A stretch of DNA of 64,000 nucleotides. It comes from Verrucomicrobia bacterium GWF2_51_19. GTDB taxonomy: Bacteria; Verrucomicrobiota; Verrucomicrobiia; Opitutales; UBA12508. The position numbers and the translations under genes are program-made. The stretch covers positions 30,514 through 94,513 of the forward strand of contig MIDP01000005.1 in the NCBI GenBank assembly GCA_001831095.1, in the 5' to 3' direction. Positions 1 to 64,000 of the stretch are shown here, piece after piece. Below the pieces are notes generated by a model. The model did no database searches. It worked only from the letters and a program-made list of their open reading frames with translations, and was not told the origin of the DNA. How positions within the stretch are numbered: position 1 is the stretch's first letter; every line of letters begins with the position of its first letter.

Positions 1-141
1 AACGCGACGTAAGGCATTGCCAATGGTATGGCCATAGCCTTTTTCGAAAGGATCGGCGATAAACGTTGCCCGTGTATCGGTGAATCCATCCACCTTCTGC
101 AACCTATTTGGAAGCTCGAATTTCCCTAATCTTTTTGTCAT
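1..141 (-). CDS. rpoA: RNA polymerase alpha subunit, first 47 codons (runs off window)
   Basis: Hand translation from ATG at 141: MTKRLGKFELPNRLQKVDGFTDTRATFIADPFEKGYGHTIGNALRRV. GHTxGNALRR is the RpoA N-domain signature. Position after rpsD matches the alpha operon. Confidence 0.85.
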   Translation of the reverse strand, partial: MTKRLGKFELPNRLQKVDGFTDTRATFIADPFEKGYGHTIGNALRRV

Positions 142-173
142 GGTTTTACTCCAAAAGTGTTTATCATTGAATC

Positions 174-788
174 TTAACGGCTGTAAAACTCAACAATTAA
201 TTGCTCGTTGATATTGATTTCCGTCACCATCTCTTCGCGAGAAGGCAGGCGGTTCACTGTTCCCTTCATACCTTCGGCATGTAGAGTGAGCCAGGCGGGC
301 ACGGTGCGGGCCTGCGATTCTTCCATACAGCGCGTAGCGAGCTGTTTGGAGGCGCTGCGATCGCGAACCTCGACAACATCACCTGGCTGACAATTGTAGC
401 TGGCAATGTCGACCTTATGTCCGTTGACACGGACGTGGCCGTGGTTCACGAATTGACGGGCGCTCGAACGCGTCTTGGACAAGCCCAAACGGTAAACAAT
501 GCTGTCCAAACGGGTCTCCAAGAGCTGCAAGAAGATCTGGCCAGTCACACCGCGTTTCGTTTTAGCGCGGTCGAAGGTCAGACGAAATTGCTTTTCGCTC
601 AAGCCAAACATATAGCGGAGCTTTTGCTTTTCATTGAGACCGATCGAATAATCGGTGACGCGGCGACGGAGACGCGGTCCATGGACTCCTGGTGGATAAG
701 CGCGGCGTTCAAAAGCCTTATTTGGCGGGAAAATAGCTTGCCCAAAACGACGATTGATACGTGTAGTAGGTCCTGTATAGCGAGACAT
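174..788 (-). CDS. rpsD: 30S ribosomal protein S4
   Basis: ORF 174..842 trimmed to M19 (MSRYTGPTTRINRRFGQ...), a typical S4 N-terminus. S4 RNA-binding domain near the C-terminus. Confidence 0.9.
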   Translation of the reverse strand: MSRYTGPTTRINRRFGQAIFPPNKAFERRAYPPGVHGPRLRRRVTDYSIGLNEKQKLRYMFGLSEKQFRLTFDRAKTKRGVTGQIFLQLLETRLDSIVYRLGLSKTRSSARQFVNHGHVRVNGHKVDIASYNCQPGDVVEVRDRSASKQLATRCMEESQARTVPAWLTLHAEGMKGTVNRLPSREEMVTEININEQLIVEFYSR

Positions 789-811
789 TTGTGTATTCCT
801 CTTTTTTAAAA

Positions 812-1345
812 TTATACGCGGCGACGTTTGCGTGGACGGCAACCGTTGTGTGGAACAGGCGTGTCATCCAGAATTTCCGTCACAATAAACCCGAGCGACT
901 GCAGGGCCCGAATAGCCGAATCACGGCCCATTCCAGGTCCTTTAATCTTCACGCTGACTTCTTTCATTCCGTGAGATATAGCCGTCCGGCCAGCATCCTG
1001 CGTCACGATTTGAGCGGCGTATGCCGTCGACTTGCGCGAGCCCTTGAAGCCACATTTACCGGCGTTGGCCCACGAAATGACGTGTCCACGCGGATCAGTA
1101 AAGGTAACCTTTGTGTTATTGAACGTCGCCAATATATGGCAGACGCCAACATGCACATTTTTACTTCCTTTTGCCCGACGAATTTTGACTTCGCCAAGAG
1201 ACTCTGACAGCAAGTCCTTTGCAGTCGGCTGGACCACTTTCTTGGTCTCACCTTCATTGTTGGACTCTACCGAAACAGTCTCCTTTTCAACAGACGCCGT
1301 AGCCTCCTTTTCTGCTGATGGAGCTATTTTTTTCTTTTTTTCCAT
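812..1345 (-). CDS. rpsK: 30S ribosomal protein S11 with ~40 aa low-complexity N-terminal extension (start uncertain)
   Basis: C-terminal 125 aa are canonical S11 (ATFNNT...GSRKST...[13 protein letters not shown]). The only ATG is at 1345, giving 177 aa. Confidence 0.85.
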
Positions 1346-1427
1346 AATATAGAAATCCTTACAGATTTTTTAATTTTCTAGACTGAGCTTAAAATGATTT
1401 ATATTTACATCATTTCTTTACCCAATT

Positions 1428-1555
1428 AAAGGCCTTTGAAAAATGATGTCAAAGCTTGGCTTTGCGCGAGCACGATCTGCCGTAGCGTACGATGGTACGT
1501 AAGGCAGTCGCGCGGAGCGAAAAACGAGCTTTCACGGCATTTTGCATAGGCCTTT
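1428..1555 (+). repeat. Type-A palindromic element, full length (128 bp)
   Basis: AAAGGCCTTTGAAAAATGATGTCAAAGCTTGGCTTTGCGCGAGCACGATCTGCCGTAGCGTACGATGGTACGTAAGGCAGTCGCGCGGAGCGAAAAACGAGCTTTCACGGCATTTTGCATAGGCCTTT. The two halves are imperfect reverse complements. The right end overlaps the rpsM stop codon. Confidence 0.9.
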
Positions 1556-1928
1556 ATTTTTTCTTCATAACACCGACGGTCTTCCTCGCGCCCTTGCGGG
1601 TACGAGCGTTGGTGCTCGTGCGTTGACCTCTAACGGGCAATCCGCGTTGATGCCGAATGCCGCGATAGCATCTAATCGCCTGCATGCGTTTGATATTACC
1701 CATCACATCGCGGCGAAGGTCACCCTCGATCTTGAATCCATTACGGGTAATCGATTCAACAATCTTGTTGAGTTCTTCTTCGCTCAACTCGTGAGCGCGC
1801 TTGTTTGGGTCTATATCGGCATCTTCCAGGAGCTCTTTGGCTCGCGTCGGACCAATACCATAGATATAGCGTAGAGAATACTCGATTTTCTTCTCTTTGG
1901 GGATATCGACTCCTAATATACGTGGCAT
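1554..1928 (-). CDS. rpsM: 30S ribosomal protein S13
   Basis: [34 protein letters not shown]... is a canonical S13 start. 124 aa. Confidence 0.95.
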
Positions 1929-1959
1929 ATCTTTAATGAATAAGTTGTGAATTAAAAAA

Positions 1960-2727
1960 CTATATTTTATACAATGTCAACACTTCCGGATCTTTTTCTG
2001 TAACGAGCACGGTGTGTTCGAAGTGAGCGCAGGGCATGCGGTCTTTTGTGACCACCGTCCAGCCGTCTTGTAAAATCTCTACAGCGTAATGGCCGAGCAT
2101 GACCATGGGCTCGAGGGCGAGCGTCATACCGGGCTTCATTTCAGGACCTTTTCCGGAAGGGCCGTAATTGGGAATTTGTGGCTCCTCGTGCATATCGCGA
2201 CCGACGCCGTGGCCAACGAAATCGCGGACAACGTTCATTCCGTTGCTCTCTACGTAGCGTTGGACGGCATTGGAAATGTCGCCGATGCGGTTACCGGGGC
2301 GCACTTGATCGATGGCAACCTCGAGCGCCTTTTGGGTGACATCGACGAGTTTTTTTACGTCATTGGAGACCTCACCAACACAGACCGTCGCGGCATTGTC
2401 TCCGACAAAACCCTTGTAGCGAAGGGCGACGTCGATGCTGACAATGTCACCTGTCTGAATCGAGCGTTGCATCGATGCGATACCGTGGACGAGCTCTTCA
2501 TTGAGCGAAATGCAGGAGTAACAGGGAAAAACGTTCTTGCCGGCGCGGTAATTGTAACTCGTACTCTCGGCCCCGTATTCCGCCATCAAACGTTTACCGA
2601 TCTGGTCGAGGTCGTAAGTCGTCATGCCAACTTTAATCGACGCGAGCATGCGATGCAAGACAGCCGCCGCAATCGTGCAGGCCTCCCGCATACATTCCAA
2701 ATCTTTACCTTTCTTTATCGGTATCAT
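1960..2727 (-). CDS. map: Methionine aminopeptidase type I
   Basis: 255 aa with peptidase M24 metal-ligand context ([25 protein letters not shown]). Sits between secY and rpsM. Confidence 0.9.
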
Positions 2728-2731
2728 TTAA

Positions 2732-2804
2732 AAGACCATTGCAAAATGTCCCACGGCGTTCTCGTCGTTCGGGCCTGGCTATAGGCCCATTTTGCAGCGG
2801 TCTT
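2732..2804 (+). repeat. Type-B element, short deletion form (73 bp)
   Basis: AAGACCATTGCAAAATG...GGCGTTCTCGTCGTTCGGGC|CTGGCTATAGGCCCATTTTGCAGCGGTCTT. The junction falls at the internal direct repeat TCGGGC. Lies 4 nt from the map ATG. Confidence 0.85.
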
Positions 2805-2827
2805 TCCTTTCGTATTTTTTAATTCGC

Positions 2828-2956
2828 AAAGACCTGTGAAAAATGGCGTCAAAGCTTGGCTTTGCGCGAGCACGAGCTGCCGTAGCGTACATACGGTATG
2901 TAAGGCAGTCGCGCGGAGCGAAAAACGAGCTTTCACGGCATTTTGCATAGGTCTTT
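2828..2956 (+). repeat. Type-A element, full length (129 bp)
   Basis: Near-identical to the 1428 copy. The right end GGTCTTTTAA abuts the secY stop codon. Confidence 0.9.
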
Positions 2957-4461
2957 TAAAAGAAGGTTCTAATAATCCACGCACCTAGTCCCAAAAGGAA
3001 CAGTGCCAGTAAGGGGTACCAGAGAATACCGAGGTTTTTGAGCTGTTCGGTGTCGATGAGCTGCTTAACCCGCAATTCGCTCCGCGCGCGCAGGCGGCCC
3101 TTCTTCAAAAAGCCGTCGTAGTGACGTTGCAGGAGGTATGTCTCGATCTGACGCATCGTGTCGAGCATGACACCGACCGTAATGAGCGTGCCCGTGCCTC
3201 CAAAAAACATCGCGATGCGGTACGGAATATTGTAGGCGAAAAAGAGCAGGTCCGGAAAGAGCGCAATCACCGTTAAAAAGATCGCACCGGCGAGCGTTAA
3301 CCGCGTCATGACAAAGTCGAGGAACTTCGCTGTAGGGAGTCCGGGACGTACGCCGGGAATGTAGCCGCCGTTCTTTTTGAGGTCATCCGCGATCTGGACC
3401 GGACGGAACATGATGGAGACCCAAAAATAGCTGAATCCGAGAATCATGCTTCCGTAAAACGTGTAATAGGTGGCTGAGCCCTGGGTCAGGATCGACGACA
3501 TGCGCTGGAAAAAGCTGAGGCCCGTCACCGCCGCGATGTAGGCAAAAATCTGTTGCGGAAACATCAGGATGGCGCTGGCAAAGATAACAGGCATGACACC
3601 CGCATAGTTGATTTTGAGCGGCAAAAACGAGGTCTGTCCGCCGTACATCTTTTGGCCAACCACGCGCTGGGCGTATTGAACGGGAATCTTGCGCTGCGCC
3701 TGCGTTACGGCGATCATCGAGCCGATGACAACCAAGAGTAAAACGAGCATCAAAAAGGCTTGCGGCAGTCCCATCGTCACGCCTCCTTCTGCACCAACGG
3801 GGGCGGAGAAGAGCTTGGCGGCGATCGTCAGGGCCTGAGGCATACCCGATAAAATACCAATCGTGATGAGCAGTGAAATGCCGTTGCCGATACCGCGCTC
3901 GGTGATCTGGTCACCCAACCACGTTAAAAGCATCGTTCCAGCCGCCAAAAAGATGGTGCCAGTCAGCACAAACCAGCCGCTGGAAATCACGACGATTCGC
4001 CCGTAAACATACTGGTCAAAGCCCATGAAGAGCTTGCCAGGGTAGTTGCAGAGAGCCGTCGTCAAGAGGGCTCCCTGAACCAAACAAATCACCAAGGTCA
4101 AGTAACGCGTGTACTGCGTGATCTTTTGACGGCCAACGTCCCCTTCTTGCTGCAATTGAGCGAGAGAAGGCATCACCGCCGCCGCCAGCTGCATGATAAT
4201 CGATGCGCTGATGTACGGCATAATGCCCAATCCAAAAATAGCCCCCTTGAGAAAGGCGCCACCCGTAAACAAGTTGTACAAGCCAACGAGGTTACCGGAA
4301 GTGGCACTTTGCGCCGCAAAAAACGTTTGCAACGGCAGAGGGTCCAATCCAGGAATCGGAATGTTCGCCCCTACCCTAGCAATGAAGAGCAAGGCAAACG
4401 TAAATAAGATACGCTGTCTCAACTCTGGGATTTTTAATGAATTGGTAAACGCTGAAATCAT
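2956..4461 (-). CDS. secY: Preprotein translocase SecY with ~45 aa C-terminal extension
   Basis: 501 aa multi-TM protein in the canonical spc-operon position. After the usual C-terminal YDGFLKKGRLRAR it continues with an extra hydrophobic segment (ILWYPLLALFLLGLGAWII). Confidence 0.9.
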   Translation of the reverse strand: MISAFTNSLKIPELRQRILFTFALLFIARVGANIPIPGLDPLPLQTFFAAQSATSGNLVGLYNLFTGGAFLKGAIFGLGIMPYISASIIMQLAAAVMPSLAQLQQEGDVGRQKITQYTRYLTLVICLVQGALLTTALCNYPGKLFMGFDQYVYGRIVVISSGWFVLTGTIFLAAGTMLLTWLGDQITERGIGNGISLLITIGILSGMPQALTIAAKLFSAPVGAEGGVTMGLPQAFLMLVLLLVVIGSMIAVTQAQRKIPVQYAQRVVGQKMYGGQTSFLPLKINYAGVMPVIFASAILMFPQQIFAYIAAVTGLSFFQRMSSILTQGSATYYTFYGSMILGFSYFWVSIMFRPVQIADDLKKNGGYIPGVRPGLPTAKFLDFVMTRLTLAGAIFLTVIALFPDLLFFAYNIPYRIAMFFGGTGTLITVGVMLDTMRQIETYLLQRHYDGFLKKGRLRARSELRVKQLIDTEQLKNLGILWYPLLALFLLGLGAWIIRTFF

Positions 4462-4465
4462 GGTG

Positions 4466-4918
4466 TTATGACTCTATTTTTTCAATAACCGACACTTGAC
4501 CGCCTGCAGCCTCGATCTTGGCCTTGGCAGAAGAGGAAAACTTGTCTGCCGTGATCGTGAGGGCCCGACTCAGTTCGCCATCTCCGAGGACCTTGATGCG
4601 GACCGCCGTTGGACGGACGAGACCTGCATGCACGAGGACATCGCGATCGATTGCCTGAATGCCTTCGATGGTGCTGAGGTCACCGACATTGACGATATCG
4701 TAGCGTTTCGTAAAGGAAAAATTGCTGAAACCGCGTTTTGGTAGTTTGCGGTAGTATGGGATACCGGAACAGACGGGAGATGGCGTGTAACCCGCTCTCG
4801 CCTTACCACCCTTGTGACCGCGACCGGAAGTTTTACCGTGTCCTGTGCCTTGCCCTCTTCCCAAACACTTCGGTTCTGGACGTGCACCCTTTGATTTAGG
4901 TATTGTATGTAATTTCAT
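4466..4918 (-). CDS. rplO: 50S ribosomal protein L15
   Basis: ORF 4466..4933 trimmed to MKLHTIPKSKGARPEPK. The upstream ATG lies inside the type-B repeat terminus. GRGxGxGxGKT motif present. Confidence 0.9.
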   Translation of the reverse strand: MKLHTIPKSKGARPEPKCLGRGQGTGHGKTSGRGHKGGKARAGYTPSPVCSGIPYYRKLPKRGFSNFSFTKRYDIVNVGDLSTIEGIQAIDRDVLVHAGLVRPTAVRIKVLGDGELSRALTITADKFSSSAKAKIEAAGGQVSVIEKIES

Positions 4919-4925
4919 GATGCCT

Positions 4926-5039
4926 AAGACCATTGCAAAATGTCCGCTGCGTTCTCGTCGTTCGGGCTAGGTCACGTACGTCAGTACGCTCCCGTTGCCC
5001 TCGCTCCTCGAGCCTTGCCGGCCATTTTTCAACGGTCTT
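4926..5039 (+). repeat. Type-B element, full length (114 bp)
   Basis: AAGACCATTGCAAAATGTCCGCTGCGTTCTCGTCGTTCGGGCTAGGTCACGTACGTCAGTACGCTCCCGTTGCCCTCGCTCCTCGAGCCTTGCCGGCCATTTTTCAACGGTCTT. Confidence 0.9.
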
Positions 5040-5100
5040 ACCTTTCTTTTAAAATCTTAATTATTAGTACTTCAAGATCTATAATCCATGTGCCCTAGCA

Positions 5101-5135
5101 TAAAGCAACGAGCTTTCACGTATCATATGTCTTTA
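5101..5135 (+). repeat. Type-A micro remnant (35 bp)
   Basis: TAAAGCAACGAGCTTTCACGTATCATATGTCTTTA retains the A right arm (AACGAGCTTTCACG) between degenerate termini. Lies 6 nt from the rpsE stop. Confidence 0.55.
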
Positions 5136-5141
5136 CATTTC

Positions 5142-5693
5142 TTAAGCGGTTAATGGATCGACATCGGTTGTCCTTTTACGACCCGCGTGGACGTCGGACA
5201 CCGAACGCAACTGCGTCAGGGCGTCGACGGCGGCGCGAACCATGGCGAGGGCATTGTTGGACCCCAAAGACTTCGAAAGGACGTCCTTGACTCCTACAGC
5301 CTCCAATACGGCGCGAACGCCACCACCAGCCAAGACACCTGTACCGGGGCTCGCCGGACGCAACAACACCTTACCACCGTCGGCCTCGCCGCGAATGGAA
5401 TGTGGAATAGTTGCGCCAGTCAAGGGGACCTGGATCATGTGTTTATGGGCGTGTTCAGTGCCTTTACGGATGGCATCAGCGACTTCTTTTGCTTTCCCGT
5501 AACCGACGCCGACATGGCCTTCTTTATCTCCGGATACCACTAATGCGGCGAAGCTGAATCGACGTCCTCCCTTGACGACCTTCGCACAACGATTGATGTG
5601 GACCACCTTATCGGTATACTTGGATACGGGTTGAGGCGCCGGTTCTCTTCTCCGACTCGCACGTGGGTTATGTTCTCTTTTTTCAGTGCTCAT
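5142..5693 (-). CDS. rpsE: 30S ribosomal protein S5
   Basis: 183 aa with S5 core ([24 protein letters not shown]...[15 protein letters not shown]). Confidence 0.95.
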
Positions 5694-5700
5694 ATTGATG

Positions 5701-5822
5701 AAAAACTGTGCAAAATGGCCTCTAGCTGTGTTCTCGTCGTTCGGGCTAGGTCACGTACGTCAGTACGCTCCCGTTGCCCTCACTCCTCGGGCCTTGCGAT
5801 AGGACCATTTTGCCCAGTTCTT
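5701..5822 (+). repeat. Type-B element, full length with degenerate termini
   Basis: AAAAACTGTGCAAAATGGCCTCTAGCTGTGTTCTCGTCGTTCGGGCTAGGTCACGTACGTCAGTACGCTCCCGTTGCCCTCACTCCTCGGGCCTTGCGATAGGACCATTTTGCCCAGTTCTT. Lies 7 nt from the rpsE ATG. Confidence 0.85.
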
Positions 5823-5865
5823 AGTTGTTGATTGTTACAAATTGAATAAAATAATAAAAATCCAT

Positions 5866-5925
5866 CAAGCAAGCTTGAGAAATCGTGTCAAAACTTGGCT
5901 TTGCGCGATTTCACAGGCTTGCTTA
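5866..5925 (+). repeat. Type-A short, degenerate (variant termini AAGCAAGC)
   Basis: CAAGCAAGCTTGAGAAATCGTGTCAAAACTTGGCTTTGCGCGATTTCACAGGCTTGCTTAA. Keeps the A left arm fused to the right arm. The right end overlaps the rplR stop. Confidence 0.6.
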
Positions 5926-6288
5926 AAAGAGGAGGCCGGCTTCACGGACCGTATCAGCAAATGCCTTGACGGTTCCGTGATAACGACGTCCACCGCGATC
6001 AAAGACGATGGTTTGAACACCTGCAGTTTTGGCCTTTTCTCCAAAGAGTTTGGCAAATGCGACGACGCCATCCATGTTTGGCTTGAGGTTCTGCGAGCGC
6101 AGGTCCTTGGCCAAGCTAGAGAGGGCGAAGAGGGTCTTGCCTTCGGTGTCATCGACGCATTGAGCATACATGTGTTTATTACTCAAGCGTAAAGACAACC
6201 GTGGCCGCTCAGCTGTTCCGGCAACTTTTTTCCGAATACGCCAGCAGCGCTTTTGTAAAAGAGTTTTTTTCAGTTCTACTTTGTTCAT
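5923..6288 (-). CDS. rplR: 50S ribosomal protein L18
   Basis: 121 aa. RPRLSLRLSNKHMYAQ...FDRGGRRYHGTVKAFADTVREAGLLF is canonical L18. Confidence 0.95.
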   Translation of the reverse strand: MNKVELKKTLLQKRCWRIRKKVAGTAERPRLSLRLSNKHMYAQCVDDTEGKTLFALSSLAKDLRSQNLKPNMDGVVAFAKLFGEKAKTAGVQTIVFDRGGRRYHGTVKAFADTVREAGLLF

Positions 6289-6378
6289 ATCAGAAAGAAT
6301 TTTGTTAATTTAAAAATAATCAACAAGAAATAATTTTTAGAAAACTACTTTTACTAAAAAACATTACTCATTGATGAT

Positions 6379-6507
6379 AAAGAACGATGATAAATGCTGT
6401 CAAAGCTTGGCTTTGCGCGAGCACGATTCGGCCGTAGCGTACGATGGTACGTAAGGCAGTCGCGCGGAGCGAAAAACGAGCTTTCACTGCATTTTGCATA
6501 GGTCTTT
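6379..6507 (+). repeat. Type-A element, full length (129 bp)
   Basis: TAAAGAACGATGATAAATGCTGTCAAAGCTTGGCTTTGCGCGAGCACGATTCGGCCGTAGCGTACGATGGTACG...GCATTTTGCATAGGTCTTTA. The terminal TTA is the rplF stop codon. Confidence 0.9.
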
Positions 6508-7042
6508 AAGCGGTTTTCTTGCCTTCCTTACGCCTTACGTATTGCCCGACGATGCGGACGCCCTTGCCTTTGTAAGGTTCGACGGGGTAGAAATGTTTGA
6601 TGTCTGCAGCGACCTGGCCCACGAGGTGTTTGTCGACGCCCTCGATTTTGAGCTTGGTGTTTTCAACGATCGTGACCTTGATGCCCTCTGGAATCTCGTA
6701 TTTGATCGGGTGGGAATAGCCCAACGCGAGGTCGATCATCTTGCCGTTGAGAATGGCTTTGAAACCAACACCAACGATTTCGAGATCTTTGGAATAAAGG
6801 ACCTGCACGCCCTTGACCATGTTGGCCAAGATAGCGCGCGCGGTTCCTCGCATCGCATGAGCCAAGCGGCTGTTGTTCGCCGAATCGACGAGCAATTCGC
6901 CCTCTTTCAAAGTAATCGTGACGGCCTTGTCAAAGGTCTTTGATACTTTGCCCTTGGGTCCTTCGATCAGGACGGTCTGGCCGCTGATGTTAGCCTTGAC
7001 TGCTGACGGAATTTGTACGGGAAGCTTTCCTATTCTACTCAT
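6506..7042 (-). CDS. rplF: 50S ribosomal protein L6
   Basis: 178 aa. MSRIGKLPVQIPSAVKANISGQTV... is a canonical L6 start. Confidence 0.95.
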   Translation of the reverse strand: MSRIGKLPVQIPSAVKANISGQTVLIEGPKGKVSKTFDKAVTITLKEGELLVDSANNSRLAHAMRGTARAILANMVKGVQVLYSKDLEIVGVGFKAILNGKMIDLALGYSHPIKYEIPEGIKVTIVENTKLKIEGVDKHLVGQVAADIKHFYPVEPYKGKGVRIVGQYVRRKEGKKTA

Positions 7043-7054
7043 TTTTTTATCCTT

Positions 7055-7441
7055 TTACCAAACTTTGCACAATAGTTCGCCCCCGACCTTTTTCAGCCGA
7101 GCCTCTTTATCTGTCAGAATGCCGCGGGAGGTACTCAAGATACCAATGCCCAAGCTATCCAACGTGTAAGGGACCTCTTTGTACGAGTAGTAACGGCGGC
7201 AACCGGGCTTGCTGTGACGCTGTATGCCCTGAATTGCCGGCTGTCCGCTCAAATACTTGAGCGTTACCAGAATCGCCTTGTGTCCCTGTCGTGTTGTTTC
7301 CGAAAAATCTGCAATATAGCCTTCTTTTTTCAAAATAGAAACAATACTTTCATTCATACGTGACCCACCCAAAATGCAGTCCGCCTTTTTCACAGAGCTT
7401 GCATTTCGAATTATAGTTAGGGTATCGCCTATGCTGTCCAT
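7055..7441 (-). CDS. rpsH: 30S ribosomal protein S8
   Basis: 128 aa. IGDTLTIIRNA...ILKKEGYI...TSRGILTDKEARLKKVGGELLCKVW. Confidence 0.95.
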   Translation of the reverse strand: MDSIGDTLTIIRNASSVKKADCILGGSRMNESIVSILKKEGYIADFSETTRQGHKAILVTLKYLSGQPAIQGIQRHSKPGCRRYYSYKEVPYTLDSLGIGILSTSRGILTDKEARLKKVGGELLCKVW

Positions 7442-7450
7442 AATTTTCCT

Positions 7451-7527
7451 AAGACTGTTGCAAAAGGGCCTCTAGTTGCAGTTCCCCTACTCGGGTCTTG
7501 CTGTAAGAGCCATTTTTCAACGGTCTT
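7451..7527 (+). repeat. Type-B element, short form (77 bp)
   Basis: AAGACTGTTGCAAAAGGGCCTCTAG...CTACTCGGGTCTTGCTGTAAGAGCCATTTTTCAACGGTCTT. Lies 9 nt from the rpsH ATG. Confidence 0.8.
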
Positions 7528-7552
7528 TTCATTTCGTAAGTTGTTAATTCAC

Positions 7553-7744
7553 AAAGACCTGTGAAAAATGCTGTCAAAATTTGGCTTTGCGCGAGCACGA
7601 TCTGCCGTAGCGGCAGGGCTGGCCCTGCACCCTTGGGATACTGCGTATCCACTTTTAAAAGTGGATGCGTGAGCATCCTAGGGGGTACGGGGGCCGCTGC
7701 CCCCGGCGAAAAACGAGCTTTAACGGCATTTTGCATAGGTCTTT
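7553..7744 (+). repeat. Type-A-long element (192 bp): A element with a 94-bp multi-hairpin module replacing the right half of its central stem
   Basis: The termini and outer arms are identical to type A. The interior differs (see 7613..7706). Confidence 0.9.
7613..7706 (+). repeat. 94-bp nested multi-hairpin module inside A-long
   Basis: GCAGGGCTGGCCCTGCACCCTTGGGATACTGCGTATCCACTTTTAAAAGTGGATGCGTGAGCATCCTAGGGGGTACGGGGGCCGCTGCCCCCGG. It contains consecutive short stems: CAGGGC/GCCCTG, GGATAC/GTATCC, CCACTTTT/AAAAGTGG, GGATGC/GCATCC and GGGGGC/GCCCCC. Confidence 0.85.
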
Positions 7745-7751
7745 CCTTTTT

Positions 7752-8057
7752 TTACCAAGAAGACTTCGTTATACCCGGCAATAGACCGGCTGAAGCCATT
7801 TCTCGGAATTGAATACGTGATACACCGAATTTACGCATACTGGCACGGGCACGACCTGTTATTGCACAACGGTTTCGTACACGTACGCGAGAAGAATTGC
7901 GCGGTAAAAGCGTCAGTGCGCGTTGCGCGATGAAAAAGTCCTCATCTGAAACATTGGGGTTTGAGAGCGTCTTCTTCAACTCGGCGCGACGGGCCGCATA
8001 CTTCTCTACCAAACGCATGCGCTTCTTATTTCTTTCGATACTTGATTTCTTAGCCAT
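7752..8057 (-). CDS. rpsN: 30S ribosomal protein S14 (long, non-zinc form)
   Basis: 101 aa. [28 protein letters not shown]...[25 protein letters not shown]. Confidence 0.95.
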
Positions 8058-8063
8058 GATATT

Positions 8064-8179
8064 TAGACTGTGGCAAAACGGCCAACGGCGTTCTCCTTAC
8101 TCGGGCTAGGTCACATACCTGAATACGCTTCCCGTCACCCTCGCTCGCCTGGCATTTCCGTTCCTTTCGCTACGGTCTT
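8064..8179 (+). repeat. Type-B element, full length, degenerate
   Basis: TAGACTGTGGCAAAACGGCCAACGGCGTTCTCCTTACTCGGGCTAGGTCACATACCTGAATACGCTTCCCGTCACCCTCGCTCGCCTGGC...CTACGGTCTT. The central stem is eroded. Lies 6 nt from the rpsN ATG. Confidence 0.75.
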
Positions 8180-8203
8180 TCCTTTCAAAAATTGTTAATT
8201 CAC

Positions 8204-8332
8204 AAAGACCTGTGAAAAATGGCGTCAAAGCTTGGCTTTGCGCGAGCACGATCTGCCGTAGCGTACATGCGGTACGTAAGGCAGTCGCGCGGAGCGAAAA
8301 ACGAACTTTCACGGCATTTTGCATAGGTCTTT
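8204..8332 (+). repeat. Type-A element, full length (129 bp)
   Basis: AAAGACCTGTGAAAAATGGCGTCAAAGCTTGGCTTTGCGCGAGCACGATCTGCCGTAGCGTACATGCGGTACGTAAGGCAGTCGCGCGGAGCGAAAAACGAACTTTCACGGCATTTTGCATAGGTCTTT. Abuts the rplE stop. Confidence 0.9.
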
Positions 8333-8875
8333 TTAGTTTTTGCGGAAGGGCATTCCCATGAGTTCCAACAGCGCAAAGCCATCTTCGTTGGTCTTTGCCG
8401 TTGTGACAATCGTGATGTCCATTCCAATGTTTTTGCGGTTTCCATCGACCTGAATTTCTGGAAAAATGCTGTGATCCGAAATGCCGATGCTGTAATTGCC
8501 GTGGCCATCCAGCTTGGAAGACACGCCGCGAAAGTCGCGAATGGCTGGCAATGCGACCGCGAGGAGCCTCAACAGGAAGTTGTACATAGCATTGCCGCGC
8601 AACGTCACTTTGACGCCGTTTGGCATACCTTGTCTCAACTTAAAGTTGGAAATGCTCTTGCTGGCCTTGGTAATAATCGGCTTTTGACCCGTAATGGCCG
8701 TAAGTTCTTTTTCGATTTCGGCAATGCGATTTTTCTCATCGGACGCCGCGATACCGGTGTTGAGGACGATCTTTTCAATCGCCGGGACTTCGTGGATATT
8801 GCTGTAGCCACGCGTCTTTCTCAATTCTGGCACGACGACCTCTAAATAATGTTTTTTGAGCTCAGGCAATTTCAT
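8333..8875 (-). CDS. rplE: 50S ribosomal protein L5
   Basis: 180 aa. L5 N- and C-domain motifs (VPAIEKIVLNTG..., GNYSIGISDHSIFPEI). Confidence 0.95.
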   Translation of the reverse strand: MKLPELKKHYLEVVVPELRKTRGYSNIHEVPAIEKIVLNTGIAASDEKNRIAEIEKELTAITGQKPIITKASKSISNFKLRQGMPNGVKVTLRGNAMYNFLLRLLAVALPAIRDFRGVSSKLDGHGNYSIGISDHSIFPEIQVDGNRKNIGMDITIVTTAKTNEDGFALLELMGMPFRKN

Positions 8876-9129
8876 GACTTCGCCTTTCTAGCCTTGCGAG
8901 CTTCGAATGTCTCGGCGCGCATGACGTTGGAATAATGGATAGAGCCCTCGCGCGTTTCCATGCCTCCTTCGGGATTCTTTTCGGACTTGCGAACACATTT
9001 TTTGACCATGGCCACACCTTCGACAACCACGCGATTCTTCTTGGAGAGCAACTCCAACACCTTTCCGCGCTTGCCCTTGTGTGAACCAGCGATCACGACA
9101 ACTTCGTCACCTCTTTTTAAAGATTTCAT
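8872..9129 (-). CDS. rplX: 50S ribosomal protein L24
   Basis: 85 aa. [21 protein letters not shown] is the KOW motif. 4-nt overlap with rplE. Confidence 0.9.
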
Positions 9130-9491
9130 ATGACCTCCGGAGCGAGTGAAACGATTTTCATAAAATTCTTGTCGCGCAATTCACGGGCGACAGGACCGAA
9201 TATACGAGTACCTTTGGGTTCTTGACCCGTGCCCAAAAGAACACAGGCATTGGTGTCAAACCGCAGATAACTGCCATCTTTACGACGAATGGGGTACTTG
9301 GTCCGCACAATGACGGCACGGACGACCGTTCCCTTCTTGACAGACGCATCGGGCGTGCTCTCTTGAACGGAACCGACGATGATGTCACCGACGAAGGCCG
9401 TACGCTTGCGTTGGCCGATACGACGAATCATCAGGAGGCTCTTAGCTCCAGTGTTGTCGGCGATTAATAATACGCTTTCTTGCTGTAACAT
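9126..9491 (-). CDS. rplN: 50S ribosomal protein L14
   Basis: 121 aa. [17 protein letters not shown]...[23 protein letters not shown]. Confidence 0.95.
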
Positions 9492-9497
9492 GTTCTC

Positions 9498-9620
9498 AAA
9501 CCGTTTTAAAATGTCCTCTAGCGGCGTTCTCGTCGTTCGGGCTAGGTCAACGTACCGTCAGTACGCTCCTGTCGCCCTCGCTCCTCGGGCCTGGCTATAG
9601 AACCATTTTTCAACGGTCTT
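9498..9620 (+). repeat. Type-B element, full length (123 bp)
   Basis: AAACCGTTTTAAAATGTCCTCTAGCGGCGTTCTCGTCGTTCGGGCTAGGTCAACGTACCGTCAGTACGCTCCTGTCGCCCTCGCTCCTCGGGCCTGGCTATAGAACCATTTTTCAACGGTCTT. Lies 6 nt from the rplN ATG. Confidence 0.9.
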
Positions 9621-9653
9621 ACCTTTCTTGTTAAATATGAATCATTGATACAT

Positions 9654-9700
9654 AAAGACCTTGGCAAAACGAGCTTTCAGGTCATTTTGCATAGGTCGTT
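9654..9700 (+). repeat. Type-A micro form (47 bp)
   Basis: AAAGACCTTGGCAAAACGAGCTTTCAGGTCATTTTGCATAGGTCGTT. Termini plus right arm only. Lies 2 nt from the rpsQ stop. Confidence 0.7.
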
Positions 9701-9702
9701 CT

Positions 9703-9963
9703 TTATATTTCCTGTGCGGCTTCCACCACTTTCGTCACACGCCAGCGCTTCATTTTACTGAGCGGACGCATTTCCATGATTTCTACCTTGTCGCCGACTT
9801 TGCACTCGTTGTTTTCATCGTGCACGTGGACAACGGTCTTGCGCTTGATCTCCTTCTGGTACAAGGGATGCGGGATCTTGTAGTCGTAGACCACCTTGAT
9901 CGTCTTATCCCCGGAACGGCTCGAAACGAGACCCACGAGTGTTTTTCGTTGCTTTCTTTCCAT
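9703..9963 (-). CDS. rpsQ: 30S ribosomal protein S17
   Basis: 86 aa. GLVSSRSGDKTIKVVYDYKIPHPLYQKEIKRKTVVHVHDENN. Confidence 0.95.
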   Translation of the reverse strand: MERKQRKTLVGLVSSRSGDKTIKVVYDYKIPHPLYQKEIKRKTVVHVHDENNECKVGDKVEIMEMRPLSKMKRWRVTKVVEAAQEI

Positions 9964-10178
9964 TATGATACGCTCCCTTCAGTGACATGGGCGCGTTTTT
10001 TCTGTAACAGAATGGTTTCCATCCGCGCGATGTCACGACGTTGCTCTCGGATCGAGGAAGACTTTTCAATGGTCGCCGCACCCTTTTTCAGTTGAATACT
10101 CAAAAGGGCAGAACGAGTGTCTGAGAGTTTCTTCTCTATCTCCTGGAGAGACATTTCTCGAATTTCTTTTGCTGTCAT
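9963..10178 (-). CDS. rpmC: 50S ribosomal protein L29
   Basis: 71 aa. MTAKEIREMSLQEIEKKLSDTRSALLSIQLKK. Confidence 0.9.
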   Translation of the reverse strand: MTAKEIREMSLQEIEKKLSDTRSALLSIQLKKGAATIEKSSSIREQRRDIARMETILLQKKRAHVTEGSVS

Positions 10179-10187
10179 TGTAAACTC

Positions 10188-10616
10188 CTAATATTGTTCT
10201 TGTTCTTCTCGTGAAACAAACCGGCAACGGAACGGCAGTTTTCTGTCCGCTAAACGCATCGCTTCGCGCACAGTGCCACTGGGTGCACCCGAGACTTCGA
10301 AGAGAATGTTGCCTGGACGAACCGATACAGCCCAAAACTCGACGGGTCCTTTTCCTTTACCCATACGCGTTTCAGCGGGCTTTTTCGTGACAGGCTTTTG
10401 AGGAAATACGCGCATCCAGACCCTTCCCTTACGTTTTAAGTGACGGGTAATTGCAACACGGGCCGCCTCTAATTGCGACGCCGTCATGCTAGCACGTTCC
10501 AATGCCTGAATAGCAAAATCACCGAAAGCCAAAGTGTTGCCGCTCGTTGCATTACCGCGGTTGCGACCCTTATGGACTTTTCTGTATTTTGTTTTTGCTG
10601 GAAGTATATTGGCCAT
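10188..10616 (-). CDS. rplP: 50S ribosomal protein L16
   Basis: 142 aa. PAKTKYRKVHKGRNRGNA...RMGKGKGPVEFWAVSVRPGNILFE. Confidence 0.95.
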   Translation of the reverse strand: MANILPAKTKYRKVHKGRNRGNATSGNTLAFGDFAIQALERASMTASQLEAARVAITRHLKRKGRVWMRVFPQKPVTKKPAETRMGKGKGPVEFWAVSVRPGNILFEVSGAPSGTVREAMRLADRKLPFRCRFVSREEQEQY

Positions 10617-10629
10617 TTTTTAGATCCTT

Positions 10630-11265
10630 TTAAAATTGTACATCTTCTGGCTTTTTACAGAGCCAGCATTTAACTCCAATCACACCGTAAACGGTCCGCG
10701 CTTCCGCAAAGCCATAATCGATGTTTTCGCGCAAGGTGTGGAGCGGCACGCGGCCCGAACGTTGCTTTTCTGTACGGGCAATTTCGGCGCCACCAAGGCG
10801 GCCGGAACACTGCAAGCGAATGCCCTCGGCACCCAAGCTCATCGAAGACTGTACGGCCTTCTTCATGGCTCTACGAAACGAGATACGGCGTTCGAGCTGC
10901 AGGGCAATACTCTCGGCTACCAATTGAGCAACCAAGTCGGGCTTTTTGACCTCTTGAATGTCGATCAGAACATCGCGGTTAATCAGCTTTTGGACTTCGT
11001 CCTTCAGCTTATCTAACTCTTGACCCTTTCTGCCGATGACCACTCCTGGACGCGCCGTAAACACTGTCACGCGGACACGGTTGCCAGCACGCTCGATGTT
11101 TACTTGTGGAACAGACGCATAACGGAGCTTTTCAGCCAAGAATCGGCGAATCAACGCATCCTCGGCGACCCATTGAGCGTATTCCTTCTTCTGCGCATAC
11201 CAGCGAGACTTCCAATTGCGGCGTACGGCCAAACGAAAACCTATTGGATTGACTTTTTGTCCCAT
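10630..11265 (-). CDS. rpsC: 30S ribosomal protein S3
   Basis: 211 aa. MGQKVNPIGFRLAVRRNWKSRWYA... plus KH domain. Confidence 0.95.
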   Translation of the reverse strand: MGQKVNPIGFRLAVRRNWKSRWYAQKKEYAQWVAEDALIRRFLAEKLRYASVPQVNIERAGNRVRVTVFTARPGVVIGRKGQELDKLKDEVQKLINRDVLIDIQEVKKPDLVAQLVAESIALQLERRISFRRAMKKAVQSSMSLGAEGIRLQCSGRLGGAEIARTEKQRSGRVPLHTLRENIDYGFAEARTVYGVIGVKCWLCKKPEDVQF

Positions 11266-11277
11266 AATTTTTCCTGC

Positions 11278-11607
11278 CTAATTTGAGAGTACGATTCGGA
11301 TATGACTCGTCCGCTTTCTGTACGGATGAGCAGAACCACGTGATGCGGGACGAAACCGACGAAACATAGGCCCTTCTTCAACGAAGGCTTTTACGATCGT
11401 CAACTCTTCGGCCGACAAGTTTGCGTTATTTTCCGCATTGGCCATGGCACTTTTGAGTGTTTTCATAATCAAACGGGCCGACTTGCGCGGAATAAATCGT
11501 AAGACATCGAGTGCTGCTTGCGCCTTTTTACCTTGAATCTGTCGAGTCACTTCTCGGACCTTCTTTGGCGACATGTGCACATATTTGGTTAAAGCTTGTA
11601 CTTCCAT
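11278..11607 (-). CDS. rplV: 50S ribosomal protein L22
   Basis: 109 aa. VHMSPKKVREVTRQIQGK...SRGSAHPYRKRTSHIRIVL. Confidence 0.95.
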   Translation of the reverse strand: MEVQALTKYVHMSPKKVREVTRQIQGKKAQAALDVLRFIPRKSARLIMKTLKSAMANAENNANLSAEELTIVKAFVEEGPMFRRFRPASRGSAHPYRKRTSHIRIVLSN

Positions 11608-11615
11608 AAAAATCC

Positions 11616-11885
11616 TTACTTTTGTGTATGAGGGTTATGCACTTTGAAGTTACGCGTCAATGCAAATTCACCTAATTTGTGTCCAACCATGTTTTCTGTA
11701 ACATAGACGGGAAGGTGTGCCTTGCCATTATGCACCAGAAAATTCAGGCCAACAAACTCCGGTGTAATCGTCGAACGACGTGACCATGTCTTGATTGGCT
11801 TGTGCGAGCCCTCTTTTTGAGCCGCTTCAACCTTTTCCATCAGTTTTGGATCTACGAAAAATCCTTTTTTCAGTGAGCGTGCCAT
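11616..11885 (-). CDS. rpsS: 30S ribosomal protein S19
   Basis: 89 aa. [19 protein letters not shown]...[25 protein letters not shown]. Confidence 0.95.
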
Positions 11886-11888
11886 AGT

Positions 11889-12725
11889 TTACCTCCTTAC
11901 CTTTCTTCCATTGCGACGTACGAGAATCATCGAGTTAGACGGCTTTGAACGCGTACGCGTCGGCAAGCCCTTAGCGAGTTGGCCCCATGGGGATACGGGG
12001 TGCGCACCGCCATTGGTACGACCGCCCTGAGGGTGATCGACTGGGTTCATTGCGATACCGCGAACGCGTGGACGACGGCCCAACCAACGATTGCGGCCAG
12101 CCTTGCCCAAGCTTTGGCTGGAGTGTTCGGAATTCCCGACCTCCCCTACCGTCGCGCGGCAATTGGCGTTCAGCAAGCGAATTTCTCCGCTCGGCATCTT
12201 GACCGTTGCCATCTTACCTTCGACGGCCACCAAAATCGCCGCCGTACCTGCCCCTCTCGCAATCTGAGCGCCGCGGCCGGCATTCATCTCAATAGCGTGA
12301 ATGTCCGTGGCTGGCGGAATCAGTTTTAAGGGCAACGCGATACCTGGTGTGTAATCCTCAACGGGATTGTTGGTGCTGATCACCGTGTCGCCAACATTGA
12401 GTCCGCGTGGCGCCAAAATGTAGCGTTTTTCACCGTCGACGTAGACGAGCAGGGCCAAGTTAGCCGAGCGATTGGGATCGTACTCAATCGCCGTGACCTT
12501 TGCAGGCAGCTCATACTTGTCGCGGCGAAAATCGATCTCGCGATAGAGACGTTTGTGGCCTCCTCCGCGACGACGCGAAGTGATGCGACCATAACAGTTG
12601 CGTCCCTTGCTCCGATGCACCGACTTTACGAGCCTCGACTCAGGTTCTTTTTTGGACACCTCACTTTTATTCAGCTGCAGAAAGCGCTGAGACGGTGTCT
12701 TGGGATTGTATTGTTTTATTGCCAT
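11889..12725 (-). CDS. rplB: 50S ribosomal protein L2
   Basis: ORF 11889..12845 trimmed to M41 (MAIKQYNPKTPSQRF...), the canonical L2 start. The upstream 40 codons are read-through of a type-C repeat. Confidence 0.93.
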   Translation of the reverse strand: MAIKQYNPKTPSQRFLQLNKSEVSKKEPESRLVKSVHRSKGRNCYGRITSRRRGGGHKRLYREIDFRRDKYELPAKVTAIEYDPNRSANLALLVYVDGEKRYILAPRGLNVGDTVISTNNPVEDYTPGIALPLKLIPPATDIHAIEMNAGRGAQIARGAGTAAILVAVEGKMATVKMPSGEIRLLNANCRATVGEVGNSEHSSQSLGKAGRNRWLGRRPRVRGIAMNPVDHPQGGRTNGGAHPVSPWGQLAKGLPTRTRSKPSNSMILVRRNGRKVRR

Positions 12726-12738
12726 AACTGTGTGCAAT

Positions 12739-12861
12739 CCTGAATCAAAATAGCGCCAAAATGTGTTTTTCGCTCCGCCGCCTGGCTCACGTACTTCTAT
12801 GTACGCTACGCCAGGTCGTGCTCGCGCAAAGCCCCATTTTTGCATCTATTTTGTCTTCAGG
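12739..12861 (-). repeat. Type-C element (123 bp)
   Basis: CCTGAATCAAAATAGCGCCAAAATGTGTTTTTCGCTCCGCCGCCTGGCTCACGTACTTCTATGTACGCTACGCCAGGTCGTGCTCGCGCAAAGCCCCATTTTTGCATCTATTTTGTCTTCAGG. The core is A-like, but the stem is CTGGC/GCCAG instead of CTGCC/GGCAG. Confidence 0.85.
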
Positions 12862-12896
12862 ATAGCGTTCTATTTTTCACTTTTCGGCTGTTTTTA

Positions 12897-12949
12897 AAAC
12901 CATTGTAAAATGACTGCGACATTCTCGCTGTTCATTTTTTAACGATCTT
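12897..12949 (+). repeat. Type-B mini derivative (53 bp)
   Basis: AAACCATTGTAAAATGACTGCGACATTCTCGCTGTTCATTTTTTAACGATCTT. Termini plus a stub of the left arm. Confidence 0.6.
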
Positions 12950-12973
12950 TTTTTGTGTAAGTTATTAGTTTAT

Positions 12974-13097
12974 AAAGAACTATGGAAAATGCGCCTATAG
13001 CCAGGCCCGAGGAGTAAGGGCGACAGGAGCGTACGTTGGTACGTGACTTAGCCCGAACGACGAGAACGCCGCTAGAGGACATTTTACATAGTTCTTT
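12974..13097 (-). repeat. Type-B element, full length, inverted orientation
   Basis: AAAGAACTATGGAAAATGCGCCTATAGCCAGGCCCGAGGAGTAAGGGCGACAGGAGCGTACGTTGGTACGTGACTTAGCCCGAACGACGAGAACGCCGCTAGAGGACATTTTACATAGTTCTTT. The terminal TTA is the rplW stop. Confidence 0.9.
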
Positions 13098-13386
13098 ATA
13101 CGATTTCGATTTTGTCTCCGGACTTAAGCGTAACAATCGCGAACTTGCGGTTCACGCGTCTATCAAGCTTTCCACGGGCTGTACGACTGCGTTTGCGTTT
13201 TCCTGCTCTATTGAGAATGTTAACCCCCTCAACGGTGACATTGAATTTCTTTGCCACCGCATGGCTCACTTCCAAACGGTTCGCTGAAGGGTAGACTTCA
13301 AACACGTATTGATTGGAATTGGCAGACAAGAGGCCCGCTTTTTCCGTCACACGCGTTGCTTTTAAAACTTTTTCCAGTGCTAACAT
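13096..13386 (-). CDS. rplW: 50S ribosomal protein L23
   Basis: ORF 13096..13476 trimmed to M31 (MLALEKVLKATRVTEKA...), which has AGGAG 7 nt upstream and does not overlap rplD. 96 aa. Confidence 0.9.
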   Translation of the reverse strand: MLALEKVLKATRVTEKAGLLSANSNQYVFEVYPSANRLEVSHAVAKKFNVTVEGVNILNRAGKRKRSRTARGKLDRRVNRKFAIVTLKSGDKIEIV

Positions 13387-13397
13387 ATCGGTTTCTC

Positions 13398-14021
13398 CTA
13401 CAATTGGGCACGAGTTAAGACGCGTTCGAGTGCATTTTCGCTCATGATGATCGCGTCGTAGCGGATGAGATCCCACGGGTTCAACGAATCGGCATCGATC
13501 ATGTAGAGACGCTCGATGTTGCGGCCCGCCAATACAACCGTGTCGTCAAACTGTTGATCGACGAGTAAGACCTTTCCCTTGTCAGCAAGACGGCCCAAAA
13601 TGTCATTGAACAGACGTGTCTTGCCCTCGGAAATGGCAAATTTTTCGATCAGCGCCAGCTCATTCGCCTGACAGCACTCAAAGAGCGCGCGGCGTAGGGC
13701 GAGTGTCTTGACCTTGCGGTTCATTTTTTGCGTGTAGTCGCGTGGCTTAGGACCAAACACGATACCTCCTCCGCGCCAAAGGGGGCTGCGCTTTTCACCG
13801 TGACGTGCACGGCCCGTGCCCTTTTGACGCCATGGCTTAACACCTGAACCTTTGACGTCTCCGCGATCTTTTGTGCAGGCATTGCCCTGACGCAGATTGC
13901 TCTGGTAGGCGAGAATGACATCCCTCAAGGCCTGGACACCCTTGTCGTCTGTGTAGACGGGAATCCGTACCTCTTTTTCCTGACTCTGTTTAGCGTCCGA
14001 TGTAAATATTTTTAATTTCAT
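13398..14021 (-). CDS. rplD: 50S ribosomal protein L4
   Basis: 207 aa. KPWRQKGTGRARHGEKRSPLWRGGGIVFGPKPRDY. Confidence 0.95.
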   Translation of the reverse strand: MKLKIFTSDAKQSQEKEVRIPVYTDDKGVQALRDVILAYQSNLRQGNACTKDRGDVKGSGVKPWRQKGTGRARHGEKRSPLWRGGGIVFGPKPRDYTQKMNRKVKTLALRRALFECCQANELALIEKFAISEGKTRLFNDILGRLADKGKVLLVDQQFDDTVVLAGRNIERLYMIDADSLNPWDLIRYDAIIMSENALERVLTRAQL

Positions 14022-14037
14022 AGTCTCGGTCTTTCCT

Positions 14038-14688
14038 TTATGCGGTTACCTTCGCCTTTTTTGCATTGCGAACCATGACCAAGCTGCCCTTGTTGCCCGG
14101 AATGCTGCCCTCGACGAGAATAATGTGCTTGTCTTCAAGCACCTTGACTACAGGCAGGTTCTGAACGGTCACCTGGTTCGTTCCCATGTGACCAGGCATC
14201 GGACGATTCTTGATGACGTGACCGGGCCATTGACGGCAACCGAACGATCCACCGCGACGGTGAAACATCGATCCGTGAGAGGCGGGTCCTCCAGAAAAGT
14301 TATGACGTTTCACAACACCTTGGAAGCCACGACCTTTCGTCGCACCAACGACGTCAACCAGCTGACCTTCGGCAAACGACGCAACTGTCAGCTTGTCACC
14401 CAGCTTGTAAGCCGAGGTGTCTTCAACCTGAAATTCCATCAATTCGGCATAGGCCGGGACGTTCGCCTTTTTCAAGTGACCCAGCTCGCCCTTCGACAGC
14501 CGGCTCTCTTTTTGTTCGCGATAGCCCACTTGGACGGCATTGTAGCCCTCCTTTTCTTTCGTCTTTATCTGAGTCACACACGACGGCGTCAACTCAATAA
14601 CCGTAACCGGAACCAGACGATTGGCCTTGTCGTAGACCTGCGTCATTCCGATCTTCTTTCCCAGCAGTCCTAGTTGTTTTTCTTTCAT
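14038..14688 (-). CDS. rplC: 50S ribosomal protein L3
   Basis: 216 aa. LGKKIGMTQVYD...GATKGRGFQGVVKRHNFSGGPASHGS. Confidence 0.95.
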   Translation of the reverse strand: MKEKQLGLLGKKIGMTQVYDKANRLVPVTVIELTPSCVTQIKTKEKEGYNAVQVGYREQKESRLSKGELGHLKKANVPAYAELMEFQVEDTSAYKLGDKLTVASFAEGQLVDVVGATKGRGFQGVVKRHNFSGGPASHGSMFHRRGGSFGCRQWPGHVIKNRPMPGHMGTNQVTVQNLPVVKVLEDKHIILVEGSIPGNKGSLVMVRNAKKAKVTA

Positions 14689-14712
14689 AATCTAAGCGGC
14701 AGATGCCGAACG

Positions 14713-14744
14713 TTGCGCAAAGGCCTATAGCGGCGTTTTCGCGG
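14713..14744 (+). repeat. Possible type-B left-arm remnant
   Basis: TTGCGCAAAGGCCTATAGCGGCGTTTTCGCGG resembles TTGCAAAATGGCCTCTAGCGGCGTTCTCGTCG. No right half is present. Confidence 0.4.
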
Positions 14745-14844
14745 CATTCAGCGTTCTATGTTGTTTTTCTGCATTAGCTGCTGCGCGCAACGCGCAGCGA
14801 ATGTAAAAAGTGGTTTAAAGGGGCACACTTGCATGGCCCCGTTC

Positions 14845-14919
14845 AAAGACCTATCAAAAATGTCGTCAAAGCTTGGCTTTGCGCGAAACGAGCTTTCACG
14901 GTATTTTTCATAGGTCTTT
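14845..14919 (+). repeat. Type-A short form (75 bp, central hairpin deleted)
   Basis: AAAGACCTATCAAAAATGTCGTCAAAGCTTGGCTTTGCGCGA|AACGAGCTTTCACGGTATTTTTCATAGGTCTTTT. Abuts the rpsJ stop. Confidence 0.85.
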
Positions 14920-15233
14920 TATGTATTAATGGTAATATCGATCCCAGCCGGAAGGTTCAACTTCTTGAGCTCGTCGACGGTTTGTGATGTAGGCTCCTGG
15001 ATAATGAGAAACCGGGAGTGTGTACGGAGCTCGAACTGTTCCATGGACTTCTTATTGACGTGCGGGGAACGGTTGACAGTGAATTTCTCGATATCTACAG
15101 GCAAAGGGATGGGACCGGAGACGCGGGCGCCAGAGCGTTTAGCGGTCTCGACGATCTCTTTAGCGGACTGATCGACGACGCGGTAGTCATAGCCCTTGAG
15201 TTTGATACGAATCTTTGGAGTGGTAGTAGCCAT
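14919..15233 (-). CDS. rpsJ: 30S ribosomal protein S10
   Basis: 104 aa. [39 protein letters not shown]. Confidence 0.95.
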
Positions 15234-15251
15234 ATGGATCTTTCTTTAAAA

Positions 15252-17396
15252 TTAGGTACGAGCGGGTGCCCTGGATGATGTTTCGACGATCTTTTGGGCG
15301 ATGCTAGATGGGACGTCACTGAAGCATTCTGGCTCCATGACGTAGGAAGCGCGGCCCTTGCTGAGCGAGCGGACGTCGGTGGCGTATCCGAACATGTTTT
15401 CGAGGGGGACGTGCGCGGTGATATTGACGATCGGGCCCTTGGTTTCCATGCCTTGAATCTGGCCGCGGCGGCGGTTGAGGTCGCCCATGACGTCGCCCTG
15501 GTACATCTCTGGCGTCGCAACCTCCACTTTCATGATAGGTTCGAGCAAGAGTGGTGAGGCTTTCTTCATGGCGTCCTTAAATGCAAAGATACCTGCCATC
15601 TTAAATGCCATTTCAGACGAGTCAACTTCGTGGAAACTGCCGTCGACGATACGCGCGATAAAGTCAACCACGGGGTATCCGGCGACGGTACCGTTGCGGG
15701 CGCCCTCAGTGATACCTTCTTCGATCGGCTTGATGTATTCGCGTGGGACGACACCGCCAACGATCTCGTTGACAATTTCGATGCCCTTGCCTTTTTCGTT
15801 CGGCTCGAGCTTGATAATCGCGTGACCGTACTGACCGCGACCACCGGACTGGCGGATAAACTTGCCTTCGCCGTCGGCGGGCTGGCGGATCGTCTCGCGG
15901 TAAGCGATTTGCGGACGTCCGGCATCGGCCTCGACTTTAAATTCGCGGAACAAACGGTCGCGAATGATTTCGAGGTGCAATTCACCCATACCGGCGATGA
16001 TCGTCTGCCCGGTGTCCTGATTCGACGTTACGCAGAAAGTGGGATCTTCTTCGGCCAAGCGCTGCAAGGCCAGGGAGAGTTTTTCCTGATCGGCCTTGGT
16101 CTTGGGCTCGATCGACATGCTGATAACGGGCTCTGGGAACGTCGGTGGCTCCAGGCGAAAATCGAGTTCGCGAGCACATAAAGTGTCGCCCGTAATGACG
16201 TTTCTAGCACCGATGATCGCGCAGATGTCGCCAGAATAGGCCACATCAATATCAATGCGGTCGTTGGCCTTCATGAGCATGAGGCGGCTGATTCGCTCGG
16301 TCTTGCGCGTGCGTGGGTTGTAGAGGACATCACCCTTTCTCAACGTGCCGGCGTACATTCTAAAGAAAATGAGCTTTCCGACAAATGGGTCCGTGGCCAA
16401 CTTGAAGGCCAAGCCGCACGGGAGGGCACTGTCGTCGGGAGAAACGCCGACGATTTCACCGTCATCCTTGTGGGCCGGCATGGGAGGCAGGTCGAGCGGC
16501 GATGGCAAATAGTTGACAACGCTGTCTAGCAACATTTGCACGCCCTTGTTTTTAAACGCGCTACCGGGAATGACGCCCAAAAACTGCATTGAGAGGGTCG
16601 CTTTACGAATCGCGTGACGCAATTCCTCAATCGTGACGGACACGCCGTCCAAAAACTTTTCAGCCAAGTTGTCGTCGAAGTCGGCAAGTGCCTCTATGAG
16701 AGAATTGCGGTATTCTTTGGTCTGGGCAGCATATTCCGCTGGAATGGCTACTTCGTGGAAGTCCATACCCTTCGGATCGGTTTCGTCGTATATGTAGGCG
16801 ACTTCTTTAACGAGGTCGACGAGGCCCTTAAATTTATCTTCCGCTCCGATGTTGAGGTAGAGCGGGTGAGCATTGCCACCGAGCTTATGGCGGATATCGT
16901 GGACGGCGCCCAAAAAGTCAGCCCCGGTGCGGTCCATCTTGTTGACGAACGCCAACCTCGGCACGTGGTACTTGTCCATCTGGCGCCAAACGGTCTCTGA
17001 TTGCGGTTGAACACCGGCAACGGCGCAAAATACGCCTACGGCGCCATCGAGGACGCGCAGAGAACGCTCCACTTCAGCTGTAAAATCGACGTGACCAGGA
17101 GTGTCGATGATGTTGACGCGTTGCTCGATACCCTTAAACGGGCCCTCTTTTGTCGTCCAACTGCATGAAATCGCCGCTGACGTAATGGTGATGCCGCGCT
17201 CGCGCTCCTGCTCCATCCAGTCGGTCACTGTAGCTCCGTCGTGGACTTCGCCCATCTTGTGAACGACACCCGTGTAAAATAAGATACGCTCGGTGGTCGT
17301 TGTTTTACCGGCGTCGATGTGCGCCGCGATACCGATGTTACGCGTATACTCGAGGGGATTTTTGCGATCCTTGGAATTTTTCGTCGATAGGGCCAT
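15252..17396 (-). CDS. fusA: Elongation factor G
   Basis: 714 aa. [20 protein letters not shown] (G1), DTPGHVDF (G3), NKMD (G4). Confidence 0.95.
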
Positions 17397-17399
17397 AAT

Positions 17400-17873
17400 T
17401 TACCACCTCAAATGCGCAAACGCGCGGTTCGCTTGAGCCATACGGTGCATTTCATCCTTCTTGCGAACGACGTTACCCGTGTTATTGTAGGCATCCACGA
17501 TCTCCTGAGCCAATGCCTCGCTCATGGGAACACCTTTGCGCGAATCCGCTGCACCGATCATCCAACGAAATGCCAAGCTGATCTGACGCTCGTAAGCAAT
17601 TTCCATCGGCACCTGATAAGTCGCACCACCGACGCGGCGGCTCTTGACTTCCAATTTCGGCCGGACGTTTTCGAGTGCACCCAATAAGAGATCGACGAGG
17701 TCGCCCTTCCCGATCTGCTCGCTCACGCGCTCAATGGCGGTGTAAACAATATTTTGCGAGATCGTCTTCTTGCCATCTTTCATGACAACATTGATCAACT
17801 GCCCCACAAGCTTACTTCCATAACGTGGATCGGCGGCAATTTCGCGTTTTTCGGCTCTTCTACGACGTGACAT
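17400..17873 (-). CDS. rpsG: 30S ribosomal protein S7
   Basis: 157 aa. MSRRRRAEKREIAADPRYGS...RKKDEMHRMAQANRAFAHLRW. Confidence 0.95.
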   Translation of the reverse strand: MSRRRRAEKREIAADPRYGSKLVGQLINVVMKDGKKTISQNIVYTAIERVSEQIGKGDLVDLLLGALENVRPKLEVKSRRVGGATYQVPMEIAYERQISLAFRWMIGAADSRKGVPMSEALAQEIVDAYNNTGNVVRKKDEMHRMAQANRAFAHLRW

Positions 17874-17882
17874 AATAATTCC

Positions 17883-18263
17883 TTACTTCTTTGCTTTCGG
17901 CATTTTGACGCCATATTTGGAACGACTGCGACGGCGCTTTTCGACGCCCTGTGAGTCCAACGTTCCGCGGACAATGTGATAACGCACACCGGGAAGGTCT
18001 TTGACGCGACCACCACGGACGAGGACCACACTGTGCTCTTGCAAGTTGTGGCCTTCATCGGGGATGTAGGCAATGACTTCGTAACCGGTTGTCAAACGGA
18101 CCTTAGCTACCTTGCGGATAGCGGAGTTTGGTTTCTTGGGGGTACGCGTGGTCACTTGGACGCACACGCCGCGACGGAAAGGACACGACTTCAAAGCCGG
18201 TGATTTCGACTTTGTGACGACCTTCTTTCTTGGATTTTTTACTAATTGATTGATTGTTGGCAT
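17883..18263 (-). CDS. rpsL: 30S ribosomal protein S12
   Basis: 126 aa. [14 protein letters not shown]...[18 protein letters not shown]...[13 protein letters not shown]. Confidence 0.95.
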
Positions 18264-18378
18264 TGTGATGTTTTTCTAGAAAATGATCTTAAAGTGGCTG
18301 AAAGGTAGGGCATCTCTTCTATTTTGCAAGAAAAAAATGCACTGTATTGCGAAATAGGGAAATACGCAGTATTTTTTA

Positions 18379-18400
18379 AAGACCATTTTGCAGCGGCCTT
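18379..18400 (+). repeat. Type-B micro form (the two termini fused, 22 bp)
   Basis: AAGACCATTTTGCAGCGGCCTT is the left AAGACC joined directly to the right terminus ATTTTGCAGCGGTCTT. Confidence 0.55.
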
Positions 18401-18424
18401 TATTTTTTTATGGTATTTATTCGT

Positions 18425-18552
18425 AAAGACCTATGATAAATGTCGTAAAAGTTTGGCTTTGCGCGAGCACGATCTGCCGTAGCGTACGATGGTACGTGAG
18501 GCAGTCGCGCGGAGCGAAAAACAAGCTTTCACGGCATTTTGCATAGGTCTTT
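18425..18552 (+). repeat. Type-A element, full length (128 bp)
   Basis: TAAAGACCTATGATAAATGTCGTAAAAGTTTGGCTTTGCGCGAGCACGATCTGCCGTAGCGTACGATGGTACGTGAGGCAGTCGCGCGGAGCGAAAAACAAGCTTTCACGGCATTTTGCATAGGTCTTTA. Confidence 0.9.
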
Positions 18553-18583
18553 AAAGTTTTTCCCGCAACTGGACACCCATTAA

Positions 18584-21500
18584 TTACTCCTGTTGTCCCT
18601 CCACGGTTACTGGAGCTGGCTCAGCGATTTCGGTAAAGCCACCCTTGCCGTCGGAGAAGTTGAGCTTCACGTGGCGATAGGTCGACAATCCGGTACCGGC
18701 GGGAATGAGGCGGCCCATGATGACGTTTTCCTTAAAGCCCGTGAGTTTATCGACTTTGCCGAGCGTAGCGGCCTCAGTGAGGACACGGGTAGTCTCTTGG
18801 AAGGAGGCAGCCGAGATAAAGCTTTCCGTTTCCAGAGAAGCTTTGGTGATGCCCAATAGTATAGGTTCACCTTCAGCGGCCTTACCACCTGCCTCGACGA
18901 TACGCTGATTTTCTTCAATAAAGGCGTTGCGATCGATCTGTTCGCCCCAGAAGAAGTCGGTATCACCGGGGTCGGTGACGCGGACCTTGCGCAGCATGCG
19001 GGAGACGATGACCTCGATATGTTTGTCGTTGATGACGACGCCTTGGAGGCGGTAAACCTTTTGAATTTCCGATATCAGGTATTCCTGGACGGCATTGGGG
19101 CCGAGAATATCGAGAATTTCGTGTGGGTCAGCGGCTCCTTCGGTGAGGTTTTGTCCTTTGACGACGAAGTCTCCGGGGTGGACAATGATATGTTTGCCGT
19201 GCGGAATGAGGTGTTCTTCGTGGTCGCCGGTTTCGGAATCGGTGACGACGAGGCGTTTTTTGCCGCGGATGGAGCCAGTCAGAGAGACGATACCGTCAAT
19301 ACGGGCCATTTCAGCGGAATCCTTGGGGCGGCGGGCCTCAAAGAGTTCTGCAACGCGTGGCAGACCGCCGGTGATGTCCTGTGTCTTGGAGGCCGAACGC
19401 GGTGTTTTTGCCAACAGACCGCCGGCAAAGACCTCGTCCTTCTCGTTGACGACCACCTGGGCGCCTGTCGGAATCGAGTAGGTTGCTAGGACCTTACCTG
19501 GCTCCTCGGACTTCTTCCCGGCAAGGATTTCGATCATCGGGTTGAGGTCTTCCTTGTGCTCGACGACAACCGTTGCAATACGACCCGTGGAGTCGTCCAT
19601 CTCGCGCTTGACGGTGACACCCGCTATCATATCTTGGAAGCGAATCACACCTGTTTTTTCAGACAGAATCGGGATATTGTGGGGATCCCACATGGCGAGC
19701 AGTTCACTTTTTTTGATAGTGTCGCCATCTTCAACGGTCAACACGGACCCTGCGACGACTTTAAAGGACTCCAATTCGCGATCTTCGCTGTCCACGACAA
19801 AGACAACACCGGTCTTATTGAGAACGATATTGGCACCGTCGGCCGTCTTGACGAGGCGGAGGCCCTTAAAATGAACCTTGCCGGAGTGGCGGACGCGGAA
19901 TTCGGGTGATTTCAGGACCTGGCTGGCGACACCACCGACGTGGAACGTACGCATAGTCAGCTGCGTTCCAGGCTCACCGATGGACTGTGCTGCAATGATA
20001 CCAATCGAGGTACCGCGCTGAACAATCTTGTTGGTCGACGGGTCCATTCCGTAGGCTTTGGCGGAAATCTGGCTGCGCCGCATGTGGGTCAACGGAGACA
20101 TAATGCGCACGCGCTCGATGCCCAGGGCCTCGATTTTTTCAGCCATCTCAGGCGAAATCATCTCACCGGCCGACACGAGCACCTCTTCCGGGTTCAACGG
20201 ATTCCGGACATTTTCGCTGGAACAACGACCGATAATGCGTTCGGAGAGGCGAACGATTTCCTCATCACCCTCGTAAATGGACTGCTTCCAAACGCCGTCG
20301 CGGTTGCCATCGTCTTCGTCAGCGATGATCGAGTCCATTGCGACGTCGCACAATTTGCGCGTGAGGTAACCAGCGTCCGCCGTCTTGAGGGCGGTGTCGG
20401 CGAGACCTTTACGCGTTCCGTGCGTCGAAATGAAGTACTCTAAGACGGACAGACCTTCGCGGAAGGACGACAGAATCGGACGCTCGATGATTTCACCCGA
20501 CGGCGTCGACATCAGACCGCGCGCTCCGCAGAGCTGACGGACCTGTTGACGGTTACCGCGCGCACCCGAGTCCATCATGAGAAAGACAGAGTTGGCATTT
20601 TCAGAGCCGTTGTTTCCCTCGAGCCCCTTAAAGGCTGCCTTCGCGATTTCGTCGGTGGCACTCGTCCAAATATCGACGATCTTGTTGTAGCGCTCCCCGT
20701 GAGTGATAACACCTTTTTTGTACTGGTTCTCAATCTCTTCGAGCTTCTTGCGCGCACGGGCGACGATTTCAGGTTTCTCTGACGGAATGACCATGTCGCC
20801 GATCGAAATAGAGATACCGGCCGTCATGGCGCATTCGAAGCCCTTGGCCTTCAAACGGTCGAGTGTCTTGACGGCCTCCTCGCGGCTGACGACTTTGTAC
20901 ATCTGTAAAATCATCTCGCCGAGCTTGCTCTTCGCAACAGGCACGTTGACAAAGCCCACTTCTTTGGGCCAAAGGTTGTTGAAAATGACTCGGCCAACGG
21001 TCGTCCGAATGACCTTCTTCTTGCCGTTTCCAAAAACCGTCTCGCGACCGAAATCCGGGTTAACAAAGTCAATGACGTCGTGTTTTTTGAGGACTTGTTC
21101 GGCATCGGCGAAGAGCACTTCTTGAACAGAAGCCAAGAGCGGCACCCTTTTCGGCGTCGTCTTGGGCTCGAGTGTCAAATAATAGATGCCCAACACAATG
21201 TCCTGTGACGGCGTCAACACCGGTTTTCCACTCGATGGCGAAAAGATGTTGTTGGACGACATCATGAGCAACTTGCACTCCAAGATGGCCTCAGCCGACA
21301 GCGGCACGTGAACGGCCATTTGGTCACCGTCAAAGTCAGCGTTGAAGGCACCGCAAACCAATGGGTGCAGACGAATCGCGTCACCCTCGATTAGGACAGG
21401 CTCAAAGGCCTGAATCGAGAGACGGTGCAAGGTCGGCGCACGGTTCAACATTACCGGGTGTCCCTTGGTCACCTCTTCCAAAATGTCCCAAACTTCGGGC

Positions 21501-22720
21501 GAGCGGTTTTCAATCATCTTGCGCGCACCGCGGACGGTGTGGACAAAACCCAGCTGCTTCAGGCGACGGATGATGAACGGCTCGAACAGCACGAGCGCCA
21601 TCTTCTTCGGCAATCCGCACTGATGGAGCTCCAATTCAGGCCCAATGACGATGACGGAACGGCCGCTGTAGTCGACGCGTTTGCCTAAGAGATTTTGACG
21701 GAAACGGCCCTGCTTGCCCTTGAGCATGTCGCTCAGAGACTTCAGCGGACGGTTGCCGGCTCCCGTAACGGCGCGTCCATGACGTCCGTTGTCGAAGAGC
21801 GCGTCGACCGCCTCTTGCAACATTCGCTTTTCGTTGTGAATGATAACATCCGGCGTCTTGAGCTGTAAGAGGTTCTTGAGGCGGTTGTTGCGATTGATGA
21901 CGCGGCGGTAGAGGTCATTGAGGTCGCTGGTTGCGAAACGTCCACCCTCGAGCGGAACGAGAGGACGCAAGTCTGGCGGAATGATTGGTATCGCTTCCAG
22001 AACCATCCACTCTGGACGCGTATTTGAGTGTAAAAAGCCGCTGAAAATCTTGATGCGTTTTGCCAGTTTCTTCTTAATTTGCTTGGAGCGCGTCACGTGC
22101 ATCTGCTCTTGCAGGTCGGCAACGATCGCCGATAAGTCGATCTTGGCCAATATCTTGCGGAGAGCCTCGGCACCCATTTTTGCCTCAAAAGCATCCTCTC
22201 CGTACTCGTCTTGAGCCTGCATGAACGCTTGCTCCGTGAGCAACTGCTTCTCTTCTAACGGCGTCTTTCCTTGGTCTATGACGAGGTAATTTTCGTAATA
22301 GATGACCTTTTCGAGATCTTTGGCCGTCATGTCGAGGAGCAGGCCAAGGCGACTCGGCATGCTCTTGAGGAACCAAATGTGCGAAACTGGAACGGCGAGG
22401 TCGATGTGGCCCATGTTTTCGCGACGCACGCGGGAAACGGTCACCTCGACGCCGCAACGATCGCAGACAACGCCCTTGTACTTGATTCGCTTGTACTTGC
22501 CACAAGCGCACTCGTAGTCGCGAACTGGGCCAAAAATGCGTTGGCAGAAAAGACCCCCTGGCTCCGGCTTGAAGGTACGGTAATTGATCGTCTCGGGGTT
22601 TTTGACTTCACCCTTTGACCAGGAACGAACTACGTCTGAAGACGCTATCGCAATGCCGACGCTGTCAAAAGTCTCTTGGCTTTCAAACCCGAGAATGTTT
22701 CTGATTTCTTCTGTACTCAT
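18584..22720 (-). CDS. rpoC: RNA polymerase beta' subunit
   Basis: ORF 18584..22759 trimmed to M14 ([12 protein letters not shown]...), which has AAAGAGGAG upstream. The longer start lies in a degenerate repeat. NADFDGD catalytic motif and zinc-binding CxCGK...CxxC present. Confidence 0.95.
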
Positions 22721-22733
22721 TGTGCTCCTCTTT

Positions 22734-22803
22734 AGAGACCATTGATAAATGCCCGCCAACTTCTCCTCTTATTTGTCTTGGCTGCTCATCCATCAACAGT
22801 CTC
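22734..22803 (+). repeat. Type-B short form, degenerate (70 bp)
   Basis: The termini AGAGACCATTGATAAATG and CATCCATCAACAGTCTC match as inverted repeats at 13 of 17 positions. Lies 13 nt from the rpoC ATG. Confidence 0.55.
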
Positions 22804-22836
22804 ACTATTTAATAAATGTGTAAATTATTGACGTAT

Positions 22837-22964
22837 AAAGACCAATGAAAAATGCCGTCAAAGCTTGGCTTTGCGCGAGCACGATCTGCCGTAGCGTACG
22901 ATGGTACGTAAGGCAGTCGCGCGGAGCGAAAAACGAGCTTTCACTGCATTTTGCATAGGTCTTT
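22837..22964 (+). repeat. Type-A element, full length (128 bp)
   Basis: TAAAGACCAATGAAAAATGCCGTCAAAGCTTGGCTTTGCGCGAGCACGATCTGCCGTAGCGTACGATGGTACGTAAGGCAGTCGCGCGGAGCGAAAAACGAGCTTTCACTGCATTTTGCATAGGTCTTTA. The terminal TTA is the rpoB stop codon. Confidence 0.9.
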
Positions 22965-25900
22965 ATTTTTGCGCGAAATTCAATGTTTCCTCTGTGCCCA
23001 AACGGACATCCAGACACAAGCTCTGCATTTCCTTCATCAGAACGTTGAAGGACTGCGGTGTGCCCGCCGACAGTGAATTGTCGCCCTTGACGAGTGATTC
23101 GTACATCTTGGTACGGCCCTGTATGTCGTCCGACTTGACCGTTAGGAGTTCTTGAAGAGTATAGGCGGCTCCATAAGCTTCGAGTGCCCACACTTCCATT
23201 TCTCCGAAACGCTGACCGCCGTACTGCGCTTTACCACCCAAGGGTTGTTGGGTGATCAAGCTGTACGGGCCGACAGCACGGGCGTGGATCTTGTTGGCTA
23301 CGAGGTGGTTAAGCTTCATCATATAGATGTAACCCACCATGACCTCTTGATCCATTGCGTTGCCAGTGCGGCCGTCGTAGAGGACAGTCTTGCCGCTCTC
23401 TGGCAGGCTCGCCTTTTTCAGGTATTGACGGATTTCGTTTTCGCTGATGCCGTCAAAAATCGGTGTAGCGACCTTGATGCCTAGCTTTTTACAGGCCCAA
23501 CCCAGGTGTGTTTCCAAAACCTGGCCAACGTTCATGCGGCTCGGAACGCCCAATGGGTTCAAAACAACGTCTACAGGCGTGCCATCCGGGAGGAAGGGCA
23601 TGTCTTGCATCGGAACGATTTTTGAGATAACACCCTTGTTTCCGTGGCGGCCCGCCATCTTGTCGCCAACTTGAATCTTGCGCTTGATCGCGATGTAGAC
23701 CTTGACGTTCTTCATCACGCCCTGTTCGTCCCCTTCTCCGGTCTGGACGATGCGCAATTGAGCCTCGTAATCCGCCTCAATCTCTTCAAAGCGCTTCATG
23801 TAGCTCTGAAGGATTTCCATAATCTTGACGCGGACAGGCGAATGCTCCATGTCGATCGCCGCCGGAACAGAAGCCATGCGACGCAACAGGGTCTTTGTGA
23901 TCTTCCGATTGGCCGGAATGATGACCTCACCCGTCTCCTTGTTGACGACGTCTAACGGAATCTTTTCACCCAACAGAATATTGGAGAGGGACTCCGTCAG
24001 TTCTTCGCGCAACTTGTCGCTGTGCGAGCGGAACTCTTCGTTGATCTTCTTGATCTGACGGCGACGATCAGCGGGCTCGACTCCTGCCGACTCTTTATCG
24101 GCGCGGCTCGAGACCTTGACGTCCATAACGATGCCGTAGCAGCCAGAAGGAACGATGAGTGACGTGTCTTTGACGTCAGCAGCCTTTTCACCGAAGATCG
24201 CTCTGAGGAGTTTCTCTTCTGGGGCCAGTTCCGTCTCGCTCTTTGGCGTGATTTTACCGACCAAGATATCGCCTGGCTTGACCTCTGCACCCAACTTGAT
24301 AACGCCGTTGCGGTCCAAGTTTTTGAGCGCCTCTTCGCCGACATTGGGGATGTCACGGGTGATTTCTTCCGCGCCCAATTTGGTGTCGCGGGCCGTCACC
24401 TCAAATTCTTCAATGTGGACCGAGGTGAAAACGTCCTCTTTAATGAGCCGTTCGCTCAGCAAAATGGCGTCTTCGAAGTTGTAACCGTTCCATGGCATAA
24501 ACGCCACGAGGACGTTGCGACCCAGCGCCAATTCCCCGTTTTCACTGCTGGCGCCGTCTGCGAGCGTGTCGCCCTTCTTGATGGCTTGCCCCTTTTGGAC
24601 GATCGGGTGCTGATTGAAGCAGGTGGCCGCATTGGAACGCATGAACTTGCGCAACTCGTACAGATAGACGCCTTTTTTGTCGTCCGTCTTTGGATTGCTA
24701 TCAAAGCGCTGCGGCATTTTGCCATCCTTCGTGATGACGATGCGATTCGCGTCGACCGAAGCAACAACGCCATCGGCATCGGCAACGATCGTGTTTTTCG
24801 AGTCGCGGGCAACGATGTACTCAAGTCCTGTACCGACAAAGGGCGCCTCTACTTTGAGAAGCGGCACGCCTTGACGTTGCATGTTCGATCCCATGAGGGC
24901 GCGGCTGGCGTCGTCGTGCTCAAGGAACGGAATCAGGCCTGCGGCGACCGATACCAACTGTTTTGGCGAAACGTCGATCAGCGTCACTTCACTCGGCTCA
25001 ACTTCGGCGACGTCCTCGCGGCCACGACGCACGGTAACGGGCCCTACGAGCTCGTTGTTCTTGCGAAGGGCTGAATTGGCCTGCGCGATGACATGACCCT
25101 CTTCTGCGTCAGCGCCCAAGTAAACAATTTCATCGGTGACCTTGCCTTCTTTAACGACACGGTACGGCGTCTCGATGAAGCCAAACTCGTTGACGCGGGC
25201 CAAGGTCGAAAGGGAGTTGATGAGACCGATGTTCGGACCTTCAGGCGTCTCAATCGGACAAATGCGTCCATAATGAGAGGGGTGAACGTCGCGGACTTCA
25301 AAGCCGGCGCGGTCACGATTCAAGCCACCCGGTCCGAGCGCGGACAGACGGCGCTTGTGCGTCACTTCTGCGAGCGGATTGATCTGGTCCATGAACTGCG
25401 ACAGCTGACTGCGGGCAAAGAAATCCCGAATCGATGTGCTCAAGGCCTTGGGGTTGACCAACTTTTGCGGCGCAATCATGTCTACGCTCTGATCGTAGAG
25501 CGTCATGCGTTCGCGGACCAAACGCTCGGTTCGAGCTAAGCCCAAACGGCATTGATTGGCCAACAATTCGCCGACCGTACGGACGCGACGGCTGCCTAAA
25601 TGGTCAATGTCGTCGATAAAGCCTTCGCCGCGGCGCAGAGAACCTAAGTAGCGGACCGCGTCAATGACGTCTTCCGCGTCCAACAAACGATGCTCGATGT
25701 CTACCGTCCGCTTCAGGCGCTGATTGAGCTTGTAACGACCGACACGGCCCAAGTCGTAGCGCTTGGGATCCGCAAAGAGACGGCGCAATAGCGATTTCGC
25801 GTTGGAAACAGTCGGTGGCTCTCCGGGACGCAAACGTTTGTAAACCTCTCGAAGCGCCTCTTCTTCGTTGCGCGTCGGGTCCTTTTTCAAACTGCGAATG

Positions 25901-26745
25901 ATGGCACCGTCGTCCTGAGACGCGTCTAAAATCTTGATCTTGTCGATGTTGCACTTCTCGAACGAGCGCAATAACGTGCCCGTTAAAGGATCAAAGGAAC
26001 GCGCCAAGACCTTGCCCTGACTGGCATCGATGATGTCTTCAGCCAACACGAGGTGCGAGAGCTCTTTTTTCACCAAGAGACTCTTCACTTTTGTGCTCTT
26101 GATCTCGTAAAATAACTTTAAAATATCTTCATCGGCACCATAACCAAGCGCACGCAAGAACGTGGTAATTAAAAACTTGCGACGGCGACGGCGACGATCT
26201 AGGTAAACGTAAAGCAGGTCGTTTTGGTCAAATTGGACCTCCACCCACGTTCCGCGGTCTGGAATGATGCGAAACGCGTATAGCATCTTTCCACTCGCGT
26301 GCGGCATCTCCTCAAAACAAATGCCTGGAGAGCGGTGTAATTGGCTGACGACCACACGCTCGGCTCCATTGACGATAAATGAACCCTTTTCGGTCATCAG
26401 GGGCAACTCGCCCATGTAAATTTCTTCCTCCTGGATCCCCTCGCCTTCTTTTAAACGAAGCGTCACGTACAATGAGGCGGCGTAGGTCACGCCCTCCCTC
26501 AAACACGCGACTTCGCTGAGCTTTAACTCGCCCATTCGGTACGACATGTACTCCAAAGAGCAATGATTATCGTAGCTCTCTATCGGGAAAACCTCTCGGA
26601 ATACGGCCTCTAGACCTATCGCAGCCCGCTTTTCTGGACTCGCGTCTTTTTGTAAAAAGTCCCGAAAGGAGTCTATTTGCGTTTCAATTAAGTTTGGAGG
26701 TGTTATGGCCTCCTTGATTTTTCCACAATGAATGCGCTCTGACAT
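22963..26745 (-). CDS. rpoB: RNA polymerase beta subunit
   Basis: 1260 aa with conserved beta blocks (GPGGLNRDRAGFEVRDVHPSHYGRICPIETPEGPNIGLI, GRHGNKGV, GGQRFGEMEVWALEAYGAA). Confidence 0.95.
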   Translation of the reverse strand: MSERIHCGKIKEAITPPNLIETQIDSFRDFLQKDASPEKRAAIGLEAVFREVFPIESYDNHCSLEYMSYRMGELKLSEVACLREGVTYAASLYVTLRLKEGEGIQEEEIYMGELPLMTEKGSFIVNGAERVVVSQLHRSPGICFEEMPHASGKMLYAFRIIPDRGTWVEVQFDQNDLLYVYLDRRRRRRKFLITTFLRALGYGADEDILKLFYEIKSTKVKSLLVKKELSHLVLAEDIIDASQGKVLARSFDPLTGTLLRSFEKCNIDKIKILDASQDDGAIIRSLKKDPTRNEEEALREVYKRLRPGEPPTVSNAKSLLRRLFADPKRYDLGRVGRYKLNQRLKRTVDIEHRLLDAEDVIDAVRYLGSLRRGEGFIDDIDHLGSRRVRTVGELLANQCRLGLARTERLVRERMTLYDQSVDMIAPQKLVNPKALSTSIRDFFARSQLSQFMDQINPLAEVTHKRRLSALGPGGLNRDRAGFEVRDVHPSHYGRICPIETPEGPNIGLINSLSTLARVNEFGFIETPYRVVKEGKVTDEIVYLGADAEEGHVIAQANSALRKNNELVGPVTVRRGREDVAEVEPSEVTLIDVSPKQLVSVAAGLIPFLEHDDASRALMGSNMQRQGVPLLKVEAPFVGTGLEYIVARDSKNTIVADADGVVASVDANRIVITKDGKMPQRFDSNPKTDDKKGVYLYELRKFMRSNAATCFNQHPIVQKGQAIKKGDTLADGASSENGELALGRNVLVAFMPWNGYNFEDAILLSERLIKEDVFTSVHIEEFEVTARDTKLGAEEITRDIPNVGEEALKNLDRNGVIKLGAEVKPGDILVGKITPKSETELAPEEKLLRAIFGEKAADVKDTSLIVPSGCYGIVMDVKVSSRADKESAGVEPADRRRQIKKINEEFRSHSDKLREELTESLSNILLGEKIPLDVVNKETGEVIIPANRKITKTLLRRMASVPAAIDMEHSPVRVKIMEILQSYMKRFEEIEADYEAQLRIVQTGEGDEQGVMKNVKVYIAIKRKIQVGDKMAGRHGNKGVISKIVPMQDMPFLPDGTPVDVVLNPLGVPSRMNVGQVLETHLGWACKKLGIKVATPIFDGISENEIRQYLKKASLPESGKTVLYDGRTGNAMDQEVMVGYIYMMKLNHLVANKIHARAVGPYSLITQQPLGGKAQYGGQRFGEMEVWALEAYGAAYTLQELLTVKSDDIQGRTKMYESLVKGDNSLSAGTPQSFNVLMKEMQSLCLDVRLGTEETLNFAQK

Positions 26746-26827
26746 AGTGTAAAAGGATTGTTTTTAGATACACAGAATACCGATCGATGGAGACCGCTTT
26801 TCAGCGACATTTTCCATCGAACGGTAC

Positions 26828-26949
26828 AAGATCAATGCAAAATGGTCTATAGCGGCGTTCTCGTCGCTCTGGCTAAGTCACGTACCAACGTACGCTCCTG
26901 TCGCCCTCGCTCCTGCGGCCTTGCTCTAGATCCATTTTGCATCGATCTT
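26828..26949 (+). repeat. Type-B element, full length (122 bp)
   Basis: AAGATCAATGCAAAATGGTCTATAGCGGCGTTCTCGTCGCTCTGGCTAAGTCACGTACCAACGTACGCTCCTGTCGCCCTCGCTCCTGCGGCCTTGCTCTAGATCCATTTTGCATCGATCTT. Confidence 0.9.
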
Positions 26950-26971
26950 GGTACGCGTTTAGAAAACTGTA

Positions 26972-26991
26972 GAAGTCAATTATTTGACTTC
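26972..26991 (-). terminator. Hairpin between rplL and rpoB (candidate attenuator or terminator)
   Basis: GAAGTCAA-TTAT-TTGACTTC, an 8-bp perfect stem. On the transcribed strand it is followed by TACAGTTTTC. Its right arm repeats the rplL 3' end. Confidence 0.35.
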
Positions 26992-27026
26992 GAATAAAAG
27001 CTCAATTTCTAGAGTTAAACATCCGT

Positions 27027-27148
27027 AAGACCGCAGTAAAATGACTCTATAGCAAAGCCCGAGAAGTGAGGGCGACAGGAGCCTACTGACGTAGGTGACT
27101 TAGCCCGAACGACGAGAACGCCGCTATTGATCATTTTGCAAAGGTCTT
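27027..27148 (-). repeat. Type-B element, full length, inverted orientation
   Basis: AAGACCGCAGTAAAATGACTCTATAGCAAAGCCCGAGAAGTGAGGGCGACAGGAGCCTACTGACGTAGGTGACTTAGCCCGAACGACGAGAACGCCGCTATTGATCATTTTGCAAAGGTCTT. The central stem is CCTAC/GTAGG. Confidence 0.9.
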
Positions 27149-27159
27149 ATGTGTGTTTG

Positions 27160-27540
27160 TTATTTGACTTCGACTTTGGCACCAGCAGCCTCAAGCTTCT
27201 TTTTGATGTCTTGGGCTTCGTCCTTATTGACACCTTCTTTGATTGGCTTGGGTGCGCCTTCAACGACATCTTTGGCTTCTTTCAAACCGAGGCCCGTGAT
27301 GGCACGAACTTCTTTGATGACGTTGATCTTGTTGTCACCCGCGGCAGCGAGAATGACGGTAAATTCCGTCTGTTCTTCAACGGCAGCGGCAGCAGCGGCA
27401 ACGGGTGCAGCGGCCATAGCGGCGACGGGCGCAGCGGCGCTGACACCCCATTTGGCTTCTAGATCTTTGACCAAGCCCGCGATTTCCAACACGGATTGGC
27501 TACTCAACCACTCGATAACTTGTTCTTTTGTGATACTCAT
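27160..27540 (-). CDS. rplL: 50S ribosomal protein L7/L12
   Basis: 126 aa. Alanine-rich hinge and C-terminal KVIKEVR-like domain ([29 protein letters not shown]...[12 protein letters not shown]). Confidence 0.95.
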
Positions 27541-27657
27541 TTTTGTTATTTCCTTGAATAGTTAGCGTCCTTGCGGACATTTAAGGGAATACCCCTAACG
27601 AATTCTTCAGAAAACCTCGGAAACGGGGCCTCACCCCACTCCAAGATCATCTAAATT

Positions 27658-28164
27658 TTAAACTTCTGCATGCGCGTTCAAGACATTCAAGAGTCCCTGT
27701 GGAACACCTTGAAGGACGTACAGGACCTTCTGCGCGGGCGTATTGAGAAGACCCAAGAGCTGTGCGCGCAGCACTTCGAGCGATGGCAGCTTGGACAGCG
27801 CTTCGACATCTCCAGCGGAGAGTAGACGCTTTTCCAAGATTGCACCGCGCATCTCGAGCTTCTTTTTGTCCTTTGCAAACTGCATCAGCACTTTGGCGAC
27901 ACCTGAAGGGTTCGATCCACCCACGACAACCGCATTCTGCCCTTGAAGCAGGTTGCTCATGTCGGGGAAAGAGCGTTCCTTGGCCACCACATTGAAAATG
28001 CTGTTCTTGACGACGTGGTAGGTCGCCGATTCTGCCCGAAGCGCTTTCCTCAATTCGGCGACATCGGCTACCGTCATGCCTTTAAAATCGGCCAATATGA
28101 CGTAATTCGATGCATCCAAATAGGACGCGACTTCTTGCACTAAAAATTGCTTATCTTGTCTCAT
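27658..28164 (-). CDS. rplJ: 50S ribosomal protein L10
   Basis: 168 aa, in position between rplA and rplL. L10-like N-domain (VILADFKGMTVADVAELRKALR). Confidence 0.9.
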   Translation of the reverse strand: MRQDKQFLVQEVASYLDASNYVILADFKGMTVADVAELRKALRAESATYHVVKNSIFNVVAKERSFPDMSNLLQGQNAVVVGGSNPSGVAKVLMQFAKDKKKLEMRGAILEKRLLSAGDVEALSKLPSLEVLRAQLLGLLNTPAQKVLYVLQGVPQGLLNVLNAHAEV

Positions 28165-28179
28165 AAAACATTCTTTCCT

Positions 28180-28244
28180 AAGACCATTGTTCCCAACGTT
28201 TCATATCGCTCTTCGGGCCTTGTCTTCAAGTTTTCAATAGTCTT
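28180..28244 (+). repeat. Type-B short form (65 bp), degenerate
   Basis: AAGACCATTGTTCCCAACGTTTCATATCGCTCTTCGGGCCTTGTCTTCAAGTTTTCAATAGTCTT. Confidence 0.65.
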
Positions 28245-28273
28245 TGCCTTTTTAGTAAAAATATAAGTCCCTA

Positions 28274-28465
28274 TTAGACCTGTGAAAAATGGCGTCAAAG
28301 CTTGGCTTTGCGCGAGCATGACCTGCCGCAGCGGCAGGGCTGGCCCTGCACCCTTGGATACTTCGTATCCACTTTTAAAAGTGGATGCATGAGCCCTCCT
28401 AGTGGGTACGGTGGCCGTTGCCCCCGGCGCGAAACGAGCTTTCACGGCATTTTGCATAGGTCTAA
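28274..28465 (+). repeat. Type-A-long element (192 bp), second copy
   Basis: TTAGACCTGTGAAAAATGGCGTCAAAGCTTGGCTTTGCGCGAGCATGACCTGCCGCAGCG[module]CGCGAAACGAGCTTTCACGGCATTTTGCATAGGTCTAA. The CTA in the right terminus is the rplA TAG stop. Confidence 0.9.
28334..28427 (+). repeat. 94-bp multi-hairpin module, second copy (diverged)
   Basis: GCAGGGCTGGCCCTGCACCCTTGGATACTTCGTATCCACTTTTAAAAGTGGATGCATGAGCCCTCCTAGTGGGTACGGTGGCCGTTGCCCCCGG. It has the same length and stem order as 7613..7706, and the GGATAC/GTATCC loop changes from TGC to TTC. Confidence 0.85.
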
Positions 28466-29157
28466 TAGTGGCCGAACTCCTTGCTGTCTAGTGGGATACC
28501 TGGTGACATGGTCGCCGTCAAGGTCATACTGCAAATATATTTGCCCTTGAGGGACTCCGGACGCGCCTTGCCCATGATGTCGATCGCCTGTTTGGCGTTT
28601 TCCATCAAGGCTTCTGGCGTGAACGAACGCTTGCCGATAATGACCGACACGTTGCCCGTCTTGTCCATCTTGAACTCGACGCGGCCAGCCTTTACAGCAT
28701 GAACACCTGCGGCGATGTCATCGGTAACCGTTCCAGACTTCGGATTTGGCATCAAGCCACGCGGACCTAGGACTCGGGCGACGTTGCGGACCTCTTTCAT
28801 GGCCGTTGTCGTCGACAGAGCGACGTCAAAATCCATCCAGCCCTCTTGGACTTTTTGGATCATGTCGGCGAGGCCAGCAAAGTCGGCACCCGCTTTGATC
28901 GCCGCCTCGGGATCTTCCGTGAACACGAGGACTCGAATTTTCTTACCACTTCCATGTGGCAAGCTGACGGTACCGCGCACCATGTGCGTGCTCTGCTTGG
29001 GATCGACTCCCAAATGGGCCGAAATCTCGACCGTTTCATCAAATTTTGCTTTGGGAAACTCATTCAAGAGTGCAACGGCCTCAGTCAATGAATAGGCCTT
29101 GTCGCTCTCGACGTGCTTGATGGCTTCCCTATAACGTTTACTTGGTTTTTGTGCCAT
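28462..29157 (-). CDS. rplA: 50S ribosomal protein L1
   Basis: 231 aa. KRYREAIKHVESDKAYSL...FDETVEISAHLGVDPKQ...VRGTVSLPHG. Confidence 0.95.
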   Translation of the reverse strand: MAQKPSKRYREAIKHVESDKAYSLTEAVALLNEFPKAKFDETVEISAHLGVDPKQSTHMVRGTVSLPHGSGKKIRVLVFTEDPEAAIKAGADFAGLADMIQKVQEGWMDFDVALSTTTAMKEVRNVARVLGPRGLMPNPKSGTVTDDIAAGVHAVKAGRVEFKMDKTGNVSVIIGKRSFTPEALMENAKQAIDIMGKARPESLKGKYICSMTLTATMSPGIPLDSKEFGHY

Positions 29158-29169
29158 AGTTTGACTCCT

Positions 29170-29595
29170 TTAATCGACCACCTCTATGCCCATACTACGA
29201 GCGGTTCCTTCAACCATGCGAGCTGCCTGATTTTCGTCCTCAGCGTTGAGGTCTTTTATCTTCAGCTTGACGATTTCCTTGATCTGCTTGCGCGTTACCT
29301 TGCCGACTTTATCGCGGTTTGGAACGCCCGAGCCCTTGGGAATGCCGGCTGCCTTTTTCAAGAGGATTGCGGCCGGTGGTGATTTCAGAATGAAACTGAA
29401 GGAACGGTCTGCAAAAACGTCGATGACGACCGGCAGGATGAGTCCAGCCTGGTCCTTCGTACGCGCATTGAATTCCTTACAGAAACCCATGATGTTGACT
29501 CCATGCGCACCGAGTGCCGGGCCCACGGGGGGCGCCGGATTCGCTGCACCTGCAGGCAACTGTAAACGAATCTGTCCTATTTTCTTTTTTGCCAT
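29170..29595 (-). CDS. rplK: 50S ribosomal protein L11
   Basis: 141 aa. [36 protein letters not shown]. Confidence 0.95.
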
Positions 29596-29609
29596 GATTT
29601 TTTTGACGG

Positions 29610-30188
29610 TTAGCTGTTCACGCGTTCTATTTGCCAGAACTCCAGCTCGACTGGCGTAAAACGTCCAAACATCGAAACCGAGACCTTGAGTTTTCCTTTA
29701 TCGAGGTCGATGCTTTCGATGTTGCCAGTCAAGTTGAGGAAGGGTCCGTCGATAATTTTAACGACTTCACCAACCTCATACTGAACCTTGGGAACCTCTT
29801 TACCTTCGGATCCTTTGACCTGGTTCAATATGCGATCCATTTCCTCCGGTTTTAAGGGAGCCGGGGAATCGCCGCCCACAAATCCTATAATGCCCTGGGT
29901 GTTGCGAATAAACGCCCAGACTTCTTGTAAAAGTTTACTTTCGTCGTCGTACAAGCGCGTCTCTATAAAGAGGTAGCCCGGGTAAAACTTGCGGATCTTG
30001 GCGCTCTTGCGGCCATTTTTGACCTCGGTAACCGTCTCTGACGGCATGAGGACGCCGCGAACGAAGTCTCCCATCTTTTCTATCCCTATAAATTTCTCCA
30101 AATACCGCTTCGCCTTACCCTCTTGATTGGATAAGGTTTGCACGGCATACCACCGAAATTCACTGATACCTTTGTTTGCTGACATCAA
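29610..30188 (-). CDS. nusG: Transcription termination/antitermination factor NusG
   Basis: 192 aa. [19 protein letters not shown] (NGN domain) and C-terminal KOW ([22 protein letters not shown]). Confidence 0.9.
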
Positions 30189-30207
30189 AGTATTTCTCCT
30201 CTAAAAA

Positions 30208-30426
30208 TTAACCCGCCAAAGAGTGACGCACCCAAGAACAAACCAAATCGACGACCTGAAACAGAGAAAAGTCGACGATACTGATAAACGCTCCCAGGAT
30301 GATAATACCGATAATCACGACGATCGTCGAATCTTTGAGCTCTGCCTGTGTCGGCCAGGATGCTTTTTTCAATTCCCCGAGGGTTTCTCCCCAGAATATG
30401 CGTATCGATTTAAATGGATTCTTCAT
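30208..30426 (-). CDS. secE: Preprotein translocase SecE
   Basis: 72 aa from ATG 30426 (the ORF track starts 2 codons earlier at a TTG inside the repeat). GELKKASWPT...single TM. Position upstream of nusG. Confidence 0.85.
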   Translation of the reverse strand: MKNPFKSIRIFWGETLGELKKASWPTQAELKDSTIVVIIGIIILGAFISIVDFSLFQVVDLVCSWVRHSLAG

Positions 30427-30430
30427 GAGC

Positions 30431-30675
30431 AAACCTCTTCAAAAGGACCTCTAGCAGCGTTCTCCCTGCAGGCAAATTTGGCAATAAGTTCGTTATCCTT
30501 CGTGATTCGCCTATGTCACGCATTTCAATGCGCTCCAGTCGGCTCACACTCGGAAGCCTGCTTCTTGCCCCATTTGCCTGCAGGTTCGTCGTTCGGGCTA
30601 GGTCACGTACGTCAGAGTACGCTCCCGTCGCCCTCGCTCCTCGGGACCTTGCTATAGGCCATTTTGAAGAGGTTT
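30431..30675 (+). repeat. Type-B element interrupted by a nested 120-bp element
   Basis: AAACCTCTTCAAAAGGACCTCTAGCAGCGTTCTCC[insert]TTCGTCGTTCGGGCTAGGTCACGTACGTCAGAGTACGCTCCCGTCGCCCTCGCTCCTCGGGACCTTGCTATAGGCCATTTTGAAGAGGTTT. Confidence 0.85.
30465..30584 (+). mobile_element. Nested type-D MITE-like insert (120 bp), single copy in window
   Basis: Perfect 13-bp inverted termini CCTGCAGGCAAAT...ATTTGCCTGCAGG, extendable to ~24 bp imperfect. It splits the left arm of a type-B element. Confidence 0.75.
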
Positions 30676-30794
30676 GCGACTTTGATCATCAACTAGCGGT
30701 AAATTTTTAATTAACACTAACATGAATCCTTGATTATTACACCTATCGGCTTTTTATATAAGTCTTTATTGTGGATTAAGTTAGATTATGTAAT

Positions 30795-30870
<76 letters not shown>

Positions 30871-30929
30871 ATCATGCGTGGAGGAAGGAGCCTATCGACA
30901 CCCACCTTTTAAATTTCAAGTGAAGCCAG

Positions 30930-30974
30930 AAAAGCCAGCTGGCTTTTACACAAGGAAGAAAGTCAGCTGGCTTT
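30930..30974 (-). terminator. Twin palindromes downstream of tuf (candidate terminator)
   Basis: AAAAGCCAGCTGGCTTTT (30930-30947, perfect 18-nt palindrome with flanking A/T runs) and AAAGTCAGCTGGCTTT (30959-30974). Confidence 0.55.
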
Positions 30975-30989
30975 AAAAGTCAAGTATTT

Positions 30990-32183
30990 TTACTTGATAA
31001 TTTCAGAAATACGTCCGGCTCCGATGGTACGGCCACCCTCGCGGATAGCAAAACGTTGACCGGCTTCCATGGCAATCGGCTTCTGGAGGTCGAGTTCAAT
31101 ACCCAAGTTGTCGCCGGGCATGACCATTTCAACGTTCTCTGGGAGAATACAAATACCTGTTACGTCGGCTGTACCGAAGAAGAATTGCGGACGGTAGCCC
31201 TTGAAGAACGGCGTATGACGGCCGCCTTCATCCTTGGTCAATACGTAAATCTCGGCCTTGGCCTTGGTGTGAGGGGTGATGCTATTGGGCTTGGCCAACA
31301 CTTGTCCGCGCTGGACATCTTCTTTTTCAATACCGCGGAGGAGAATACCGACGTTGTCACCGGCACGGCCTTCGTCGAGGTTCTTGCGGAACATCTCGAC
31401 ACCCGTACAGATGGTCTTGCGGGTATCTTCCAATCCGACGATGGCAACTTCTTCGCCAACCTTGACCTTTCCGCGCTCGATACGGCCCGTAACGACGGTG
31501 CCACGGCCGGTGATCGAAAATACGTCTTCAACAGACATCAAGAAAGGCTTGTCGACTTCGCGTTGTGGCTCTGGAATGTCCTTATCAACGGCGGCGAGTA
31601 GGTCACCGATCGACTTAACACCCAGCTCCTTACCTTCGAGGGCGCCCAAAGCGGAACCCCGAATGATGGAAATATTGTCGCCGTCGAACTCGTACTTAGT
31701 CAGGAGGTCGCGGATTTCCATCTCAACCAGCTCCAAGAGCTCGGCGTCGTCGAGGAGGTCAACTTTGTTCAAGAAAACAACGATGTTGGGAACGCCGACC
31801 TGACGGGCCAACAAGATGTGTTCGCGCGTCTGAGGCATGGGTCCATCCGCCGCACTAACGACGAGAATGGCGCCGTCCATCTGAGCGGCTCCCGTGATCA
31901 TGTTTTTAACGAAGTCAGCGTGACCAGGGCAGTCTACGTGCGCGTAGTGACGCTTATCCGACTCGTACTCGACGTGCGAAACGGCGATAGTTACGATCTT
32001 GGACGCGTCGCGAACAGTACCACCCTTGGCGATATCTGCGTAAGACTTAATCTTCGCCAAGCCCTTTTGAGCTTGAACGTGCAGAATAGCAGCCGTTAAG
32101 GTGGTCTTTCCGTGGTCGACGTGACCGATTGTGCCGACGTTAACGTGCGGCTTTGTCCTTTGGAAGGTTTCTTTATTTGCCAT
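30990..32183 (-). CDS. tuf: Elongation factor Tu
   Basis: ORF 30990..32252 trimmed to [29 protein letters not shown]. The upstream extension overlaps tRNA-Thr. DCPGH and NKVD motifs present. Confidence 0.95.
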
Positions 32184-32207
32184 GTTATTTTCGTGTTGAA
32201 ATCTAAA

Positions 32208-32283
32208 TGGAGCCCCCGAGCGGATTTGAACCGCCGACCTCGCCCTTACCAAGGGCGTGCTCTGCCAACTGAGCTACAAGGGC
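32208..32283 (-). tRNA. tRNA-Thr (anticodon GGT)
   Basis: Reverse complement: GCCCTTGTAGCTCAGTTGGCAGAGCACGCCCTTGGTAAGGGCGAGGTCGGCGGTTCAAATCCGCTCGGGGGCTCCA. Anticodon loop CTGGTAA, T-loop TTCAAAT. Canonical position upstream of tuf. Confidence 0.92.
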
Positions 32284-32431
32284 AAGAATCGGCCACTCTT
32301 GACGTTATCAACTCGACAAGAGCCGCCATTTGCAAAAAAAAGCATTCCACGGAGGCGTCCTATTTTTTGCAGGAGTTTTGAAATTTGCAGACATTTCTCT
32401 CCACAGTCAACTTATTTTTTAAAAAGATTTT

Positions 32432-32460
32432 AAAGACCTATGAAAAATGCGCCGCCTCAC
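32432..32460 (+). repeat. Solo terminus of A/C-type element
   Basis: AAAGACCTATGAAAAATGCGCCGCCTCAC with no matching right end nearby. Confidence 0.5.
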
Positions 32461-32517
32461 TATTTAATGCTGGACGAGAGCAATCGACTCCCTTAAATAT
32501 GACAACGAGGGATTTCT

Positions 32518-34938
32518 ATGCAATCAACACTACTATCGTCGGAAAGCAAATATTTTTGGGGTCTATTTTACCTCTGTTTAGGCGGGCTGATGGGGGCGGC
32601 GTTGTGGAACTTTGATCTATTACAGACCTTGTTTGCGACGACAGCCAAGCATCCAAGCAACATTACTGGGCTCTTGGGAAGCTACGCGGCGTTTTGGAGC
32701 TTTCGTTTCTTTGGATGTGCTGCGTGGATGTTGCCGACCTACATGATCTTTGCATCCTATGCCCTACTCTTCCGAAAGAGCCACACCCTGCGCTTTTGGC
32801 GATACGCGGCCATGTTTGTGACCGTCATCAGCTTGGCGGCGTTGGGCAACCTTTGGCAAAGCTTGTTTTTGAGCGAAAAAGCCAAGGTGTTCCTTTACAG
32901 CAGCGCTTATTCTCAGGGCCTGGGCGGCATCTTGGGCGACATTGCCCTCTATCGCGTCATTGCAAACATTGGCCTGCTCGGCACCTGCGTCCTCTACACT
33001 GTATCTTTTTGCGTATCCCTCGTGGTCTCACTCTCACCGGAAGCCACACCGCAAGCGGCCTTTGCGCGTTTTCTGAAAATGGCAAAAGTCTTTTTAACGC
33101 GAGCCACACGCGTCGCTGGAGCCTTTGGCCGACTTTCGCAGAGAGCGCTATCGGTTTTTTGGCAACAGACACAGGATAAACTCGCCCAAATTCGCGCCAC
33201 GAAACAGTCGGCGCTTCCACCTATAGAAGCTAAACAGCCGATAGAAGCTAAACAGCCGGTGTCTCTCGCGGAAAAGCCCGACAGCGACTATGCGCCACCG
33301 GATTTTCAACGAGCCGCCTCGGAGCTTTCCAAAGCCGTCTCAGAGCACTCAACGCCACTCAAAATGCTTGAAAAGCCGGTTGAGCATGTGCGCATCGAGC
33401 CTCAATCGCTCAAAATTGTCGCCGAAGAGGTCCTGGAAAAGGGCCTGGTGAATCGCCCGCAACGAGGCAATTACCAATTTCCGCCGCTCGACATCCTTAA
33501 GACGGCCCCAGAGTCCTCCAAGCCCAACACCGAAGAGCACGCGCAGACGGCACAGGCGCTCATCGACAAGCTTGAAGAGTTTGGCGTCAGCGTCTTTTTA
33601 AATGAAATCCACACGGGTCCGGTCATCACGCGCTACGAAGTGACGCCGGCAAAGGGTGTCCGCGTTGAAAAGATTGTCAACCTCGATAAAAACATCGCCC
33701 TCGGCCTCAAAGCGCTCTCGGTTCGCATATTGGCGCCGGTTCCAGGCAAGGGCTGCGTCGGCATCGAGTTGCCAAACAAGCGCCCACAGGCCGTCTGCTT
33801 GCGCGACATTTTGGAATCGAAGGCGTGGGCCGAGTCTCAGGCAGAAATTCCCATTGTTTTAGGAAAAGAAGTGACTGGAAAACCCATCGTCGCCGACCTC
33901 ACGCGCATGCCACACCTCCTCATCGCCGGCTCCACGGGCTCCGGCAAGACGGTCTGCATCAACACGATCATCGCCTCTCTGCTCTACCACTCGAGCCCAG
34001 AAGACCTCCGCTTTATCATGGTCGACCCGAAAATCGTCGAAATGAAGGTTTTCAACGACCTCCCACACATGCTCGTCCCCGTCGTCACGGATCCCAAAAA
34101 AGTACCAGGCGCGCTCAAATGGCTGATCTCGGAGATGGAACACCGCTATCAGATCTTTGCCCAAGTCGGCGCACGCAACATCGCCAGTTTCAATGCAAAG
34201 CTCAGCGAAAAGAGCAGCACGGCTGAAAAGATCGACCTCTCCCCCGAGGAACGCACGGCCCTCCGCGAGTTCGACACCGAAAAGGTCTCCGTTCCGCGCG
34301 AAAAGCTGCCTTACATCGTCTGCGTCATCGACGAGCTGGCTGACCTCATGATGGTTGCCCCGGCGGACGTCGAGTCGTCGATCACCCGACTCGCACAGCT
34401 GGCGCGAGCGGCCGGCATTCACCTCATCATCGCGACGCAACGGCCCTCCGTCAACGTCATTACTGGTGTAATCAAGGCAAACCTGCCAAGCCGTATCGCC
34501 TTTAAAGTCGCATCAAAAGTCGACAGCCGAACCATTCTCGACGGCATGGGCGCTGAAAACCTCATCGGCCGCGGTGACATGCTCTTCGTTCCACCAGGAG
34601 CCTCAGACCTCATTCGCGCGCAGGGAGCCTTTGTCTCCGATGAAGAAATCACAGCTATCGTCGAGGCCCTCAAGGTCAACGGCGCTCCACAATTTGTCGC
34701 AGAAATCCAAGATCACATCGAGTCTGAGTCTGGTGAAGACGGCCCCACTCTCGATGGTGAATGGGACGACAACCTCATTCCACAGGCACTCGCAGTCCTC
34801 AGATCCACCGACAAGCCCTCGACTTCTCTGCTACAGCGCCGCCTCAAGATCGGTTACAACCGCGCCGCCCGTATCATGGAAACCCTCCAGGCTGAGGGGC
34901 TGGTTAGCAATATCTCTGAACCTGCCAACCTACAGTAA
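32518..34938 (+). CDS. ftsK: DNA translocase FtsK/SpoIIIE
   Basis: 806 aa with N-terminal TM helices, Walker A LLIAGSTGSGKTV, Walker B YIVCVIDELADL, and C-terminal gamma winged helix (TSLLQRRLKIGYNRAARIMETLQAEGLV). Confidence 0.93.
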   Translation: MQSTLLSSESKYFWGLFYLCLGGLMGAALWNFDLLQTLFATTAKHPSNITGLLGSYAAFWSFRFFGCAAWMLPTYMIFASYALLFRKSHTLRFWRYAAMFVTVISLAALGNLWQSLFLSEKAKVFLYSSAYSQGLGGILGDIALYRVIANIGLLGTCVLYTVSFCVSLVVSLSPEATPQAAFARFLKMAKVFLTRATRVAGAFGRLSQRALSVFWQQTQDKLAQIRATKQSALPPIEAKQPIEAKQPVSLAEKPDSDYAPPDFQRAASELSKAVSEHSTPLKMLEKPVEHVRIEPQSLKIVAEEVLEKGLVNRPQRGNYQFPPLDILKTAPESSKPNTEEHAQTAQALIDKLEEFGVSVFLNEIHTGPVITRYEVTPAKGVRVEKIVNLDKNIALGLKALSVRILAPVPGKGCVGIELPNKRPQAVCLRDILESKAWAESQAEIPIVLGKEVTGKPIVADLTRMPHLLIAGSTGSGKTVCINTIIASLLYHSSPEDLRFIMVDPKIVEMKVFNDLPHMLVPVVTDPKKVPGALKWLISEMEHRYQIFAQVGARNIASFNAKLSEKSSTAEKIDLSPEERTALREFDTEKVSVPREKLPYIVCVIDELADLMMVAPADVESSITRLAQLARAAGIHLIIATQRPSVNVITGVIKANLPSRIAFKVASKVDSRTILDGMGAENLIGRGDMLFVPPGASDLIRAQGAFVSDEEITAIVEALKVNGAPQFVAEIQDHIESESGEDGPTLDGEWDDNLIPQALAVLRSTDKPSTSLLQRRLKIGYNRAARIMETLQAEGLVSNISEPANLQ
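33223..33258 (+). repeat. 18-bp tandem duplication inside the ftsK linker
   Basis: ATAGAAGCTAAACAGCCG x2, encoding PIEAKQ PIEAKQ. Confidence 0.8.
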
Positions 34939-35062
34939 AGACGGATCAAAATAGCGCAAAAATGCGTTTCGCGCTCCGCCGACTGGCTTACGTACCATCG
35001 TACGCTACGCCAGATCGTACTCGCGCAAAGCCACATTTTTGCATCTATTTTGATCCGTCTTT
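34937..35062 (-). repeat. Type-C element (126 bp)
   Basis: AAAGACGGATCAAAATAGCGCAAAAATGCGTTTCGCGCTCCGCCGACTGGCTTACGTACCATCGTACGCTACGCCAGATCGTACTCGCGCAAAGCCACATTTTTGCATCTATTTTGATCCGTCTTT. Its left terminus overlaps the ftsK TAA. Confidence 0.9.
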
Positions 35063-35085
35063 ACACTTTACGATTTGTCTAATGC

Positions 35086-35160
35086 AAGACCGATGCAAAA
35101 TGGCTCTAGAGCAAGGCCCGAGGAGCGAGGGCGACAGGAGCGTACGTTGGTACGTGACTT
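35086..35160 (-). repeat. Type-B element, truncated (one terminus plus half of core)
   Basis: AAGACCGATGCAAAATGGCTCTAGAGCAAGGCCCGAGGAGCGAGGGCGACAGGAGCGTACGTTGGTACGTGACTT, after which the similarity ends. Confidence 0.8.
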
Positions 35161-35195
35161 GAAGCGGCCTTAGCCGTTGTAAGTCGTTAATAAAC

Positions 35196-35250
35196 AAAGA
35201 CCGATTAAAAATGGCAAAGGCAGGTGGCCTACTCTTTTGCCTCTGTCTTT
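35196..35250 (+). repeat. Mini element with family termini (55 bp)
   Basis: AAAGACCGATTAAAAATGGCAAAGGCAGGTGGCCTACTCTTTTGCCTCTGTCTTT. Confidence 0.5.
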
Positions 35251-35252
35251 TT

Positions 35253-35381
35253 AAGGCCGATGTAAAAATGGATGCAAAAATGTGGCTTTGCGCGAGTACG
35301 ATCTGGCGTAGCGTACATAGAGGTACGTGAGCCAGTCGGCGGAGCGCGAAACGCATTTTGGCGCCATTTTACATCGGCCTT
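35253..35381 (+). repeat. Type-C element with variant outer termini (129 bp)
   Basis: AAGGCCGATGTAAAAATGGATGCAAAAATGTGGCTTTGCGCGAGTACGATCTGGCGTAGCGTACATAGAGGTACGTGAGCCAGTCGGCGGAGCGCGAAACGCATTTTGGCGCCATTTTACATCGGCCTT. Abuts the glgA stop. Confidence 0.85.
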
Positions 35382-36857
35382 TTACAGCGGTCTTTTAGCT
35401 GATATAGCCCAGTTGTAAATGTCGTTGTAATGCAGGGCTGATGTTTTCCAAGAAAAGTCTTTTTCCATGCACGTCTTGCGCATTTTCAAAAAGTGCTGTG
35501 GGCGGTCATAATAGGTAGAACAGGCCCAGCCTATTGAATAATAAAGACCATGACAACTGGCCTCTTCGAAGCGAAACCCGGTTCCAGAGCCGTCTGATTC
35601 GTTGTATTGATCAATGGTGTTGACTAGTCCGCCAGTCGAACGAGCCACAGGAACCGTTCCGTAGCGCATCGAATACATCTGATTGAGACCACAGGGCTCA
35701 AAGCGACTGGGCATCACAAAGAAATCAGAACCCGCCTCCATGAGGTGCGACAGGGCCTTATCGTAACCGATATAGACACCCACTTTGCCCGGATAGCGAT
35801 TGCAGAGGTCGGAGAGGTACCACTCGATGTGGTGTTCGCCAGAACCGAGCACGAGAACCTGAATCTTCATTTCAGACAACAGCCCCGGAATGATGTCGGC
35901 CAACAAGTCGATACCCTTTTGCCAATAGAGACGTGCAATGGCACAGAAAATGGGGATATGGGGGTCGACTTCGAGCCCAAAACGCCGCTGTAGGGCCTCT
36001 TTGCAGGCCGCTTTTCCAGAAAAGTCTCGAGTTGAGTAGTTGGCGGGGAGGTAGGGATCCGTCTCCGGATTCCAGCCCTGGGTGTCGATGCCGTTGAGCA
36101 CGCCAATGAGGTCGGCGCCACGAAAGTTTAGGACGGGATCTAGACCGCAACCGAACTCGGCTGTTCGAATTTCCTGAGCGTATTGTGGGCTGACGGTCGT
36201 GATTTTGTTGGCGTGATAGAGGCCTCCCTTGAGAAAATTCACGCATCCAAGGGACTCGAGGCTGTCGCTTCGGAACTCCGTTTGATGCAGTCCAGCGAAG
36301 TCCAAAATGCCCTTTTCGAAGATGCCCTGATGCTGTAAGTTGTGAATAGTGACAACGCTAGCGGTATTCTTTAAGGCCGTTTCGCGCTCGGTCGTGTTTA
36401 AGAAAACAGGAACTAGGCCGGTTGTCCAGTCGTGACAATGCATGATGTCCGGGTACCACTTAATGAAATGGCAGAGGTCGAGGGCCGCCCGACTCAAAAA
36501 GGCAAAGCGCTCATTGTTGTCGCCATGACTTCCCCATGGACCCGTATAGATCTCGTGACGCTGAAAGTACTTGTTGTATTCTAGGCAATAGATTTTGACA
36601 TTCTCGCTGCCAGGATAGCCGGTTTCCCAAACACGGCAAAAGGCTTCACCAGCCAAATTGACAATCATAGGGCCCTCTTTGGCTACCCAATCCTCATCCG
36701 GCGACATAAATCCGTAAAGGGGCATCACAACCCTCACATCTAACCCGTTTTGCCCCAGCGCCTTAGTGAGCGAACCAACCGCATCGCCCAATCCCCCAAC
36801 AGACGCAAAAGGAGCCAATTCCGGCGTCACCATCAAGACCTTTAATGTGCTTGTCAT
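35382..36857 (-). CDS. glgA: Glycogen synthase (ADP-glucose type)
   Basis: ORF 35382..36929 trimmed to M25 (MTSTLKVLMVTPELAPFASVGGLGDAVGSL...), the typical GlgA N-terminus. 491 aa. The last codons KRPL-stop are encoded by a repeat-terminus-like AAAGACCGCTGTAA. Confidence 0.88.
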   Translation of the reverse strand: MTSTLKVLMVTPELAPFASVGGLGDAVGSLTKALGQNGLDVRVVMPLYGFMSPDEDWVAKEGPMIVNLAGEAFCRVWETGYPGSENVKIYCLEYNKYFQRHEIYTGPWGSHGDNNERFAFLSRAALDLCHFIKWYPDIMHCHDWTTGLVPVFLNTTERETALKNTASVVTIHNLQHQGIFEKGILDFAGLHQTEFRSDSLESLGCVNFLKGGLYHANKITTVSPQYAQEIRTAEFGCGLDPVLNFRGADLIGVLNGIDTQGWNPETDPYLPANYSTRDFSGKAACKEALQRRFGLEVDPHIPIFCAIARLYWQKGIDLLADIIPGLLSEMKIQVLVLGSGEHHIEWYLSDLCNRYPGKVGVYIGYDKALSHLMEAGSDFFVMPSRFEPCGLNQMYSMRYGTVPVARSTGGLVNTIDQYNESDGSGTGFRFEEASCHGLYYSIGWACSTYYDRPQHFLKMRKTCMEKDFSWKTSALHYNDIYNWAISAKRPL

Positions 36858-36919
36858 CGACTCTAAAAAAAGAGTTTTTTCAAAAAGGTCAAAGTGATTC
36901 ACGCTTTTTCGTGTACCAA

Positions 36920-36935
36920 CCTCAATCATTAGCGA
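36920..36935 (-). promoter_or_regulatory. 16-nt motif TCGCTAATGATTGAGG 62 nt upstream of glgA, right half of a TTAGCGA-N-TCGCTAA palindrome
   Basis: It matches 38108..38123 upstream of glmS exactly, in the same orientation and at a similar distance relative to each ATG. It is followed after 17-18 nt by TGAAT in both cases. Confidence 0.45.
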
Positions 36936-37241
36936 AAAACAAGTCCTATCGATTGCGTTCCATCGCTAATTGAGTCCTGCATGGTCATGAGTGTTTTAAG
37001 TTAAATTTCACCCAATGGTGGAATCGACTTTCTGAATTTTTAACCGGTCCGCGGTGAGTGCCCCTAAAGAAGTACTAACTCACTTCAACTCTGCGTGTGA
37101 CAACACGCTCTGGATGTGCCGTTAGAGAGCTCGGCTGGTCTTGGGAGCTGTTTGTGGCGCACTCATTCTACATCCGAGAGCGAATTTTGCTGATTCGATG
37201 GCCTCTGCGAGACGCCATCGACTGTACGCCTCACAATGCGT

Positions 37242-44697: not shown

Positions 44698-47055
44698 ATG
44701 AATAATATCAACGGGAATTTAGGCCGACCGCCAAACCAGCCAAACCAAATTGATAGGCAAAACTTAAGGCAAACTGTTGATCAATTTATGATTGATCTGT
44801 CTGTTAAAGTGCAGCGCGACATTCAAAGTCGAAAAGCAATGTCCGTCGAAGGGCTCGACGTCGAAAGTTCACGCGAAACCCACAGACAACTTGTGGACAT
44901 TCTCGCTCAAAAATCGGTTGGCCAACTAAACGACTTTATTCGCGAACACCCAATTGCCATTTTAAACAAGACAGAAAACGACTTCTTTCTGGATCCGTTT
45001 GTCGTCATCGACGAATACATCCCAAACATTCATATAGATGATAGCCCATTGTGCGTCGCCGTTCAAAATGGTGATTGGAACTCGATCCTCTACCTGTTAA
45101 TCAAACATGTCGACATCAATGCCTGTGGGCGATTCGGAACCCCCTTACGTTACGCAGCTGCAGTTGGCAATGTCGAGATTATGAAGCTTTTAATCAAGGA
45201 AGGAGCCGATGTCAATTTCTTGCCTGAGTTTGTAAATGGAGAACACACGCCTCTTTTTGCTGCAGTTGTAAATAAGAAATACGACACGTTAGAGTATTTG
45301 TTGTCACTTCCAATCATAGATATGGATGGTCCACACGGTATTGTCGATATACCGCAAGAAGACGGCAGTAGTGTTTCACTGGATTCGCCATTAGTCGCCT
45401 CTGTTTTATTGCGCGACGAAAAGGCTTTTGAGCGGCTATTGCGGGCTGGATTCAATGTTAACAAAATCGACGAACAGTTAGATAATAGCCCCATGGAATT
45501 GATAGTAGACTTAAAGTTAAAAACATTTTTGGCTTATGTCTTCAATGTCGCTAAGCCCCAAACCAAGATAGAGGATGCTATAATTGCGTGGCAGGCAATC
45601 CATCGGTCAGAAACAGGCTACAATAAAGGCACTATGGGCGATGAATCCGACTATATATCTTTAATCCAATACCTTTGGACTGGAAATTTTTCTTATCATG
45701 AATCTTCATATAAATTTGCAGAACTGTCAGAGAAAGATTCCTTTTTGTTTCTAGGAGACCGCATCTCAATCGGAGAAAACGGCAATCGCTATTACAATAA
45801 GTATTTCGCAAACATTGATACCTGGGAAATTATCGCAAATACTGTCGGCTTGGGAAATGAAAGAGTCATTCAAGAACCTATATGGATAAAAAATTACCAC
45901 CCAGAGAAAGATATTAATGAACAAGCATTTTGGCTTAAAACAGCCTACGATTGGAAGCGAAAAAAACATGAACTCCCACGTTTTCTCTTCTCTCTTTTAG
46001 AGACCAATGAACGTCAAGAACACGATGTCTTTTCTGTCGCATCTTTTTTTGATCAACTAGACGCCTTGCTGTTTTCTTTTCGCACTTATTTTGGAGTGGA
46101 AAAATTCTTTTCACTCTCCTCTCAAAATGCTTTTGATCAACTACTTTTGCGTCATTTATCATCATTAACGCTAGACAAAACTCCACTAATAGAAAAGGCC
46201 ATGCTAGGAGGCCATGAACCACTCGCGATGCTGTGCGCGAAAGCTACAGTGACTGGCAATACGAAATTATCTTCTGGGCAAACATATATCGAATATGCGG
46301 CCTCTCAAGGCTTATTTTATCTCGTAGAATACTTTTTAGATAAAGGAACTTCTGTTTCTCAAGCCAGCGACATGCTTATTGGCTCGGATTGGGGTGCTCC
46401 CAATTTTCTGATTGGGTTGATTGAAGCTAAGACACATCCATTTACTCCAGACTCAGTTTTGCAACAGAGACTGAGTGAGCGTACGCGATTTCTGTATGAG
46501 TTTGAAACCTTTTTAACAGAGGTCAAAGACAGTAATGATTCCGCCATTCTTGAACAATGTCAGGCATTTCTCAATCAATCAAAGGACTATTTTTCGACAC
46601 GCATAAAGCCCAATAAAGACTTAGATTCAGCAACAAAAACGCCCTGTGAAATCATGATTCAACAAAAACGAGATGAAATTACAGACCGTGGAGATAAACT
46701 GTTGGTTGCGATTCTCTCCAATAACATCAATGATTTTAAAGAAATCCTTTCTTCATTCACGCGCAGTATCTACCACTATAAGACATTCAAAAAGTTAAAT
46801 CATGTTAAAAAAATAGTTGATGTCGATCAGGACAGTATAGATGAATTTTACAAAACCCTCGAAATGCATTACGGTATTCGTCCAATCGAGCAAGAAGAAA
46901 TCGGCAACAGCTTGAACTCTCTTCTGGATTCAAAAATCGAGCTCGACGACGAAAATTTTGAAAAGATTAAAGAGCTCTACCATAGAGCAAAAATGTCAAA
47001 ATGTGTTGACCGCGAAAAAAAAGATCTAAATCTTAAAAAAATTAAGAAAATTTGA
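44698..47055 (+). CDS. Ankyrin-repeat protein, ~785 aa, A+T-rich gene
   Basis: ORF 44647..47055 (TTG) trimmed to the first ATG, MNNINGNLGRPPNQ. ANK repeats are visible (SPLCVAVQNGDWNSILYLLIKHVDINA, GTPLRYAAAVGNVEIMKLLIKEGADVN, HTPLFAAVVNKKYDTLEYLL). The rest has no family I recognise. Confidence 0.75.
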   Translation: MNNINGNLGRPPNQPNQIDRQNLRQTVDQFMIDLSVKVQRDIQSRKAMSVEGLDVESSRETHRQLVDILAQKSVGQLNDFIREHPIAILNKTENDFFLDPFVVIDEYIPNIHIDDSPLCVAVQNGDWNSILYLLIKHVDINACGRFGTPLRYAAAVGNVEIMKLLIKEGADVNFLPEFVNGEHTPLFAAVVNKKYDTLEYLLSLPIIDMDGPHGIVDIPQEDGSSVSLDSPLVASVLLRDEKAFERLLRAGFNVNKIDEQLDNSPMELIVDLKLKTFLAYVFNVAKPQTKIEDAIIAWQAIHRSETGYNKGTMGDESDYISLIQYLWTGNFSYHESSYKFAELSEKDSFLFLGDRISIGENGNRYYNKYFANIDTWEIIANTVGLGNERVIQEPIWIKNYHPEKDINEQAFWLKTAYDWKRKKHELPRFLFSLLETNERQEHDVFSVASFFDQLDALLFSFRTYFGVEKFFSLSSQNAFDQLLLRHLSSLTLDKTPLIEKAMLGGHEPLAMLCAKATVTGNTKLSSGQTYIEYAASQGLFYLVEYFLDKGTSVSQASDMLIGSDWGAPNFLIGLIEAKTHPFTPDSVLQQRLSERTRFLYEFETFLTEVKDSNDSAILEQCQAFLNQSKDYFSTRIKPNKDLDSATKTPCEIMIQQKRDEITDRGDKLLVAILSNNINDFKEILSSFTRSIYHYKTFKKLNHVKKIVDVDQDSIDEFYKTLEMHYGIRPIEQEEIGNSLNSLLDSKIELDDENFEKIKELYHRAKMSKCVDREKKDLNLKKIKKI

Positions 47056-47061
47056 TAAACG

Positions 47062-48354
47062 ATGGCATGTAAAAAGACAGCAATCTTGGGCAACGGTTGC
47101 ACGGGCAAGGCAGTCGCGACGTGGCTCTCCGAAAGAGGAAGCGATTTTGATGTTTTCGACGAAAATGGCCGCAACGATTTTGCCGAAGTCGCCAAAGATT
47201 TCGACACCGTTGTCTGCAGTCCAGGATTTCGCAAAACACACCCATGGCGATCGGCTGCCGAGGCGGCTGGCTGTCGGTGTTTGGGGGAATTGGAGCTTGC
47301 CAGGCCACATTGGAAGGGCAAAGTCATTGCAGTCACCGGCACAAACGGCAAGACATCGCTGGTCGAGTTTTTGGCCTTTGCATTGAAGCGGGCTGGCATC
47401 GACGCGCACGCCGTGGGCAATAACGGCATCCCCTTTATCGGCATTTGCGAGACGGGTACAGCCAACTCCATCGCCGTCTGCGAGGTCAGCTCGTTTCAGT
47501 CCGAGAGCATGACCGCATTCCCAATCGACATCCTCTTGTGGACGAATTTTGCCGAAGACCACATCAAGTACCACGGAAGCCTCGAGGCGTACCTTGAGGC
47601 CAAACGCCGCCTCGTTGACTTTGCCAAAGTCGTTTTTATAGGCGATGACATAACTCGCGAGTCCTTGTATATTCATGAATTGCAAAATGTAAGACATGGG
47701 CAAAATGGCTCTATAGCAAGGCCCGAGGAGCGAGGGCGACAGGAGCCTACTGACGTAGGTGACTTAGCCCGAACGACGAGAACGCAGCTAGAGAACATTT
47801 TGACCATGTCTTATCCTAAGGATTTTTGGACAGATTTCCGCAAAGAAACCTTCGACCTGGCTTGGAACGCTTGGCAGGAGTTGGGCCTGCCATTGGCAAC
47901 TCTGATGGAGGCGGGTGAGGCTTTCACTTTTCCGCCTTTCCGACTCGAGGAGCACAACGTTCATGGCGTACGTATTTTCAACGACTCCAAGGCCACCAAC
48001 TTCGACGCCCTTATAGCTGCCCTGCGCAACCTCGACGGCAGTTATTGGATCGGCGGCGGTTACGACAAGGGTGAAGATTTGGCCAATATCGCCCCGTTAC
48101 TGAATCAAAAAGTGAAAAAGGCCTACTTGGTCGGCGACACCGCTGAAAAAATTGCGGCCGTCCTCGACGTTCCCAGCGTCGTTTTGAGCAGGCTGGAGAT
48201 CGCCATCGAAGCCGCTCTGGCAGACGCAAAGCCAGGTGAAACCATCCTTTTTAGCCCCGGTTACCCAAGCTTTGACCAATTCCAAAATTTCGAAGAACGC
48301 GGAAGATTTTTCAATAAATGTTTGAATAGTTGCCGTTTTGTGCTTAATAAATAG
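47062..48354 (+). CDS. murD: UDP-N-acetylmuramoylalanine--D-glutamate ligase carrying an in-frame repeat insertion
   Basis: 430 aa. VIAVTGTNGKTS P-loop and NDSKATN motif. Residues ~208-250 ([43 protein letters not shown]) are encoded by a type-B element. Confidence 0.88.
   Translation: MACKKTAILGNGCTGKAVATWLSERGSDFDVFDENGRNDFAEVAKDFDTVVCSPGFRKTHPWRSAAEAAGCRCLGELELARPHWKGKVIAVTGTNGKTSLVEFLAFALKRAGIDAHAVGNNGIPFIGICETGTANSIAVCEVSSFQSESMTAFPIDILLWTNFAEDHIKYHGSLEAYLEAKRRLVDFAKVVFIGDDITRESLYIHELQNVRHGQNGSIARPEERGRQEPTDVGDLARTTRTQLENILTMSYPKDFWTDFRKETFDLAWNAWQELGLPLATLMEAGEAFTFPPFRLEEHNVHGVRIFNDSKATNFDALIAALRNLDGSYWIGGGYDKGEDLANIAPLLNQKVKKAYLVGDTAEKIAAVLDVPSVVLSRLEIAIEAALADAKPGETILFSPGYPSFDQFQNFEERGRFFNKCLNSCRFVLNK
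47691..47812 (-). repeat. Type-B element, full length, inside the murD reading frame
   Basis: AAGACATGGGCAAAATGGCTCTATAGCAAGGCCCGAGGAGCGAGGGCGACAGGAGCCTACTGACGTAGGTGACTTAGCCCGAACGACGAGAACGCAGCTAGAGAACATTTTGACCATGTCTT. Flanked by TA on both sides. The ORF stays open through it. Confidence 0.9.
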
Positions 48355-48373
48355 TCTTTTTAAGGATATTTTT

Positions 48374-49432
48374 ATGAAACTCTCAAAAATCACACTATCA
48401 CTCCTCGCATTGAGCGTTATGCTCTTTCAATCCGGCTGCCGCACGACTCAAAACATCGCCTCGAGTCCCGCCAACCTCTCACAAAATTCGACGGTTGCCC
48501 TCCTCGAAGGTGAAGCTGAGCCCATGCAATTCACAGACATCAACGAAGGTGTCCGCGCTGAGCCCAGCCATTCGTATACCAGCACGTTGTCTCCATTGGC
48601 CAGCACTGAAAGCCAGACACACACCGTCCAAAAAGGCGATAGCCTGTGGAGCATTGCTAAAAAAAACAATGTTTCGCTCGACCAACTGCTCGCGGCCAAC
48701 AACCTCAATAAGGGTTCCACTTTGAGTGTCGGCCAGACCTTGTCGATCCCGAGTAAAACAACGTACGCCGCCTCGAACAGCAGCAGCACCACTACGGGCG
48801 AAGGCTACTCGTACAGCGTCCAAAAAGGTGACACGCTGTCGTCGATCGCCAAGGCAGCAGGCCTGTCGGTCGCAGCCATCCGCTCCGCCAACAACCTCAA
48901 TTCCAGCAACATTTTCGTCGATCAATCCCTCTTTATTCCCGGCAACGCCGACACCCTCAAGGCGAAATTGGCTAAAATGCCACACCGCTCGACGCAAAAA
49001 GCCACACCCGTCGCTCTCCAAAATGGCGAATACGTCATTCAGAGTGGCGACACGCTGTCCCTCATTGCCAAGCGGACGGGCACAACGGTCTCCCAGCTCG
49101 TCGAATGGAACTCGATCAGCAACCCGGCCCGTCTCCGCGTCGGCCAGCATTTGAAGGTTAACGCCTCATCGACGAGCAGCGCTAGCAATCTAACTGCGAG
49201 CAACAGCAGCTCGAGCAACAGCCTCTCTTCAGCAAATACAAACAGTGGCACAACCAGCTCCGTTTCCTCATCTTCCATAAACAACACGCCATCCAGCAGC
49301 GCTCCGGCCTTCGACGACGCCAATAACACCACAACGGCCTCCGCAGAAGCCGCTGCCGGTCTCGATGACGCCGCCATTGAAGAAATCTTCAATAACGCCG
49401 ACGAAATCCCAGTTGTCAGCGTCAATAAGTAA
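48374..49432 (+). CDS. LysM-repeat lipoprotein with Ser-rich tail
   Basis: ORF trimmed to MKLSKITLSLLALSVMLFQSGC (signal plus lipobox-like Cys). Three LysM repeats (HTVQKGDSLWSIAKKNNVSLDQLLAANNL, YSVQKGDTLSSIAKAAGLSVAAIRSANNL, YVIQSGDTLSLIAKRTGTTVSQLVEWNSI). Confidence 0.85.
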   Translation: MKLSKITLSLLALSVMLFQSGCRTTQNIASSPANLSQNSTVALLEGEAEPMQFTDINEGVRAEPSHSYTSTLSPLASTESQTHTVQKGDSLWSIAKKNNVSLDQLLAANNLNKGSTLSVGQTLSIPSKTTYAASNSSSTTTGEGYSYSVQKGDTLSSIAKAAGLSVAAIRSANNLNSSNIFVDQSLFIPGNADTLKAKLAKMPHRSTQKATPVALQNGEYVIQSGDTLSLIAKRTGTTVSQLVEWNSISNPARLRVGQHLKVNASSTSSASNLTASNSSSSNSLSSANTNSGTTSSVSSSSINNTPSSSAPAFDDANNTTTASAEAAAGLDDAAIEEIFNNADEIPVVSVNK

Positions 49433-49444
49433 AACAACTTGCTT

Positions 49445-49487
49445 AAAAAAAGGTCGGTATTTGCTTCATGCAATATCGACCTTTTTT
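49445..49487. terminator. Bidirectional rho-independent terminator between convergent genes
   Basis: AAAAAAAGGTCGGTATTTGCTTCATGCAATATCGACCTTTTTT. GGTCG...CGACC stem extended by TATT(T)GC/GCAATA, with an A-run on one side and a T-run on the other. Confidence 0.7.
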
Positions 49488-49495
49488 ATGAATAC

Positions 49496-49524
49496 TTTTT
49501 TGGCGCTATTTTTACAGCGGTCTT
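49496..49524 (-). repeat. Solo C/B-type terminus overlapping the 3' end of the M16 peptidase gene
   Basis: Reverse complement AAGACCGCTGTAAAAATAGCGCCAAAAA, compared with the C terminus AAGACGGATCAAAATAGCGCAAAAATG. It encodes RPL-stop. Confidence 0.6.
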
Positions 49525-52325
49525 ATAACGTACACTATTGGATTCGTTGATAGATACTTCTTGGCAACTTGCTCCACGTCGGTCTTTTGCATGTTTTGAA
49601 TATCCGCAAGCATGGTTTCAGCCCAGGTTAGGTATTCCGGATGGAGTTGGGCGTTATTCAGAACCATATTGAGCCAATACTGGTTGGTGCGCCGCATCTT
49701 TTCTACTTGATGCAAGAAAGGATTTTTTGCGCGCACGAAGGCATCATCGGAAATTCCATTTTCGACGACCTCTTTAGCGACTCCCGCCATGGCCTCTGTG
49801 AGCACATCGATCTTGTCTGGAGCCGCATCTGACATGAAAAACAGAGAGCCCCTATCTTTATAAAAACGAGAGACCTCCATTCCCGATTGAGGCGAGTAAG
49901 TGGCGCTCATTTTTTGTCGAATTTTGACGAGCAGGCAGTCTGTGAGAACCTGGCTGAGCACATTCAGTTTGCGGATATCGTCGATATTCGACATATCCGT
50001 CGTCGGCCACAGCATACCGATACGAGCACTGGGGTTCTTGTCTTCGACAGTAAAGTCCTTTGTCTGCGCTGGAGGAAAGAGCAAAACGCGTTTGGAGTCA
50101 TCGATTTCCTTAGTGTCGGCGCGCTTTGGCAGGGCGCCAAACGTTGATTTAAAAGCCTCGAGCAGGGCAACTTTGTCGAAATCGCCGACAATAGCAACCT
50201 CCATGTACTCTTTTGTCAGAGCCGTTTGGAGCCATCCTTTGACGTCGTCTGAATTCATAGCAGCAACAACCTCTTGCGGCGGCATGACGTATCGGTAGTC
50301 ATTGCAAGTCAAAAAGGGCAAAACTTGGGTCCGACGAACACCACGGAAACTTTTTCTAAACAACTCGTACTCACTGTTGAGTTCACGCCGAAACACCTCC
50401 AAGGCTTCTGATCGATACCCGGGGTCGACGACATACGCACAGAGCACCTGAAGCAAGAGACCAACGTCGGCACTCGTTGCAATACCATTTAACTCAAAGT
50501 GATCGTCATCGAAATCGAAGAATGTGCCAATTTCTCGCCCTGCAAAAAACCTTTTCAGTTCTTCACGAGACATCTGCCCAAGGCCTCCATCGATAAAAAT
50601 AGCGTCGGCAACTTGCGCGAGCGCAGGCTTGTCTTGTGGCAATGACGCCAAACCCTTTCCAAAACTGACACAGACAGACACCGTCTTATCAAAATCGGTC
50701 TTTTTGAGGTTCAGACGGACTCGGTTGTCGAGGACATAGCTGTCGACGTCAAGGGCGTCATTGTGCTGTTCTTGAATGATCGTTCCTGGCTCCGTCGACA
50801 GTGCATAGGGAAAATCCTTCAAGCCGTAATCTTTAGAAGGCTCGACAAAAGCATCCTGGTCCTGCGTATAAATTTTGAGAATGGATGCAACAGGGTTGTT
50901 GATGGTGACGTTTCCAGCGACGATCACTGTCTTGACAGGATTCAAAGCATAAGTGAGAAAATACTGATAACACACCTCGGTATCGATTTCCGCCAACACT
51001 TTCTTGAGGCACACATCGTAGGTTTCTGGAGACATAAAGACGCCATTTTTATCATAATCATCTATCAAACCATCGACTAATAATTGCGACTGTCGCTTGT
51101 CTTTGTTGGCAAGACCTTCTCGGCTGTTATTGAGAGCCGCTTGCTTTGCTAGCTCGAGTTCGCTTTCATGAAATCCGTATTGCCACACGCATTGCAGATT
51201 CGCGTTCAATGCACACAAACACTTTTTCCACTTTTGAGGCTCACATTGTGCACTAAAATTCATTTCGTCACTGTAAGCTTCGTACTTAAAAAATCCCGCT
51301 TGAAGCTGCGTAAACGGCAAATAGGGCGCCTTCAAACGTTCTTGAAAACGATACTTCAACATCGTCAAAATTAAATTCTTCAAGACACTTTCACGAAAAC
51401 GTTTCTCGGCATCCTTTTCAAAAACGTAGGGCTTGGCAAACGCTATTTGTATATCTACAGCGCTGCTTCCGGTGTCGTAAACATAGCCAATGCGCAGCTT
51501 ATTGTCCAATGAGAGCTTGCCATAATCTGGGTTGTCGGCGCACGTCCCATTGAGGTCCACAAAGAGCTCGCGTATCTGTTTTTCAACAACAAGGGTGTCC
51601 GTAAAATCGCCCACAACGGCTAAAAACATCCTTTGAGGCGTATACCACTTTTGGTAAAAGGCCCGTAGGCGCTCGTTATTGGCGGCGTTAATTTTCTCCT
51701 CTTTACCTATCGGCAGGCGTTTTGCATAGAGCGAGTCGGCCATAACCTGTTGCATCAAGCTTGTCCAAATGCGGTAATCGGCTGTATCACGCATGCGCAG
51801 TTCCGACAAGACGACGCCCTTTTCCGACTGTACGGCTTCTTCTTCGATATCAAGAGATCCCGCGTAATCACGCATCACCGTCAGGCCTGTCTTGAGCGTT
51901 TCCGGGTCGACATTGGGGAGGTCGAGCTCGTAGACAGTCGCATCAAAGCCAGTGTGCGCGTTGGTGTCGTTTCCAAAACCGATGCCCAGGCGCTGTAGGT
52001 ACTCAATCAGGCCGTTTTTAGGAAAGTTCTTTGAGCCCTTAAATGCCACGTGCTCGAGAAAGTGCGCCAAGCCCTGTTCTTCATTGGTCTCCATCAGTGA
52101 ACCCGCGTTGACGTAGAGCCGCACACTCACGCGGTCTTTCGGCTCTGCGTTTTTCATAATGGCATACTTGAACCCGTTATCGAGCTCGCCGTAAACGACA
52201 GACGGATCGGCTGGCATGGGGCTATCTTTGTGAGCAAAGGGCTTGGAATACGGCTCTGCGTGCAGTGGCAACCACGATGTCAAAAACAGCAACAAAAAAA
52301 GCGTCTTTTGCTTGAGTTTTTCCAT
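49512..52325 (-). CDS. Secreted M16 (pitrilysin/insulinase) family zinc peptidase, double-length
   Basis: 937 aa. Signal peptide MEKLKQKTLFLLLFLTSWLPLHA, HFLEHVAFKGS (HxxEH zinc motif), and two M16 halves. Confidence 0.85.
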   Translation of the reverse strand: MEKLKQKTLFLLLFLTSWLPLHAEPYSKPFAHKDSPMPADPSVVYGELDNGFKYAIMKNAEPKDRVSVRLYVNAGSLMETNEEQGLAHFLEHVAFKGSKNFPKNGLIEYLQRLGIGFGNDTNAHTGFDATVYELDLPNVDPETLKTGLTVMRDYAGSLDIEEEAVQSEKGVVLSELRMRDTADYRIWTSLMQQVMADSLYAKRLPIGKEEKINAANNERLRAFYQKWYTPQRMFLAVVGDFTDTLVVEKQIRELFVDLNGTCADNPDYGKLSLDNKLRIGYVYDTGSSAVDIQIAFAKPYVFEKDAEKRFRESVLKNLILTMLKYRFQERLKAPYLPFTQLQAGFFKYEAYSDEMNFSAQCEPQKWKKCLCALNANLQCVWQYGFHESELELAKQAALNNSREGLANKDKRQSQLLVDGLIDDYDKNGVFMSPETYDVCLKKVLAEIDTEVCYQYFLTYALNPVKTVIVAGNVTINNPVASILKIYTQDQDAFVEPSKDYGLKDFPYALSTEPGTIIQEQHNDALDVDSYVLDNRVRLNLKKTDFDKTVSVCVSFGKGLASLPQDKPALAQVADAIFIDGGLGQMSREELKRFFAGREIGTFFDFDDDHFELNGIATSADVGLLLQVLCAYVVDPGYRSEALEVFRRELNSEYELFRKSFRGVRRTQVLPFLTCNDYRYVMPPQEVVAAMNSDDVKGWLQTALTKEYMEVAIVGDFDKVALLEAFKSTFGALPKRADTKEIDDSKRVLLFPPAQTKDFTVEDKNPSARIGMLWPTTDMSNIDDIRKLNVLSQVLTDCLLVKIRQKMSATYSPQSGMEVSRFYKDRGSLFFMSDAAPDKIDVLTEAMAGVAKEVVENGISDDAFVRAKNPFLHQVEKMRRTNQYWLNMVLNNAQLHPEYLTWAETMLADIQNMQKTDVEQVAKKYLSTNPIVYVIRPL

Positions 52326-52376
52326 AATTGGGGATTGAGTTTAAGGTATATTTACGGCCCTTCAACCCTAATGTTT

Positions 52377-52451
52377 AAAGACATATGCAAAATATTCTGA
52401 AAACTCGTTTAGCGCAAAGCCAAGATTTGATGCAATTTCTCACAGGTCTTT
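52377..52451 (-). repeat. Type-A short form (75 bp), inverted orientation
   Basis: TAAAGACATATGCAAAATATTCTGAAAACTCGTTTAGCGCAAAGCCAAGATTTGATGCAATTTCTCACAGGTCTTTA. Confidence 0.8.
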
Positions 52452-52475
52452 ATGGTTTAACAACTGGCGAAAGAA

Positions 52476-52594
52476 AAGACCGTTGAAAAATGCGCCTATA
52501 GCAAGGCCCGAGGAGCGAGGGCCGCTGCGTACGCTGGTACGTGACTCAGCCCGAACGACGAGAACGCAGCTAGAGGACATTTTGCAATGGTCTT
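52476..52594 (-). repeat. Type-B element, full length, covering the 5' end of waaA
   Basis: AAGACCGTTGAAAAATGCGCCTATAGCAAGGCCCGAGGAGCGAGGGCCGCTGCGTACGCTGGTACGTGACTCAGCCCGAACGACGAGAACGCAGCTAGAGGACATTTTGCAATGGTCTT. Confidence 0.9.
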
Positions 52595-53865
52595 TTATTT
52601 TTGCCTACAGAATTCTCTTTCTCCCGCTCTTCCTCCTCGTCTTGCCGTATTACACGTACCGCATGCTCAAGCGTGGCGGCTACGGTCGACACTTTTCCCA
52701 CCGCTTTGGCCTTTTCCCGAAAATCCCCAAACATAAAAAACGCATCTGGATACAGGCTGTAAGCGTCGGGGAAGTGCGCGCCTTACAGCCGTTGATCGAG
52801 GAACTCCAGGCCCAAAATAACTTCGAAATCTTCCTAACAACCACAACCAGCACAGGTCTCCAGACCGCCGAAAAGCTCTTTGCCAACAAGATTGCTTTTA
52901 TCGGAGTCTTTCCACTCAACTTCTGGCTCTTCTCCGCCCTCGCCTGGAGACGCATACAGCCAACTTTCGCCTTTTTAACGGAATCCGAACTCTGGCCCGA
53001 ACACCTCCAACAGGCATGTAGGCACAAGGTTCCACTCTTTCTCCTCAACGGGCGCATGTCGGAAAAATCCTTTCGGCGCTATCAACAAATCCCAACCATC
53101 TGCCGCTGGCTCTTTGCAAAAATCACTCACATTCTCGCCTCCTCCGACGAGAGCCGCCAACACTTTATTCAGCTCGGCTGCCCAGCTGAAAAGATTGTAA
53201 CCGTCGGTAACCTCAAGCTCGACCTCTCTCCAAGCATCCCACCCGACTCAGCAATGATCGCCGCGCAAAAGCGTGCCCTTGGGTTTCCCGAGAACGCCAC
53301 GATTCTTTTTGGCGCATCGACTTGGCCCAGCGAAGAAACGATGTTGGCCAACGTCCTGAAAAACACCCGGCTCTACTCGCCAAATACCTACTTGATTCTC
53401 CTTCCACGACACCCGGAGCGTCGCAACGACATCTCCAACGTTCTCAAGCAGACCCACTTTTCGTTCTCCTTTCGCACCGATAATCCCTCGCAGCCCAACG
53501 ACATCTACGTCGCCGACACAATAGGCGAAATGCACAAACTGCTTCCCTTGGCCGATATCGTGTATGTTGGAAAGAGTATGGCTCCCAATAAGGGCGGCCA
53601 ATCACCCGTCGACGCCGCCCTCTTTGGCAAGCCGATTTTGTACGGCCCCTATATGGACAACTTTAAACCGCTCTGCAAAATGCTCGAAGAACAAGGCGCC
53701 GCGTTCCGCTGCAACAACGAAGAGGCCCTCGAACACTTCATAAAACACCTCTTAGAAGACACCGCTGTTCGAACTTCCATGGGTCACAAAGCAGCCCTCT
53801 GGCAACAATCCAACCAGGGCGCCACCGCCAAAACCCTCGAGGCCCTCAAAGCCCTCGGTGTGTGA
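52483..53865 (+). CDS. waaA: 3-deoxy-D-manno-octulosonic acid (Kdo) transferase; start codon uncertain and inside a repeat
   Basis: WaaA core starts about at FAYRILFLPLFLLVLPYYTYRMLKRGGYG...RIWIQAVSVGEVRALQPLIEEL. The only in-frame starts are TTG 52483 and TTG 52582, and both lie inside the type-B element. No in-frame ATG occurs before the conserved region. Confidence 0.8.
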   Translation: MKNAPIARPEERGPLRTLVRDSARTTRTQLEDILQWSFIFAYRILFLPLFLLVLPYYTYRMLKRGGYGRHFSHRFGLFPKIPKHKKRIWIQAVSVGEVRALQPLIEELQAQNNFEIFLTTTTSTGLQTAEKLFANKIAFIGVFPLNFWLFSALAWRRIQPTFAFLTESELWPEHLQQACRHKVPLFLLNGRMSEKSFRRYQQIPTICRWLFAKITHILASSDESRQHFIQLGCPAEKIVTVGNLKLDLSPSIPPDSAMIAAQKRALGFPENATILFGASTWPSEETMLANVLKNTRLYSPNTYLILLPRHPERRNDISNVLKQTHFSFSFRTDNPSQPNDIYVADTIGEMHKLLPLADIVYVGKSMAPNKGGQSPVDAALFGKPILYGPYMDNFKPLCKMLEEQGAAFRCNNEEALEHFIKHLLEDTAVRTSMGHKAALWQQSNQGATAKTLEALKALGV

Positions 53866-53941
53866 CACAAATTAAACAATGAAGTGCAACACTCGTTGTT
53901 GAATTGGATCGAGGTAAAATTGGTTCCCTGGTTAGCACGCA

Positions 53942-55459
53942 TCAATACGATTTAGCGAAGATCACTTTCCGTGATGTTTTCTTACCAGTGAAGATGCAAG
54001 CACCCTCGGTATTGTCCTGGTCGAATGGGACGCATCGGATGGTAACCTTGAGGTCGCGTTTGAGCTGTTCTTCGATGGCGGGGTCATCTTCGGCATAGAA
54101 CACTTTGGCAAAACCGCCGTGAATTTCGTCATGTTTCGGAGTAAAGAAAGCGTAAAAGCGCTCTTTGCTATCGATGTCGACGGTGTTGGCTTGCAAGAAC
54201 TGGCGAGCGCGCTGCAGCAGGTTGGCTTGTATGCCATCGAGGGTCGCTGTAATCGTTTGGACAAAGGTGTTGCGATCGACAAAGGCCTTATCCTTGGGCG
54301 AGCGATCGCGTTGACCGACGCATACAGCCTGTTTTTCGACGTCGCGAGGGCCGATTTCCAGCCGAATCGGGATGCCCTTTTTGACCCATTCCCAGCTCTT
54401 TTCGCCGCCGCGGAGGTCACGATCATCGAGTTCGACGGCGACCTGGCGGCCGAAGTAGGCCTGTTGTTCCAGATCCCGTTTGATATCCTTGCAGTAGTCA
54501 AGGACGGACTGGCGCGAGGACTCATCGCGGTAGATTGGGAGGATAACGACGTGGGCGGGCGCGAGTCGTGGGGGAAGGACGAGGCCATCGTCATCGGAAT
54601 GGAGCATGACCATACCTCCGATGAGACGTGTGGAAACGCCCCATGACGTTGTCCAGGCGTATTGGATGTCACCCTTCTCGTCCGTGAAGCGAATATTGCT
54701 GGCCTTGGCGAAGTTCTGGCCGAGGAAATGCGACGTTCCTGCCTGCAGAGCCTTACGGTCCTGCATCATGGCCTCAATGCAGTAAGTCGAATCCGCGCCT
54801 GGGAACTTTTCGCCCTCCGACTTCTTGCCCAGAATGACGGGCATAGCCAAGTAATTTTCGGCAAAATCCGCGTAAACATGGAGCATTTTAAAGGTCTCCT
54901 CACGCGCCTCTTCGGCCGTCGCGTGCACAGTATGGCCCTCTTGCCACAAGAATTCGGTTGTCCTCAAGAACAGCCGCGTGCGCATTTCCCAACGGACAAT
55001 ATTGGCCCACTGGTTGATGAGTAATGGCAGGTCGCGGTAAGACTCGACCCACTTGGCAAATGATTCGCCGATGATGGTTTCTGACGTTGGGCGAACAATC
55101 AGGGGCTCCTCAAGCGGGGAGTCGGGAACGAGCTTGCCATCGGCGTTCAAGGAGAGTCGAGAATGCGTGACGACCGCACACTCTTTGGCAAAACCCTCAA
55201 CGTGCTCCGCCTCTTTCTGAAGCAAGCTGACTGGAATAAAGAGAGGGAAATAGGCATTTTTGTGGCCCGTCGCCTTAAACATGCCGTCCAATACTCTTTG
55301 AATATTTTCCCAAATGCCGTACCCCCATGGCTTGATCACCATGCAGCCGCGCACCGCAGACAACTCTGCGAGATCCGCTGCCTTAATCACCTGTTGATAC
55401 CACTCGGGATAGTCCTCTTGCCTCGTCGGCGTGATTGCTGTTTGCGCTTTCATCTTCAT
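53942..55459 (-). CDS. proS: Prolyl-tRNA synthetase (archaeal/eukaryote-like type)
   Basis: 505 aa. YPEWYQQVIKAADLAE...VRGCMVIKPWGYGIWENIQ N-terminus, class II core, and C-terminal zinc-domain-like tail ending in Y. Confidence 0.88.
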   Translation of the reverse strand: MKMKAQTAITPTRQEDYPEWYQQVIKAADLAELSAVRGCMVIKPWGYGIWENIQRVLDGMFKATGHKNAYFPLFIPVSLLQKEAEHVEGFAKECAVVTHSRLSLNADGKLVPDSPLEEPLIVRPTSETIIGESFAKWVESYRDLPLLINQWANIVRWEMRTRLFLRTTEFLWQEGHTVHATAEEAREETFKMLHVYADFAENYLAMPVILGKKSEGEKFPGADSTYCIEAMMQDRKALQAGTSHFLGQNFAKASNIRFTDEKGDIQYAWTTSWGVSTRLIGGMVMLHSDDDGLVLPPRLAPAHVVILPIYRDESSRQSVLDYCKDIKRDLEQQAYFGRQVAVELDDRDLRGGEKSWEWVKKGIPIRLEIGPRDVEKQAVCVGQRDRSPKDKAFVDRNTFVQTITATLDGIQANLLQRARQFLQANTVDIDSKERFYAFFTPKHDEIHGGFAKVFYAEDDPAIEEQLKRDLKVTIRCVPFDQDNTEGACIFTGKKTSRKVIFAKSY

Positions 55460-55662
55460 TCTAAAAAATGCAGCGCCACTTGCGTTTTCGCAAGGAAAAA
55501 AGCGAGCGAGTCTTAGAGGCCTCCATCATTAGCCGATTTTTTCTAGCGATCTGAACGAGGCTGTTTGTGCAATGTCCCTTTTCCAATCCACGTGAATTTT
55601 GGGAGATTCGGATTGCAATGCGCCGTGGTATCGCTATCCTGTTAATGGACTAGGCCTTAGTT

Positions 55663-56985
55663 ATGGAGTACCAATATTTATCAAAGCTCATCGACAACAG
55701 CATCGAAGCTTCCACGCCGCTTGAAATCAAGGGTAGGGTGCTGCAGGTTGTTGGAACGATCATCAAGGCTTTTGTTCCCGGTGTGAAGATCGGCGAGCTG
55801 TGTTCGTTGAAAAATCCGTATGAGAAATTTGAGCTGTTGGCGGAAGTTGTTGGCTTTGAGCAACAAGCAGCACTTTTGACGCCCCTTGGAGACCTCATGG
55901 GGATTTCGTCGGCAACCGAGGTGATTCCGACAGGGAAAGTCCACACAGTGCCGGTGGGGCCAAAGCTGCTGGGCCGCGTTTTGGACGGTCTGGGACGGCC
56001 GTTGGATGAGGATGTCAAGGGTCCCCTAGAGCCGAAAGGCTACTATCCCGTTTACGCACCGCCACCCAACGCGATGAAACGGACCATTATTGCCAAACCG
56101 ATCTCGCTTGGCCTGCGCGCGCTCGACGGCCTCTTGACGTGCGGCGAAGGGCAACGTATGGGTATTTTTGCGGCGGCGGGCGGCGGTAAAAGTACGCTGA
56201 TGGCCCAGATCATTCGCAATACGAACGCGGATATCGTTGTTTTGGCACTCGTCGGCGAACGTGGCCGCGAAGTGCGCGAATTCATCGAGCACGACCTCGG
56301 TGAAGAGGGCCTCAAGCGTTCGGTGCTCGTCATTTCGACATCGGATCGGCCATCCATGGAGCGGCTCAAGGCGGCTTACGTGGCGACGGCGATAGCCGAG
56401 TATTTCCGCGATCAGGGCAGTCGTGTCCTGCTTTTGATGGACTCCGTAACGCGTTTTGGACGCGCGCAACGCGAGATCGGTCTGGCGGCGGGTGAGCCTC
56501 CGACGCGGCGTGGATTTCCGCCATCCGTTTTTTCGACTTTACCACAGTTGATGGAACGAGCAGGGCAGTCCGAAAAGGGCTCCATTACAGCTCTTTACAC
56601 GGTCCTCGTGGAGGGCGACGATATGACAGAGCCAATTGCCGACGAGACGCGCTCCATTCTCGACGGCCACATCATCCTTTCCAGAAAGCTCGCTGGCGCC
56701 AATCATTACCCGGCCATCGACGTTTTGGCTAGTATCAGCCGCGTCATGACCAACATTGTCCCGAAGGAACACAAACAGGCCGCCAGTCGCCTCCGACACC
56801 TGTTGGCCAAGTACGAAGAAGTGGAGCTACTCCTGCGCATCGGCGAGTACAAAAAGGGCTCCGACGCCGAGACCGACGAGGCCATCGAAAAACACGACGC
56901 CATTTTGAGCTTTCTCAAACAAGGTCTCGACGAGAAGTCCACCTTCGATGAGACGGTACGGGCGCTGATTGAGACGGTCTTATAA
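55663..56985 (+). CDS. FliI/SctN-family type III secretion ATPase (orphan)
   Basis: 440 aa. Walker [14 protein letters not shown], Walker [13 protein letters not shown]. The family-typical [16 protein letters not shown] and [13 protein letters not shown] are also present. Confidence 0.9.
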
Positions 56986-57255
56986 ATGAGCCAGTGTACA
57001 TTGAAGATAAAAGCAATCCCAAATGCCCGCCAGGAGGGGATTGTCGGGTGGGTGGGGGATCGACTGAAGGTTAAGGTCTCGGTGCCTCCAGAAGCCGGCC
57101 GCGCGAACAAGGCGGTGATTGCGTTGTTGGCAGAAAAGTTAAACATTCCAACTCGGTCGATTGTCCTGATTAAAGGGCTTGCGTTTGCAGAAAAGACGCT
57201 TACAATAGAGGGCCTGTCGGAGTCAGATATTCGCAAACTTCTTAAGATCGATTAA
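56986..57255 (+). CDS. DUF167 (YggU-family) protein
   Basis: 89 aa. KVKVSVPPEAGRANKAVIALLAEKLNIPTRSIVLIKG matches the APPxxGxAN core. Its ATG overlaps the ATPase stop (TAAATG). Confidence 0.8.
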   Translation: MSQCTLKIKAIPNARQEGIVGWVGDRLKVKVSVPPEAGRANKAVIALLAEKLNIPTRSIVLIKGLAFAEKTLTIEGLSESDIRKLLKID

Positions 57256-57268
57256 ACACAATTGGCTT

Positions 57269-58015
57269 ATGAAAATATTATTCTTCCTCCCCCTGCTGGC
57301 ATTTGGCGGCTTGCAAGACCTCAAATACACCGTCTACACCGAGAGTTTTCCTCCCTATAATTTTCAGGATGCCGGTGTCGTTGGCGGCATTTCGACAGAA
57401 ATGATCCGGCTGATGTTTGAAAAATTAAAGCTTCCGGCTCCCAAAATCACTCTCACCGGCTGGAGTGAAAGCTACGAAAAGACGATCCACAACCAAACAC
57501 CAGATGTCGTTATTCTCTATTCCATTCTCCGTCTGCAAGAACGCGAAAATATGTTCAAATGGGTCGGCCCGATCGCGCCCTTCACCTTCAATCTCATCGG
57601 TTTAGTAGAATCTGACAAAAAAATCAGCGAGCTCGATGACGCCAAACGCTTCACAACGGCGGTCATCAAAGACGACTTCGCAGAGCTGTTTCTTCTCAAA
57701 AATGGCTTTAAGCTCAATCAAAACCTTTACCGTATTCCAGAAAAGCACGAACAGGCCATCGAAAGGCTCTACCAAGGTAAGGTCGACTTTGTCGCCATGG
57801 CGTACTTAAACGCTGTACACATCGCTCGACGGACGGGGCACGACTCAAAACAGCTGAAGGTTTATTGGCAAAAAGACGAATTTCCTTTTACCGGCCTCTT
57901 TATGGCCTTCAGTCGCAATACGCCTGATGCAGTTATTCAAGCGTTCGCCGACGTCCTGGCCCAAATTAAGACCAGCGGCGAGTATGTGACCATCCTCAAT
58001 AAGTACTTTCCATAA
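57269..58015 (+). CDS. Periplasmic solute-binding protein, family 3-like
   Basis: 248 aa with a signal peptide. ESFPPYNFQDAGVVGGISTEMIRLMFEKL resembles amino-acid ABC transporter substrate-binding proteins. Confidence 0.6.
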   Translation: MKILFFLPLLAFGGLQDLKYTVYTESFPPYNFQDAGVVGGISTEMIRLMFEKLKLPAPKITLTGWSESYEKTIHNQTPDVVILYSILRLQERENMFKWVGPIAPFTFNLIGLVESDKKISELDDAKRFTTAVIKDDFAELFLLKNGFKLNQNLYRIPEKHEQAIERLYQGKVDFVAMAYLNAVHIARRTGHDSKQLKVYWQKDEFPFTGLFMAFSRNTPDAVIQAFADVLAQIKTSGEYVTILNKYFP

Positions 58016-58106
58016 AGATCTTCCTCTTTGAGGTTCCTCTGTTATGTCTCTTTTCCGCTCGTTTGTCAATCCATTCTGGCTGGATGAAACAGCTAAGGTT
58101 TGACGT

Positions 58107-58447
58107 TCAGGCCCATTTTGGACCAATTTGCGCCAACGACTGCATGGAATGCAACAAGACGTCCAGCGCATCATCCTCGTCGCGCACAAGAGCTTTTTCT
58201 GCATACCTGAAGGCGTTATCGGGCATACCAAAAAAGCGTAGCAATAGGGGCAGCCTTTTTTCTCTGTCCAACGCTGCTTCGACAATCCACAACGTGGGCA
58301 AGTCTGTTCTTCCAGCATGTCATCGAGCCACTCAGTCATGCGCTCGCAACAATCCTTACACAGTAACTGTTCTTCAATCCAATCCCCCTGTTCGATCCGA
58401 AAAACCAAGGTCGCCGCCTTTCCACATATATCACAACTTGCACTCAT
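58107..58447 (-). pseudogene. McsA-like zinc-finger/UVR-motif protein, apparently frameshifted at a homopolymer
   Basis: Frame a gives MSASCDICGKAAT...LCKDCC...CPRCG...GCPYCYAF (4 CxxC pairs). After the run at 58230-58235 the sensible continuation FGMPDNAFRYAEKALVRDEDDAL...stop (58107) is in another frame. The uninterrupted frame-a ORF instead runs 170 nt into the convergent solute-binding gene. Confidence 0.45.
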
Positions 58448-58507
58448 AACGTCAAACCTTATGAGCATAAACCCTGCCAAAACAATCGACCGTTGCACAA
58501 TGAGCCT

Positions 58508-59380
58508 TTAACGGTAGTGAAAGGAAAAGGACACCCGCTCGTTCTCGCCGAGAAAGGCGATCATTTCTGGAGACCATTCGCCGAAGGGGACGAGCGACAA
58601 AATGGCGTCCTTGCACAAAAAGGTGGCGCTGTCGCTGGCCGTTGTGCTCTGGATCTGGATGGAGTTGACGCCGCCCTCCTTGTTCAACACAAATTCGACG
58701 ACCACAATGCTGCCAATGTCTCGCGGCGAAAACACGTGGCGCGCGCCCAATAAGCGCCATTGGTAGGCGATCGACTCAATCATTTTCTGCGTATATATGC
58801 CAAACTCGTTTAGCTTGGCGTTGATGGCGACCTCACCGAGCTCCGACGCCGCCGTAGGGATCTTGCGCAACGGCCCCTCAACGGGTGTCCGCTGAATGCG
58901 CGGCCGCGGCTTTGGTATTGTGACCGATTCTGCGTTCTCCACGACCCTCGGCTTCTTTCCAAACAACACCAGATCCTCTCGAGGCTCACCCGCCTCCATG
59001 GCCACTCCCACGCCTTCGCCCGAAATCGCCCGCTCGTACGGCAGACCCTCAACTGACTCCCCCTGGCTCATCTCGACAACCACTCCCTCAACTGGCACCA
59101 CTAACGTCGGCCGTGCATCGCCATCCACGATCTTTTGTGTGTTGATCTCGTCCGACTCGATGTGAGGCGCATTGCTCCCCTTGCCAGGCTGCGGTTGAGC
59201 CGCCTGCTGGTCCTTGAACGAGAAAACATCCGCATTGTCCGGCACCTTCGATGCCACATTCGGGTTCACTTCCATAAAAATAGGCATGTCGTAAACCACC
59301 TTCGAGACCCGCACAACCCGCCATTCCACATTCCATAACAACAAAACCAACCCCAACTGAGCCAACACCGCACAGGTCAA
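58508..59380 (-). CDS. TonB-like protein (start uncertain)
   Basis: One TM segment (LTCAVLAQLGLVLLLW), a charged/Pro-containing linker, and a C-terminal TonB_C-like fold (IGSIVVVEFVLNKEGGVNSIQIQSTTASDSATFLCKDAILSL). ORF track start 59599 lies in A+T-rich hairpin DNA, so TTG 59380 is proposed instead. Confidence 0.5.
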   Translation of the reverse strand: MTCAVLAQLGLVLLLWNVEWRVVRVSKVVYDMPIFMEVNPNVASKVPDNADVFSFKDQQAAQPQPGKGSNAPHIESDEINTQKIVDGDARPTLVVPVEGVVVEMSQGESVEGLPYERAISGEGVGVAMEAGEPREDLVLFGKKPRVVENAESVTIPKPRPRIQRTPVEGPLRKIPTAASELGEVAINAKLNEFGIYTQKMIESIAYQWRLLGARHVFSPRDIGSIVVVEFVLNKEGGVNSIQIQSTTASDSATFLCKDAILSLVPFGEWSPEMIAFLGENERVSFSFHYR

Positions 59381-59415
59381 TCCCCCTCGCCAACAAAAGG
59401 GTGGCTGTATCGAAA

Positions 59416-59454
59416 CCGGAAACCCTTTTTTATAGAATAAAAAAGAGTTTCCGG
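59416..59454. other. Long hairpin downstream of secDF
   Basis: CCGGAAACCCTTTTTTAT-AGA-ATAAAAAAGAGTTTCCGG. 17 of 18 positions are complementary. Confidence 0.6.
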
Positions 59455-59478
59455 ACCTTCCCAAAAAACACTTTTTTA

Positions 59479-59515
59479 GCGAAATACAAAAATGTCTAAC
59501 ATTTTTGCATTTCGC
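59479..59515. repeat. Hairpin built on the CAAAAATG/CATTTTTG repeat-terminus core
   Basis: GCGAAATACAAAAATG-TCTAA-CATTTTTGCATTTCGC. 15 of 16 positions are complementary. Confidence 0.6.
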
Positions 59516-59580
59516 ATAAAATTTTTTGAAGGGGATCCGGGGCAAATTTTTTTTTAAAAAAGGTTCACCCGGGCTATCAT

Positions 59581-62064
59581 CTAATTCCCGGCGTCCCATT
59601 CATATTTGGGTTTAACGTGGTGATTTTCGATATGGCGGCGGTCGCCTTTATGGTACCAGAAGAAGACGGGGCTGGCAACGAAGATGGAGGAGAAGGTACC
59701 CGTGAGAATGCCCAGGGTGAAGACGAGAGCAAAGTCGTTGATGACTCCGGCGCCGAAAATATAGAGGGCGAGGGCGGCTATGAGGGTCGTCAAGCTCGTT
59801 AGCAGTGTACGGGAAAGCGTACGGTTAATGGCCAGGTGAATAACATCCTTGAGCTTCATGGAGGGGTTGAGGTCAAGTTCTTCGCGGATGCGGTCAAAGA
59901 CGACGATGGTGTCGTTGATGGAATAACCGACGATCATAAGGATGGCGGCAACCATGGGCGCGGTAAACTGTCCGCCGAGCATGACGAACAGCCCTATCGT
60001 CATAAGGACGTCGTGGACGGTGGAGACGACGGCCCCCATGCCGTACCCGAACTCAAAGCGGAAGGCCACGTAGATCAAAATCACGACGATCGAGGCCAAA
60101 ATGGCGATGAGGGCGTCCATTTTGATGCTGTCGCTGACGGATCCGCCGATGGTGGTTTGGGAAATCAACTTCATGTCGGACTTGGGGAATCCTTTTTCCA
60201 GAGCGGAAAAGACGTTATTGCCCTTGCCTTCTTCGGTCTGAATCTTGAGAATTTCGTTATCTTCGCCGATGAGCTTTTGGTAGACGGGCGAAAATTCACC
60301 GAGAGCGTGCTCTTTAGCGAAGTCTTGAAGGGCGCGGATGGTCGGCTTTTCTTTGAAGCTGAGCGCTATTTCATCGCCTCCAACGAAGTCGATGCCGTAA
60401 ATGCGGTCACCCTTCTGGAAGACGACGACAACGCCAATCAACACAATCAGCCAGGACCCGATAAATGCCGGCTTGCTGTACTTCATAAAATTAAAGTGGG
60501 TCTCGCGCAAGTAGGTGTGAGTGAAGGCGGTTTTAATGATGCCGGAGTACACGAGGAGTTCGAGGATGACGCGGCTGACGACGAGCGAGCAGAACAGCGT
60601 TGCGACGATACCAATCGAGAGGATAATACCAAAGCCCTTGATGGGGCCAGTGCCCAGCCAAATGAGGATGCCGGCCGTGAGCAAGGTGGTCAAGTTGGCG
60701 TCCAAGATCGTCGCAAAGGCTTTTTCGTAACCGGCAGACAGGGCCGCTTTCATTCCTTTTCCGATGCGGATTTCTTCGCGCATGCGCTCGTAGATGAGGA
60801 TGTTGGCGTCGACGCCCATGCCGATAGTCAAGACGAGGGCCGCCACGCCAGGAAGCGTCATGGTTGCGCCCAGGCTGCTGAGCACGCCGAGGACGATGAG
60901 CACGTTAAAGAGGACCGTAAAGACGGCAACCACACCGGGAAGCATATAGTAGAGGATCATGAACACGATGACGAGCCCGGCACCGAGTATGGAAGCGTTA
61001 ATGGAGCTCGTACGGGCGTCCTGAGCTAGCGACGGGCCGACTTCATACATCTCAGCGAGCGTCAACTCGAACTCAAGCGGGTTATTGAGCACGTTGGCCA
61101 ACTCCAGGGCAGTGCGCTGCGTGAAGTCGCCTGAAATGCTCGCCCGGCCATTGGGAATCTCCGTCTGGATATTTGGAGCCGAGTACAGCTTGCCATCGAG
61201 CACGATGCCCAATTGGCGGCCAATGTTGTCTTTTGTGACCTGGGCAAAGCGCTGTGTTCCGGTGTCGGTCATGATCAGGCTGATCTCGTAACCGCCGTAA
61301 GGGTTCATGGAGACAAAGGCATTTTTGACATCCTTACCAGTCATTTCGGGAATACGTTTGACGTAGACTGGAATCTCCTGCTTTTCTCCGCGGCTGCTCT
61401 CACGCTCCATCATGAGCTTTTCATAACCGACGGGGACCTGGCTTTCTCTCGGGGCAACGAGGCGAAACTCCAATTTGGCTGGCTTTTTGAGCACGTTGAC
61501 GACCTCAGGATTGTCGCGCGTCGATATGCCTGGCAGCTGGATTTCAACCTGGTTGTTCCCTTTGGCCCGGATAATGGGTTCCGCGACGCCGAGGCCGTCA
61601 ATGCGGCGGCTCATGATGTCGATAGCCTTGTTGAGCTGGGCAACCTTTTCAAACTCGTGCTTGCCTTCGAGGGCAGACGGATCGATTTGCAGTGTAAACG
61701 CAACACCGCCCTTCAGGTCAAGGCCCTGTTTCAGTCTCGCCTGGGACTGGCGTAAAAGCTCGTTGAGCAAGATGTCGTTACGGCGCTTTTGGTTTTTGAT
61801 GTCCGCCAGCTTGATGTCTGGAAAGTAGACAGAAAAGTCCGTCGTTTCGCCCATCTGCTTGAGGGCCAAAAAGAGAGTGCTCGCCTTGCCTGCCTTGACA
61901 AGTGTCGTGGCCTCATCGAGGTGCTTGGCAAAGGCTTCCTTCTGGGCCGTCGCGCGATTCGCCATAAAAACGTCAAAGGGAGTGTCCTTAAACGGTATCA
62001 GACTGACAATCGCCCACACAAACACGGCTATTGATATTGCCGACTTCCAGAAGTATTTGCCCAT
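59581..62064 (-). CDS. secDF: Fused protein-export membrane protein SecD-SecF
   Basis: 827 aa. SecD periplasmic domain plus 6 TM, followed by a SecF half (GIDFVGG..., second 6-TM block). Confidence 0.9.
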   Translation of the reverse strand: MGKYFWKSAISIAVFVWAIVSLIPFKDTPFDVFMANRATAQKEAFAKHLDEATTLVKAGKASTLFLALKQMGETTDFSVYFPDIKLADIKNQKRRNDILLNELLRQSQARLKQGLDLKGGVAFTLQIDPSALEGKHEFEKVAQLNKAIDIMSRRIDGLGVAEPIIRAKGNNQVEIQLPGISTRDNPEVVNVLKKPAKLEFRLVAPRESQVPVGYEKLMMERESSRGEKQEIPVYVKRIPEMTGKDVKNAFVSMNPYGGYEISLIMTDTGTQRFAQVTKDNIGRQLGIVLDGKLYSAPNIQTEIPNGRASISGDFTQRTALELANVLNNPLEFELTLAEMYEVGPSLAQDARTSSINASILGAGLVIVFMILYYMLPGVVAVFTVLFNVLIVLGVLSSLGATMTLPGVAALVLTIGMGVDANILIYERMREEIRIGKGMKAALSAGYEKAFATILDANLTTLLTAGILIWLGTGPIKGFGIILSIGIVATLFCSLVVSRVILELLVYSGIIKTAFTHTYLRETHFNFMKYSKPAFIGSWLIVLIGVVVVFQKGDRIYGIDFVGGDEIALSFKEKPTIRALQDFAKEHALGEFSPVYQKLIGEDNEILKIQTEEGKGNNVFSALEKGFPKSDMKLISQTTIGGSVSDSIKMDALIAILASIVVILIYVAFRFEFGYGMGAVVSTVHDVLMTIGLFVMLGGQFTAPMVAAILMIVGYSINDTIVVFDRIREELDLNPSMKLKDVIHLAINRTLSRTLLTSLTTLIAALALYIFGAGVINDFALVFTLGILTGTFSSIFVASPVFFWYHKGDRRHIENHHVKPKYEWDAGN

Positions 62065-62076
62065 GATTTGCTTGTA

Positions 62077-62406
62077 TTAAATTTTCTGCTGAATAAAGGC
62101 CTTGCTGACCTCTACCTTGACGCCTTCCCCGAGGCTGACAACGTAACGGTCATCCTTGACGCTTACAATCGAGCCATAAAAGCCAGACGCCGTCATCACT
62201 TCGTCGCCCTTCTTTATAGACTCTATCATTTTTGCATGAGCCTTCTGTCTCTTGCGCTGTGGCATTATCATCAAGAACCACATGCCTACCATCATCAGGC
62301 CCAATACTAAGAGCGAGGACATACCCCCACCCTGCTGTCCGCCAGCCGTCTCAACAACTGGCGCCGTTGCATCTGCTAAGAATAACATTGTGTACATATT
62401 GGCCAA
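62077..62406 (-). CDS. yajC: Preprotein translocase subunit YajC
   Basis: 109 aa. LVLGLMMVGMWFLMIMPQRKRQKAHAKMIESIKKGDEVMTASGFYGSIVSV is the canonical YajC core. Confidence 0.88.
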   Translation of the reverse strand: MANMYTMLFLADATAPVVETAGGQQGGGMSSLLVLGLMMVGMWFLMIMPQRKRQKAHAKMIESIKKGDEVMTASGFYGSIVSVKDDRYVVSLGEGVKVEVSKAFIQQKI

Positions 62407-62685
62407 CCATCAAAACACCTTTTCCCACGAATTCAAGCATAAACTTCTAGTCGAACGCTACCACAATCCTGGTGTCCCAGCCTTCACCGTGGATGCCTCT
62501 AGTGGGCGAAATTCGATTTCCACTCTAGGGTGCCTCTTCGTGTAGTTCCACATGCAACCATCTTGCAGCCCCAGTGGCCATTTTCAGCTGGTGAACTTTC
62601 CATCGTTCGCTAAATTAATTGTAGTTTAAGGCGATTGCTAAAAAACGGTTGCATTTGCGCGGCAAAGCGGTTACTGTTGAGGGGC

Positions 62686-63630
62686 ATGGATGACTGGCAA
62701 ACGTTACCGAGGGTGTTAGCTGCGATAGGCGTGGTACTGGTTCTCTGTGTTTACATGGCTCTGATCGAACGCAAGCTGGCGGCGAAAGTGCAGGGACGGC
62801 GCGACAGCAATACCGTCAGCGTTGCATTTTTTGATGGTCTGCCGTTTTCGGGCCTCTTGAAGCATTGGGGCATTTTTCAACCCATTGCTGACATCCTCAA
62901 ACTCTTCGTCAAAGAACAGGCGACGTCGTGGAGGCAGAAGGTGCTCGTCTTGGCCTACTTCGCGACTGCCCTGTTTCCCTTCTTCGTTATGCCTGTTGGA
63001 ATGCAGAAAGGCGCCACACAGCCATTGATTTTGTCGAGTGTGCAAGGCAGCCTGCTCTTTGTCTTGATCGTGCGTCTGTGGGGTCACGGAATCTCGACCC
63101 AGATTCAAGGCGGCCGTTGGCGACTTTTACGGGGAATTTCGACCGAATTGCTCTTGTTTTTTGTCATACTATCGGTGAGCCTGCGCGCGCACGTCTCCTC
63201 CCTCCCATTGACCTTTGAAGGCATTGTCTTGGCGCAAAAGAAATATTGGTTTGTGTTTTCACAGCCCATCGGGGCCCTCTTGTGCTTTGTGGGTCTCTGC
63301 TTGAATGATTGCGAATGTCCGTATAGCGGGGTCGCCCATGGCCTTCTGAAGCTGGGACAAAAGCTGCACACGCTCTTGGGAGCCCTCCTATTTTCGCTCT
63401 TCTTTTTGGGCGGTTGGCACTTCTTTCCTGGCTTGCCTTTGATGGGCACTGGGGTGATCTTTTCGATCGCGTGTTTAGGTCTGAAAATGGCGGGGGTGAT
63501 TTTCCTCCTATTCTGGGTTCGCTGGACCTTACCACACATGCGCGAAGACCGTGTATTGGCTGCCCTCTGGCGACTCTGGATTCCGTTGGCGATTCTTTCT
63601 TTAATAGTTAACAGTGCATGGCAAAATTAG
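62686..63630 (+). CDS. nuoH: NADH-quinone oxidoreductase subunit H-like (divergent)
   Basis: ORF 62635..63630 trimmed to the ATG with GAGGGG upstream (MDDWQTLPRVL...). LIERKLAAKVQGR...FQPIADILKLFVKE matches the NuoH N-terminal pattern, but the usual GPN is replaced and there is an insertion. 8 TM-like segments. Confidence 0.7.
   Translation: MDDWQTLPRVLAAIGVVLVLCVYMALIERKLAAKVQGRRDSNTVSVAFFDGLPFSGLLKHWGIFQPIADILKLFVKEQATSWRQKVLVLAYFATALFPFFVMPVGMQKGATQPLILSSVQGSLLFVLIVRLWGHGISTQIQGGRWRLLRGISTELLLFFVILSVSLRAHVSSLPLTFEGIVLAQKKYWFVFSQPIGALLCFVGLCLNDCECPYSGVAHGLLKLGQKLHTLLGALLFSLFFLGGWHFFPGLPLMGTGVIFSIACLGLKMAGVIFLLFWVRWTLPHMREDRVLAALWRLWIPLAILSLIVNSAWQN

Positions 63631-64000: not shown

Follow-up and report, generated by a model that had tools for sequence, protein, structure and literature searches.

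Hairpin-forming repeats placed at stop and start codons in the translation/transcription gene block of Verrucomicrobia bacterium GWF2_51_19: a previously undescribed family

The window, a 64-kb stretch of DNA analyzed here at its full length, belongs to Verrucomicrobia bacterium GWF2_51_19, an uncultured bacterium from groundwater. The minus strand contains a block of genes, namely tRNA-Thr, tuf, tRNA-Trp, secE, nusG, rplKAJL, rpoBC, rpsLG, fusA and the S10/spc/alpha genes to rpsD, with the rpoA start at the window edge. Palindromic elements are found in this block from position 1428–1555 (the first element) to 30429–30677 (the last one). From tRNA-Thr/tuf to rpsD, 15 of the 38 junctions carry elements, and these 15 are 208–414 nt long. 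The original prediction had described palindromes densely packed in the block, at 15 of 39 junctions, and its coordinates hold. It had counted 29 copies in the block and more than 40 in the window, or about 6% of the sequence, which is close to the ~25 copies or fragments (~2.8 kb) and ~37 elements or fragments (~4.07 kb, 6.4%) found here. The other junctions, taken to be tight, are indeed −4 to 31 nt long, including the 4-nt overlaps expected at rplN/rplX and rplX/rplE, except for two long junctions without elements, rplJ-rplL (117 nt) and tuf-tRNA-Trp (119 nt). The high density in the S10-spc-alpha-rpoBC region was also observed; however, it is not special to this super-operon, as elements occupy ~6 of the 19 junctions outside the block.

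All modules have common 17–18-nt termini, (T/A)AAGACC-nnnGn-AAAATG at one end and CATTTT-nCnnn-GGTCTT(T/A) at the other. Families A (~127 nt) and B (~122 nt) differ in their interiors, and C is an insert nested in the apex of A. The length of the elements ranges from 45 to 250 nt, with a usual hairpin unit of ~125 nt. The terminal motif AAGACC-N5-AAAATG (AAGACCNNNNNAAAATG, at most one mismatch) has 48 matches in the 64-kb window against 0.46 expected from 100 dinucleotide shuffles (sd 0.73, largest 3), which excludes chance.

The elements of the block lie on the minus strand unless stated otherwise. At the rpsM-rpsK junction, the end of an A copy (1427–1556; nhmmer E=2.7e-45) overlaps the TAA stop codon of rpsM; a decayed 3' remnant of B is present downstream. 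The secY-map junction contains a composite in which A at the secY stop codon (2827–2957) is followed by the conserved linker gcgaattaaaaaatacgaaagg (2805–2828), whose Shine-Dalgarno (SD)-like GAAAGG abuts the hairpin base of a short B (2731–2805) ending 3 nt before the map ATG. B copies were also found just upstream of the rplO start (4925–5041), with GAAAGG immediately 5', and 6 nt before the rpsE ATG (5700–5823), and an A-derived fragment hairpin is located 7 nt past the rplR stop (5862–5915). The stop codons of rplF and rplE are associated with A copies (6378–6508 and 8203–8333, respectively). An A with the C insert in its apex (7553–7744, 190 nt) is positioned 7 nt past the rpsN stop, and a short B (7450–7528), with the SD AGGAAA 3' of its hairpin, ends 8 nt before the rpsH ATG. 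GAAAGG directly precedes both a diverged B ending 5 nt before the rpsN ATG (8063–8180) and a B ending 4–5 nt before the rplN ATG (9497–9622). A very short A, reduced to its terminal arms, lies 2 nt past the rpsQ stop (9654–9700).

At the rplW-rplB junction, a B copy in the opposite orientation (12974–13097, plus strand) abuts the rplW stop codon, a short terminal-arm hairpin is located at 12895–12950 (no strand assigned), and an A-family copy without canonical outer termini (12745–12852, plus strand; nhmmer E=3.5e-23) is found 19 nt before the rplB ATG. The orientation of this last copy is opposite to that of the stop-abutting A copies. The rpsJ stop codon is associated with an A that has a central deletion (14845–14919, 75 nt), with a B remnant further downstream. 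At the rpoC-rpsL junction, A lies 31 nt past the rpoC stop (18424–18553) and is followed by a terminal-arm fragment (18365–18401). The rpoB stop codon carries A (22836–22965), and a B-type 3' arm remnant (22734–22752) is located just upstream of the rpoC SD and ATG. The rplL-rpoB junction contains B (26827–26950) and a B in the opposite orientation, 10 nt past the rplL stop (27025–27150, plus strand). At rplA, the TAG stop codon is supplied by the terminal variant TAGACC of an A with C insert (28274–28465), and the partner arm is changed to GGTCTA, which is compensatory. The last element, a 248-nt composite B-type with a foreign insert (30429–30677), ends ~3 nt before the secE ATG.

Outside the block, A is located at the ftsK stop codon (34936–35063, plus strand), with a partial B after it (35085–35213, plus strand), and another A at the glgA stop codon (35251–35383, minus strand) follows the orientation of glgA. 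These two A copies, 190 nt apart, have opposite orientations, in each case that of the adjacent gene; thus, orientation tracks the gene and not replication. A B-core with different outer arms directly follows the glmS stop (40037–40181, minus strand), and a solo C module is found at 40290–40400 (plus strand). B copies end 8–9 nt before the glgC ATG (42678–42801, plus strand; a terminal fragment is nearby at 42601–42617) and lie upstream of the Kdo-transferase gene (52475–52596, plus strand). A short A-derived hairpin is present at 52378–52450 (no strand assigned), and one B copy is inserted in frame within the murD reading frame (47689–47814, plus strand).

The position and orientation of the elements relative to stop and start codons are fixed. 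Of the full A copies (n=34), 25 have the end of a long ORF at their sense 5' side and 2 have one at the opposite side; in 16 cases, against none at the opposite side (p=3e-5), the first base of the stop codon is no more than 3 nt from the A core. The stops at A are TAA (19) and TGA (6), with TAG at rplA. Of the full B copies (n=27), 14 are followed by the start of a long ORF 2–10 nt after their sense 3' end, leaving out a 15th case that is a spurious ORF antisense to rplL; at the other end, no ATG ORF starts in this way. A second terminal motif follows A in 20 of the 34 copies, with a modal linker of 25 nt, and the linkers of many unrelated loci resemble one another in sequence. The usual inserted unit, of ~275 nt, consists of A, a ~25-nt linker often ending in GAAAGG, and B, and is located exactly between a stop codon and the next ATG. 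The 29 copies counted originally are better seen as ~15 composite A-linker-B insertions, variously decayed; after insertion, many copies lost sequence by internal deletion. The location of A at stop codons and of B before starts, as well as the composite unit with its frequent GAAAGG, had not been described in the original prediction.

Every element forms a long hairpin, as had been predicted, with an MFE of −30 to −62 kcal/mol (−88 for the 190-nt A+C form) and z-scores of −3.9 to −8.7. In both A and B the inverted complementarity spans the whole element and not the ends alone. Covariation analysis of 34 A copies revealed that 97.3% of cells are paired and that 17 of 39 pairs show changes on both sides, a value reached in 0 of 500 shuffles (slid controls gave 3–6). 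For 22 B copies, 96.3% of cells are paired and both-side changes occur in 12 of 31 pairs (again 0 of 500 shuffles as high). Thus, the hairpin structure is kept by compensatory change. In the A arms, changes from one Watson-Crick pair to another were found in 65 cells and G-U intermediates in 16. For A, the antisense strand has the more stable fold in all 34 copies, and for B, the sense strand in all 22; this asymmetry gives no RNA-level signal.

ORFs within the elements did not match any protein family, and the elements are non-coding. A search with Rfam covariance models at the gathering score returned only two tRNAs, with nothing relevant at E<=1 over positions 1–33000. No match to A, B or C was found among PLSDB plasmids or viral contigs, and the literature search revealed no description of repeats from Verrucomicrobia GWF2_51_19. 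The original prediction did not recognize the sequences either, and this hairpin repeat family is previously undescribed.

The family extends beyond the window. Copies of the A core were found on 25 further stretches of the same MAG, from more than 20 other contigs, none of which overlaps the window; four proteins sampled from three of these stretches match the MAG exactly or belong to its clusters of at least 90% identity. The nhmmer search gave 153 A and 90 B matches in the window plus loci of the same MAG. The A copies of the operon block are 91.5% alike, versus 81% to all others, and form a local subfamily. The closest available relatives (L031–L034) share this gene order exactly, their junctions measure 1–64 nt and the protein lengths are the same as here, and A, B and C gave no match in them; as their SecY proteins are only 72–74% identical, such "empty sites" hold only at about the family or order level. 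Four assemblies (two from ENA, two from Logan) reproduce 20 kb of the region at 99.99–100% identity and are all identical with respect to the elements, with no presence/absence polymorphism among them. The wide occurrence on contigs of the MAG together with the absence from relatives indicates insertions across the genome and not leaders or artefacts. The repeats thus match no named family, are not confined to this locus and are not shared by the relatives, which supports the insertion reading proposed originally.

All these characteristics allow us to assume that the repeats are probably non-coding mobile elements that form hairpins and belong to a superfamily restricted to this lineage, of MITE/REP type, selfish and tolerated inside operons. 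The family would have spread through the intergenic junctions of the whole GWF2_51_19 genome, including the 15 junctions of the translation/transcription block. The nesting of C in A, the operon subfamily of A and the in-frame B in murD count as support for mobility. Like bacterial MITEs in general, which measure ~50–300 bp, the elements are small, dispersed in many copies and non-coding, have terminal inverted repeats and face empty sites in (distant) relatives. A cognate autonomous IS was not found within the ~290 kb of genome searched, which contained neither a long element with these termini at its ends nor a convincing TIR pair at IS distance. One candidate for an autonomous element, on stretch L026, was rejected as it encloses a sigma-54 regulator. 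The window contains no recognizable transposase gene. The flanks do not show a consistent target-site duplication (TA, TTAA, AGGA, GTACC or none) and thus point to no particular transposition mechanism; the bases flanking the element core extend the palindrome.

The Correia/NEMIS elements of Neisseria are MITEs of 100–155 bp with terminal inverted repeats, present in hundreds of copies near genes. They are co-transcribed as hairpins, and full-length and internally deleted forms coexist. Their sequences are unrelated to A, B and C, and they have a duplicated TA target and defined promoter and IHF features, whereas here the duplication is inconsistent and promoter-like matches in the elements are not clearly enriched. 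ERIC/IRU elements of Enterobacteria are imperfect palindromes of ~127 nt without coding capacity, dispersed in transcribed intergenic regions including operons, and their RNA folds into long hairpins (background of PMC3733652), as in the elements described here. However, there is no sequence similarity, the phylum is different and the copy density of ERIC is far lower. To our knowledge, ERIC sequences do not systematically abut stop or start codons, nor do they form two-hairpin composites with an SD-bearing linker. The Rickettsia palindromic elements (RPE, ~100–150 nt) can sit in frame within protein genes (background of PMC3733652). The B copy in murD is similar in this respect; however, in-frame insertion is exceptional here (1 of ~37 in the window) and precise intergenic placement is the rule.

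A function as intrinsic (Rho-independent) terminators was ruled out. The elements end with GGTCTTT followed by mixed sequence and have no U-tract, and a scan of the window gave 22 terminator-like matches versus 25.8 expected, none of which corresponded to a whole element. From this absence of terminator features it is reasonable to infer that the elements are transcribed inside the operon mRNAs. They may be tolerated there since each would fold on itself, adding little unstructured untranslated RNA and keeping stop and start codons physically close.

Of 24 hairpins adjacent to a start codon, 8 have an SD-like 4-mer no more than 11 nt 5' of their base, compared with 8 of 128 other hairpins (p=7e-4); the cases behind this enrichment are in part not independent, as several have the same linker by descent. 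An SD between the hairpin and the ATG was found in 1 of the 24. The layout GAAAGG-hairpin-ATG occurs at map, rpsN, rplN, rplO and 4–5 other genes. No SD is present on either side in about half of the B copies adjacent to starts, and most genes with tight junctions are preceded by an ordinary SD 6–9 nt from the ATG. With B placed between GAAAGG and ATG, the folded hairpin would give a working distance, so that a hairpin-bridged SD, i.e., a putative split ribosome-binding site, is possible at B elements. Split ribosome-binding sites were demonstrated experimentally for the T4 genes 38 and 25, where a hairpin shortens an SD-AUG spacing that would not function otherwise, from 22 to 5 and from 27 to 11 nt (PMC3014915). 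The layout GAAAGG-[B hairpin]-3–6 nt-ATG would follow the same logic; however, the T4 hairpins are ~15–20 nt long and unique, and here the hairpin is a mobile repeat of 75–125 nt.

More tentatively, the A-linker-B composite could be a mobile element organized so as to remain invisible to translation, which carries its own linker SD and preserves coupling. Such an element would land between stop and start, with its first bases at the stop codon, so that the terminating ribosome would open its basal stem, and either the B hairpin or nested folding of the four interchangeable arms would set the SD and the upstream stop beside the downstream AUG. Coupling would thereby be preserved in operons of critical stoichiometry. 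At secY-map, four mutually complementary arms do permit a nested fold joining the stop and start codons. If true, this would represent the first split-RBS cassette that is mobile, and the host may already use it to tune or process r-protein mRNAs.

An alternative that we consider unlikely is that the repeats are domesticated intercistronic RNA modules by which the host sets the relative cistron output in r-protein operons. A would then serve as a 3' stabilizer and a ribosome brake at the stop, the AU-rich linker as an endonuclease processing site, and hairpin B as a 5' stabilizer and SD-bridging structure. The strict genome-wide placement and orientation at stops and starts, retained relative to the gene even at convergent junctions, would fit such a role, as would the arm-to-arm covariation, the SD-like motif at the hairpin base and the nested stop-start fold at secY-map. 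There are precedents in hairpin repeats that stabilize or destabilize mRNA (background of PMC3733652) and in split ribosome-binding sites (PMC3014915). However, the copies are young, nearly identical (81–97%) and absent from all relatives found, many are decaying by deletion, most composites have a degenerate linker SD, and the copy inside murD points to selfish behavior and not to a required signal.

Less likely still is a REP/REPIN-type origin, in which the elements would be moved by a RAYT or another tyrosine transposase of the IS200/IS605 family acting on single-stranded DNA hairpins and would not be DDE-moved MITEs. The predominance of Watson-Crick double changes over G-U intermediates in A fits a DNA hairpin and not a protein-binding TIR, and the inconsistent target-site duplication is consistent with this mechanism. 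BIMEs are mosaics of two palindromic units and conserved linkers, and the composite found here resembles them in having two palindromic units and a conserved linker. Similarly to A and B, REPs are extragenic palindromes between operon genes whose pairing is kept by compensatory change. Stop codons can be overlapped or provided by REP termini, and GTAG REPs are abundant in Opitutus terrae, a member of the same class (PMC3733652). However, the definition of REPs includes a GTAG or CGTC head, typical of their two superfamilies, and a 20–40-nt palindrome (PMC3733652), whereas the units studied here are 122–127 nt long with (T/A)AAGACC termini. In addition, no gene for a RAYT (IS200/IS605-like Y1 transposase) was seen in the 64-kb window.

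Compared with the mobile-element reading, the remaining explanations are very improbable. Conserved cis-regulatory leaders or attenuators for autogenous control of r-protein operons would occur at such positions (rplJ, rpoB, rpsJ-rplC), and one relative has the short motif TCTGCCGCTTAGA beside rplC in common; this reading is refuted by the lack of elements at the junctions of relatives and by genome-wide dispersal of the same sequences beside ftsK, glgA, glgC, murD and dozens of unrelated genes, and no Rfam leader was matched. Assembly artefact or local duplication deserves practically no weight: short-read metagenome assemblies can mis-join at repeats, and Logan contigs end at hairpin apices, but the same 20 kb recurs in four independent assemblies, the copies differ by 3–30% with unique flanks, and elements are present on more than 20 contigs. 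Integron attC-like sites marking gene cassettes are imperfect palindromes of similar size directly after stops, with fixed orientation, conserved ends and variable covarying middles; this reading has next to no chance, being contradicted by conserved synteny, i.e., by a universal r-protein gene order identical in element-free relatives, and the termini differ from RYYYAAC/GTTRRRY, there are two hairpins per junction and no integrase was found in the window.

The annotated start of rplO (4933) falls within the B copy at 4925–5041, and the real start is probably at 4918.

The source organism, a groundwater MAG within Opitutae, carries a single minus-strand block of translation and transcription genes in the first 32.3 kb of the window. 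The order of the block is tRNA-Thr, tuf, tRNA-Trp, secE, nusG, rplK, rplA, rplJ, rplL, rpoB, rpoC, rpsL, rpsG and fusA, followed by rpsJ–rpsQ, rplN–rplO, secY, map, rpsM, rpsK, rpsD and the first rpoA codons at the window edge. The operon lacks L30, L36, IF1 and adenylate kinase, as do those of the nearest relatives. The block junctions fall into two length classes, namely 15 repeat-bearing junctions of 208–414 nt and the remainder of −4 to 31 nt, save two that are long and repeat-free: rplJ–rplL (117 nt; 27,541–27,657) and tuf–tRNA-Trp (119 nt; 30,871–30,989). The latter holds a hairpin, AAAAGCCAGCTGGCTTTT, which was read as terminator-like, unlike the repeat hairpins. The original prediction had counted 15 occupied junctions among 39; the 15 stand and the total is 38, and the two 4-nt overlaps at tight junctions are present as described. 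Few parts of bacterial genomes are as compact and conserved as the ribosomal-protein and RNA-polymerase operons, and translational coupling within them fixes subunit stoichiometry. Here, 15 junctions each took up 200–400 nt of hairpin DNA, block genes were neither lost nor reordered, and the protein lengths remained the same as in relatives despite the insertions.

All of the copies implied earlier were recovered using repeat finding, motif scanning and profile searches. The counts come close to the earlier ones, with about 25 copies or fragments (2.8 kb) in the block against 29, about 37 (4.07 kb) in the window against more than 40, and a share of the window of 6.4% against about 6%. The terminal motif AAGACCNNNNNAAAATG occurred 48 times in the window at no more than one mismatch, against 0.46 matches expected. 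Four independent assemblies were concordant, with 99.99–100% identity over up to 20 kb, and this agreement excludes misassembly.

Every module has (T/A)AAGACC-nnnGn-AAAATG at one end and the complement at the other. The interiors of families A (about 127 nt) and B (about 122 nt) differ from each other and are well conserved within each family. A small apical hairpin, GTAC-N4-GTAC, is common to both, and the A profile picks up B weakly, so the two families are distantly related. Family C, a block of about 88 nt, takes the place of the A apex in two copies (7553–7744 and 28,274–28,465), and a solo C was found at 40,290–40,400. Short forms of 45–77 nt retain the arms alone. In the B interior (e.g., 9530–9590), which is scarcely paired yet highly conserved, an imperfect direct repeat, GCCCGAGGAGCGAGGGCG / GCCCGAACGACGAGAACG, lies on either side of the apical GTAC hairpin; it could be a protein-binding site or a remnant of an IS end.

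When folded as RNA, each module forms one long hairpin, with energies between −30 and −62 kcal/mol (z-scores −3.9 to −8.7); the A+C form reached −88 kcal/mol. In the A arms (34 copies), 97.3% of cells were paired and two-sided changes were found in 17 of 39 pairs; none of 500 shuffles was as high and register-shifted controls gave 3–6. The B arms (22 copies) were similar, with 96.3% of cells paired, two-sided changes in 12 of 31 pairs and, again, 0 of 500 shuffles as high. Changes in the A arms ran from one Watson–Crick pair to another in 65 cells, far more than the 16 cells with G–U intermediates; pairing that matters on DNA, or on the two strands alike, accounts for this pattern no less well than a constraint on RNA alone. 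The strand asymmetry of RNA folding, considered as a sign of RNA-level selection, was uninformative, as the bias is set by family ancestry and is opposite in A and B.

The placement of the modules relative to codons was found to be ordered. Read along transcription, A begins where the upstream gene ends, at its stop codon, the junction being taA/AAGACC after secY, rpsJ and rplE and tAA/AGACC after rpoB, rplF and rpsM. The TAG stop of rplA is provided by a terminal variant, TAGACC, and the partner arm is altered to GGTCTA. Among 34 full A copies genome-wide, an ORF of at least 70 codons ends at the stop-side end in 25 (TAA in 19, TGA in 6), and at the opposite end in just two, both weak; a stop codon begins within 3 nt of the A core in 16 cases versus 0 at the opposite end (p = 3e-5). 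Two A copies lying 190 nt apart behind the convergent genes ftsK and glgA are oppositely oriented, each according to its own gene, which indicates that the orientation tracks the gene and not replication. In 14 of 27 copies, family B, in one orientation, stops 2–10 nt short of the ATG of a long ORF, and none of the 27 has an ATG ORF equally near its opposite end.

Another terminal motif follows A in 20 of the 34 copies, with a modal linker of 25 nt whose sequence recurs across unrelated loci (consensus tgtgaATTAACAAcTTACgAAAGG). Most simply, the long junctions of the block would represent about 15 composite insertions in the order stop, A, linker, B, ATG. Four composites are intact (secY–map, rplE–rpsN, rpsN–rpsH and rpsQ–rplN); in the remaining ones B, and sometimes A, is worn down to remnants, including B remnants 5′ of rplJ, rpoC, rpsK and rplC and an A-derived remnant after the rpsE stop. 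The ordered stop/start placement and the linker composite are newly recognised here, and the former hints at rules for which insertions operons tolerate.

To evaluate the spread of the repeats, a metagenome scan was performed with the A core, and matches were found on 25 further stretches, none of which overlaps the window; the repeats are thus not confined to this locus. Four proteins were sampled across three of the stretches; they were exact GWF2_51_19 matches or belonged to its clusters of at least 90% identity. Overall, the profiles gave 153 matches for A and 90 for B, and the non-redundant elements numbered 95. In a collection of 5.8 billion proteins, the SecY of the nearest relatives was just 72–74% identical. 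The orthologous operons of two such distant relatives (L031/L032 and L033/L034, the latter from Verrucomicrobia GWC2_42_7) match the block exactly in gene order and have equal protein lengths and junctions of 1–64 nt, and no matches to A, B or C were found in them. These tight, repeat-free junctions mean that the elements are insertions into an ancestrally tight operon. The observation of palindromic repeats throughout the block is confirmed, and the interpretation given to it in the original prediction holds. The junctions compared by eye showed little or no similarity to those of the distant relative, apart from the last ~20 nt 5′ of rplC (14,689–14,712), which share TCTGCCGCTTAGA with L031 (1238–1262). 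This sequence could be a conserved native signal, acting in L3 translation or in control of the S10 operon, which has outlasted the insertion upstream of it.

The repeats are not special to the translation/transcription operon: in the half of the window outside the block, they occupy about 6 of 19 junctions versus 15 of 38 in the block, as counted manually because crude automatic gene calling was too noisy. The higher number of repeats per kb in the block reflects the many small genes there. The six full A copies of the block (1427–22,965) share 91.5% mutual identity versus 81% to all other A copies, the nearest neighbour of each is another block copy, and their TTCGCTCCGCGCGACT / CCATCG apex is distinct. 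These features point to local spread (hopping) or homogenisation by gene conversion over 22 kb. No such local pattern was found among the B copies.

A full B element (47,689–47,814) was found in frame within murD (47,062–48,354, plus strand), where it encodes about 41 residues (roughly aa 210–251) that fall after the central domain and before the C-terminal one. The ORF remains open through B and matches the MurD model end to end, and seven Opitutae MurD homologues are about 24 residues shorter over this stretch. Most likely, the repeats represent a non-autonomous, hairpin-forming mobile repeat, as suggested by the near-identical dispersed copies, the nesting of C in A, the internal-deletion derivatives, the local burst of A in the block, the in-frame murD copy and the absence from relatives. 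Pfam annotation of all large ORFs at 32–64 kb revealed no transposase in the window, and no long element with the same termini was found in about 290 kb of the genome. Three weak candidate pairs were obtained from unpaired termini spaced as in an IS; the one examined, L026, encloses an ordinary sigma-54 regulator and was rejected as an autonomous element. The flanking duplications are inconsistent, and no target-site duplication of constant length was found. The covariation of variable arm positions argues against a simple protein-bound TIR and speaks for a hairpin intermediate like those of REP/RAYT or IS200/IS605 systems.

Comparison with known families indicated that ERIC/IRU, 127-nt hairpins inside operons, are the closest in behaviour. 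BIME/REPIN resemble the repeats in being palindrome mosaics with linkers and stop-codon overlap, Correia elements are also alike in behaviour, and Rickettsia RPEs are comparable through the murD copy, a palindromic element in a coding gene. No sequence match to any of these families was found. REPs are defined by a GTAG or CGTC head, which is missing from the termini studied here (PMC3733652). A search of Rfam (gathering score and E ≤ 1) matched no named family, in line with the original prediction. A blastn search of PLSDB plasmids with the secY–map composite gave no match, viral contigs had no hits to either the terminal-pair pattern or the B core, and nothing specific was found in the literature on GWF2_51_19 repeats or MITEs in Verrucomicrobia. 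The exact terminal-pair pattern matched once in 185,579 species-representative genomes, a scan that requires 24 exact bases and does not include the source MAG, so that it bounds the spread loosely and says little on close relatives. The match lies in the Candidatus Muproteobacteria groundwater MAG nzgw542 (JAHFQD010000185.1; L005, 2627–2763), where a 130-nt hairpin in a divergent intergenic region has the same 18-nt termini, AAAGACCGTAACAAAATG, and an unrelated GC-rich palindrome inside. This hairpin may belong to the same terminal superfamily, as a distant member from a different phylum; alternatively, the likeness may be coincidental (our own estimate is 0.13 matches expected). The repeats are a new sequence superfamily of an already known kind, unusual in their density within the most conserved operons, in the two-hairpin composite with an SD-bearing linker and in their codon-precise, orientation-specific placement.

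The elements are probably transcribed through, given the lack of U-tracts, the lack of enrichment in the terminator scan and promoter-like matches that are not clearly enriched (23 vs. 14.7 ± 4.1 expected). A role as terminators was rejected on the first two grounds. A sigma-70-like 11/12 match, TTGACA-18-TATCAT (6403–6374, minus strand), spans the A 3′ arm and flank and points toward rplR; the TTGACR part is conserved among A copies and a good −10 is not. An outward promoter in A is possible at this copy only, and a promoter role for the A 3′ arm in general was rejected for lack of overall enrichment. An insertion that folds on itself would leave little unstructured untranslated RNA, the usual substrate of Rho polarity, and would hold its own ends together. 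This self-folding may explain how an essential operon tolerates the elements. All four arms of the composite are interchangeable, and RNAfold accordingly gave either two side-by-side hairpins or, at secY–map, a nested fold. In this predicted nested fold, the A 5′ arm and the B 3′ arm would pair, bringing the stop and start within a few nucleotides of each other. A terminating ribosome would have to open a hairpin that begins at the stop codon, and Liang and Deutscher reportedly found that E. coli REPs lying no more than ~15 nt from a stop codon cause ribosome stalling and reduced expression. By this analogy, the elements may be costly or may have a regulatory influence.

Genes at tight junctions in the block mostly have an ordinary SD (AGGAG, AAGGA) 6–9 nt from the ATG. 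Only 1 of 24 B-preceded genes has an SD in the 3–6 nt between hairpin and ATG. An SD-like 4-mer lies within 11 nt 5′ of the hairpin base at 8 of 24 start-adjacent hairpins versus 8 of 128 non-start hairpin ends (p = 7e-4, a statistic weakened by the linker being shared by descent). It is usually the GAAAGG closing the linker, and the GAAAGG–hairpin–ATG layout was found at map, rpsN, rplN and rplO; roughly half of the B copies next to a start codon lack an SD both 5′ and 3′ of the hairpin. Split ribosome-binding sites have been established by experiment for T4 genes 38 and 25, where the arrangement is the same (PMC3014915). The intervening B hairpin here is five times longer. That the B hairpin forms such a split site is conceivable from this likeness but rather unlikely. 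The repeats offer a natural test set for hairpin-bridged initiation, stop-abutting hairpins and the polarity resistance of structured untranslated RNA.

The repeats also mislead annotation, through spurious ORFs and falsely extended N-termini, and break short-read assemblies at hairpin apices. A 95-aa ‘gene’ between rpsN and rpsH (7449–7736) and a 98-aa ORF between rplA and rplJ (28,161–28,457), both on the minus strand, lie wholly within elements and have no family match. For rplO, annotated at 155 aa, the start codon falls within the 3′ arm of B (an ATG; 4919–4933, minus strand), and the L15 of relatives begins one ATG further on (MKL...). Short-read Logan contigs from other runs (L003 and L004) begin or end at A-hairpin apices (18,477, 14,881 and 14,892), most likely owing to assembly-graph breaks at palindromes and not to RNA processing. 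In addition, the window encodes an EscN-like type III secretion ATPase (55,663–56,985, plus strand) and an 802-aa ankyrin-repeat protein (44,647–47,055, plus strand); together with the repeat load, these are a hint of possible interaction between this Opitutae MAG and a eukaryotic host.

Follow-up and report, generated by a model that had tools for sequence, protein, structure and literature searches.

Intercistronic DNA of the uncultured groundwater Verrucomicrobium represented by the MAG 'Verrucomicrobia bacterium GWF2_51_19' carries hairpin-forming repeats whose ends fall on stop codons or a few nucleotides ahead of start codons. With a probability of roughly 60%, these repeats constitute a new lineage-specific family of non-coding, two-module, MITE-like mobile elements, whose position and polarity have been filtered by selection on the mRNA. 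Copies were examined in a 64,000-nt window (the whole stretch of DNA analyzed) and in a genome-wide sample of ~510 kb, comprising 49 further loci from the same organism. Full-length copies counted genome-wide number 72 for module A and 53 for module B, and the copy frequencies given below are approximate, since the extra loci were picked for the A core and genes were called by a crude ORF rule.

The family consists of two related palindromic hairpin modules of ~125 nt with shared inverted tips, and its basic unit is a two-module composite of ~275 nt. The usual arrangement is a stop codon, module A (~127 nt, antisense in the mRNA), an AU-rich linker of ~25 nt (TGTGAATTAACAAcTTACGAAAGGA), module B (~122 nt, sense in the mRNA), and 0-11 nt leading to an ATG; 17 of 18 adjacent A/B pairs have the antisense A, linker, sense B order. 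The outer 'R' tips of the composite are alike (AAGACC-WW-TGCAAAATG), the inner 'L' ends (...TGAAAAATG) face the linker, and the terminal 7-mer AAAGACC is common to both termini of one copy. Single modules, internally deleted forms of 54-77 nt, and copies with nested repeats are derivatives of the composite. Intragenic copies are exceptional (2/125), one being a B copy in frame within a Mur-ligase ORF.

Single copies fold at about -45 to -74 kcal/mol, with z of -4 to -13, and the family mean folding energies of full-length copies are -51 to -71 kcal/mol. In the B alignment, 93.9% of the cells are paired and 19 of 28 pairs show double changes; the 137 compensatory cells compare with 35.5 in shuffles, and none of 500 shuffles reached as high. 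Matching tip variants in both arms were also seen in A copies, by eye rather than by scoring. Conservation of the stems is lowest in their outermost 10-12 nt, which nevertheless remain self-complementary. Transposase-bound terminal inverted repeats (TIRs) usually show the opposite, with conserved outermost ends, which counts against the mobile-element reading; the conserved core and conserved internal loops could signal selection for a function instead of passive parasitism. The composite, its fixed 'R-out/L-in' order, the polarity bias, and the compensatory evolution of the stems all go beyond the sequence-only reading that preceded this analysis.

Repeats occur at 15 of the 36 junctions of the ribosomal-protein/rpoBC superoperon. 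On the + strand of the window, and with junctions written in the mRNA sense, the R tip of an A module shares 1 nt with the rpsM stop (mRNA-antisense module 1429..1554; stop 1554-1556; TAA|AGGCC), adjoins that of secY (2829..2955; 2956-2958; TAA|AAGACC), overlaps that of rplF (6380..6506; 6506-6508; TAA|AGACC), and abuts that of rplE (8205..8331; 8333-8335; TAA|AAAGACC), while the closing helix of another A module base-pairs the rpoB stop (22838..22963; 22963-22965; TAA|AGACC). Also on the + strand are two internally deleted A modules, one whose degenerate tip adjoins the rpsQ stop (9655..9699; 9703-9705; TAA|AGAACGACC) and one of 73 nt whose R tip adjoins the rpsJ stop (14846..14918; 14919-14921; TAA|AAGACC), as well as a short hairpin derived from A, whose variant closing stem (GCAAGC) takes in the rplR stop (5862..5922; 5923-5925; TAA|GCAAGC). 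In a long A module with a nested repeat (28275..28464, +), the tip TTAGACC overlaps the rplA stop TAG (28462-28464; TAG|ACC), and the partner arm has changed too, such that tip pairing is kept. At rplW, the overlapping R tip belongs to an mRNA-antisense B module (12975..13096, +; stop 13096-13098; TAA|AGAAC). Two A-variant modules lie at the convergent ends of ftsK and glgA: one (34938..35061, -) pairs the ftsK stop (34936-34938, + strand) in a 20-bp perfect closing stem (TAA|AGACGG), and the R tip of the other (35253..35381, +) adjoins the glgA stop (35382-35384; TAA|AAGGCC). TGA and TAG stops are abutted in addition to TAA, and stop codons frequently form part of the base-paired closing helix (rpoB, ftsK, rplR, rplA, and rplW), in agreement with the earlier proposal that the termini have become part of translational punctuation. 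The same reading had placed a terminal TAAAGAC at the stops of at least 12 genes. Abutment stands for rpsM, secY, rplF, rplE, rpsQ, rplW, rpsJ, rpoB, rplA, ftsK, and glgA; near glmS, the exact TAAAGAC string (40064-40070) lies within the element rather than at its end, and it is a B core with a variant closing stem (AAATCGCGCGATG...; 40037..40177, -) that begins 1 nt past the stop (40034-40036). The hairpin at the rplR stop is a further abutting case, absent from that list. Three further + strand copies do not abut: a long A module, its loop containing a nested third repeat, 8 nt from the rpsN stop (7554..7743; 7752-7754), an A module 33 nt 3' of the rpoC stop (18426..18551; 18584-18586), and an mRNA-antisense B module 11 nt from the rplL stop (27027..27148; 27160-27162).

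At the other end of the junctions, B modules on the - strand have their R tips 7 nt 5' of the ATGs of rplO (4926..5039; ATG 4918) and rpsE (5701..5822; 5693), 6 nt 5' of rpsN (8064..8179; 8057), and 5-6 nt 5' of rplN (9497..9620; 9491), where GAAAGGU is unpaired 5' of the stem. Short B modules on this strand lie 4 nt 5' of map (73 nt, 2732..2804; 2727), 9 nt 5' of rpsH (7451..7527; 7441), and, in degenerate form, 15 nt 5' of rplJ (28180..28244; 28164); the composite linker at map (GCGAATTAAAAAATACGAAAGGA; 2805..2828, -) has the Shine-Dalgarno (SD)-like GAAAGGA immediately 5' of the B stem. At secE, a B module with an internal insertion (30430..30676, -) has its R tip (GAAGAGGTTTG) 3-4 nt 5' of the ATG (30426), both arms having changed compensatorily. 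A solo B-type R tip (22735..22753, +) is found 14 nt 5' of the rpoC ATG (22720), with the SD GAGGAG between, and a + strand B module (42680..42800) ends 9 nt 5' of the glgC ATG (42810). Another B module lies in the rplL-rpoB gap (26828..26949, -), an A-variant ('C') module lies upstream of the true rplB start (12735..12863, -; MAIKQYNP...), and a composite (52378..52594, +; short antisense A 52378-52450, linker, B 52476-52594) lies upstream of a Kdo-transferase gene on the + strand, which its polarity matches. The start-codon distances reported earlier for map, secE, rpsN, rplN, rplO, rpsE, rpsH, glgC, rpoC, and rplJ were all reproduced within 1 nt. The accompanying claim that the insertions leave a minimal or absent SD needs qualification: rpoC, rpsH, and rplJ retain an SD between element and ATG, and in the relatives the corresponding spacers before map, rpsN, rpsH, and rpsE are without one too, such that the scant SD content is probably ancestral.

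Gene models were checked by comparing N- and C-termini with orthologues in two relatives. Gene ends match homologues residue for residue for rpsM, rplF, rplW, map, rpsN, rpsH, and rplO, and Pfam confirmed ftsK, glgA, glmS, and glgC. The only notable gene-end difference from the two relatives is RplE, ~10 aa shorter than its orthologues, which appears truncated at the element tip.

The association with stop codons holds across the ~510 kb. With a stop codon scored at offsets -3 to +1, the A 'R' terminus meets one in 31/72 copies, whereas the A 'L' terminus never does (0/72; p = 9e-10); the corresponding values for B are 8/53 and 0/53. In 23 of 53 copies, the B 'R' tip lies 0-11 nt 5' of the in-frame ATG of a long ORF, a position that is rare for other ends. 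Genome-wide, 27 of 87 termini facing an ORF end have an offset of 0 or -1, against a background of ~0.6 per position, and under uniform element placement within the residual spacer the probability of at least 9 of 14 junctions abutting is ~1e-8. In tandem gaps, A is antisense in 31 cases and sense in 7, polarity tests gave p = 9e-4 and p = 1e-7, and elements in the window reverse their orientation when the gene strand does, as at ftsK, glgC, and the Kdo-transferase gene.

The two closest relatives available, whose SecY is 72-74% identical, have no elements in these operons, where spacers measure 1-66 nt; elements were likewise absent from these operons in the Puniceicoccales MAG loci. Ancestral spacers, as judged from relatives, were 1-25 nt at most junctions; in the relative L079, the map ATG directly follows the secY TAA. 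The residual flanks match these ancestral spacers, and AATATC-ATG 5' of rpsN is common to one relative. With ancestral spacers so short, any tolerated insertion must bracket them. The elements would have spread through intergenic DNA genome-wide, including the 0-25-nt spacers of ribosomal-protein operons, where any insertion that survives puts one tip at the stop and its second tip within a few nucleotides of the next ATG. Because the final bases of TAA, TGA, or TAG coincide with the A-rich tip ((A)AAGACC), the insertion would preserve or restore the stop. Position and polarity would then be filtered by selection acting on the polycistronic mRNA in favor of antisense A after stops and sense B before starts, and selection or arm-to-arm correction would keep each copy a closed hairpin, such that the insert is packed away between cistrons. 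The mobility mechanism, co-transcription, and a causal role of selection in position and polarity are inferred. Short-spacer geometry and coupling cannot explain the abutment at the convergent ends of ftsK and glgA.

Of the two causes offered by the sequence-only reading, survival of only those insertions that preserve stop and start signals fits best, given the short ancestral spacers and a polarity that tracks gene direction on both strands. The other, insertion targeted to TAA/TTA, is unlikely. It would make the flush position the product of a transposase (e.g., IS630/Tc1-like with TA duplication, or IS5/Harbinger-like with a TWA target) inserting into the TA or TAA of the stop, for which the TA-targeting bacterial MITE RUP/IS630-Spn1 offers a precedent (PMC2229807). 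Many copies do read TA|AAGACC...GGTCTT|TA, TAA is enriched among abutted stops (29/39 versus 42% genome usage, p = 6e-5), abutment extends to convergent gene ends, and 2-nt direct repeats number 19, against 9.8 expected. However, the two tips have the identical terminal 7-mer, and stops are abutted by R alone (31 to 0); a sequence target is blind to the coding strand unless TAA, and not TTA, is read strand-specifically. TA within 4 nt of the tip is found at 44-55% of non-abutting ends of all four types, close to a rough hand-estimated chance of ~47% that assumes ~60% A+T flanks, T occupies position -2 at only 35% of ends, no conserved flank was seen beyond -1, and TGA|AGACC and TAG|ACC junctions occur. 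There was no consistent target-site duplication, which, like the failure to find any transposase with matching tips in the ~510 kb, also weighs against the mobile-element reading.

It is also improbable that the composite is an adapted intercistronic cassette, selected or built to bring its own punctuation, on which downstream translation depends. Its tip would complete the stop, and its linker would supply an SD (GAAAGGA) immediately 5' of the B hairpin, which when folded would place that SD 3-9 nt from the ATG as a split ribosome-binding site; alternatively, ribosomes might be relayed across A by a short ORF from the tip AUG into the linker. Different loci share a conserved linker, B lies 0-11 nt from an ATG in 23 of 53 copies, and folds leave the GAAAGGU and ATG region unpaired. 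Of 52 B 'L' ends, 15 have an SD-like 4-mer in the adjoining 12 nt on the 5' side (3-6 for other end types), and of 26 B copies beside an ATG, 9 lack an SD in the linear -20..-4 region but have one immediately 5' of the stem. In antisense A, an AUG is present at +8 in 43 of 71 copies, opening an ORF with a median of 48 codons that ends in the stop-rich linker TGTGAATTAAC, and this strand is stop-poor (open frame in 65/71 versus 30/71 for sense). Against this, an SD-like flank is present in only ~30-40% of B copies, the relatives' orthologous junctions already lack an SD, and the genome seems to use SDs sparingly (25%, compared with 14% in shuffles, on crude start calls). Loop indels of 1 nt shift the putative relay ORF, which is thus not conserved as a frame, and descent of all copies from a few masters means that shared features are not independent. 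A 30S subunit is not known to bridge any hairpin of such a length (122 nt).

Retention of the hairpins for RNA processing or stability is very unlikely as the principal explanation. They might be RNase III sites cutting the polycistron into stable monocistronic pieces, 3' stabilizers or leaky terminators just past stops (A then UUUGUGAAUU), or REP-like elements that stall ribosomes within 15 nt of the stop codon; Correia elements with RNase III, ERIC with RNase E, and BIME attenuation provide precedents (PMC2229807, PMC3049150). The stems are long and nearly perfect, core and internal loops are conserved while the closing stems are free, stop codons are paired within stems, and in a hand tally of the pair table for B as transcribed, G·U is about twice as frequent as A·C. 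For A, however, the strand that is transcribed folds less stably than its complement (-59.7 against -70.8 kcal/mol), terminator-like sites are not enriched, an Rfam search matched no family, and relatives manage without elements. The chance that MAG mis-assembly or wrong gene models merely make the junctions look flush is close to negligible: although the sequence is a MAG and TAA-like strings in the tip end any ORF in the right frame, the elements are present in two further independent assemblies as diverged, not identical, copies, gene termini agree with homologues, and L tips of the same sequence never end ORFs.

Several known repeat families share features with this one. Correia/NEMIS elements of Neisseria are likewise hairpin MITEs of 100-160 bp with TIRs and hundreds of gene-adjacent copies, and they are co-transcribed, with a proposed action on mRNA via RNase III (PMC2229807). 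Their sequence is unrelated, and their 26-bp TIRs are well conserved, whereas the tips of the present elements are most variable. Correia elements have a TA duplication and an IHF site, while the present elements show no duplication and form two modules with fixed mutual order and gene-relative polarity inside ribosomal-protein operons. BOX repeats of Streptococcus pneumoniae are also modular, intergenic, and co-transcribed with operons, and in 36 genes the stop codon is encoded by the repeat (PMC3049150). They are built from boxA-B-C modules rather than two long hairpins, and pneumococcal repeats are enriched between convergent genes and thought to be counter-selected between co-transcribed genes (PMC3049150), unlike the present elements, with their many superoperon junctions and a second module tied to start codons. 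The enterobacterial ERIC/IRU and YPAL elements are ~127-bp imperfect palindromes, transcribed in operons with orientation-dependent mRNA effects (PMC3049150), but they have no sequence similarity and no reported stop-end/start-module rule. RUP, an IS630-Spn1-mobilized MITE, is small and non-coding with TIRs, and TA often flanks the present copies too; RUP has a known partner IS and TA target (PMC2229807), whereas here TA is near the rough chance estimate and no partner was found. REP/BIME/REPIN sequences are extragenic palindromes just 3' of genes, and in their stems it is structure, not sequence, that is maintained. A REP lying up to ~15 nt from a stop codon can stall ribosomes that are terminating there. 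REPs measure ~35 nt, whereas the present modules are ~125 nt and have a conserved core; the conserved GTAG and the RAYT partner of REPs were not seen here. The hairpin between SD and AUG in phage T4 genes 38 and 25 shortens an over-long spacing to a functional one (PMC3014915), and the subset of B copies with GAAAGGA directly 5' of the stem and an ATG 3-9 nt 3' are candidates for a similar arrangement; the T4 hairpins are short (spacing 22-27 nt) and confined to single loci, not a dispersed repeat. Rickettsia palindromic elements are hairpin repeats able to sit in frame inside genes, a location that is exceptional in the present family.

As probable new lineage-specific mobile repeats, the elements of this Verrucomicrobium would show how selfish DNA can inhabit essential operons and become part of gene punctuation.

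Repeat finding and profile searches resolved two related repeat families, A (~127 nt) and B (~122 nt). Each forms a long, imperfect palindrome, and their tips are alike (AAGACCnnTGnAAAATG ... CATTTTnCAnnGGTCTT; also AAGACCWWTGCAAAATG), with terminal inverted repeats, AAGACCnnTGnAAAATG being present at either end. About 31 copies are dispersed through the 64-kb window, each small (<300–400 bp) and with unrelated flanks. One metagenome scan with a 19-nt core of A added 49 loci of the organism, drawn from two further assemblies, and also returned 20 GC-rich chance matches without the element; window and extra loci together (~510 kb) contain 72 A and 53 B unique full-length copies. The tip pattern, allowing two mismatches, marks 330 ends in the pooled sequence, compared to 15 in a reversed-sequence control. 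Derived forms include internally deleted copies of 54–77 nt, A-variants at ftsK, glgA, and rplB, and a long A with a third repeat in its loop. This third repeat (…GGTGGATGCGTGAGCATCCTAGGGGG…GGGGGCCGCTGCCCCC) is nested in both long A copies (window positions 7613–7695 and 28334–28405) and also stands alone at 40331–40377, just before the stop of an exonuclease III-like gene (40383).

The minus strand of the window, according to ORF listing and translation, carries a ribosomal-protein superoperon in the order rpsD, rpsK, rpsM, map, secY, rplO ... rpsJ, fusA, rpsG, rpsL, rpoC, rpoB, rplL, rplJ, rplA, rplK, nusG, secE, tRNA, and tuf, followed by ftsK (+), glgA (−), glmS (+), glgC (+), and others, these four being confirmed by Pfam. 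The sequence-only reading had placed element ends flush on stop codons and 4–15 nt from the next start codon, and inspection of the gene boundaries largely bore this out. Every listed stop-codon abutment is as described except that of glmS, where the literal TAAAGAC is internal and a copy with a different closing stem begins 1 nt after the stop; rplR is a further case absent from the list, and the distances to start codons are correct to within 1 nt. The gene ends are not artefacts, as at most genes the N- and C-termini equal, residue for residue, those of the orthologues in two relatives. RplE (8333–8875) ends in ...MGMPFRKN*, ~10 residues before its homologues in the two relatives, with its stop at the element tip; an element insertion has probably truncated it. 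At rpoB, ftsK, rplR, rplA, and rplW, the stop codon itself is paired in the closing helix upon folding. The probability that the window junctions abut in this way by chance is ~1e-8.

Enrichment of element ends at stop codons is present genome-wide, so that the refuting condition set in the sequence-only reading, a lack of such enrichment, does not hold; it also differs between the two ends of each module. Of the 72 A copies, 31 have their outer (R) end at a stop codon (offset −3 to +1) and none has its L end there, the L end facing the linker (p = 9e-10); for B, the corresponding counts are 8/53 and 0/53. In 23 of the 53 B copies, a long ORF has its in-frame ATG 0–11 nt beyond the R end, a position that other ends rarely occupy. 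These preferences separate the R ends of the two families both at starts (p = 1e-7) and at stops (p = 9e-4). Within tandem gaps, A is antisense in 31 cases and sense in 7, and element polarity tracks that of the genes on either strand of the window. Replication-strand bias is therefore ruled out as the cause of orientation, which flips with the gene strand inside the same 64 kb.

Where A and B copies are adjacent, 17 of 18 cases read A-antisense, linker, B-sense, with R ends always outer and L ends inner. Sequence conservation is weak in the flank beyond L ends (TGTGAATTAACAAcTTACGAAAGGA) and absent beyond R ends. Read most simply, the element consists of two modules and has its true termini at the R tips, with single modules derived from it, and such termini provide a structural explanation for the 31-to-0 asymmetry between R and L ends. 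This architecture does not explain the polarity with respect to genes, in which A is found at stops and B at starts, with A antisense in 31 tandem-gap cases and sense in 7. Two intragenic copies were found among the 125 full-length ones: a B copy (47691–47813) lies in frame and stop-free inside a Mur-ligase ORF (47062–48354), between the M and C domains, adding ~41 codons in the manner of Rickettsia palindromic elements, and another in-frame B copy is located at 2841–2952 of the extra locus L136. The stretch at 44000–48000 has a low GC content (0.44–0.45, against ~0.52) and includes an 802-aa ankyrin-repeat ORF (44647–47055); it may be horizontally acquired or related to host interaction.

The window SecY has a 100% identical counterpart in the MAG Verrucomicrobia bacterium GWF2_51_19, and the next best SecY is at 72–74%. 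An RplE scan of the genome collection returned, at best, ≤60% identity to distant Puniceicoccales MAGs without elements. In the nearest relatives with usable contigs (L078 and L079; distant, with SecY at 72–74%), the operons are compact, with spacers of 1–66 nt and no elements, and the absence of elements from orthologous sites in these distant relatives is what is expected of MITE insertions. Some of the flanks left in the window are the same as the relatives' spacers, such as AATATC-ATG before rpsN and the secY TAA followed directly by the map ATG; thus, in this lineage, the elements inserted into spacers that were very short. The Shine-Dalgarno (SD) sequence missing at map, rpsN, rpsH, and rpsE is likewise absent at the orthologous junctions of the relatives, so that its lack in the window is probably ancestral. 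Three other spacers of the superoperon drew attention. The end of the rpsJ-rplC spacer (...TCTGCCGCTTAGA..ATG; 14689–14720) is conserved with L078 despite a GC content of 36% versus 51%, possibly as a leader or regulatory hairpin independent of the repeats. The rplL-rplJ gap (27541–27657; 117 nt) is repeat-free, with GC-rich segments that pair (…GGGGCCTCACCCC…), and may represent the conserved L10 leader. The rplC-rplD spacer (14022–14037), TAA-AGGAAAGACCGAGACT-ATG, is similar to the linker joined to a B tip (GAAAGGAAAGACCG); an element once present there could have been excised or deleted and left this footprint, or the spacer could hint at how the tip originated.

The sequence-only reading had offered two interpretations, namely insertion targeted to the TAA/TTA of stop codons, or survival of only those insertions that preserve stop and start signals. 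The results support survival and selection, and not targeting. Stop codons excepted, TA within 4 nt of the tips occurs at 44–55% of non-abutting ends, not above a rough chance estimate of ~47%; in the flank, only position −1 is enriched (A, 58%), with T at −2 in just 35%, and junctions of the type TGA|AGACC and TAG|ACC exist. No consistent fixed-length target-site duplication was found, direct repeats numbering 19 against 9.8 expected for k = 2 and 3 against 2.4 for k = 3. TA/TAA target duplication was accordingly rejected as a general rule, and the TA duplicated at both ends that defines IS630/Tc1-mariner-type MITEs (e.g., RUP) was not found. Abutted stops are nevertheless rich in TAA (29/39, against 42% genome usage), an excess that fits partial regeneration of the stop by the A-rich tip, or a mild preference. 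A search of the ~510 kb between distant inverted tips and R-out module pairs for a transposase or partner IS with the same termini yielded none; the search gave only lpxB, a SIS-domain protein, tpiA, plsX, rho, tatD, and an AAA/DUF4143 ATPase, the genes between distant tip pairs being housekeeping ones.

Single copies have folding energies of −45 to −74 kcal/mol and z-scores of −4 to −13. Covariation was scored for B stems: 93.9% of cells in the B alignment are paired, double changes occur in 19 of 28 pairs, and the 137 compensatory cells compare with 35.5 in shuffles, none of 500 reaching that value. The outermost 10–12 nt of the B stem are hypervariable yet self-complementary, while the core and internal loops are conserved, an arrangement unusual for transposase-bound TIRs; this points to selection, or arm-to-arm correction, in favor of closed hairpins. 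When B is transcribed sense, G·U pairs outnumber A·C by ~2 to 1 (hand tally of the pair table). The transcribed strand folds less stably than its complement in A and more stably in B, and hairpin stability was rejected as the cause of orientation on account of this opposite behavior. Different closing stems on the same conserved core were observed at 40037–40177 of the window and at three extra loci (L092, 180–306; L095, 10495–10618; L136, 2836–2959), with complementarity reaching up to 12 nt past the usual tip, which suggests modular stems or arm-to-arm correction. At the gathering score, Rfam matched two tRNAs in the window and nothing else, and 7400–9750 gave no match at E ≤ 1; membership in a known RNA family was rejected.

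Compared by eye with Correia/NEMIS elements, which reside in Neisseria and have a 26-bp TIR (TATAGTGGATTAA...) and an IHF site, the tips and core are wholly different; the linker GTGAATTAACAA resembles part of that TIR, which was taken as chance. REP units are palindromes of ~35 nt with a conserved 5′ tetranucleotide, paired as REPINs and associated with a RAYT gene, and neither the unit size nor the conserved core of the elements fits this system. Two polar modules tied to stops and starts, together with occupation of a ribosomal operon, were present in none of the systems compared. Correia, ERIC, RUP, and REP share single features with the elements (PMC2229807). BOX repeats give stop codons to 36 pneumococcal genes (PMC3049150), and pneumococcal repeats are concentrated between convergent genes, with selection thought to act against them between co-transcribed ones (PMC3049150). 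The elements are classified here as a MITE-like intergenic hairpin repeat, possibly with an acquired role in translation.

Several features bear on such a role. Directly 5′ of the B stem, 15 of 52 copies have an SD-like GAAAGGA, compared to 3–6 for other ends, and in 9 of 26 ATG-adjacent B copies this stem-flanking SD is the sole one, with none in the linear −20..−4 interval. By analogy, these nine would share the geometry of the split ribosome-binding site of T4 genes 25/38 (PMC3014915), in which the SD lies 5′ of a stable hairpin and the AUG a few nt beyond it; the arrangement is not universal among B copies. In the A-antisense direction, an ATG is found at +8, in the tip, in 43 of 71 copies, opening an ORF (median length, 48 codons) that terminates in the conserved, stop-rich linker; this strand is stop-poor, with at least one frame open across the element in 65/71 copies versus 30/71 sense (window and loci L082–L148). 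The SD and tip-ORF features are suggestive, but neither universal nor free of confounding by common descent. Of the other roles considered, a conserved peptide was rejected due to 1-nt loop indels that shift frames and to the B-sense AUG being followed by a stop after 3 codons; an outward promoter was rejected, only isolated sigma-70-like matches (6403–6374; 9634–9605) and no consistent site being found; and intrinsic terminators are not enriched (22 terminator-like sites against 25.8 expected). Looping-out, taken as the MFE exterior-loop path from stop to start, was uninformative at eight junctions, where shuffled gaps are equally compact.

A bolder proposal, to which we assign a probability of roughly one in six, is that the composite is a mobile "punctuation cassette" adapted to life between cistrons, which keeps the next gene, 125–290 nt away, translationally coupled. 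The element tip would supply or complete the stop codon, and terminating ribosomes would be passed on by re-initiation at the conserved tip AUG, translating the A hairpin into the stop-rich linker; by another route, the 30S subunit would bind the linker SD and be bridged across the B hairpin. If true, the composite would be a dispersed, transposable translational coupler, which would explain the saturation of the cell's most essential operons.

Small interspersed repeats of bacteria are usually viewed as being kept out of the space between co-transcribed genes. Here, 15 of the 36 junctions of the ribosomal-protein/RNA-polymerase superoperon are occupied, spacers of 0–25 nt having become structured inserts of 200–320 nt, apparently without killing the cell. 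The asymmetry of the ends, the polarity with respect to translation, and the compensation within stems amount to a natural experiment on how much structured RNA is tolerated between a stop and a start codon, and on how translational coupling and SD-independent initiation cope with such inserts. If the elements aid initiation or coupling, they would represent a portable intercistronic part useful for operon design; if they provide no such aid, they would be a clean case of selection shaping where selfish DNA persists.

Follow-up and report, generated by a model that had tools for sequence, protein, structure and literature searches.

Foldback repeats saturate the genome studied here, which is assigned to Opitutales (PMC6920513), and they are found even in the spacers of its ribosomal-protein operons. 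In the 64,000-nt stretch of DNA that we analysed (the window), two copies of one such repeat, the type-A element, are ~60 nt longer than the other type-A copies. The initial annotation had described in the centre of these two copies a module of five or six short GC-rich stems, and had proposed that it could be a separate small mobile or structured-RNA unit riding inside a MITE. The question raised by this locus is whether the module, here called M, moves or acts by itself, or whether it is a part of the repeat that carries it.

The size of the type-A element was found to be ~130 bp by repeat finding in the window, and that of a second family, type-B, ~126-142 bp; the termini and a small apex hairpin, GCGTACGnTGGTACGT, are common to both families. 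As the reference for the plain (short-apex) type-A MITE we took the copy at 2827..2956 (+ strand; repeat finding and alignment), and further plain-like copies lie at 1427, 6378, 8203, 18424 and 22836. A mini form of 76 bp (14844..14919, + strand) has its whole centre deleted between two GCGCGA repeats. The type-A termini read (T)AAAGACCTGTGAAAAATG ... CATTTTGCATAGGTCTTT(A), and the terminal motif GACCNNTGNAAAATG, when up to two mismatches were allowed, occurred 66 times in the window as compared with 7.1 expected occurrences. The ends of type-A composites were usually T/A-flanked (TAAAGACC...GGTCTTTA), which is compatible with a TA target. The left and right arms co-vary within copies (p 5e-5), suggesting that the type-A host is maintained as a hairpin.

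Copies and junctions of the M cassette

The first long-form element (7552..7744, + strand) is a composite of a left type-A arm (7552-7611), the 95-nt M cassette (7612..7706), which is an imperfect two-fold palindrome with a three-hairpin fold, and a right arm (7707-7744). The composite occupies the spacer between rpsN (7752..8057, - strand) and rpsH (7055..7441, - strand), antisense to both. The second (28276..28463, + strand), between rplA (28462..29157, - strand) and rplJ (27658..28164, - strand), overlaps the rplA stop codon by 2 nt at its right end, and in its M cassette (28333..28427, + strand) two stems are partly decayed (GCATCC to CCCTCC, and GGGGGC to GGTGGC). Both cassettes are 95 nt long, since their two 1-nt indels offset each other, and share 91.7% identity (E 1.5e-27), in agreement with the earlier description of two full copies that are equal in length yet different in sequence; shuffled controls gave no match to the M segment. 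A third, partial copy had been reported behind xth, and it was recovered as well (40327-40378; see below).

The alignment with plain type-A bore out that M replaces the right part of the centre: ~30 nt of the plain form, TACATACGGTATGTAAGGCAGTCGCGCGGA, which comprise its apex hairpin and right inner arm, are missing from the long form. Each form thus has sequence that the other lacks, and the difference is neither a simple insertion nor a simple deletion. M begins directly after CTGCC-GTAGC-GGCAG, which is kept in the long form as a tight hairpin. The composite of type-A and M, 190 bp in size, has termini (AAAGACCTGTGAAAAATG / CATTTTGCATAGGTCTTT) that pair in the predicted fold. It is small and non-coding, has terminal inverted repeats and is dispersed over unrelated loci, seven with the M-form and more than 12 with plain or other type-A forms, and in these respects it resembles a MITE.

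A search for further copies, as the initial annotation had suggested, gave seven distinct full M copies in the genome after duplicate records of one locus were merged. Two of them are in the window (7612 and 28333) and five elsewhere: L006, L007 (= L009, L020), L008, L010 (= L011, L012) and L013 (= L014, L015). L006-L009 were obtained from a scan of JGI metagenomes with a pattern of the 3' half of M, and L010-L015 and L020-L021 from look-ups of ORF-derived proteins. The search with spurious-ORF proteins across the element found five proteins and two new loci, and no M outside type-A. As a side observation, the GenBank hypothetical proteins A2Y14_03720, A2Y14_03835, A2Y14_02600 and DHV51_04710 are read-throughs of the MITE, and such element-derived spurious ORFs have been deposited under both Verrucomicrobia bacterium GWF2_51_19 and Opitutae bacterium. 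The rpsH protein encoded in the window was also seen on contigs from groundwater metagenomes. The assemblies from four data sources (ENA, JGI and NCBI) represent one clone, with 99.97-100% identity in the overlaps, and the element explains the assembly breaks of this organism at such sites.

All seven full copies are within type-A elements and both junctions are identical in all of them, indicating that M is seen only as a part of the composite MITE and not as a free unit. A profile HMM found no full M outside type-A in ~134 kb of non-redundant sequence of this genome, a sample most of which was reached through M itself, and the only extra match was the half copy behind xth. In 185,579 species genomes, among which this species is not represented, the 3'-half pattern gave just two chance matches (a Bacteriovoracaceae MAG and a Dehalococcoidia MAG), and a scan of viral contigs with the palindrome core gave none. 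The identical junctions, together with the same missing host segment in seven of seven copies, are better explained by a single founding event than by repeated insertions. Our preferred reading is that M is probably an alternative apex cassette of a long-form type-A MITE subfamily, and that it is carried along with the composite.

Fold of M and tests for a dedicated function

When built for the plus strand, the profile HMM of M also gave an opposite-strand match in every copy, covering positions 15-80 (E ~1e-7 to 2e-8). On inspection, M can be divided into two half-units of ~47 nt each, inverted around a perfect palindrome, CCACTTTTAAAAGTGG, and each half-unit has a 6-bp hairpin followed by a GC-clamped hairpin: GGATAC-TGC-GTATCC and CAGGG-CTGG-CCCTG in the left half, and GGATGC-GTGA-GCATCC and GGGGGC-CGCT-GCCCCC in the right half. 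All the hexamers on which the earlier count of five or six stems was based are present; however, the stems cannot all form at full length at once, because bases are shared between GTATCC/CCACTTTT and AAAAGTGG/GGATGC, and CCCTTGG/CCTAGGG runs into the stems on either side. The predicted minimum-free-energy fold has three hairpins instead, GCAGGG/CCCUGC, a central stem of 22-26 bp and CGGGGGC/GCCCCCG, of which the first and last stems in copy 1 are 6 bp and 7 bp long. The central hairpin is composed of two inverted units, each containing a 6-bp hairpin. The cloverleaf-like junction that had been proposed is thus not the favoured fold, and neither it nor the three-hairpin fold showed significant covariation.

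In every calculation M was more structured than its shuffled versions. For copy 1, the folding energy was -62.9 kcal/mol (z -6.6) as plus-strand RNA, -52.3 kcal/mol (z -5.2) as minus-strand RNA and -30.1 kcal/mol (z -5.2) as DNA. The consensus-like M of L008 has the same three-hairpin topology as copy 1 and is almost strand-symmetric (-55.6 and -52.4 kcal/mol for the two strands, z -4.9 and -5.6). The copy at 28333, which has lost parts of two stems, takes another topology with a much weaker fold (-43.9 kcal/mol, z -3.5, plus-strand RNA). For the whole composite element of copy 1 the value was -102.4 kcal/mol (z -8.3, plus-strand RNA), and the predicted structure is a multi-branch junction, closed by the arms, from which three hairpins project: CTGCCG/CGGCAG, the long central one and the last one. 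The stems of the small hairpins are all Watson-Crick, so DNA and the RNAs of both strands should be able to form them equally well.

Stable folds of this kind, two of them inside ribosomal-protein operons, could mean that M is kept as a functional structured RNA: a small RNA, or a signal that acts in cis on the processing or stability of operon mRNAs. The transcripts of ERIC and Correia elements offer a precedent for such a signal, their processing by RNase III and RNase E being dependent on orientation (PMC2229807, PMC10969869). We compared the seven copies, which have 93% column identity, under two fold models. Pairing was maintained at 95.9% in the three-hairpin model and at 97.0% in the five-hairpin cloverleaf model. 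The variable columns leaned toward the loops, though not significantly (odds ratio 2.7, p 0.06, with five hairpins; 2.0, p 0.26, with three). A single pair had both of its bases changed: in L010, U-A takes the place of C-G at the base of the last hairpin, a compensatory change also carried by the half copy behind xth. With this single two-sided change among seven sequences of 93% identity, the covariation score was reached by 156-160 of 500 shuffles under either model. The M copies neither choose between the folds nor demonstrate selection on structure, and the different fold of the copy at 28333, with its broken stems, also speaks against a functional RNA, as does the fact that the Watson-Crick stems fit DNA hairpins on either strand just as well.

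The genomic position of M seemed to favour a role in mRNA, since the M-form elements lie between co-directional genes and antisense to them in seven of seven cases. Their right ends are within 2 nt of the stop codon of the upstream gene in four of the seven, the remaining three showing separations or overlaps of 8, 14 and 21 nt. However, the same pattern was observed in the whole type-A family, plain copies included. Among 23 elements, the right end was within 2 nt of the stop codon of the gene reading into the element in 13 and 8-22 nt from such a codon in a further four, and only one clear case of a sense-oriented element was found; at 34937 and 35253, the orientation tracks the adjacent genes and not the replication strand. 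The orientation bias and the stop-codon adjacency therefore belong to the type-A family as a whole and do not distinguish M.

No promoter-like or terminator-like site was detected in or next to M at 7400-7800. At gathering score, Rfam gave only two tRNAs, elsewhere in the window, and a permissive scan gave only sub-threshold miRNA-hairpin noise; ARAGORN found no tRNA at 7450-7850. A tRNA-like or Rfam-family identity of M was rejected on these grounds, and the idea of a cloverleaf RNA is not supported. A small protein was also considered and rejected, because the indels shift the reading frames between copies. The GGGGGC-CGCT-GCCCCC hairpin had been proposed to act as a terminator of xth, but it has no T tract on either strand (the sequence after it is AGAATTT on the plus strand and AGGCCCCC on the minus strand) and it is not listed as a terminator; a GC hairpin without a T/U tract was not accepted as an intrinsic terminator. 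The only terminator-like site directly behind xth is a neighbouring palindrome of another cassette (P; 40330-40295, - strand), described below.

Taking these results together with the lack of an Rfam match and of a promoter-like site, we consider it improbable that M is maintained as a functional RNA, and no dedicated function of M is indicated. Consequences for the host transcripts are a separate matter. Lying between co-directional genes, at or near a stop codon and in antisense orientation, the M-forms are probably co-transcribed, and they would then add a very stable three-hairpin block to the mRNA. Judging by where the elements lie and by the precedents of ERIC and Correia, this block could influence the processing or the stability of the RNA.

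The P cassette, stand-alone units and the spread of M

The type-A profile found two further long forms (L013:3464-3695 and L008:3344-3590), which carry, after CTGCCGTAGCGGCAG (TTGCCGTAATAGCAG in L008), a different segment of ~130 nt, here called P. Within P there are a palindrome, GCGAAATATAAAAATGCATGCATTTTTGTGTTTCGC, and a long hairpin with a GC clamp. The first nucleotide of M and that of P have the same position, after GTAGCG, and GCAG opens both cassettes; they have in common the 3' motif AGGGGGT(A)CGGGG-hairpin-CCCCG, which elsewhere in the sampled DNA occurred only, by chance, at a 16S rRNA 3' end. The P-form has both the A1-type (GGCAG) and the A2-type (GCCAG) inner arms. Type-A arms were accordingly found with four different centres: the short apex hairpin, M, P and none (the mini form).

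Sequences of this kind also exist away from type-A arms. The right-half M copy in the convergent glmS/xth spacer (40327..40378 by HMM, + strand; 40334-40377 by alignment, 93% identity, E 3e-13) is not in a type-A element, and it retains the two hairpins GGATGC-GTGA-GCATCC and CTGGGGGC-CGCT-GCCCCCAG. Since xth occupies 40383..41141 (- strand), the half copy ends 5 nt from the xth stop codon. It is adjoined by the P-core palindrome GTGAAACACAAAAATGCATGCATTTTTGTGTTTCGC (40295..40330, - strand), which has a 16-bp stem and the tail TCTTTTGG and is terminator-like; the match to the P core is exact (28/28 nt, 40294-40328). The xth locus is thus a chimera of P and M and not merely a truncated M, and, as no type-A arm is adjacent, M sequence can exist outside type-A. 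A second such locus, at ~59400..59575 (no strand assigned), is a stand-alone P-like symmetric unit in which two inverted P half-units surround an AT-rich palindrome. Type-A arms are absent from this unit, which immediately follows the secDF stop codon (59581). M and P therefore constitute a small family of symmetric cassettes, relatives of which exist outside type-A.

The existence of this family lends partial support to the earlier idea of a separate small mobile unit. M is discrete, recurrent, sharp-edged and distinct from the type-A arms, and a half copy lies outside type-A, although all seven full copies are inside type-A with identical junctions. Independent mobility of M is possible. In its fullest form, M and P would move by themselves and home into the GTAG-bearing apex hairpin CTGCC-GTAGC-GGCAG of type-A, in a REPIN-like manner or as single-stranded DNA moved by an IS200/IS605-type (Y1/HUH) enzyme. 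The common starting nucleotide of M and P, the hairpins near their ends and the shared 3' motif are in line with such homing, as are the stand-alone P-like units and the arrangement of M as an inverted doublet with one singlet half (at xth), which resembles REPIN doublets and REP singlets. In Coxiella, moreover, QMITE2 contains a GTAG REP that is targeted by IS1111. Against this, the same ~30 nt of host sequence are missing at the same junctions in every full copy, as one founding event would leave them, the ~134 kb contain no full M outside type-A, and the copies have no definable target duplication or cleavage motif. Nor did the ~134 kb of sampled DNA contain a RAYT or IS200-type gene. We therefore regard homing of M and P as doubtful, and as similarly unlikely the more specific proposal that they are hairpin elements autonomous in trans, of the single-strand type (like REPINs or IS200/IS605 derivatives), with the GTAG apex of another MITE as their target. 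If active homing did occur, it would offer a clean natural system for studying small non-autonomous elements that parasitise one another, the niche of one mobile element being another mobile element (a parasite of a parasite).

The arms of the M-form elements were compared with those of the plain copies. The nearest neighbour of an M-form arm was always a plain type-A arm, and the clustering of M-form arms had a p value of 0.08 (permutation; one right arm mis-extracted), so that, as judged from these alignments, the M-form arms appear to be no separate lineage. The copy at 7552 and the plain copies at 8203 and 2827 have ~25 nt of upstream context in common. Both observations, the interspersed arms and the common context, are in line with an independently mobile M; they also suggest either that units of type-B, spacer and type-A move together, or that centres are exchanged between copies.

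The stand-alone loci also bear on the origin of the cassettes. M and P could be captured 3'-end hairpin or terminator DNA of the host, enclosed between two partial type-A elements and later multiplied, as in pack-MITEs. Type-A inserts right behind stop codons, where such hairpins lie, and the units behind xth and secDF hold that very position; the P core behind xth is terminator-like, and the P-form, with its GGCAG (A1) and GCCAG (A2) inner arms, looks like a joint of two elements. However, the stand-alone units number only two loci, they are P-like or chimeric, none being a full M, and the direction is ambiguous, as they could equally be remnants of long forms. We give capture little credence as the explanation of M.

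On the preferred reading, namely an apex cassette carried by a type-A subfamily, M would multiply passively with the type-A composite. Either a transposase supplied in trans would act on the type-A termini and mobilise the composite as a whole, or recombination or gene conversion would copy the centre from one resident type-A element to another. Against this reading, no transposase domain appeared among the tabulated genes of the sampled loci or in 10 scanned ORFs of the window. The swap that first brought M into the apex could have been a capture of a 3'-end hairpin, a recombination of two partial elements or a true insertion.

Comparison with known repeats

REP sequences and REPINs are extragenic and lie behind genes; in REPINs, short palindromes are arranged as an inverted doublet that forms a long hairpin, and singlets occur as remnants. 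M resembles them in that it is an inverted doublet forming one hairpin, is accompanied by a singlet remnant and is found behind genes. It differs from them in that it has few copies (seven were seen), not hundreds of free ones, and is embedded in another repeat; it has no conserved GTAG of its own at the unit end, the GTAG being located in the hairpin loop of the host element. No RAYT gene is known for this genome, and there is no sequence similarity.

Correia elements (NEMIS) of Neisseria occur as 107- and 155-bp forms, which differ by a 50-bp internal segment (PMC2229807). Like type-A, they are foldback MITEs with long terminal inverted repeats and two size classes determined by an internal segment, and they are TA-flanked, intergenic and co-transcribed (PMC2229807, PMC10969869), co-transcription being presumed for type-A. 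In contrast to the Correia segment, the extra segment here is 94 nt long and is itself a multi-hairpin palindrome, it replaces ~30 nt and is not simply present or absent, and it has a second, related alternative in P. No IHF site or promoter was shown in the present element, the host belongs to another phylum, and the sequences are not similar.

The conserved type-A ends around alternative centres make the family a modular, mosaic small repeat like BOX, BIMEs and NIMEs. The boxB modules of BOX each fold by themselves between ends that are conserved, and BIMEs and NIMEs have a mosaic build (PMC3049150). The BOX elements of Streptococcus, the BIMEs and the NIMEs share with type-A the conserved ends around optional, self-folding modules that leave the outer stem undisturbed, and the tendency of the elements to cluster and to insert into one another (PMC3049150, PMC10969869). 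Unlike boxB, M is not tandemly iterated; the cassettes are two-fold symmetric dimers, and no sequence relationship was found.

The layout of the composite is similar to that of QMITE2 of Coxiella burnetii (PMC5896051). Both are MITEs of 150-190 bp with a full and a small version and a GTAG-containing palindrome, both are located mostly in the 3' regions of genes, where they abut or overlap stop codons, and both have very stable predicted RNA folds. The small version of QMITE2 is a truncation without terminal repeats, whereas here both arms are present in either form and the difference lies at the apex; the sequences of QMITE2 and type-A are not similar. An identity with Coxiella QMITE1 or QMITE2, which the layout had brought to mind, was ruled out by the GC content of 51% and by the protein names, which are those of an Opitutales MAG.

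The M-bearing type-A element adds one bacterial MITE with a modular centre, in an unstudied phylum, and by itself is of little import. More notable than M are its surroundings, with repeats that abut stop codons and are locked in orientation, arms that co-vary and an apex that is exchangeable. With respect to the known systems, the M-bearing type-A element is a modular MITE with long and short forms, of a sort already known.

Density and placement of the elements

The density of miniature elements (MITEs) in the window is extreme: the terminal motif has 66 matches across the whole window, against 7.1 expected. On the minus strand, MITEs lie in the spacers between ribosomal-protein genes and genes of RNA-polymerase size, and examples of the copies are at 1427-1555, 2827-2956, 6378-6507, 8203-8332, 18424-18552 and 22836-22964.

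The placement of type-A, the foldback MITE of about 130 bp, was examined for 23 copies from the window and from loci L006 to L020 of the same genome. In 13 of the 23 copies, a gene reads into the element and has its stop codon at most 2 nt from the right end, which finishes in GCATAGGTCTTTA (reverse complement beginning with TAAAGACC); in 4 more the distance is 8-22 nt. Only one of the 23 is in the sense orientation. This points to insertion at TAA/TA of stop codons, or to selection for TAA/TA there, in a strict orientation.

Arm co-variation and composite arrangements

The two arms of type-A co-vary copy by copy, with similarity greater within a copy than between copies (permutation p 5e-5), and therefore the hairpin potential has been kept in each copy. 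The co-varying terminal pairs are AAATAACC/GGTTATTT, CATGACC/GGTCATG, GACACAATG/CATTGTGTC and TTAGACC/GGTCTAA; such termini are found, for example, at L006:1133-1325, L013:9995-10183, L020:5340-5540 and window 28276-28463 and 34937-35063. Selection, intra-element conversion or the existence of many sublineages could have produced the co-variation.

A larger unit also recurs, in which the right end of a short type-B element (the repeat sharing the type-A termini) is followed by a conserved spacer of about 25 nt, ending in TTTCGTAAGTTGTTAATTCAC, and then by a type-A element, either plain or carrying the multi-hairpin cassette M at its apex (window 2734-2956, 7453-7744 and 8072-8332; L006; L010). 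A 76-bp mini type-A (14844-14919) looks as though a form with GCGCGAAACG, a sequence also present in the M-carrying form, had lost the DNA between two GCGCGA repeats.

A second cassette and a patchwork spacer

In the type-A copies at L013:3464-3695 and L008:3344-3590, the junction used by M holds a second apex cassette, called P and about 130 nt long; within it are an AT-rich, terminator-like palindrome and a hairpin that is long and GC-clamped. A symmetric P-like unit without type-A arms stands alone directly behind the secDF stop (59400-59575); one gene caller fused it into a 363-aa ORF, and the NCBI start of this gene is about 270 nt further on.

Pieces of several repeats are patched together in the glmS-xth spacer: a degenerate type-B element (40037-40181), flanked on both sides by the inverted repeat AAATCGCGCGATGTT/AACATCGCGCGATTT, and, on the minus strand at about 40198-40222, a stretch resembling the type-A left end (GTGTAAAATGGCGTCAAAG).

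Open reading frames and host gene content

ORFs run through MITEs at window 7449-7736 and 28161-28457 (both minus strand), L010:10001-10228 and L013:10001-10252, and they appear in databases as the hypothetical proteins A2Y14_03720, A2Y14_03835, A2Y14_02600 and DHV51_04710. Because their frames shift from copy to copy, they are almost certainly not genes.

Separately, the host genome codes for parts of a type III secretion system (secretin, the T3SS ATPase, and CesT-, TyeA- and YscX-like proteins), as well as a Fic protein and ankyrin-repeat proteins (L013:6482-10644; L022:119-3066 and 15080-16402; window 44647-47055). Together, these genes hint that this Opitutales bacterium from groundwater lives in association with a host.

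Follow-up and report, generated by a model that had tools for sequence, protein, structure and literature searches.

A dispersed palindromic repeat lies in frame within murD of the verrucomicrobial genome GWF2_51_19, apparently in place of native residues

The Correia/NEMIS elements of Neisseria and the ERIC sequences of Yersinia are abundant repeats of about 100–150 nt with inverted termini, which are co-transcribed, form long RNA hairpins and are often found near the 5' ends of genes. What is conserved in them is the terminal repeats, and TA duplications are made. In REPINs, which are mobilised by RAYT transposases, a variable spacer separates two short inverted REPs. In-frame fusions by intragenic MITEs, among them ERIC, BOX, QMITE1 and the Anabaena MITEs, were considered "not unusual" in a 2024 review (PMC10969869). 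The Rickettsia palindromic elements (RPEs) show an unusually high in-ORF frequency, with nearly half of the R. conorii elements lying inside ORFs (PMC10969869, summarising Ogata et al. 2000).

The locus described here lies in a 64,000-nt stretch of DNA (the window) of the metagenome-assembled genome (MAG) GWF2_51_19. The genome represents an Opitutae-type verrucomicrobial lineage, placed by one paper in an Opitutae-type order, and the initial annotation was right in calling its host lineage unrelated to Rickettsia. A full-length copy of a repeat family, designated B, was located in frame inside murD. The case belongs with those in which a hairpin repeat that is for the most part intergenic is occasionally read through in frame, as in the intragenic ERIC/IRU, BOX, Coxiella QMITE1 and Anabaena MITEs, but with another sequence and in another host; both the phylum and the host gene are new, and its twist relative to the known fusions appears to be that native residues were replaced. 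To our knowledge, no intragenic MITE of these kinds has been reported in a Mur ligase or in Verrucomicrobia. The gene is made up as follows.

47062..48354, + strand: murD ORF, 430 codons plus stop, open throughout with the repeat included (ORF list)
47062..47689, + strand: native murD, N-terminal domain followed by the greater part of the central ATP-binding domain (ortholog alignments, HMMER against E. coli MurD)
47690..47813, + strand: full-length B-type palindromic repeat, 124 nt, codons 210–251 (nhmmer, HMM positions 2–125, 125.6 bits)
47814..48354, + strand: native murD, end of the central domain and C-terminal domain (alignments)

The ORF had been described as continuous across a complete B copy, and the 430 codons were indeed free of stops, with a full-length match to the family HMM inside them. 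The product matched TIGR01087 (murD equivalog) with 274.3 bits against a cutoff of 211.95, residues 7–422 being covered, and was 100% identical to OHE74416.1, annotated as MurD of Verrucomicrobia bacterium GWF2_51_19. Pfam placed Mur_ligase_M at residues 91–196 and Mur_ligase_C at residues 294–399; since the Mur_ligase_M profile was matched at positions 1–126 of 200 only, the match ends just short of the insert region. The motifs VIAVTGTNGKTS and NDSKATN were both found in the translation. The part upstream of the repeat carries the P-loop GTNGKTS (residues 93–99), E141, H167 and K181, and the part downstream carries T263 (replacing a conserved Asn), R294, D308-S309-K310, S398-P399 and R413-G414. 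MurDs of Opitutales/Opitutaceae were the nearest homologues (about 40% identity) in a search of 5.8 billion proteins; the homologues were 411–498 aa long with a median of 430, the same overall length as the query. A closer MurD ortholog, which might reveal an empty site, was sought among the same proteins, but none exceeded about 41% identity; with even the nearest ortholog at about 40%, no empty site is demonstrable for the insert.

The approximately 41 residues between the ordinary MurD parts had been attributed to the repeat, and both the HMM and blastn identified their coding sequence as a genuine copy of a dispersed repeat. It shared 80–88% nucleotide identity with about 12 other copies in the window (blastn E 1e-19 to 1e-39), an identity well past chance. 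The boundaries first given, 47691–47812, agree to 1–2 nt with the slightly wider ones measured here, which begin at the second base of codon 210, end at the second base of codon 251 and touch 42 codons. Within the copy the following parts were distinguished.

47690..47707, + strand: left terminal arm TAAGACATGGGCAAAATG, complementary to the right arm except for 1 mismatch in 18
47708..47744, + strand: conserved interior, 5' half, coding for ...SIARPEERGRQE...; most columns at least 90% conserved in 75 copies, largely unpaired
47745..47760, + strand: apical stem-loop GCCTAC-TGAC-GTAGGT, two covarying subfamilies
47761..47795, + strand: 3' half of the conserved interior, source of the scan pattern TGACYYAGCCCGARCGACGAGAAC
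47796..47813, + strand: right terminal arm CATTTTGACCATGTCTTA, pairs with the left arm
47806..47808, + strand: in-frame ATG (Met249) within the right arm, 8 nt short of where the element ends

Folded as RNA, the murD copy formed one long imperfect hairpin (-52.4 kcal/mol, z = -6.35); the fold z-score as DNA was -5.1. Its subterminal ACATGG departs from the consensus CCGTTG, the departure being compensated on the opposite arm, and its terminal arms occur in no other copy. It was 83% identical to the consensus of 75 copies (rank 57 of 75), the median copy being 86% identical, and does not look especially young by sequence. Exactly one of its sense frames lacks stops, and this is the frame read by murD; a stop-free frame over 41 codons does not exceed chance, shuffled copies being equally open.

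For the analysis of the family, JGI metagenome contigs were scanned with the interior pattern based on TGACYYAGCCCGARCGACGAGAAC, which yielded 57 loci in two data sets. These loci came from further contigs of this same organism (51% G+C, mutually 99.7–100% identical) and had no gene overlap with the window. The JGI loci and the window together, about 0.6 Mb, contained 93 full-length B hits, 75 of them unique. The copies were 124–127 nt long, small, non-coding and dispersed, and the sole conserved ATG-initiated ORF noted by eye was the 3-codon ATG-NNN-CTA-TAG in the left arm. A copy was scored as gene-internal when it was spanned by an ORF encoding a recognisable protein and extending 40 codons or more to either side, and only the murD copy (1 of 75 unique copies) was of this kind. 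Candidate in-gene copies at L019 9413–10843 (BamD-like lipoprotein) and L009 10419–11537 (GFO/IDH/MocA oxidoreductase) were rejected, the real start lying just downstream of the element, as were L043 2518–3327 and L035 14258–14686, which were 5'-end cases or ORFs without a family match.

The placement of starts was scored with ORFs of 80 aa or more whose first codon lay in the range -12 to +60 nt relative to the right end of the element. Such a start in the same orientation was found for 52 of 74 copies (about 70%), against 14 of 74 in the control, in which ORFs diverging from the left end were counted. Most starts were at +2 to +8 from the right end, and several intercistronic junctions of ribosomal-protein operons were occupied by B copies. 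A hairpin bridging an SD-like GAAAGG to the start codon was rejected as a rule: this flank was present in 18 of the 75 copies, a CAACGA-like one in 13, and neither in 40.

Real copies had 1.52 stop-free frames per copy, and shuffled copies also had 1.52. The phase of the start codon relative to the open frame of the element was uniform (11/15/11). Without an open-frame excess and with uniform phase, the B family bears no sign of selection for translation, and selection for coding was rejected on the shuffles and the start-phase counts. Other frames of B had been reported as stop-free as well; they are open, but this is no special trait, since base composition alone gives the same count. A similar point concerned another copy in the window.

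52474..52595, + strand: B copy at the 5' end of waaA, same frame open into waaA

The waaA ORF has its Kdo-transferase Pfam domain from residue 70 and a hydrophobic membrane anchor directly after the element. No in-frame ATG lies inside the element, and the candidate starts are TTG 52483 and TTG 52581. The same frame is open here, as the initial annotation had noted, but as a 5'-end case this copy gives no evidence for translation of the element.

Outside this organism, the B interior pattern had 0 hits in 185,579 species-representative genomes (the source genome is not among them), and a looser two-part pattern had 3 hits in the same genomes, all rejected by the family HMM. A profile of 12 element-encoded peptides matched only three short hypothetical proteins, which belong to the same organism; the search missed MurD itself, so that with queries this short the index cannot be taken as complete. 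An Rfam search of the window returned two tRNAs only, and a threshold as loose as E <= 1 gave no match at the element.

The RNAalifold consensus of the 75 copies contained 30 pairs, and at 20 of these, compensatory double changes were present. In column pair 11/130, UA was present in 35 copies, AU in 12, CG in 11 and GC in 8; in the apical column pair 64/78, G-C was present in 52 copies and C-G in 22. The terminal arms varied between copies and paired within each, and the asymmetric interior was at least 90% conserved. Like MITEs, B elements are small and non-coding and occur as many dispersed copies; however, classical MITEs have conserved ends, and the B family shows the reverse, with variable arms and a conserved interior. 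With Correia/NEMIS and ERIC, B has in common its abundance, size class, inverted termini, long predicted RNA hairpin and frequent position near gene 5' ends, but the variable arms and conserved interior set it apart from these too: the B arms are hypervariable but compensated, the interior is conserved, and the copy flanks showed no consistent direct repeat that would indicate target-site duplication, although T/A often brackets the element. With REPINs and REPs the family shares hairpin repeats confined to one lineage and stems kept by paired changes, but B has a long conserved interior. A scan for an autonomous partner by distant terminus pairs was noisy and identified no transposase.

Compared with RPEs, the murD copy is alike in being a dispersed palindromic repeat of the 100–150 bp class that lies in frame in a housekeeping gene, adds a peptide and leaves the ORF open. 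The likeness does not extend to the family. Nearly half of the R. conorii elements lie in ORFs, whereas 1 of 75 B copies does so; the B family has no excess of open frames; the murD event appears to have replaced native residues and not merely to have added a loop; and the host phylum differs. The element is set apart from RPEs here by its behaviour and not by sequence comparison. The addition of peptides to proteins, which had been proposed as the behaviour of these repeats after the model of RPEs, therefore does not hold at the level of the B family, where neither a high intragenic frequency nor an excess of open frames over chance was seen and 52 of 74 copies stand sense-oriented upstream of starts.

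The insert had been expected to be a clean addition of about 40 aa, and this was rejected on spacing statistics and profile alignment. In the query, 112 residues separate K181 from R294; in 117 orthologs this spacing was 86–159 with a median of 89, and exactly 89 in 76 of them. After subtraction of the 41 element residues, 71 residues are left in the query, 15 below the shortest ortholog. When the element-deleted query was aligned with the ortholog profile, 10 and 7 profile positions were deleted, one block on each side of the insertion point. By these alignments the orthologs have residues at the site, about 17 of which are missing from this MurD, which gives a net change of about +23 aa. As the element of 124 nt has a length of 3n+1, the frame would be kept only if the accompanying deletion was also of 3n+1 nt.

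An AlphaFold2 model of the query MurD, built from a 118-sequence alignment, had a pLDDT of 87.2 and a pTM of 0.85, with 301 residues at a pLDDT of at least 90. Residues 215–221 and 223–250 were the sole stretches with a pLDDT under 50, and these are the insert, which was partly drawn as helix. The best PDB matches in Foldseek were the MurDs of E. coli and P. aeruginosa (TM 0.76–0.77; E = 2e-27 for E. coli), and the query is predicted to keep the three-domain Mur-ligase fold. In the HMMER alignment the insert stands opposite residues about 218–258 of E. coli MurD, which we take, from the 1997 crystal structure, to form a small antiparallel sheet at the side of the central domain. The Horticoccus luteus ortholog was modelled with a pLDDT of 96.2, and the native segment there consisted of a helix at 212–220, a strand at 229–232 and short helices, with a pLDDT of 91–98. 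The insert is thus the lone low-confidence stretch in a confident model, yet it stands in place of a segment that is structured in the ortholog; as the native segment is ordered there, the element would have replaced a peripheral structured piece rather than decorated a floppy loop.

In the ortholog alignments, the query matched the invariant columns G93–T98, E141, H167, K181, R294, D308-S309-K310, S398-P399 and R413-G414. At columns conserved to at least 90%, it matched 99 of 123 (80.5%), the lowest value of 118 MurDs, for which the median was 97.6%. Many of the 24 deviations were conservative (S/T, D/E, L/I, F/Y), and the non-conservative ones include R170Y, N263T, H293F and G338E. The Asn of the QRENF motif, conserved to at least 90%, is Thr263 in the query and aligns with E. 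coli N268, presumably an invariant Mur-ligase residue. The catalytic Mur set, which Bouhss et al. are said to have defined, reportedly comprises the P-loop Lys, a Glu, a His, a carbamylated Lys, two Asn, an Arg and an Asp. The query has K97, E141, H167, K181, R294 and D308 of this set, with Thr263 as the equivalent of N268; the position of E. coli N271 is non-Asn in Opitutae orthologs as well.

These observations are probably best explained, though by no means securely, by a tolerated and translated insertion-plus-deletion in the peripheral part of the central domain of a functional MurD. A lineage-specific, non-coding, MITE/REPIN-like hairpin repeat of about 125 nt, normally a 5' leader, would have landed in murD, at the periphery of the central domain and in its least conserved stretch, which corresponds to the side-sheet of E. 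coli MurD at roughly residues 215–262. The same event, or later ones, may have taken out the approximately 17 native residues. Because murD reads the element in the one sense frame that is free of stops, it stays a single 430-codon ORF. Ribosomes would then read through the hairpin, and in the product a strand-and-turn segment would be replaced by a 42-residue stretch rich in Arg, Glu and Thr, which is probably disordered or loosely helical. Since the ATP-, Mg- and substrate-binding motifs outside the segment are intact, catalysis may well be retained. We infer that the product is translated, that MurD activity persists and that the change is neutral; the insertion is best seen as an accident tolerated under purifying selection, neither an adaptive module nor typical of its family.

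The genome also offers arguments for an opposite reading, that murD is inactive or decaying, an as-yet-unbroken pseudogene in an organism, maybe host-associated, whose peptidoglycan pathway is under relaxed selection; we regard this as unlikely, while giving it more weight than the readings that follow. The gene is not part of a dcw cluster; it is flanked by genes for an ankyrin-repeat protein and a LysM protein, with a T3SS-type ATPase and glmS also in the neighbourhood. The sole other Mur ligase found in the genome was murE, on another contig (NF001126, 445 bits). It begins at the P-loop, 18 nt past a tRNA-Arg gene, and profile positions 1–105 are absent, so that the N-terminal domain is missing. 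Both the non-dcw location and the truncated murE count against a tolerated insertion, as does the low match of the query at conserved columns, where it is the most divergent of the 118 MurDs and includes non-conservative changes; Thr263 in place of the conserved Asn and the replacement of a segment that is confidently structured in the ortholog model weigh in the same direction. Decay would also fit the loss of about 17 native residues, including the strand equivalent to residues 229–232 of the ortholog model, the ankyrin-repeat protein and T3SS-type ATPase close by, and a genome heavily colonised by repeats. However, an ORF of 430 codons without a stop or frameshift is unlikely to last in a dead gene, every invariant catalytic residue in the alignments is kept, and most of the deviations are conservative. 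In addition, the AlphaFold2 model is confident outside the insert, and glmS and the LysM protein show that wall-related genes are present nearby.

That the copy was co-opted is improbable, whether as an RNA hairpin regulating murD (by RNase III processing, ribosome pausing or initiation at Met249) or as a peptide that gained a function. About 70% of the B copies end a few nt ahead of start codons, an in-frame ATG lies 8 nt inside the right arm of the murD copy, the arms of this copy are unusual yet paired with one mismatch, and by its rank against the consensus it is not among the youngest-looking copies. However, the occurrence is single, no relatives carry the copy and hence conservation lends no support, the insert is predicted at low confidence, and the family is without sign of selection for coding. 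Moreover, no stop precedes Met249, so that full-length translation is the default, and use of the Met249 ATG as a start would be speculation. A related idea is that the B element is a structure-constrained 5'-leader RNA module and that the murD copy acts as an internal processing or initiation site tuning or splitting MurD, for example by giving a C-terminal fragment from Met249. It draws on the sense copies ahead of starts, on the covarying stems round a near-invariant asymmetric internal loop and on the junctions in ribosomal-protein operons, and is considered still less probable. The genome is a short-read MAG containing more than 100 near-identical repeats, classic sites of misassembly, and a 124-nt repeat might have been misplaced or collapsed into murD. 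This is nevertheless very unlikely, and the least credible of the readings, because 7,293 bp with murD and the insert were 100% identical on a 72.8-kb ENA scaffold, of a different length from that at NCBI, the sequence on either side is murD, with the same orientation and a compatible frame, and the arms of the copy are unique. The longest contig recorded for the protein was 116 kb. An artefact would also leave the 17 missing native residues unexplained.

If the tolerated insertion is real and its product is made and active, a Mur ligase can give up a structured segment at the periphery of its ATP-binding domain and carry a 42-residue stretch encoded by a repeat in its place. The read-through of in-gene palindromes known from Rickettsia would then extend to the PVC superphylum, where the element is apparently unrelated (RPEs being judged by description), and the protein would be a natural test case for the tolerance of sudden segment replacement. 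If murD is decaying instead, the copy would be a sign that cell-wall synthesis is being eroded in this uncultured Opitutae lineage, which may be host-associated. Under either reading this is a single event of a phenomenon documented elsewhere, and its general impact is modest. The placement of B before start codons, together with its covarying stems, is a more intriguing lead than the murD copy itself, although it falls outside the murD finding proper. For the murD product, read-through of the element is predicted to give the tryptic peptides ESLYIHELQNVR and TQLENILTMSYPK.

Placement of the B-type copies (hairpin-forming dispersed repeats of about 125 nt) was counted for the unique copies in the window and in loci L001-L057, which are 57 JGI metagenome loci on other contigs of the same organism, with ORFs of at least 80 aa taken into account. 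A same-strand ORF started at -12 to +60 nt from the right end of the copy in 52 of the 74 unique copies, mostly at +2 to +8 nt; on the opposite side, used as the control, an ORF was found for 14/74. Orientation and position were thus strongly biased, and the B-type copies behave like 5'-leader elements. The copies of the window placed relative to ORF starts were:

4925-5041, 5700-5824, 8065-8179 and 9496-9622, B-type copies
26827-26951, 27025-27149, 42678-42801 and 52474-52595, B-type copies

A composite recurred across the window and many of the loci, in the order A element (another hairpin repeat of this genome), linker of about 22 nt (TATTAACAACTTACGAAAGG), B element and ATG. In window 1-30000, where the ribosomal-protein and rpoB/rpoC genes lie on the minus strand, A- and B-type hairpin repeats were found at many of the junctions between cistrons of the ribosomal-protein operons, for example directly upstream of L15 and after L23. 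A-type variants of about 190 nt carried an additional internal palindromic module (CCTTGGGATAC...GTATCCACTTTTAAAAGTGGATGC...GGGGGCCGCTGCCCCC):

window 7631-7704, A-type variant
window 28351-28425, A-type variant
window 40331-40377, A-type variant

The 5'-end cases included waaA and a GFO/IDH/MocA oxidoreductase:

window 52483, TTG, candidate waaA start within the left arm of the B element, 10 nt after GAAAG
window 52581, TTG, candidate waaA start within the right arm of the B element
L009:10419-11537 (+), GFO/IDH/MocA oxidoreductase ORF with an in-phase B copy at its 5' end

Since no in-frame ATG precedes the membrane anchor of waaA (window 52474-52640) and the candidate TTG codons lie inside the element, the repeat probably supplies at minimum the start codon. 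The GFO/IDH/MocA oxidoreductase is a further case like waaA; its B copy had variant arms (AAGGGGCCC/GGGCCCCTT), and the Rossmann domain began at residue 68.

Alignment of 75 unique full-length B copies from the window and the loci, including the murD copy (window 47689-47813), showed that the terminal and apical stems covaried, with double compensatory changes at 20 of 30 pairs; the unpaired asymmetric interior was at least 90% conserved. This pattern of conservation is the opposite of that of a classical MITE. It suggests that the structure of the RNA or of single-stranded DNA is under constraint, or that repair is hairpin-templated.

In some copies, the flanks directly outside the element were also complementary and G+C-rich, followed by T-runs, and the element looks as if it lies inside the loop of a terminator-like hairpin:

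L029:742-867, B copy with complementary flanks
L032:9919-10045, the same
L044:8525-8648, the same
L049:3592-3715, the same
window 40046-40172, the same

The 10 nt directly left of the murD copy (window 47680-47689, TTGCAAAATG) were similar to the left-arm motif of the element (ATGCAAAATG), which could reflect target preference or partial duplication. The left flank ...AAAATG was also found at a few other B copies (L002/L051, L016).

In a protein search with a profile of the element-encoded peptides, the matches were three short hypothetical proteins of 59-71 aa from this organism, for which the re-assembled MAG 'Opitutae bacterium' DHV51 also has annotations; MurD itself was absent among these matches, and no MurD accession from that MAG was found.

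Features of the murE and murD neighbourhoods were:

L009:8515-9738 (-), murE from this organism's genome (NF001126, 445 bits)
L009:9757-9833 (-), tRNA-Arg(ACG)
window 44647-47055, ankyrin-repeat protein of 802 aa, directly upstream of murD
window 55663-56985, T3SS/flagellar-type ATPase, near murD

The tRNA-Arg gene lay 18 nt upstream of murE, which started at its P-loop and lacked the N-terminal domain (profile positions 1-105); this could indicate a peptidoglycan pathway that is truncated or eroding. Ribosomal protein L28 followed on the other strand. The ankyrin-repeat protein, the ATPase and the repeat load hint at a host-associated lifestyle.

The 144-aa ORF at window 30223-30657 (+) had no family match. 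A stretch of about 60 aa in it was common to three other loci (L038:3400-3579, L054:4699-4881 and L010:2749-2928) with 68-75% identity, and may represent either another type of repeat or a small family of genes.
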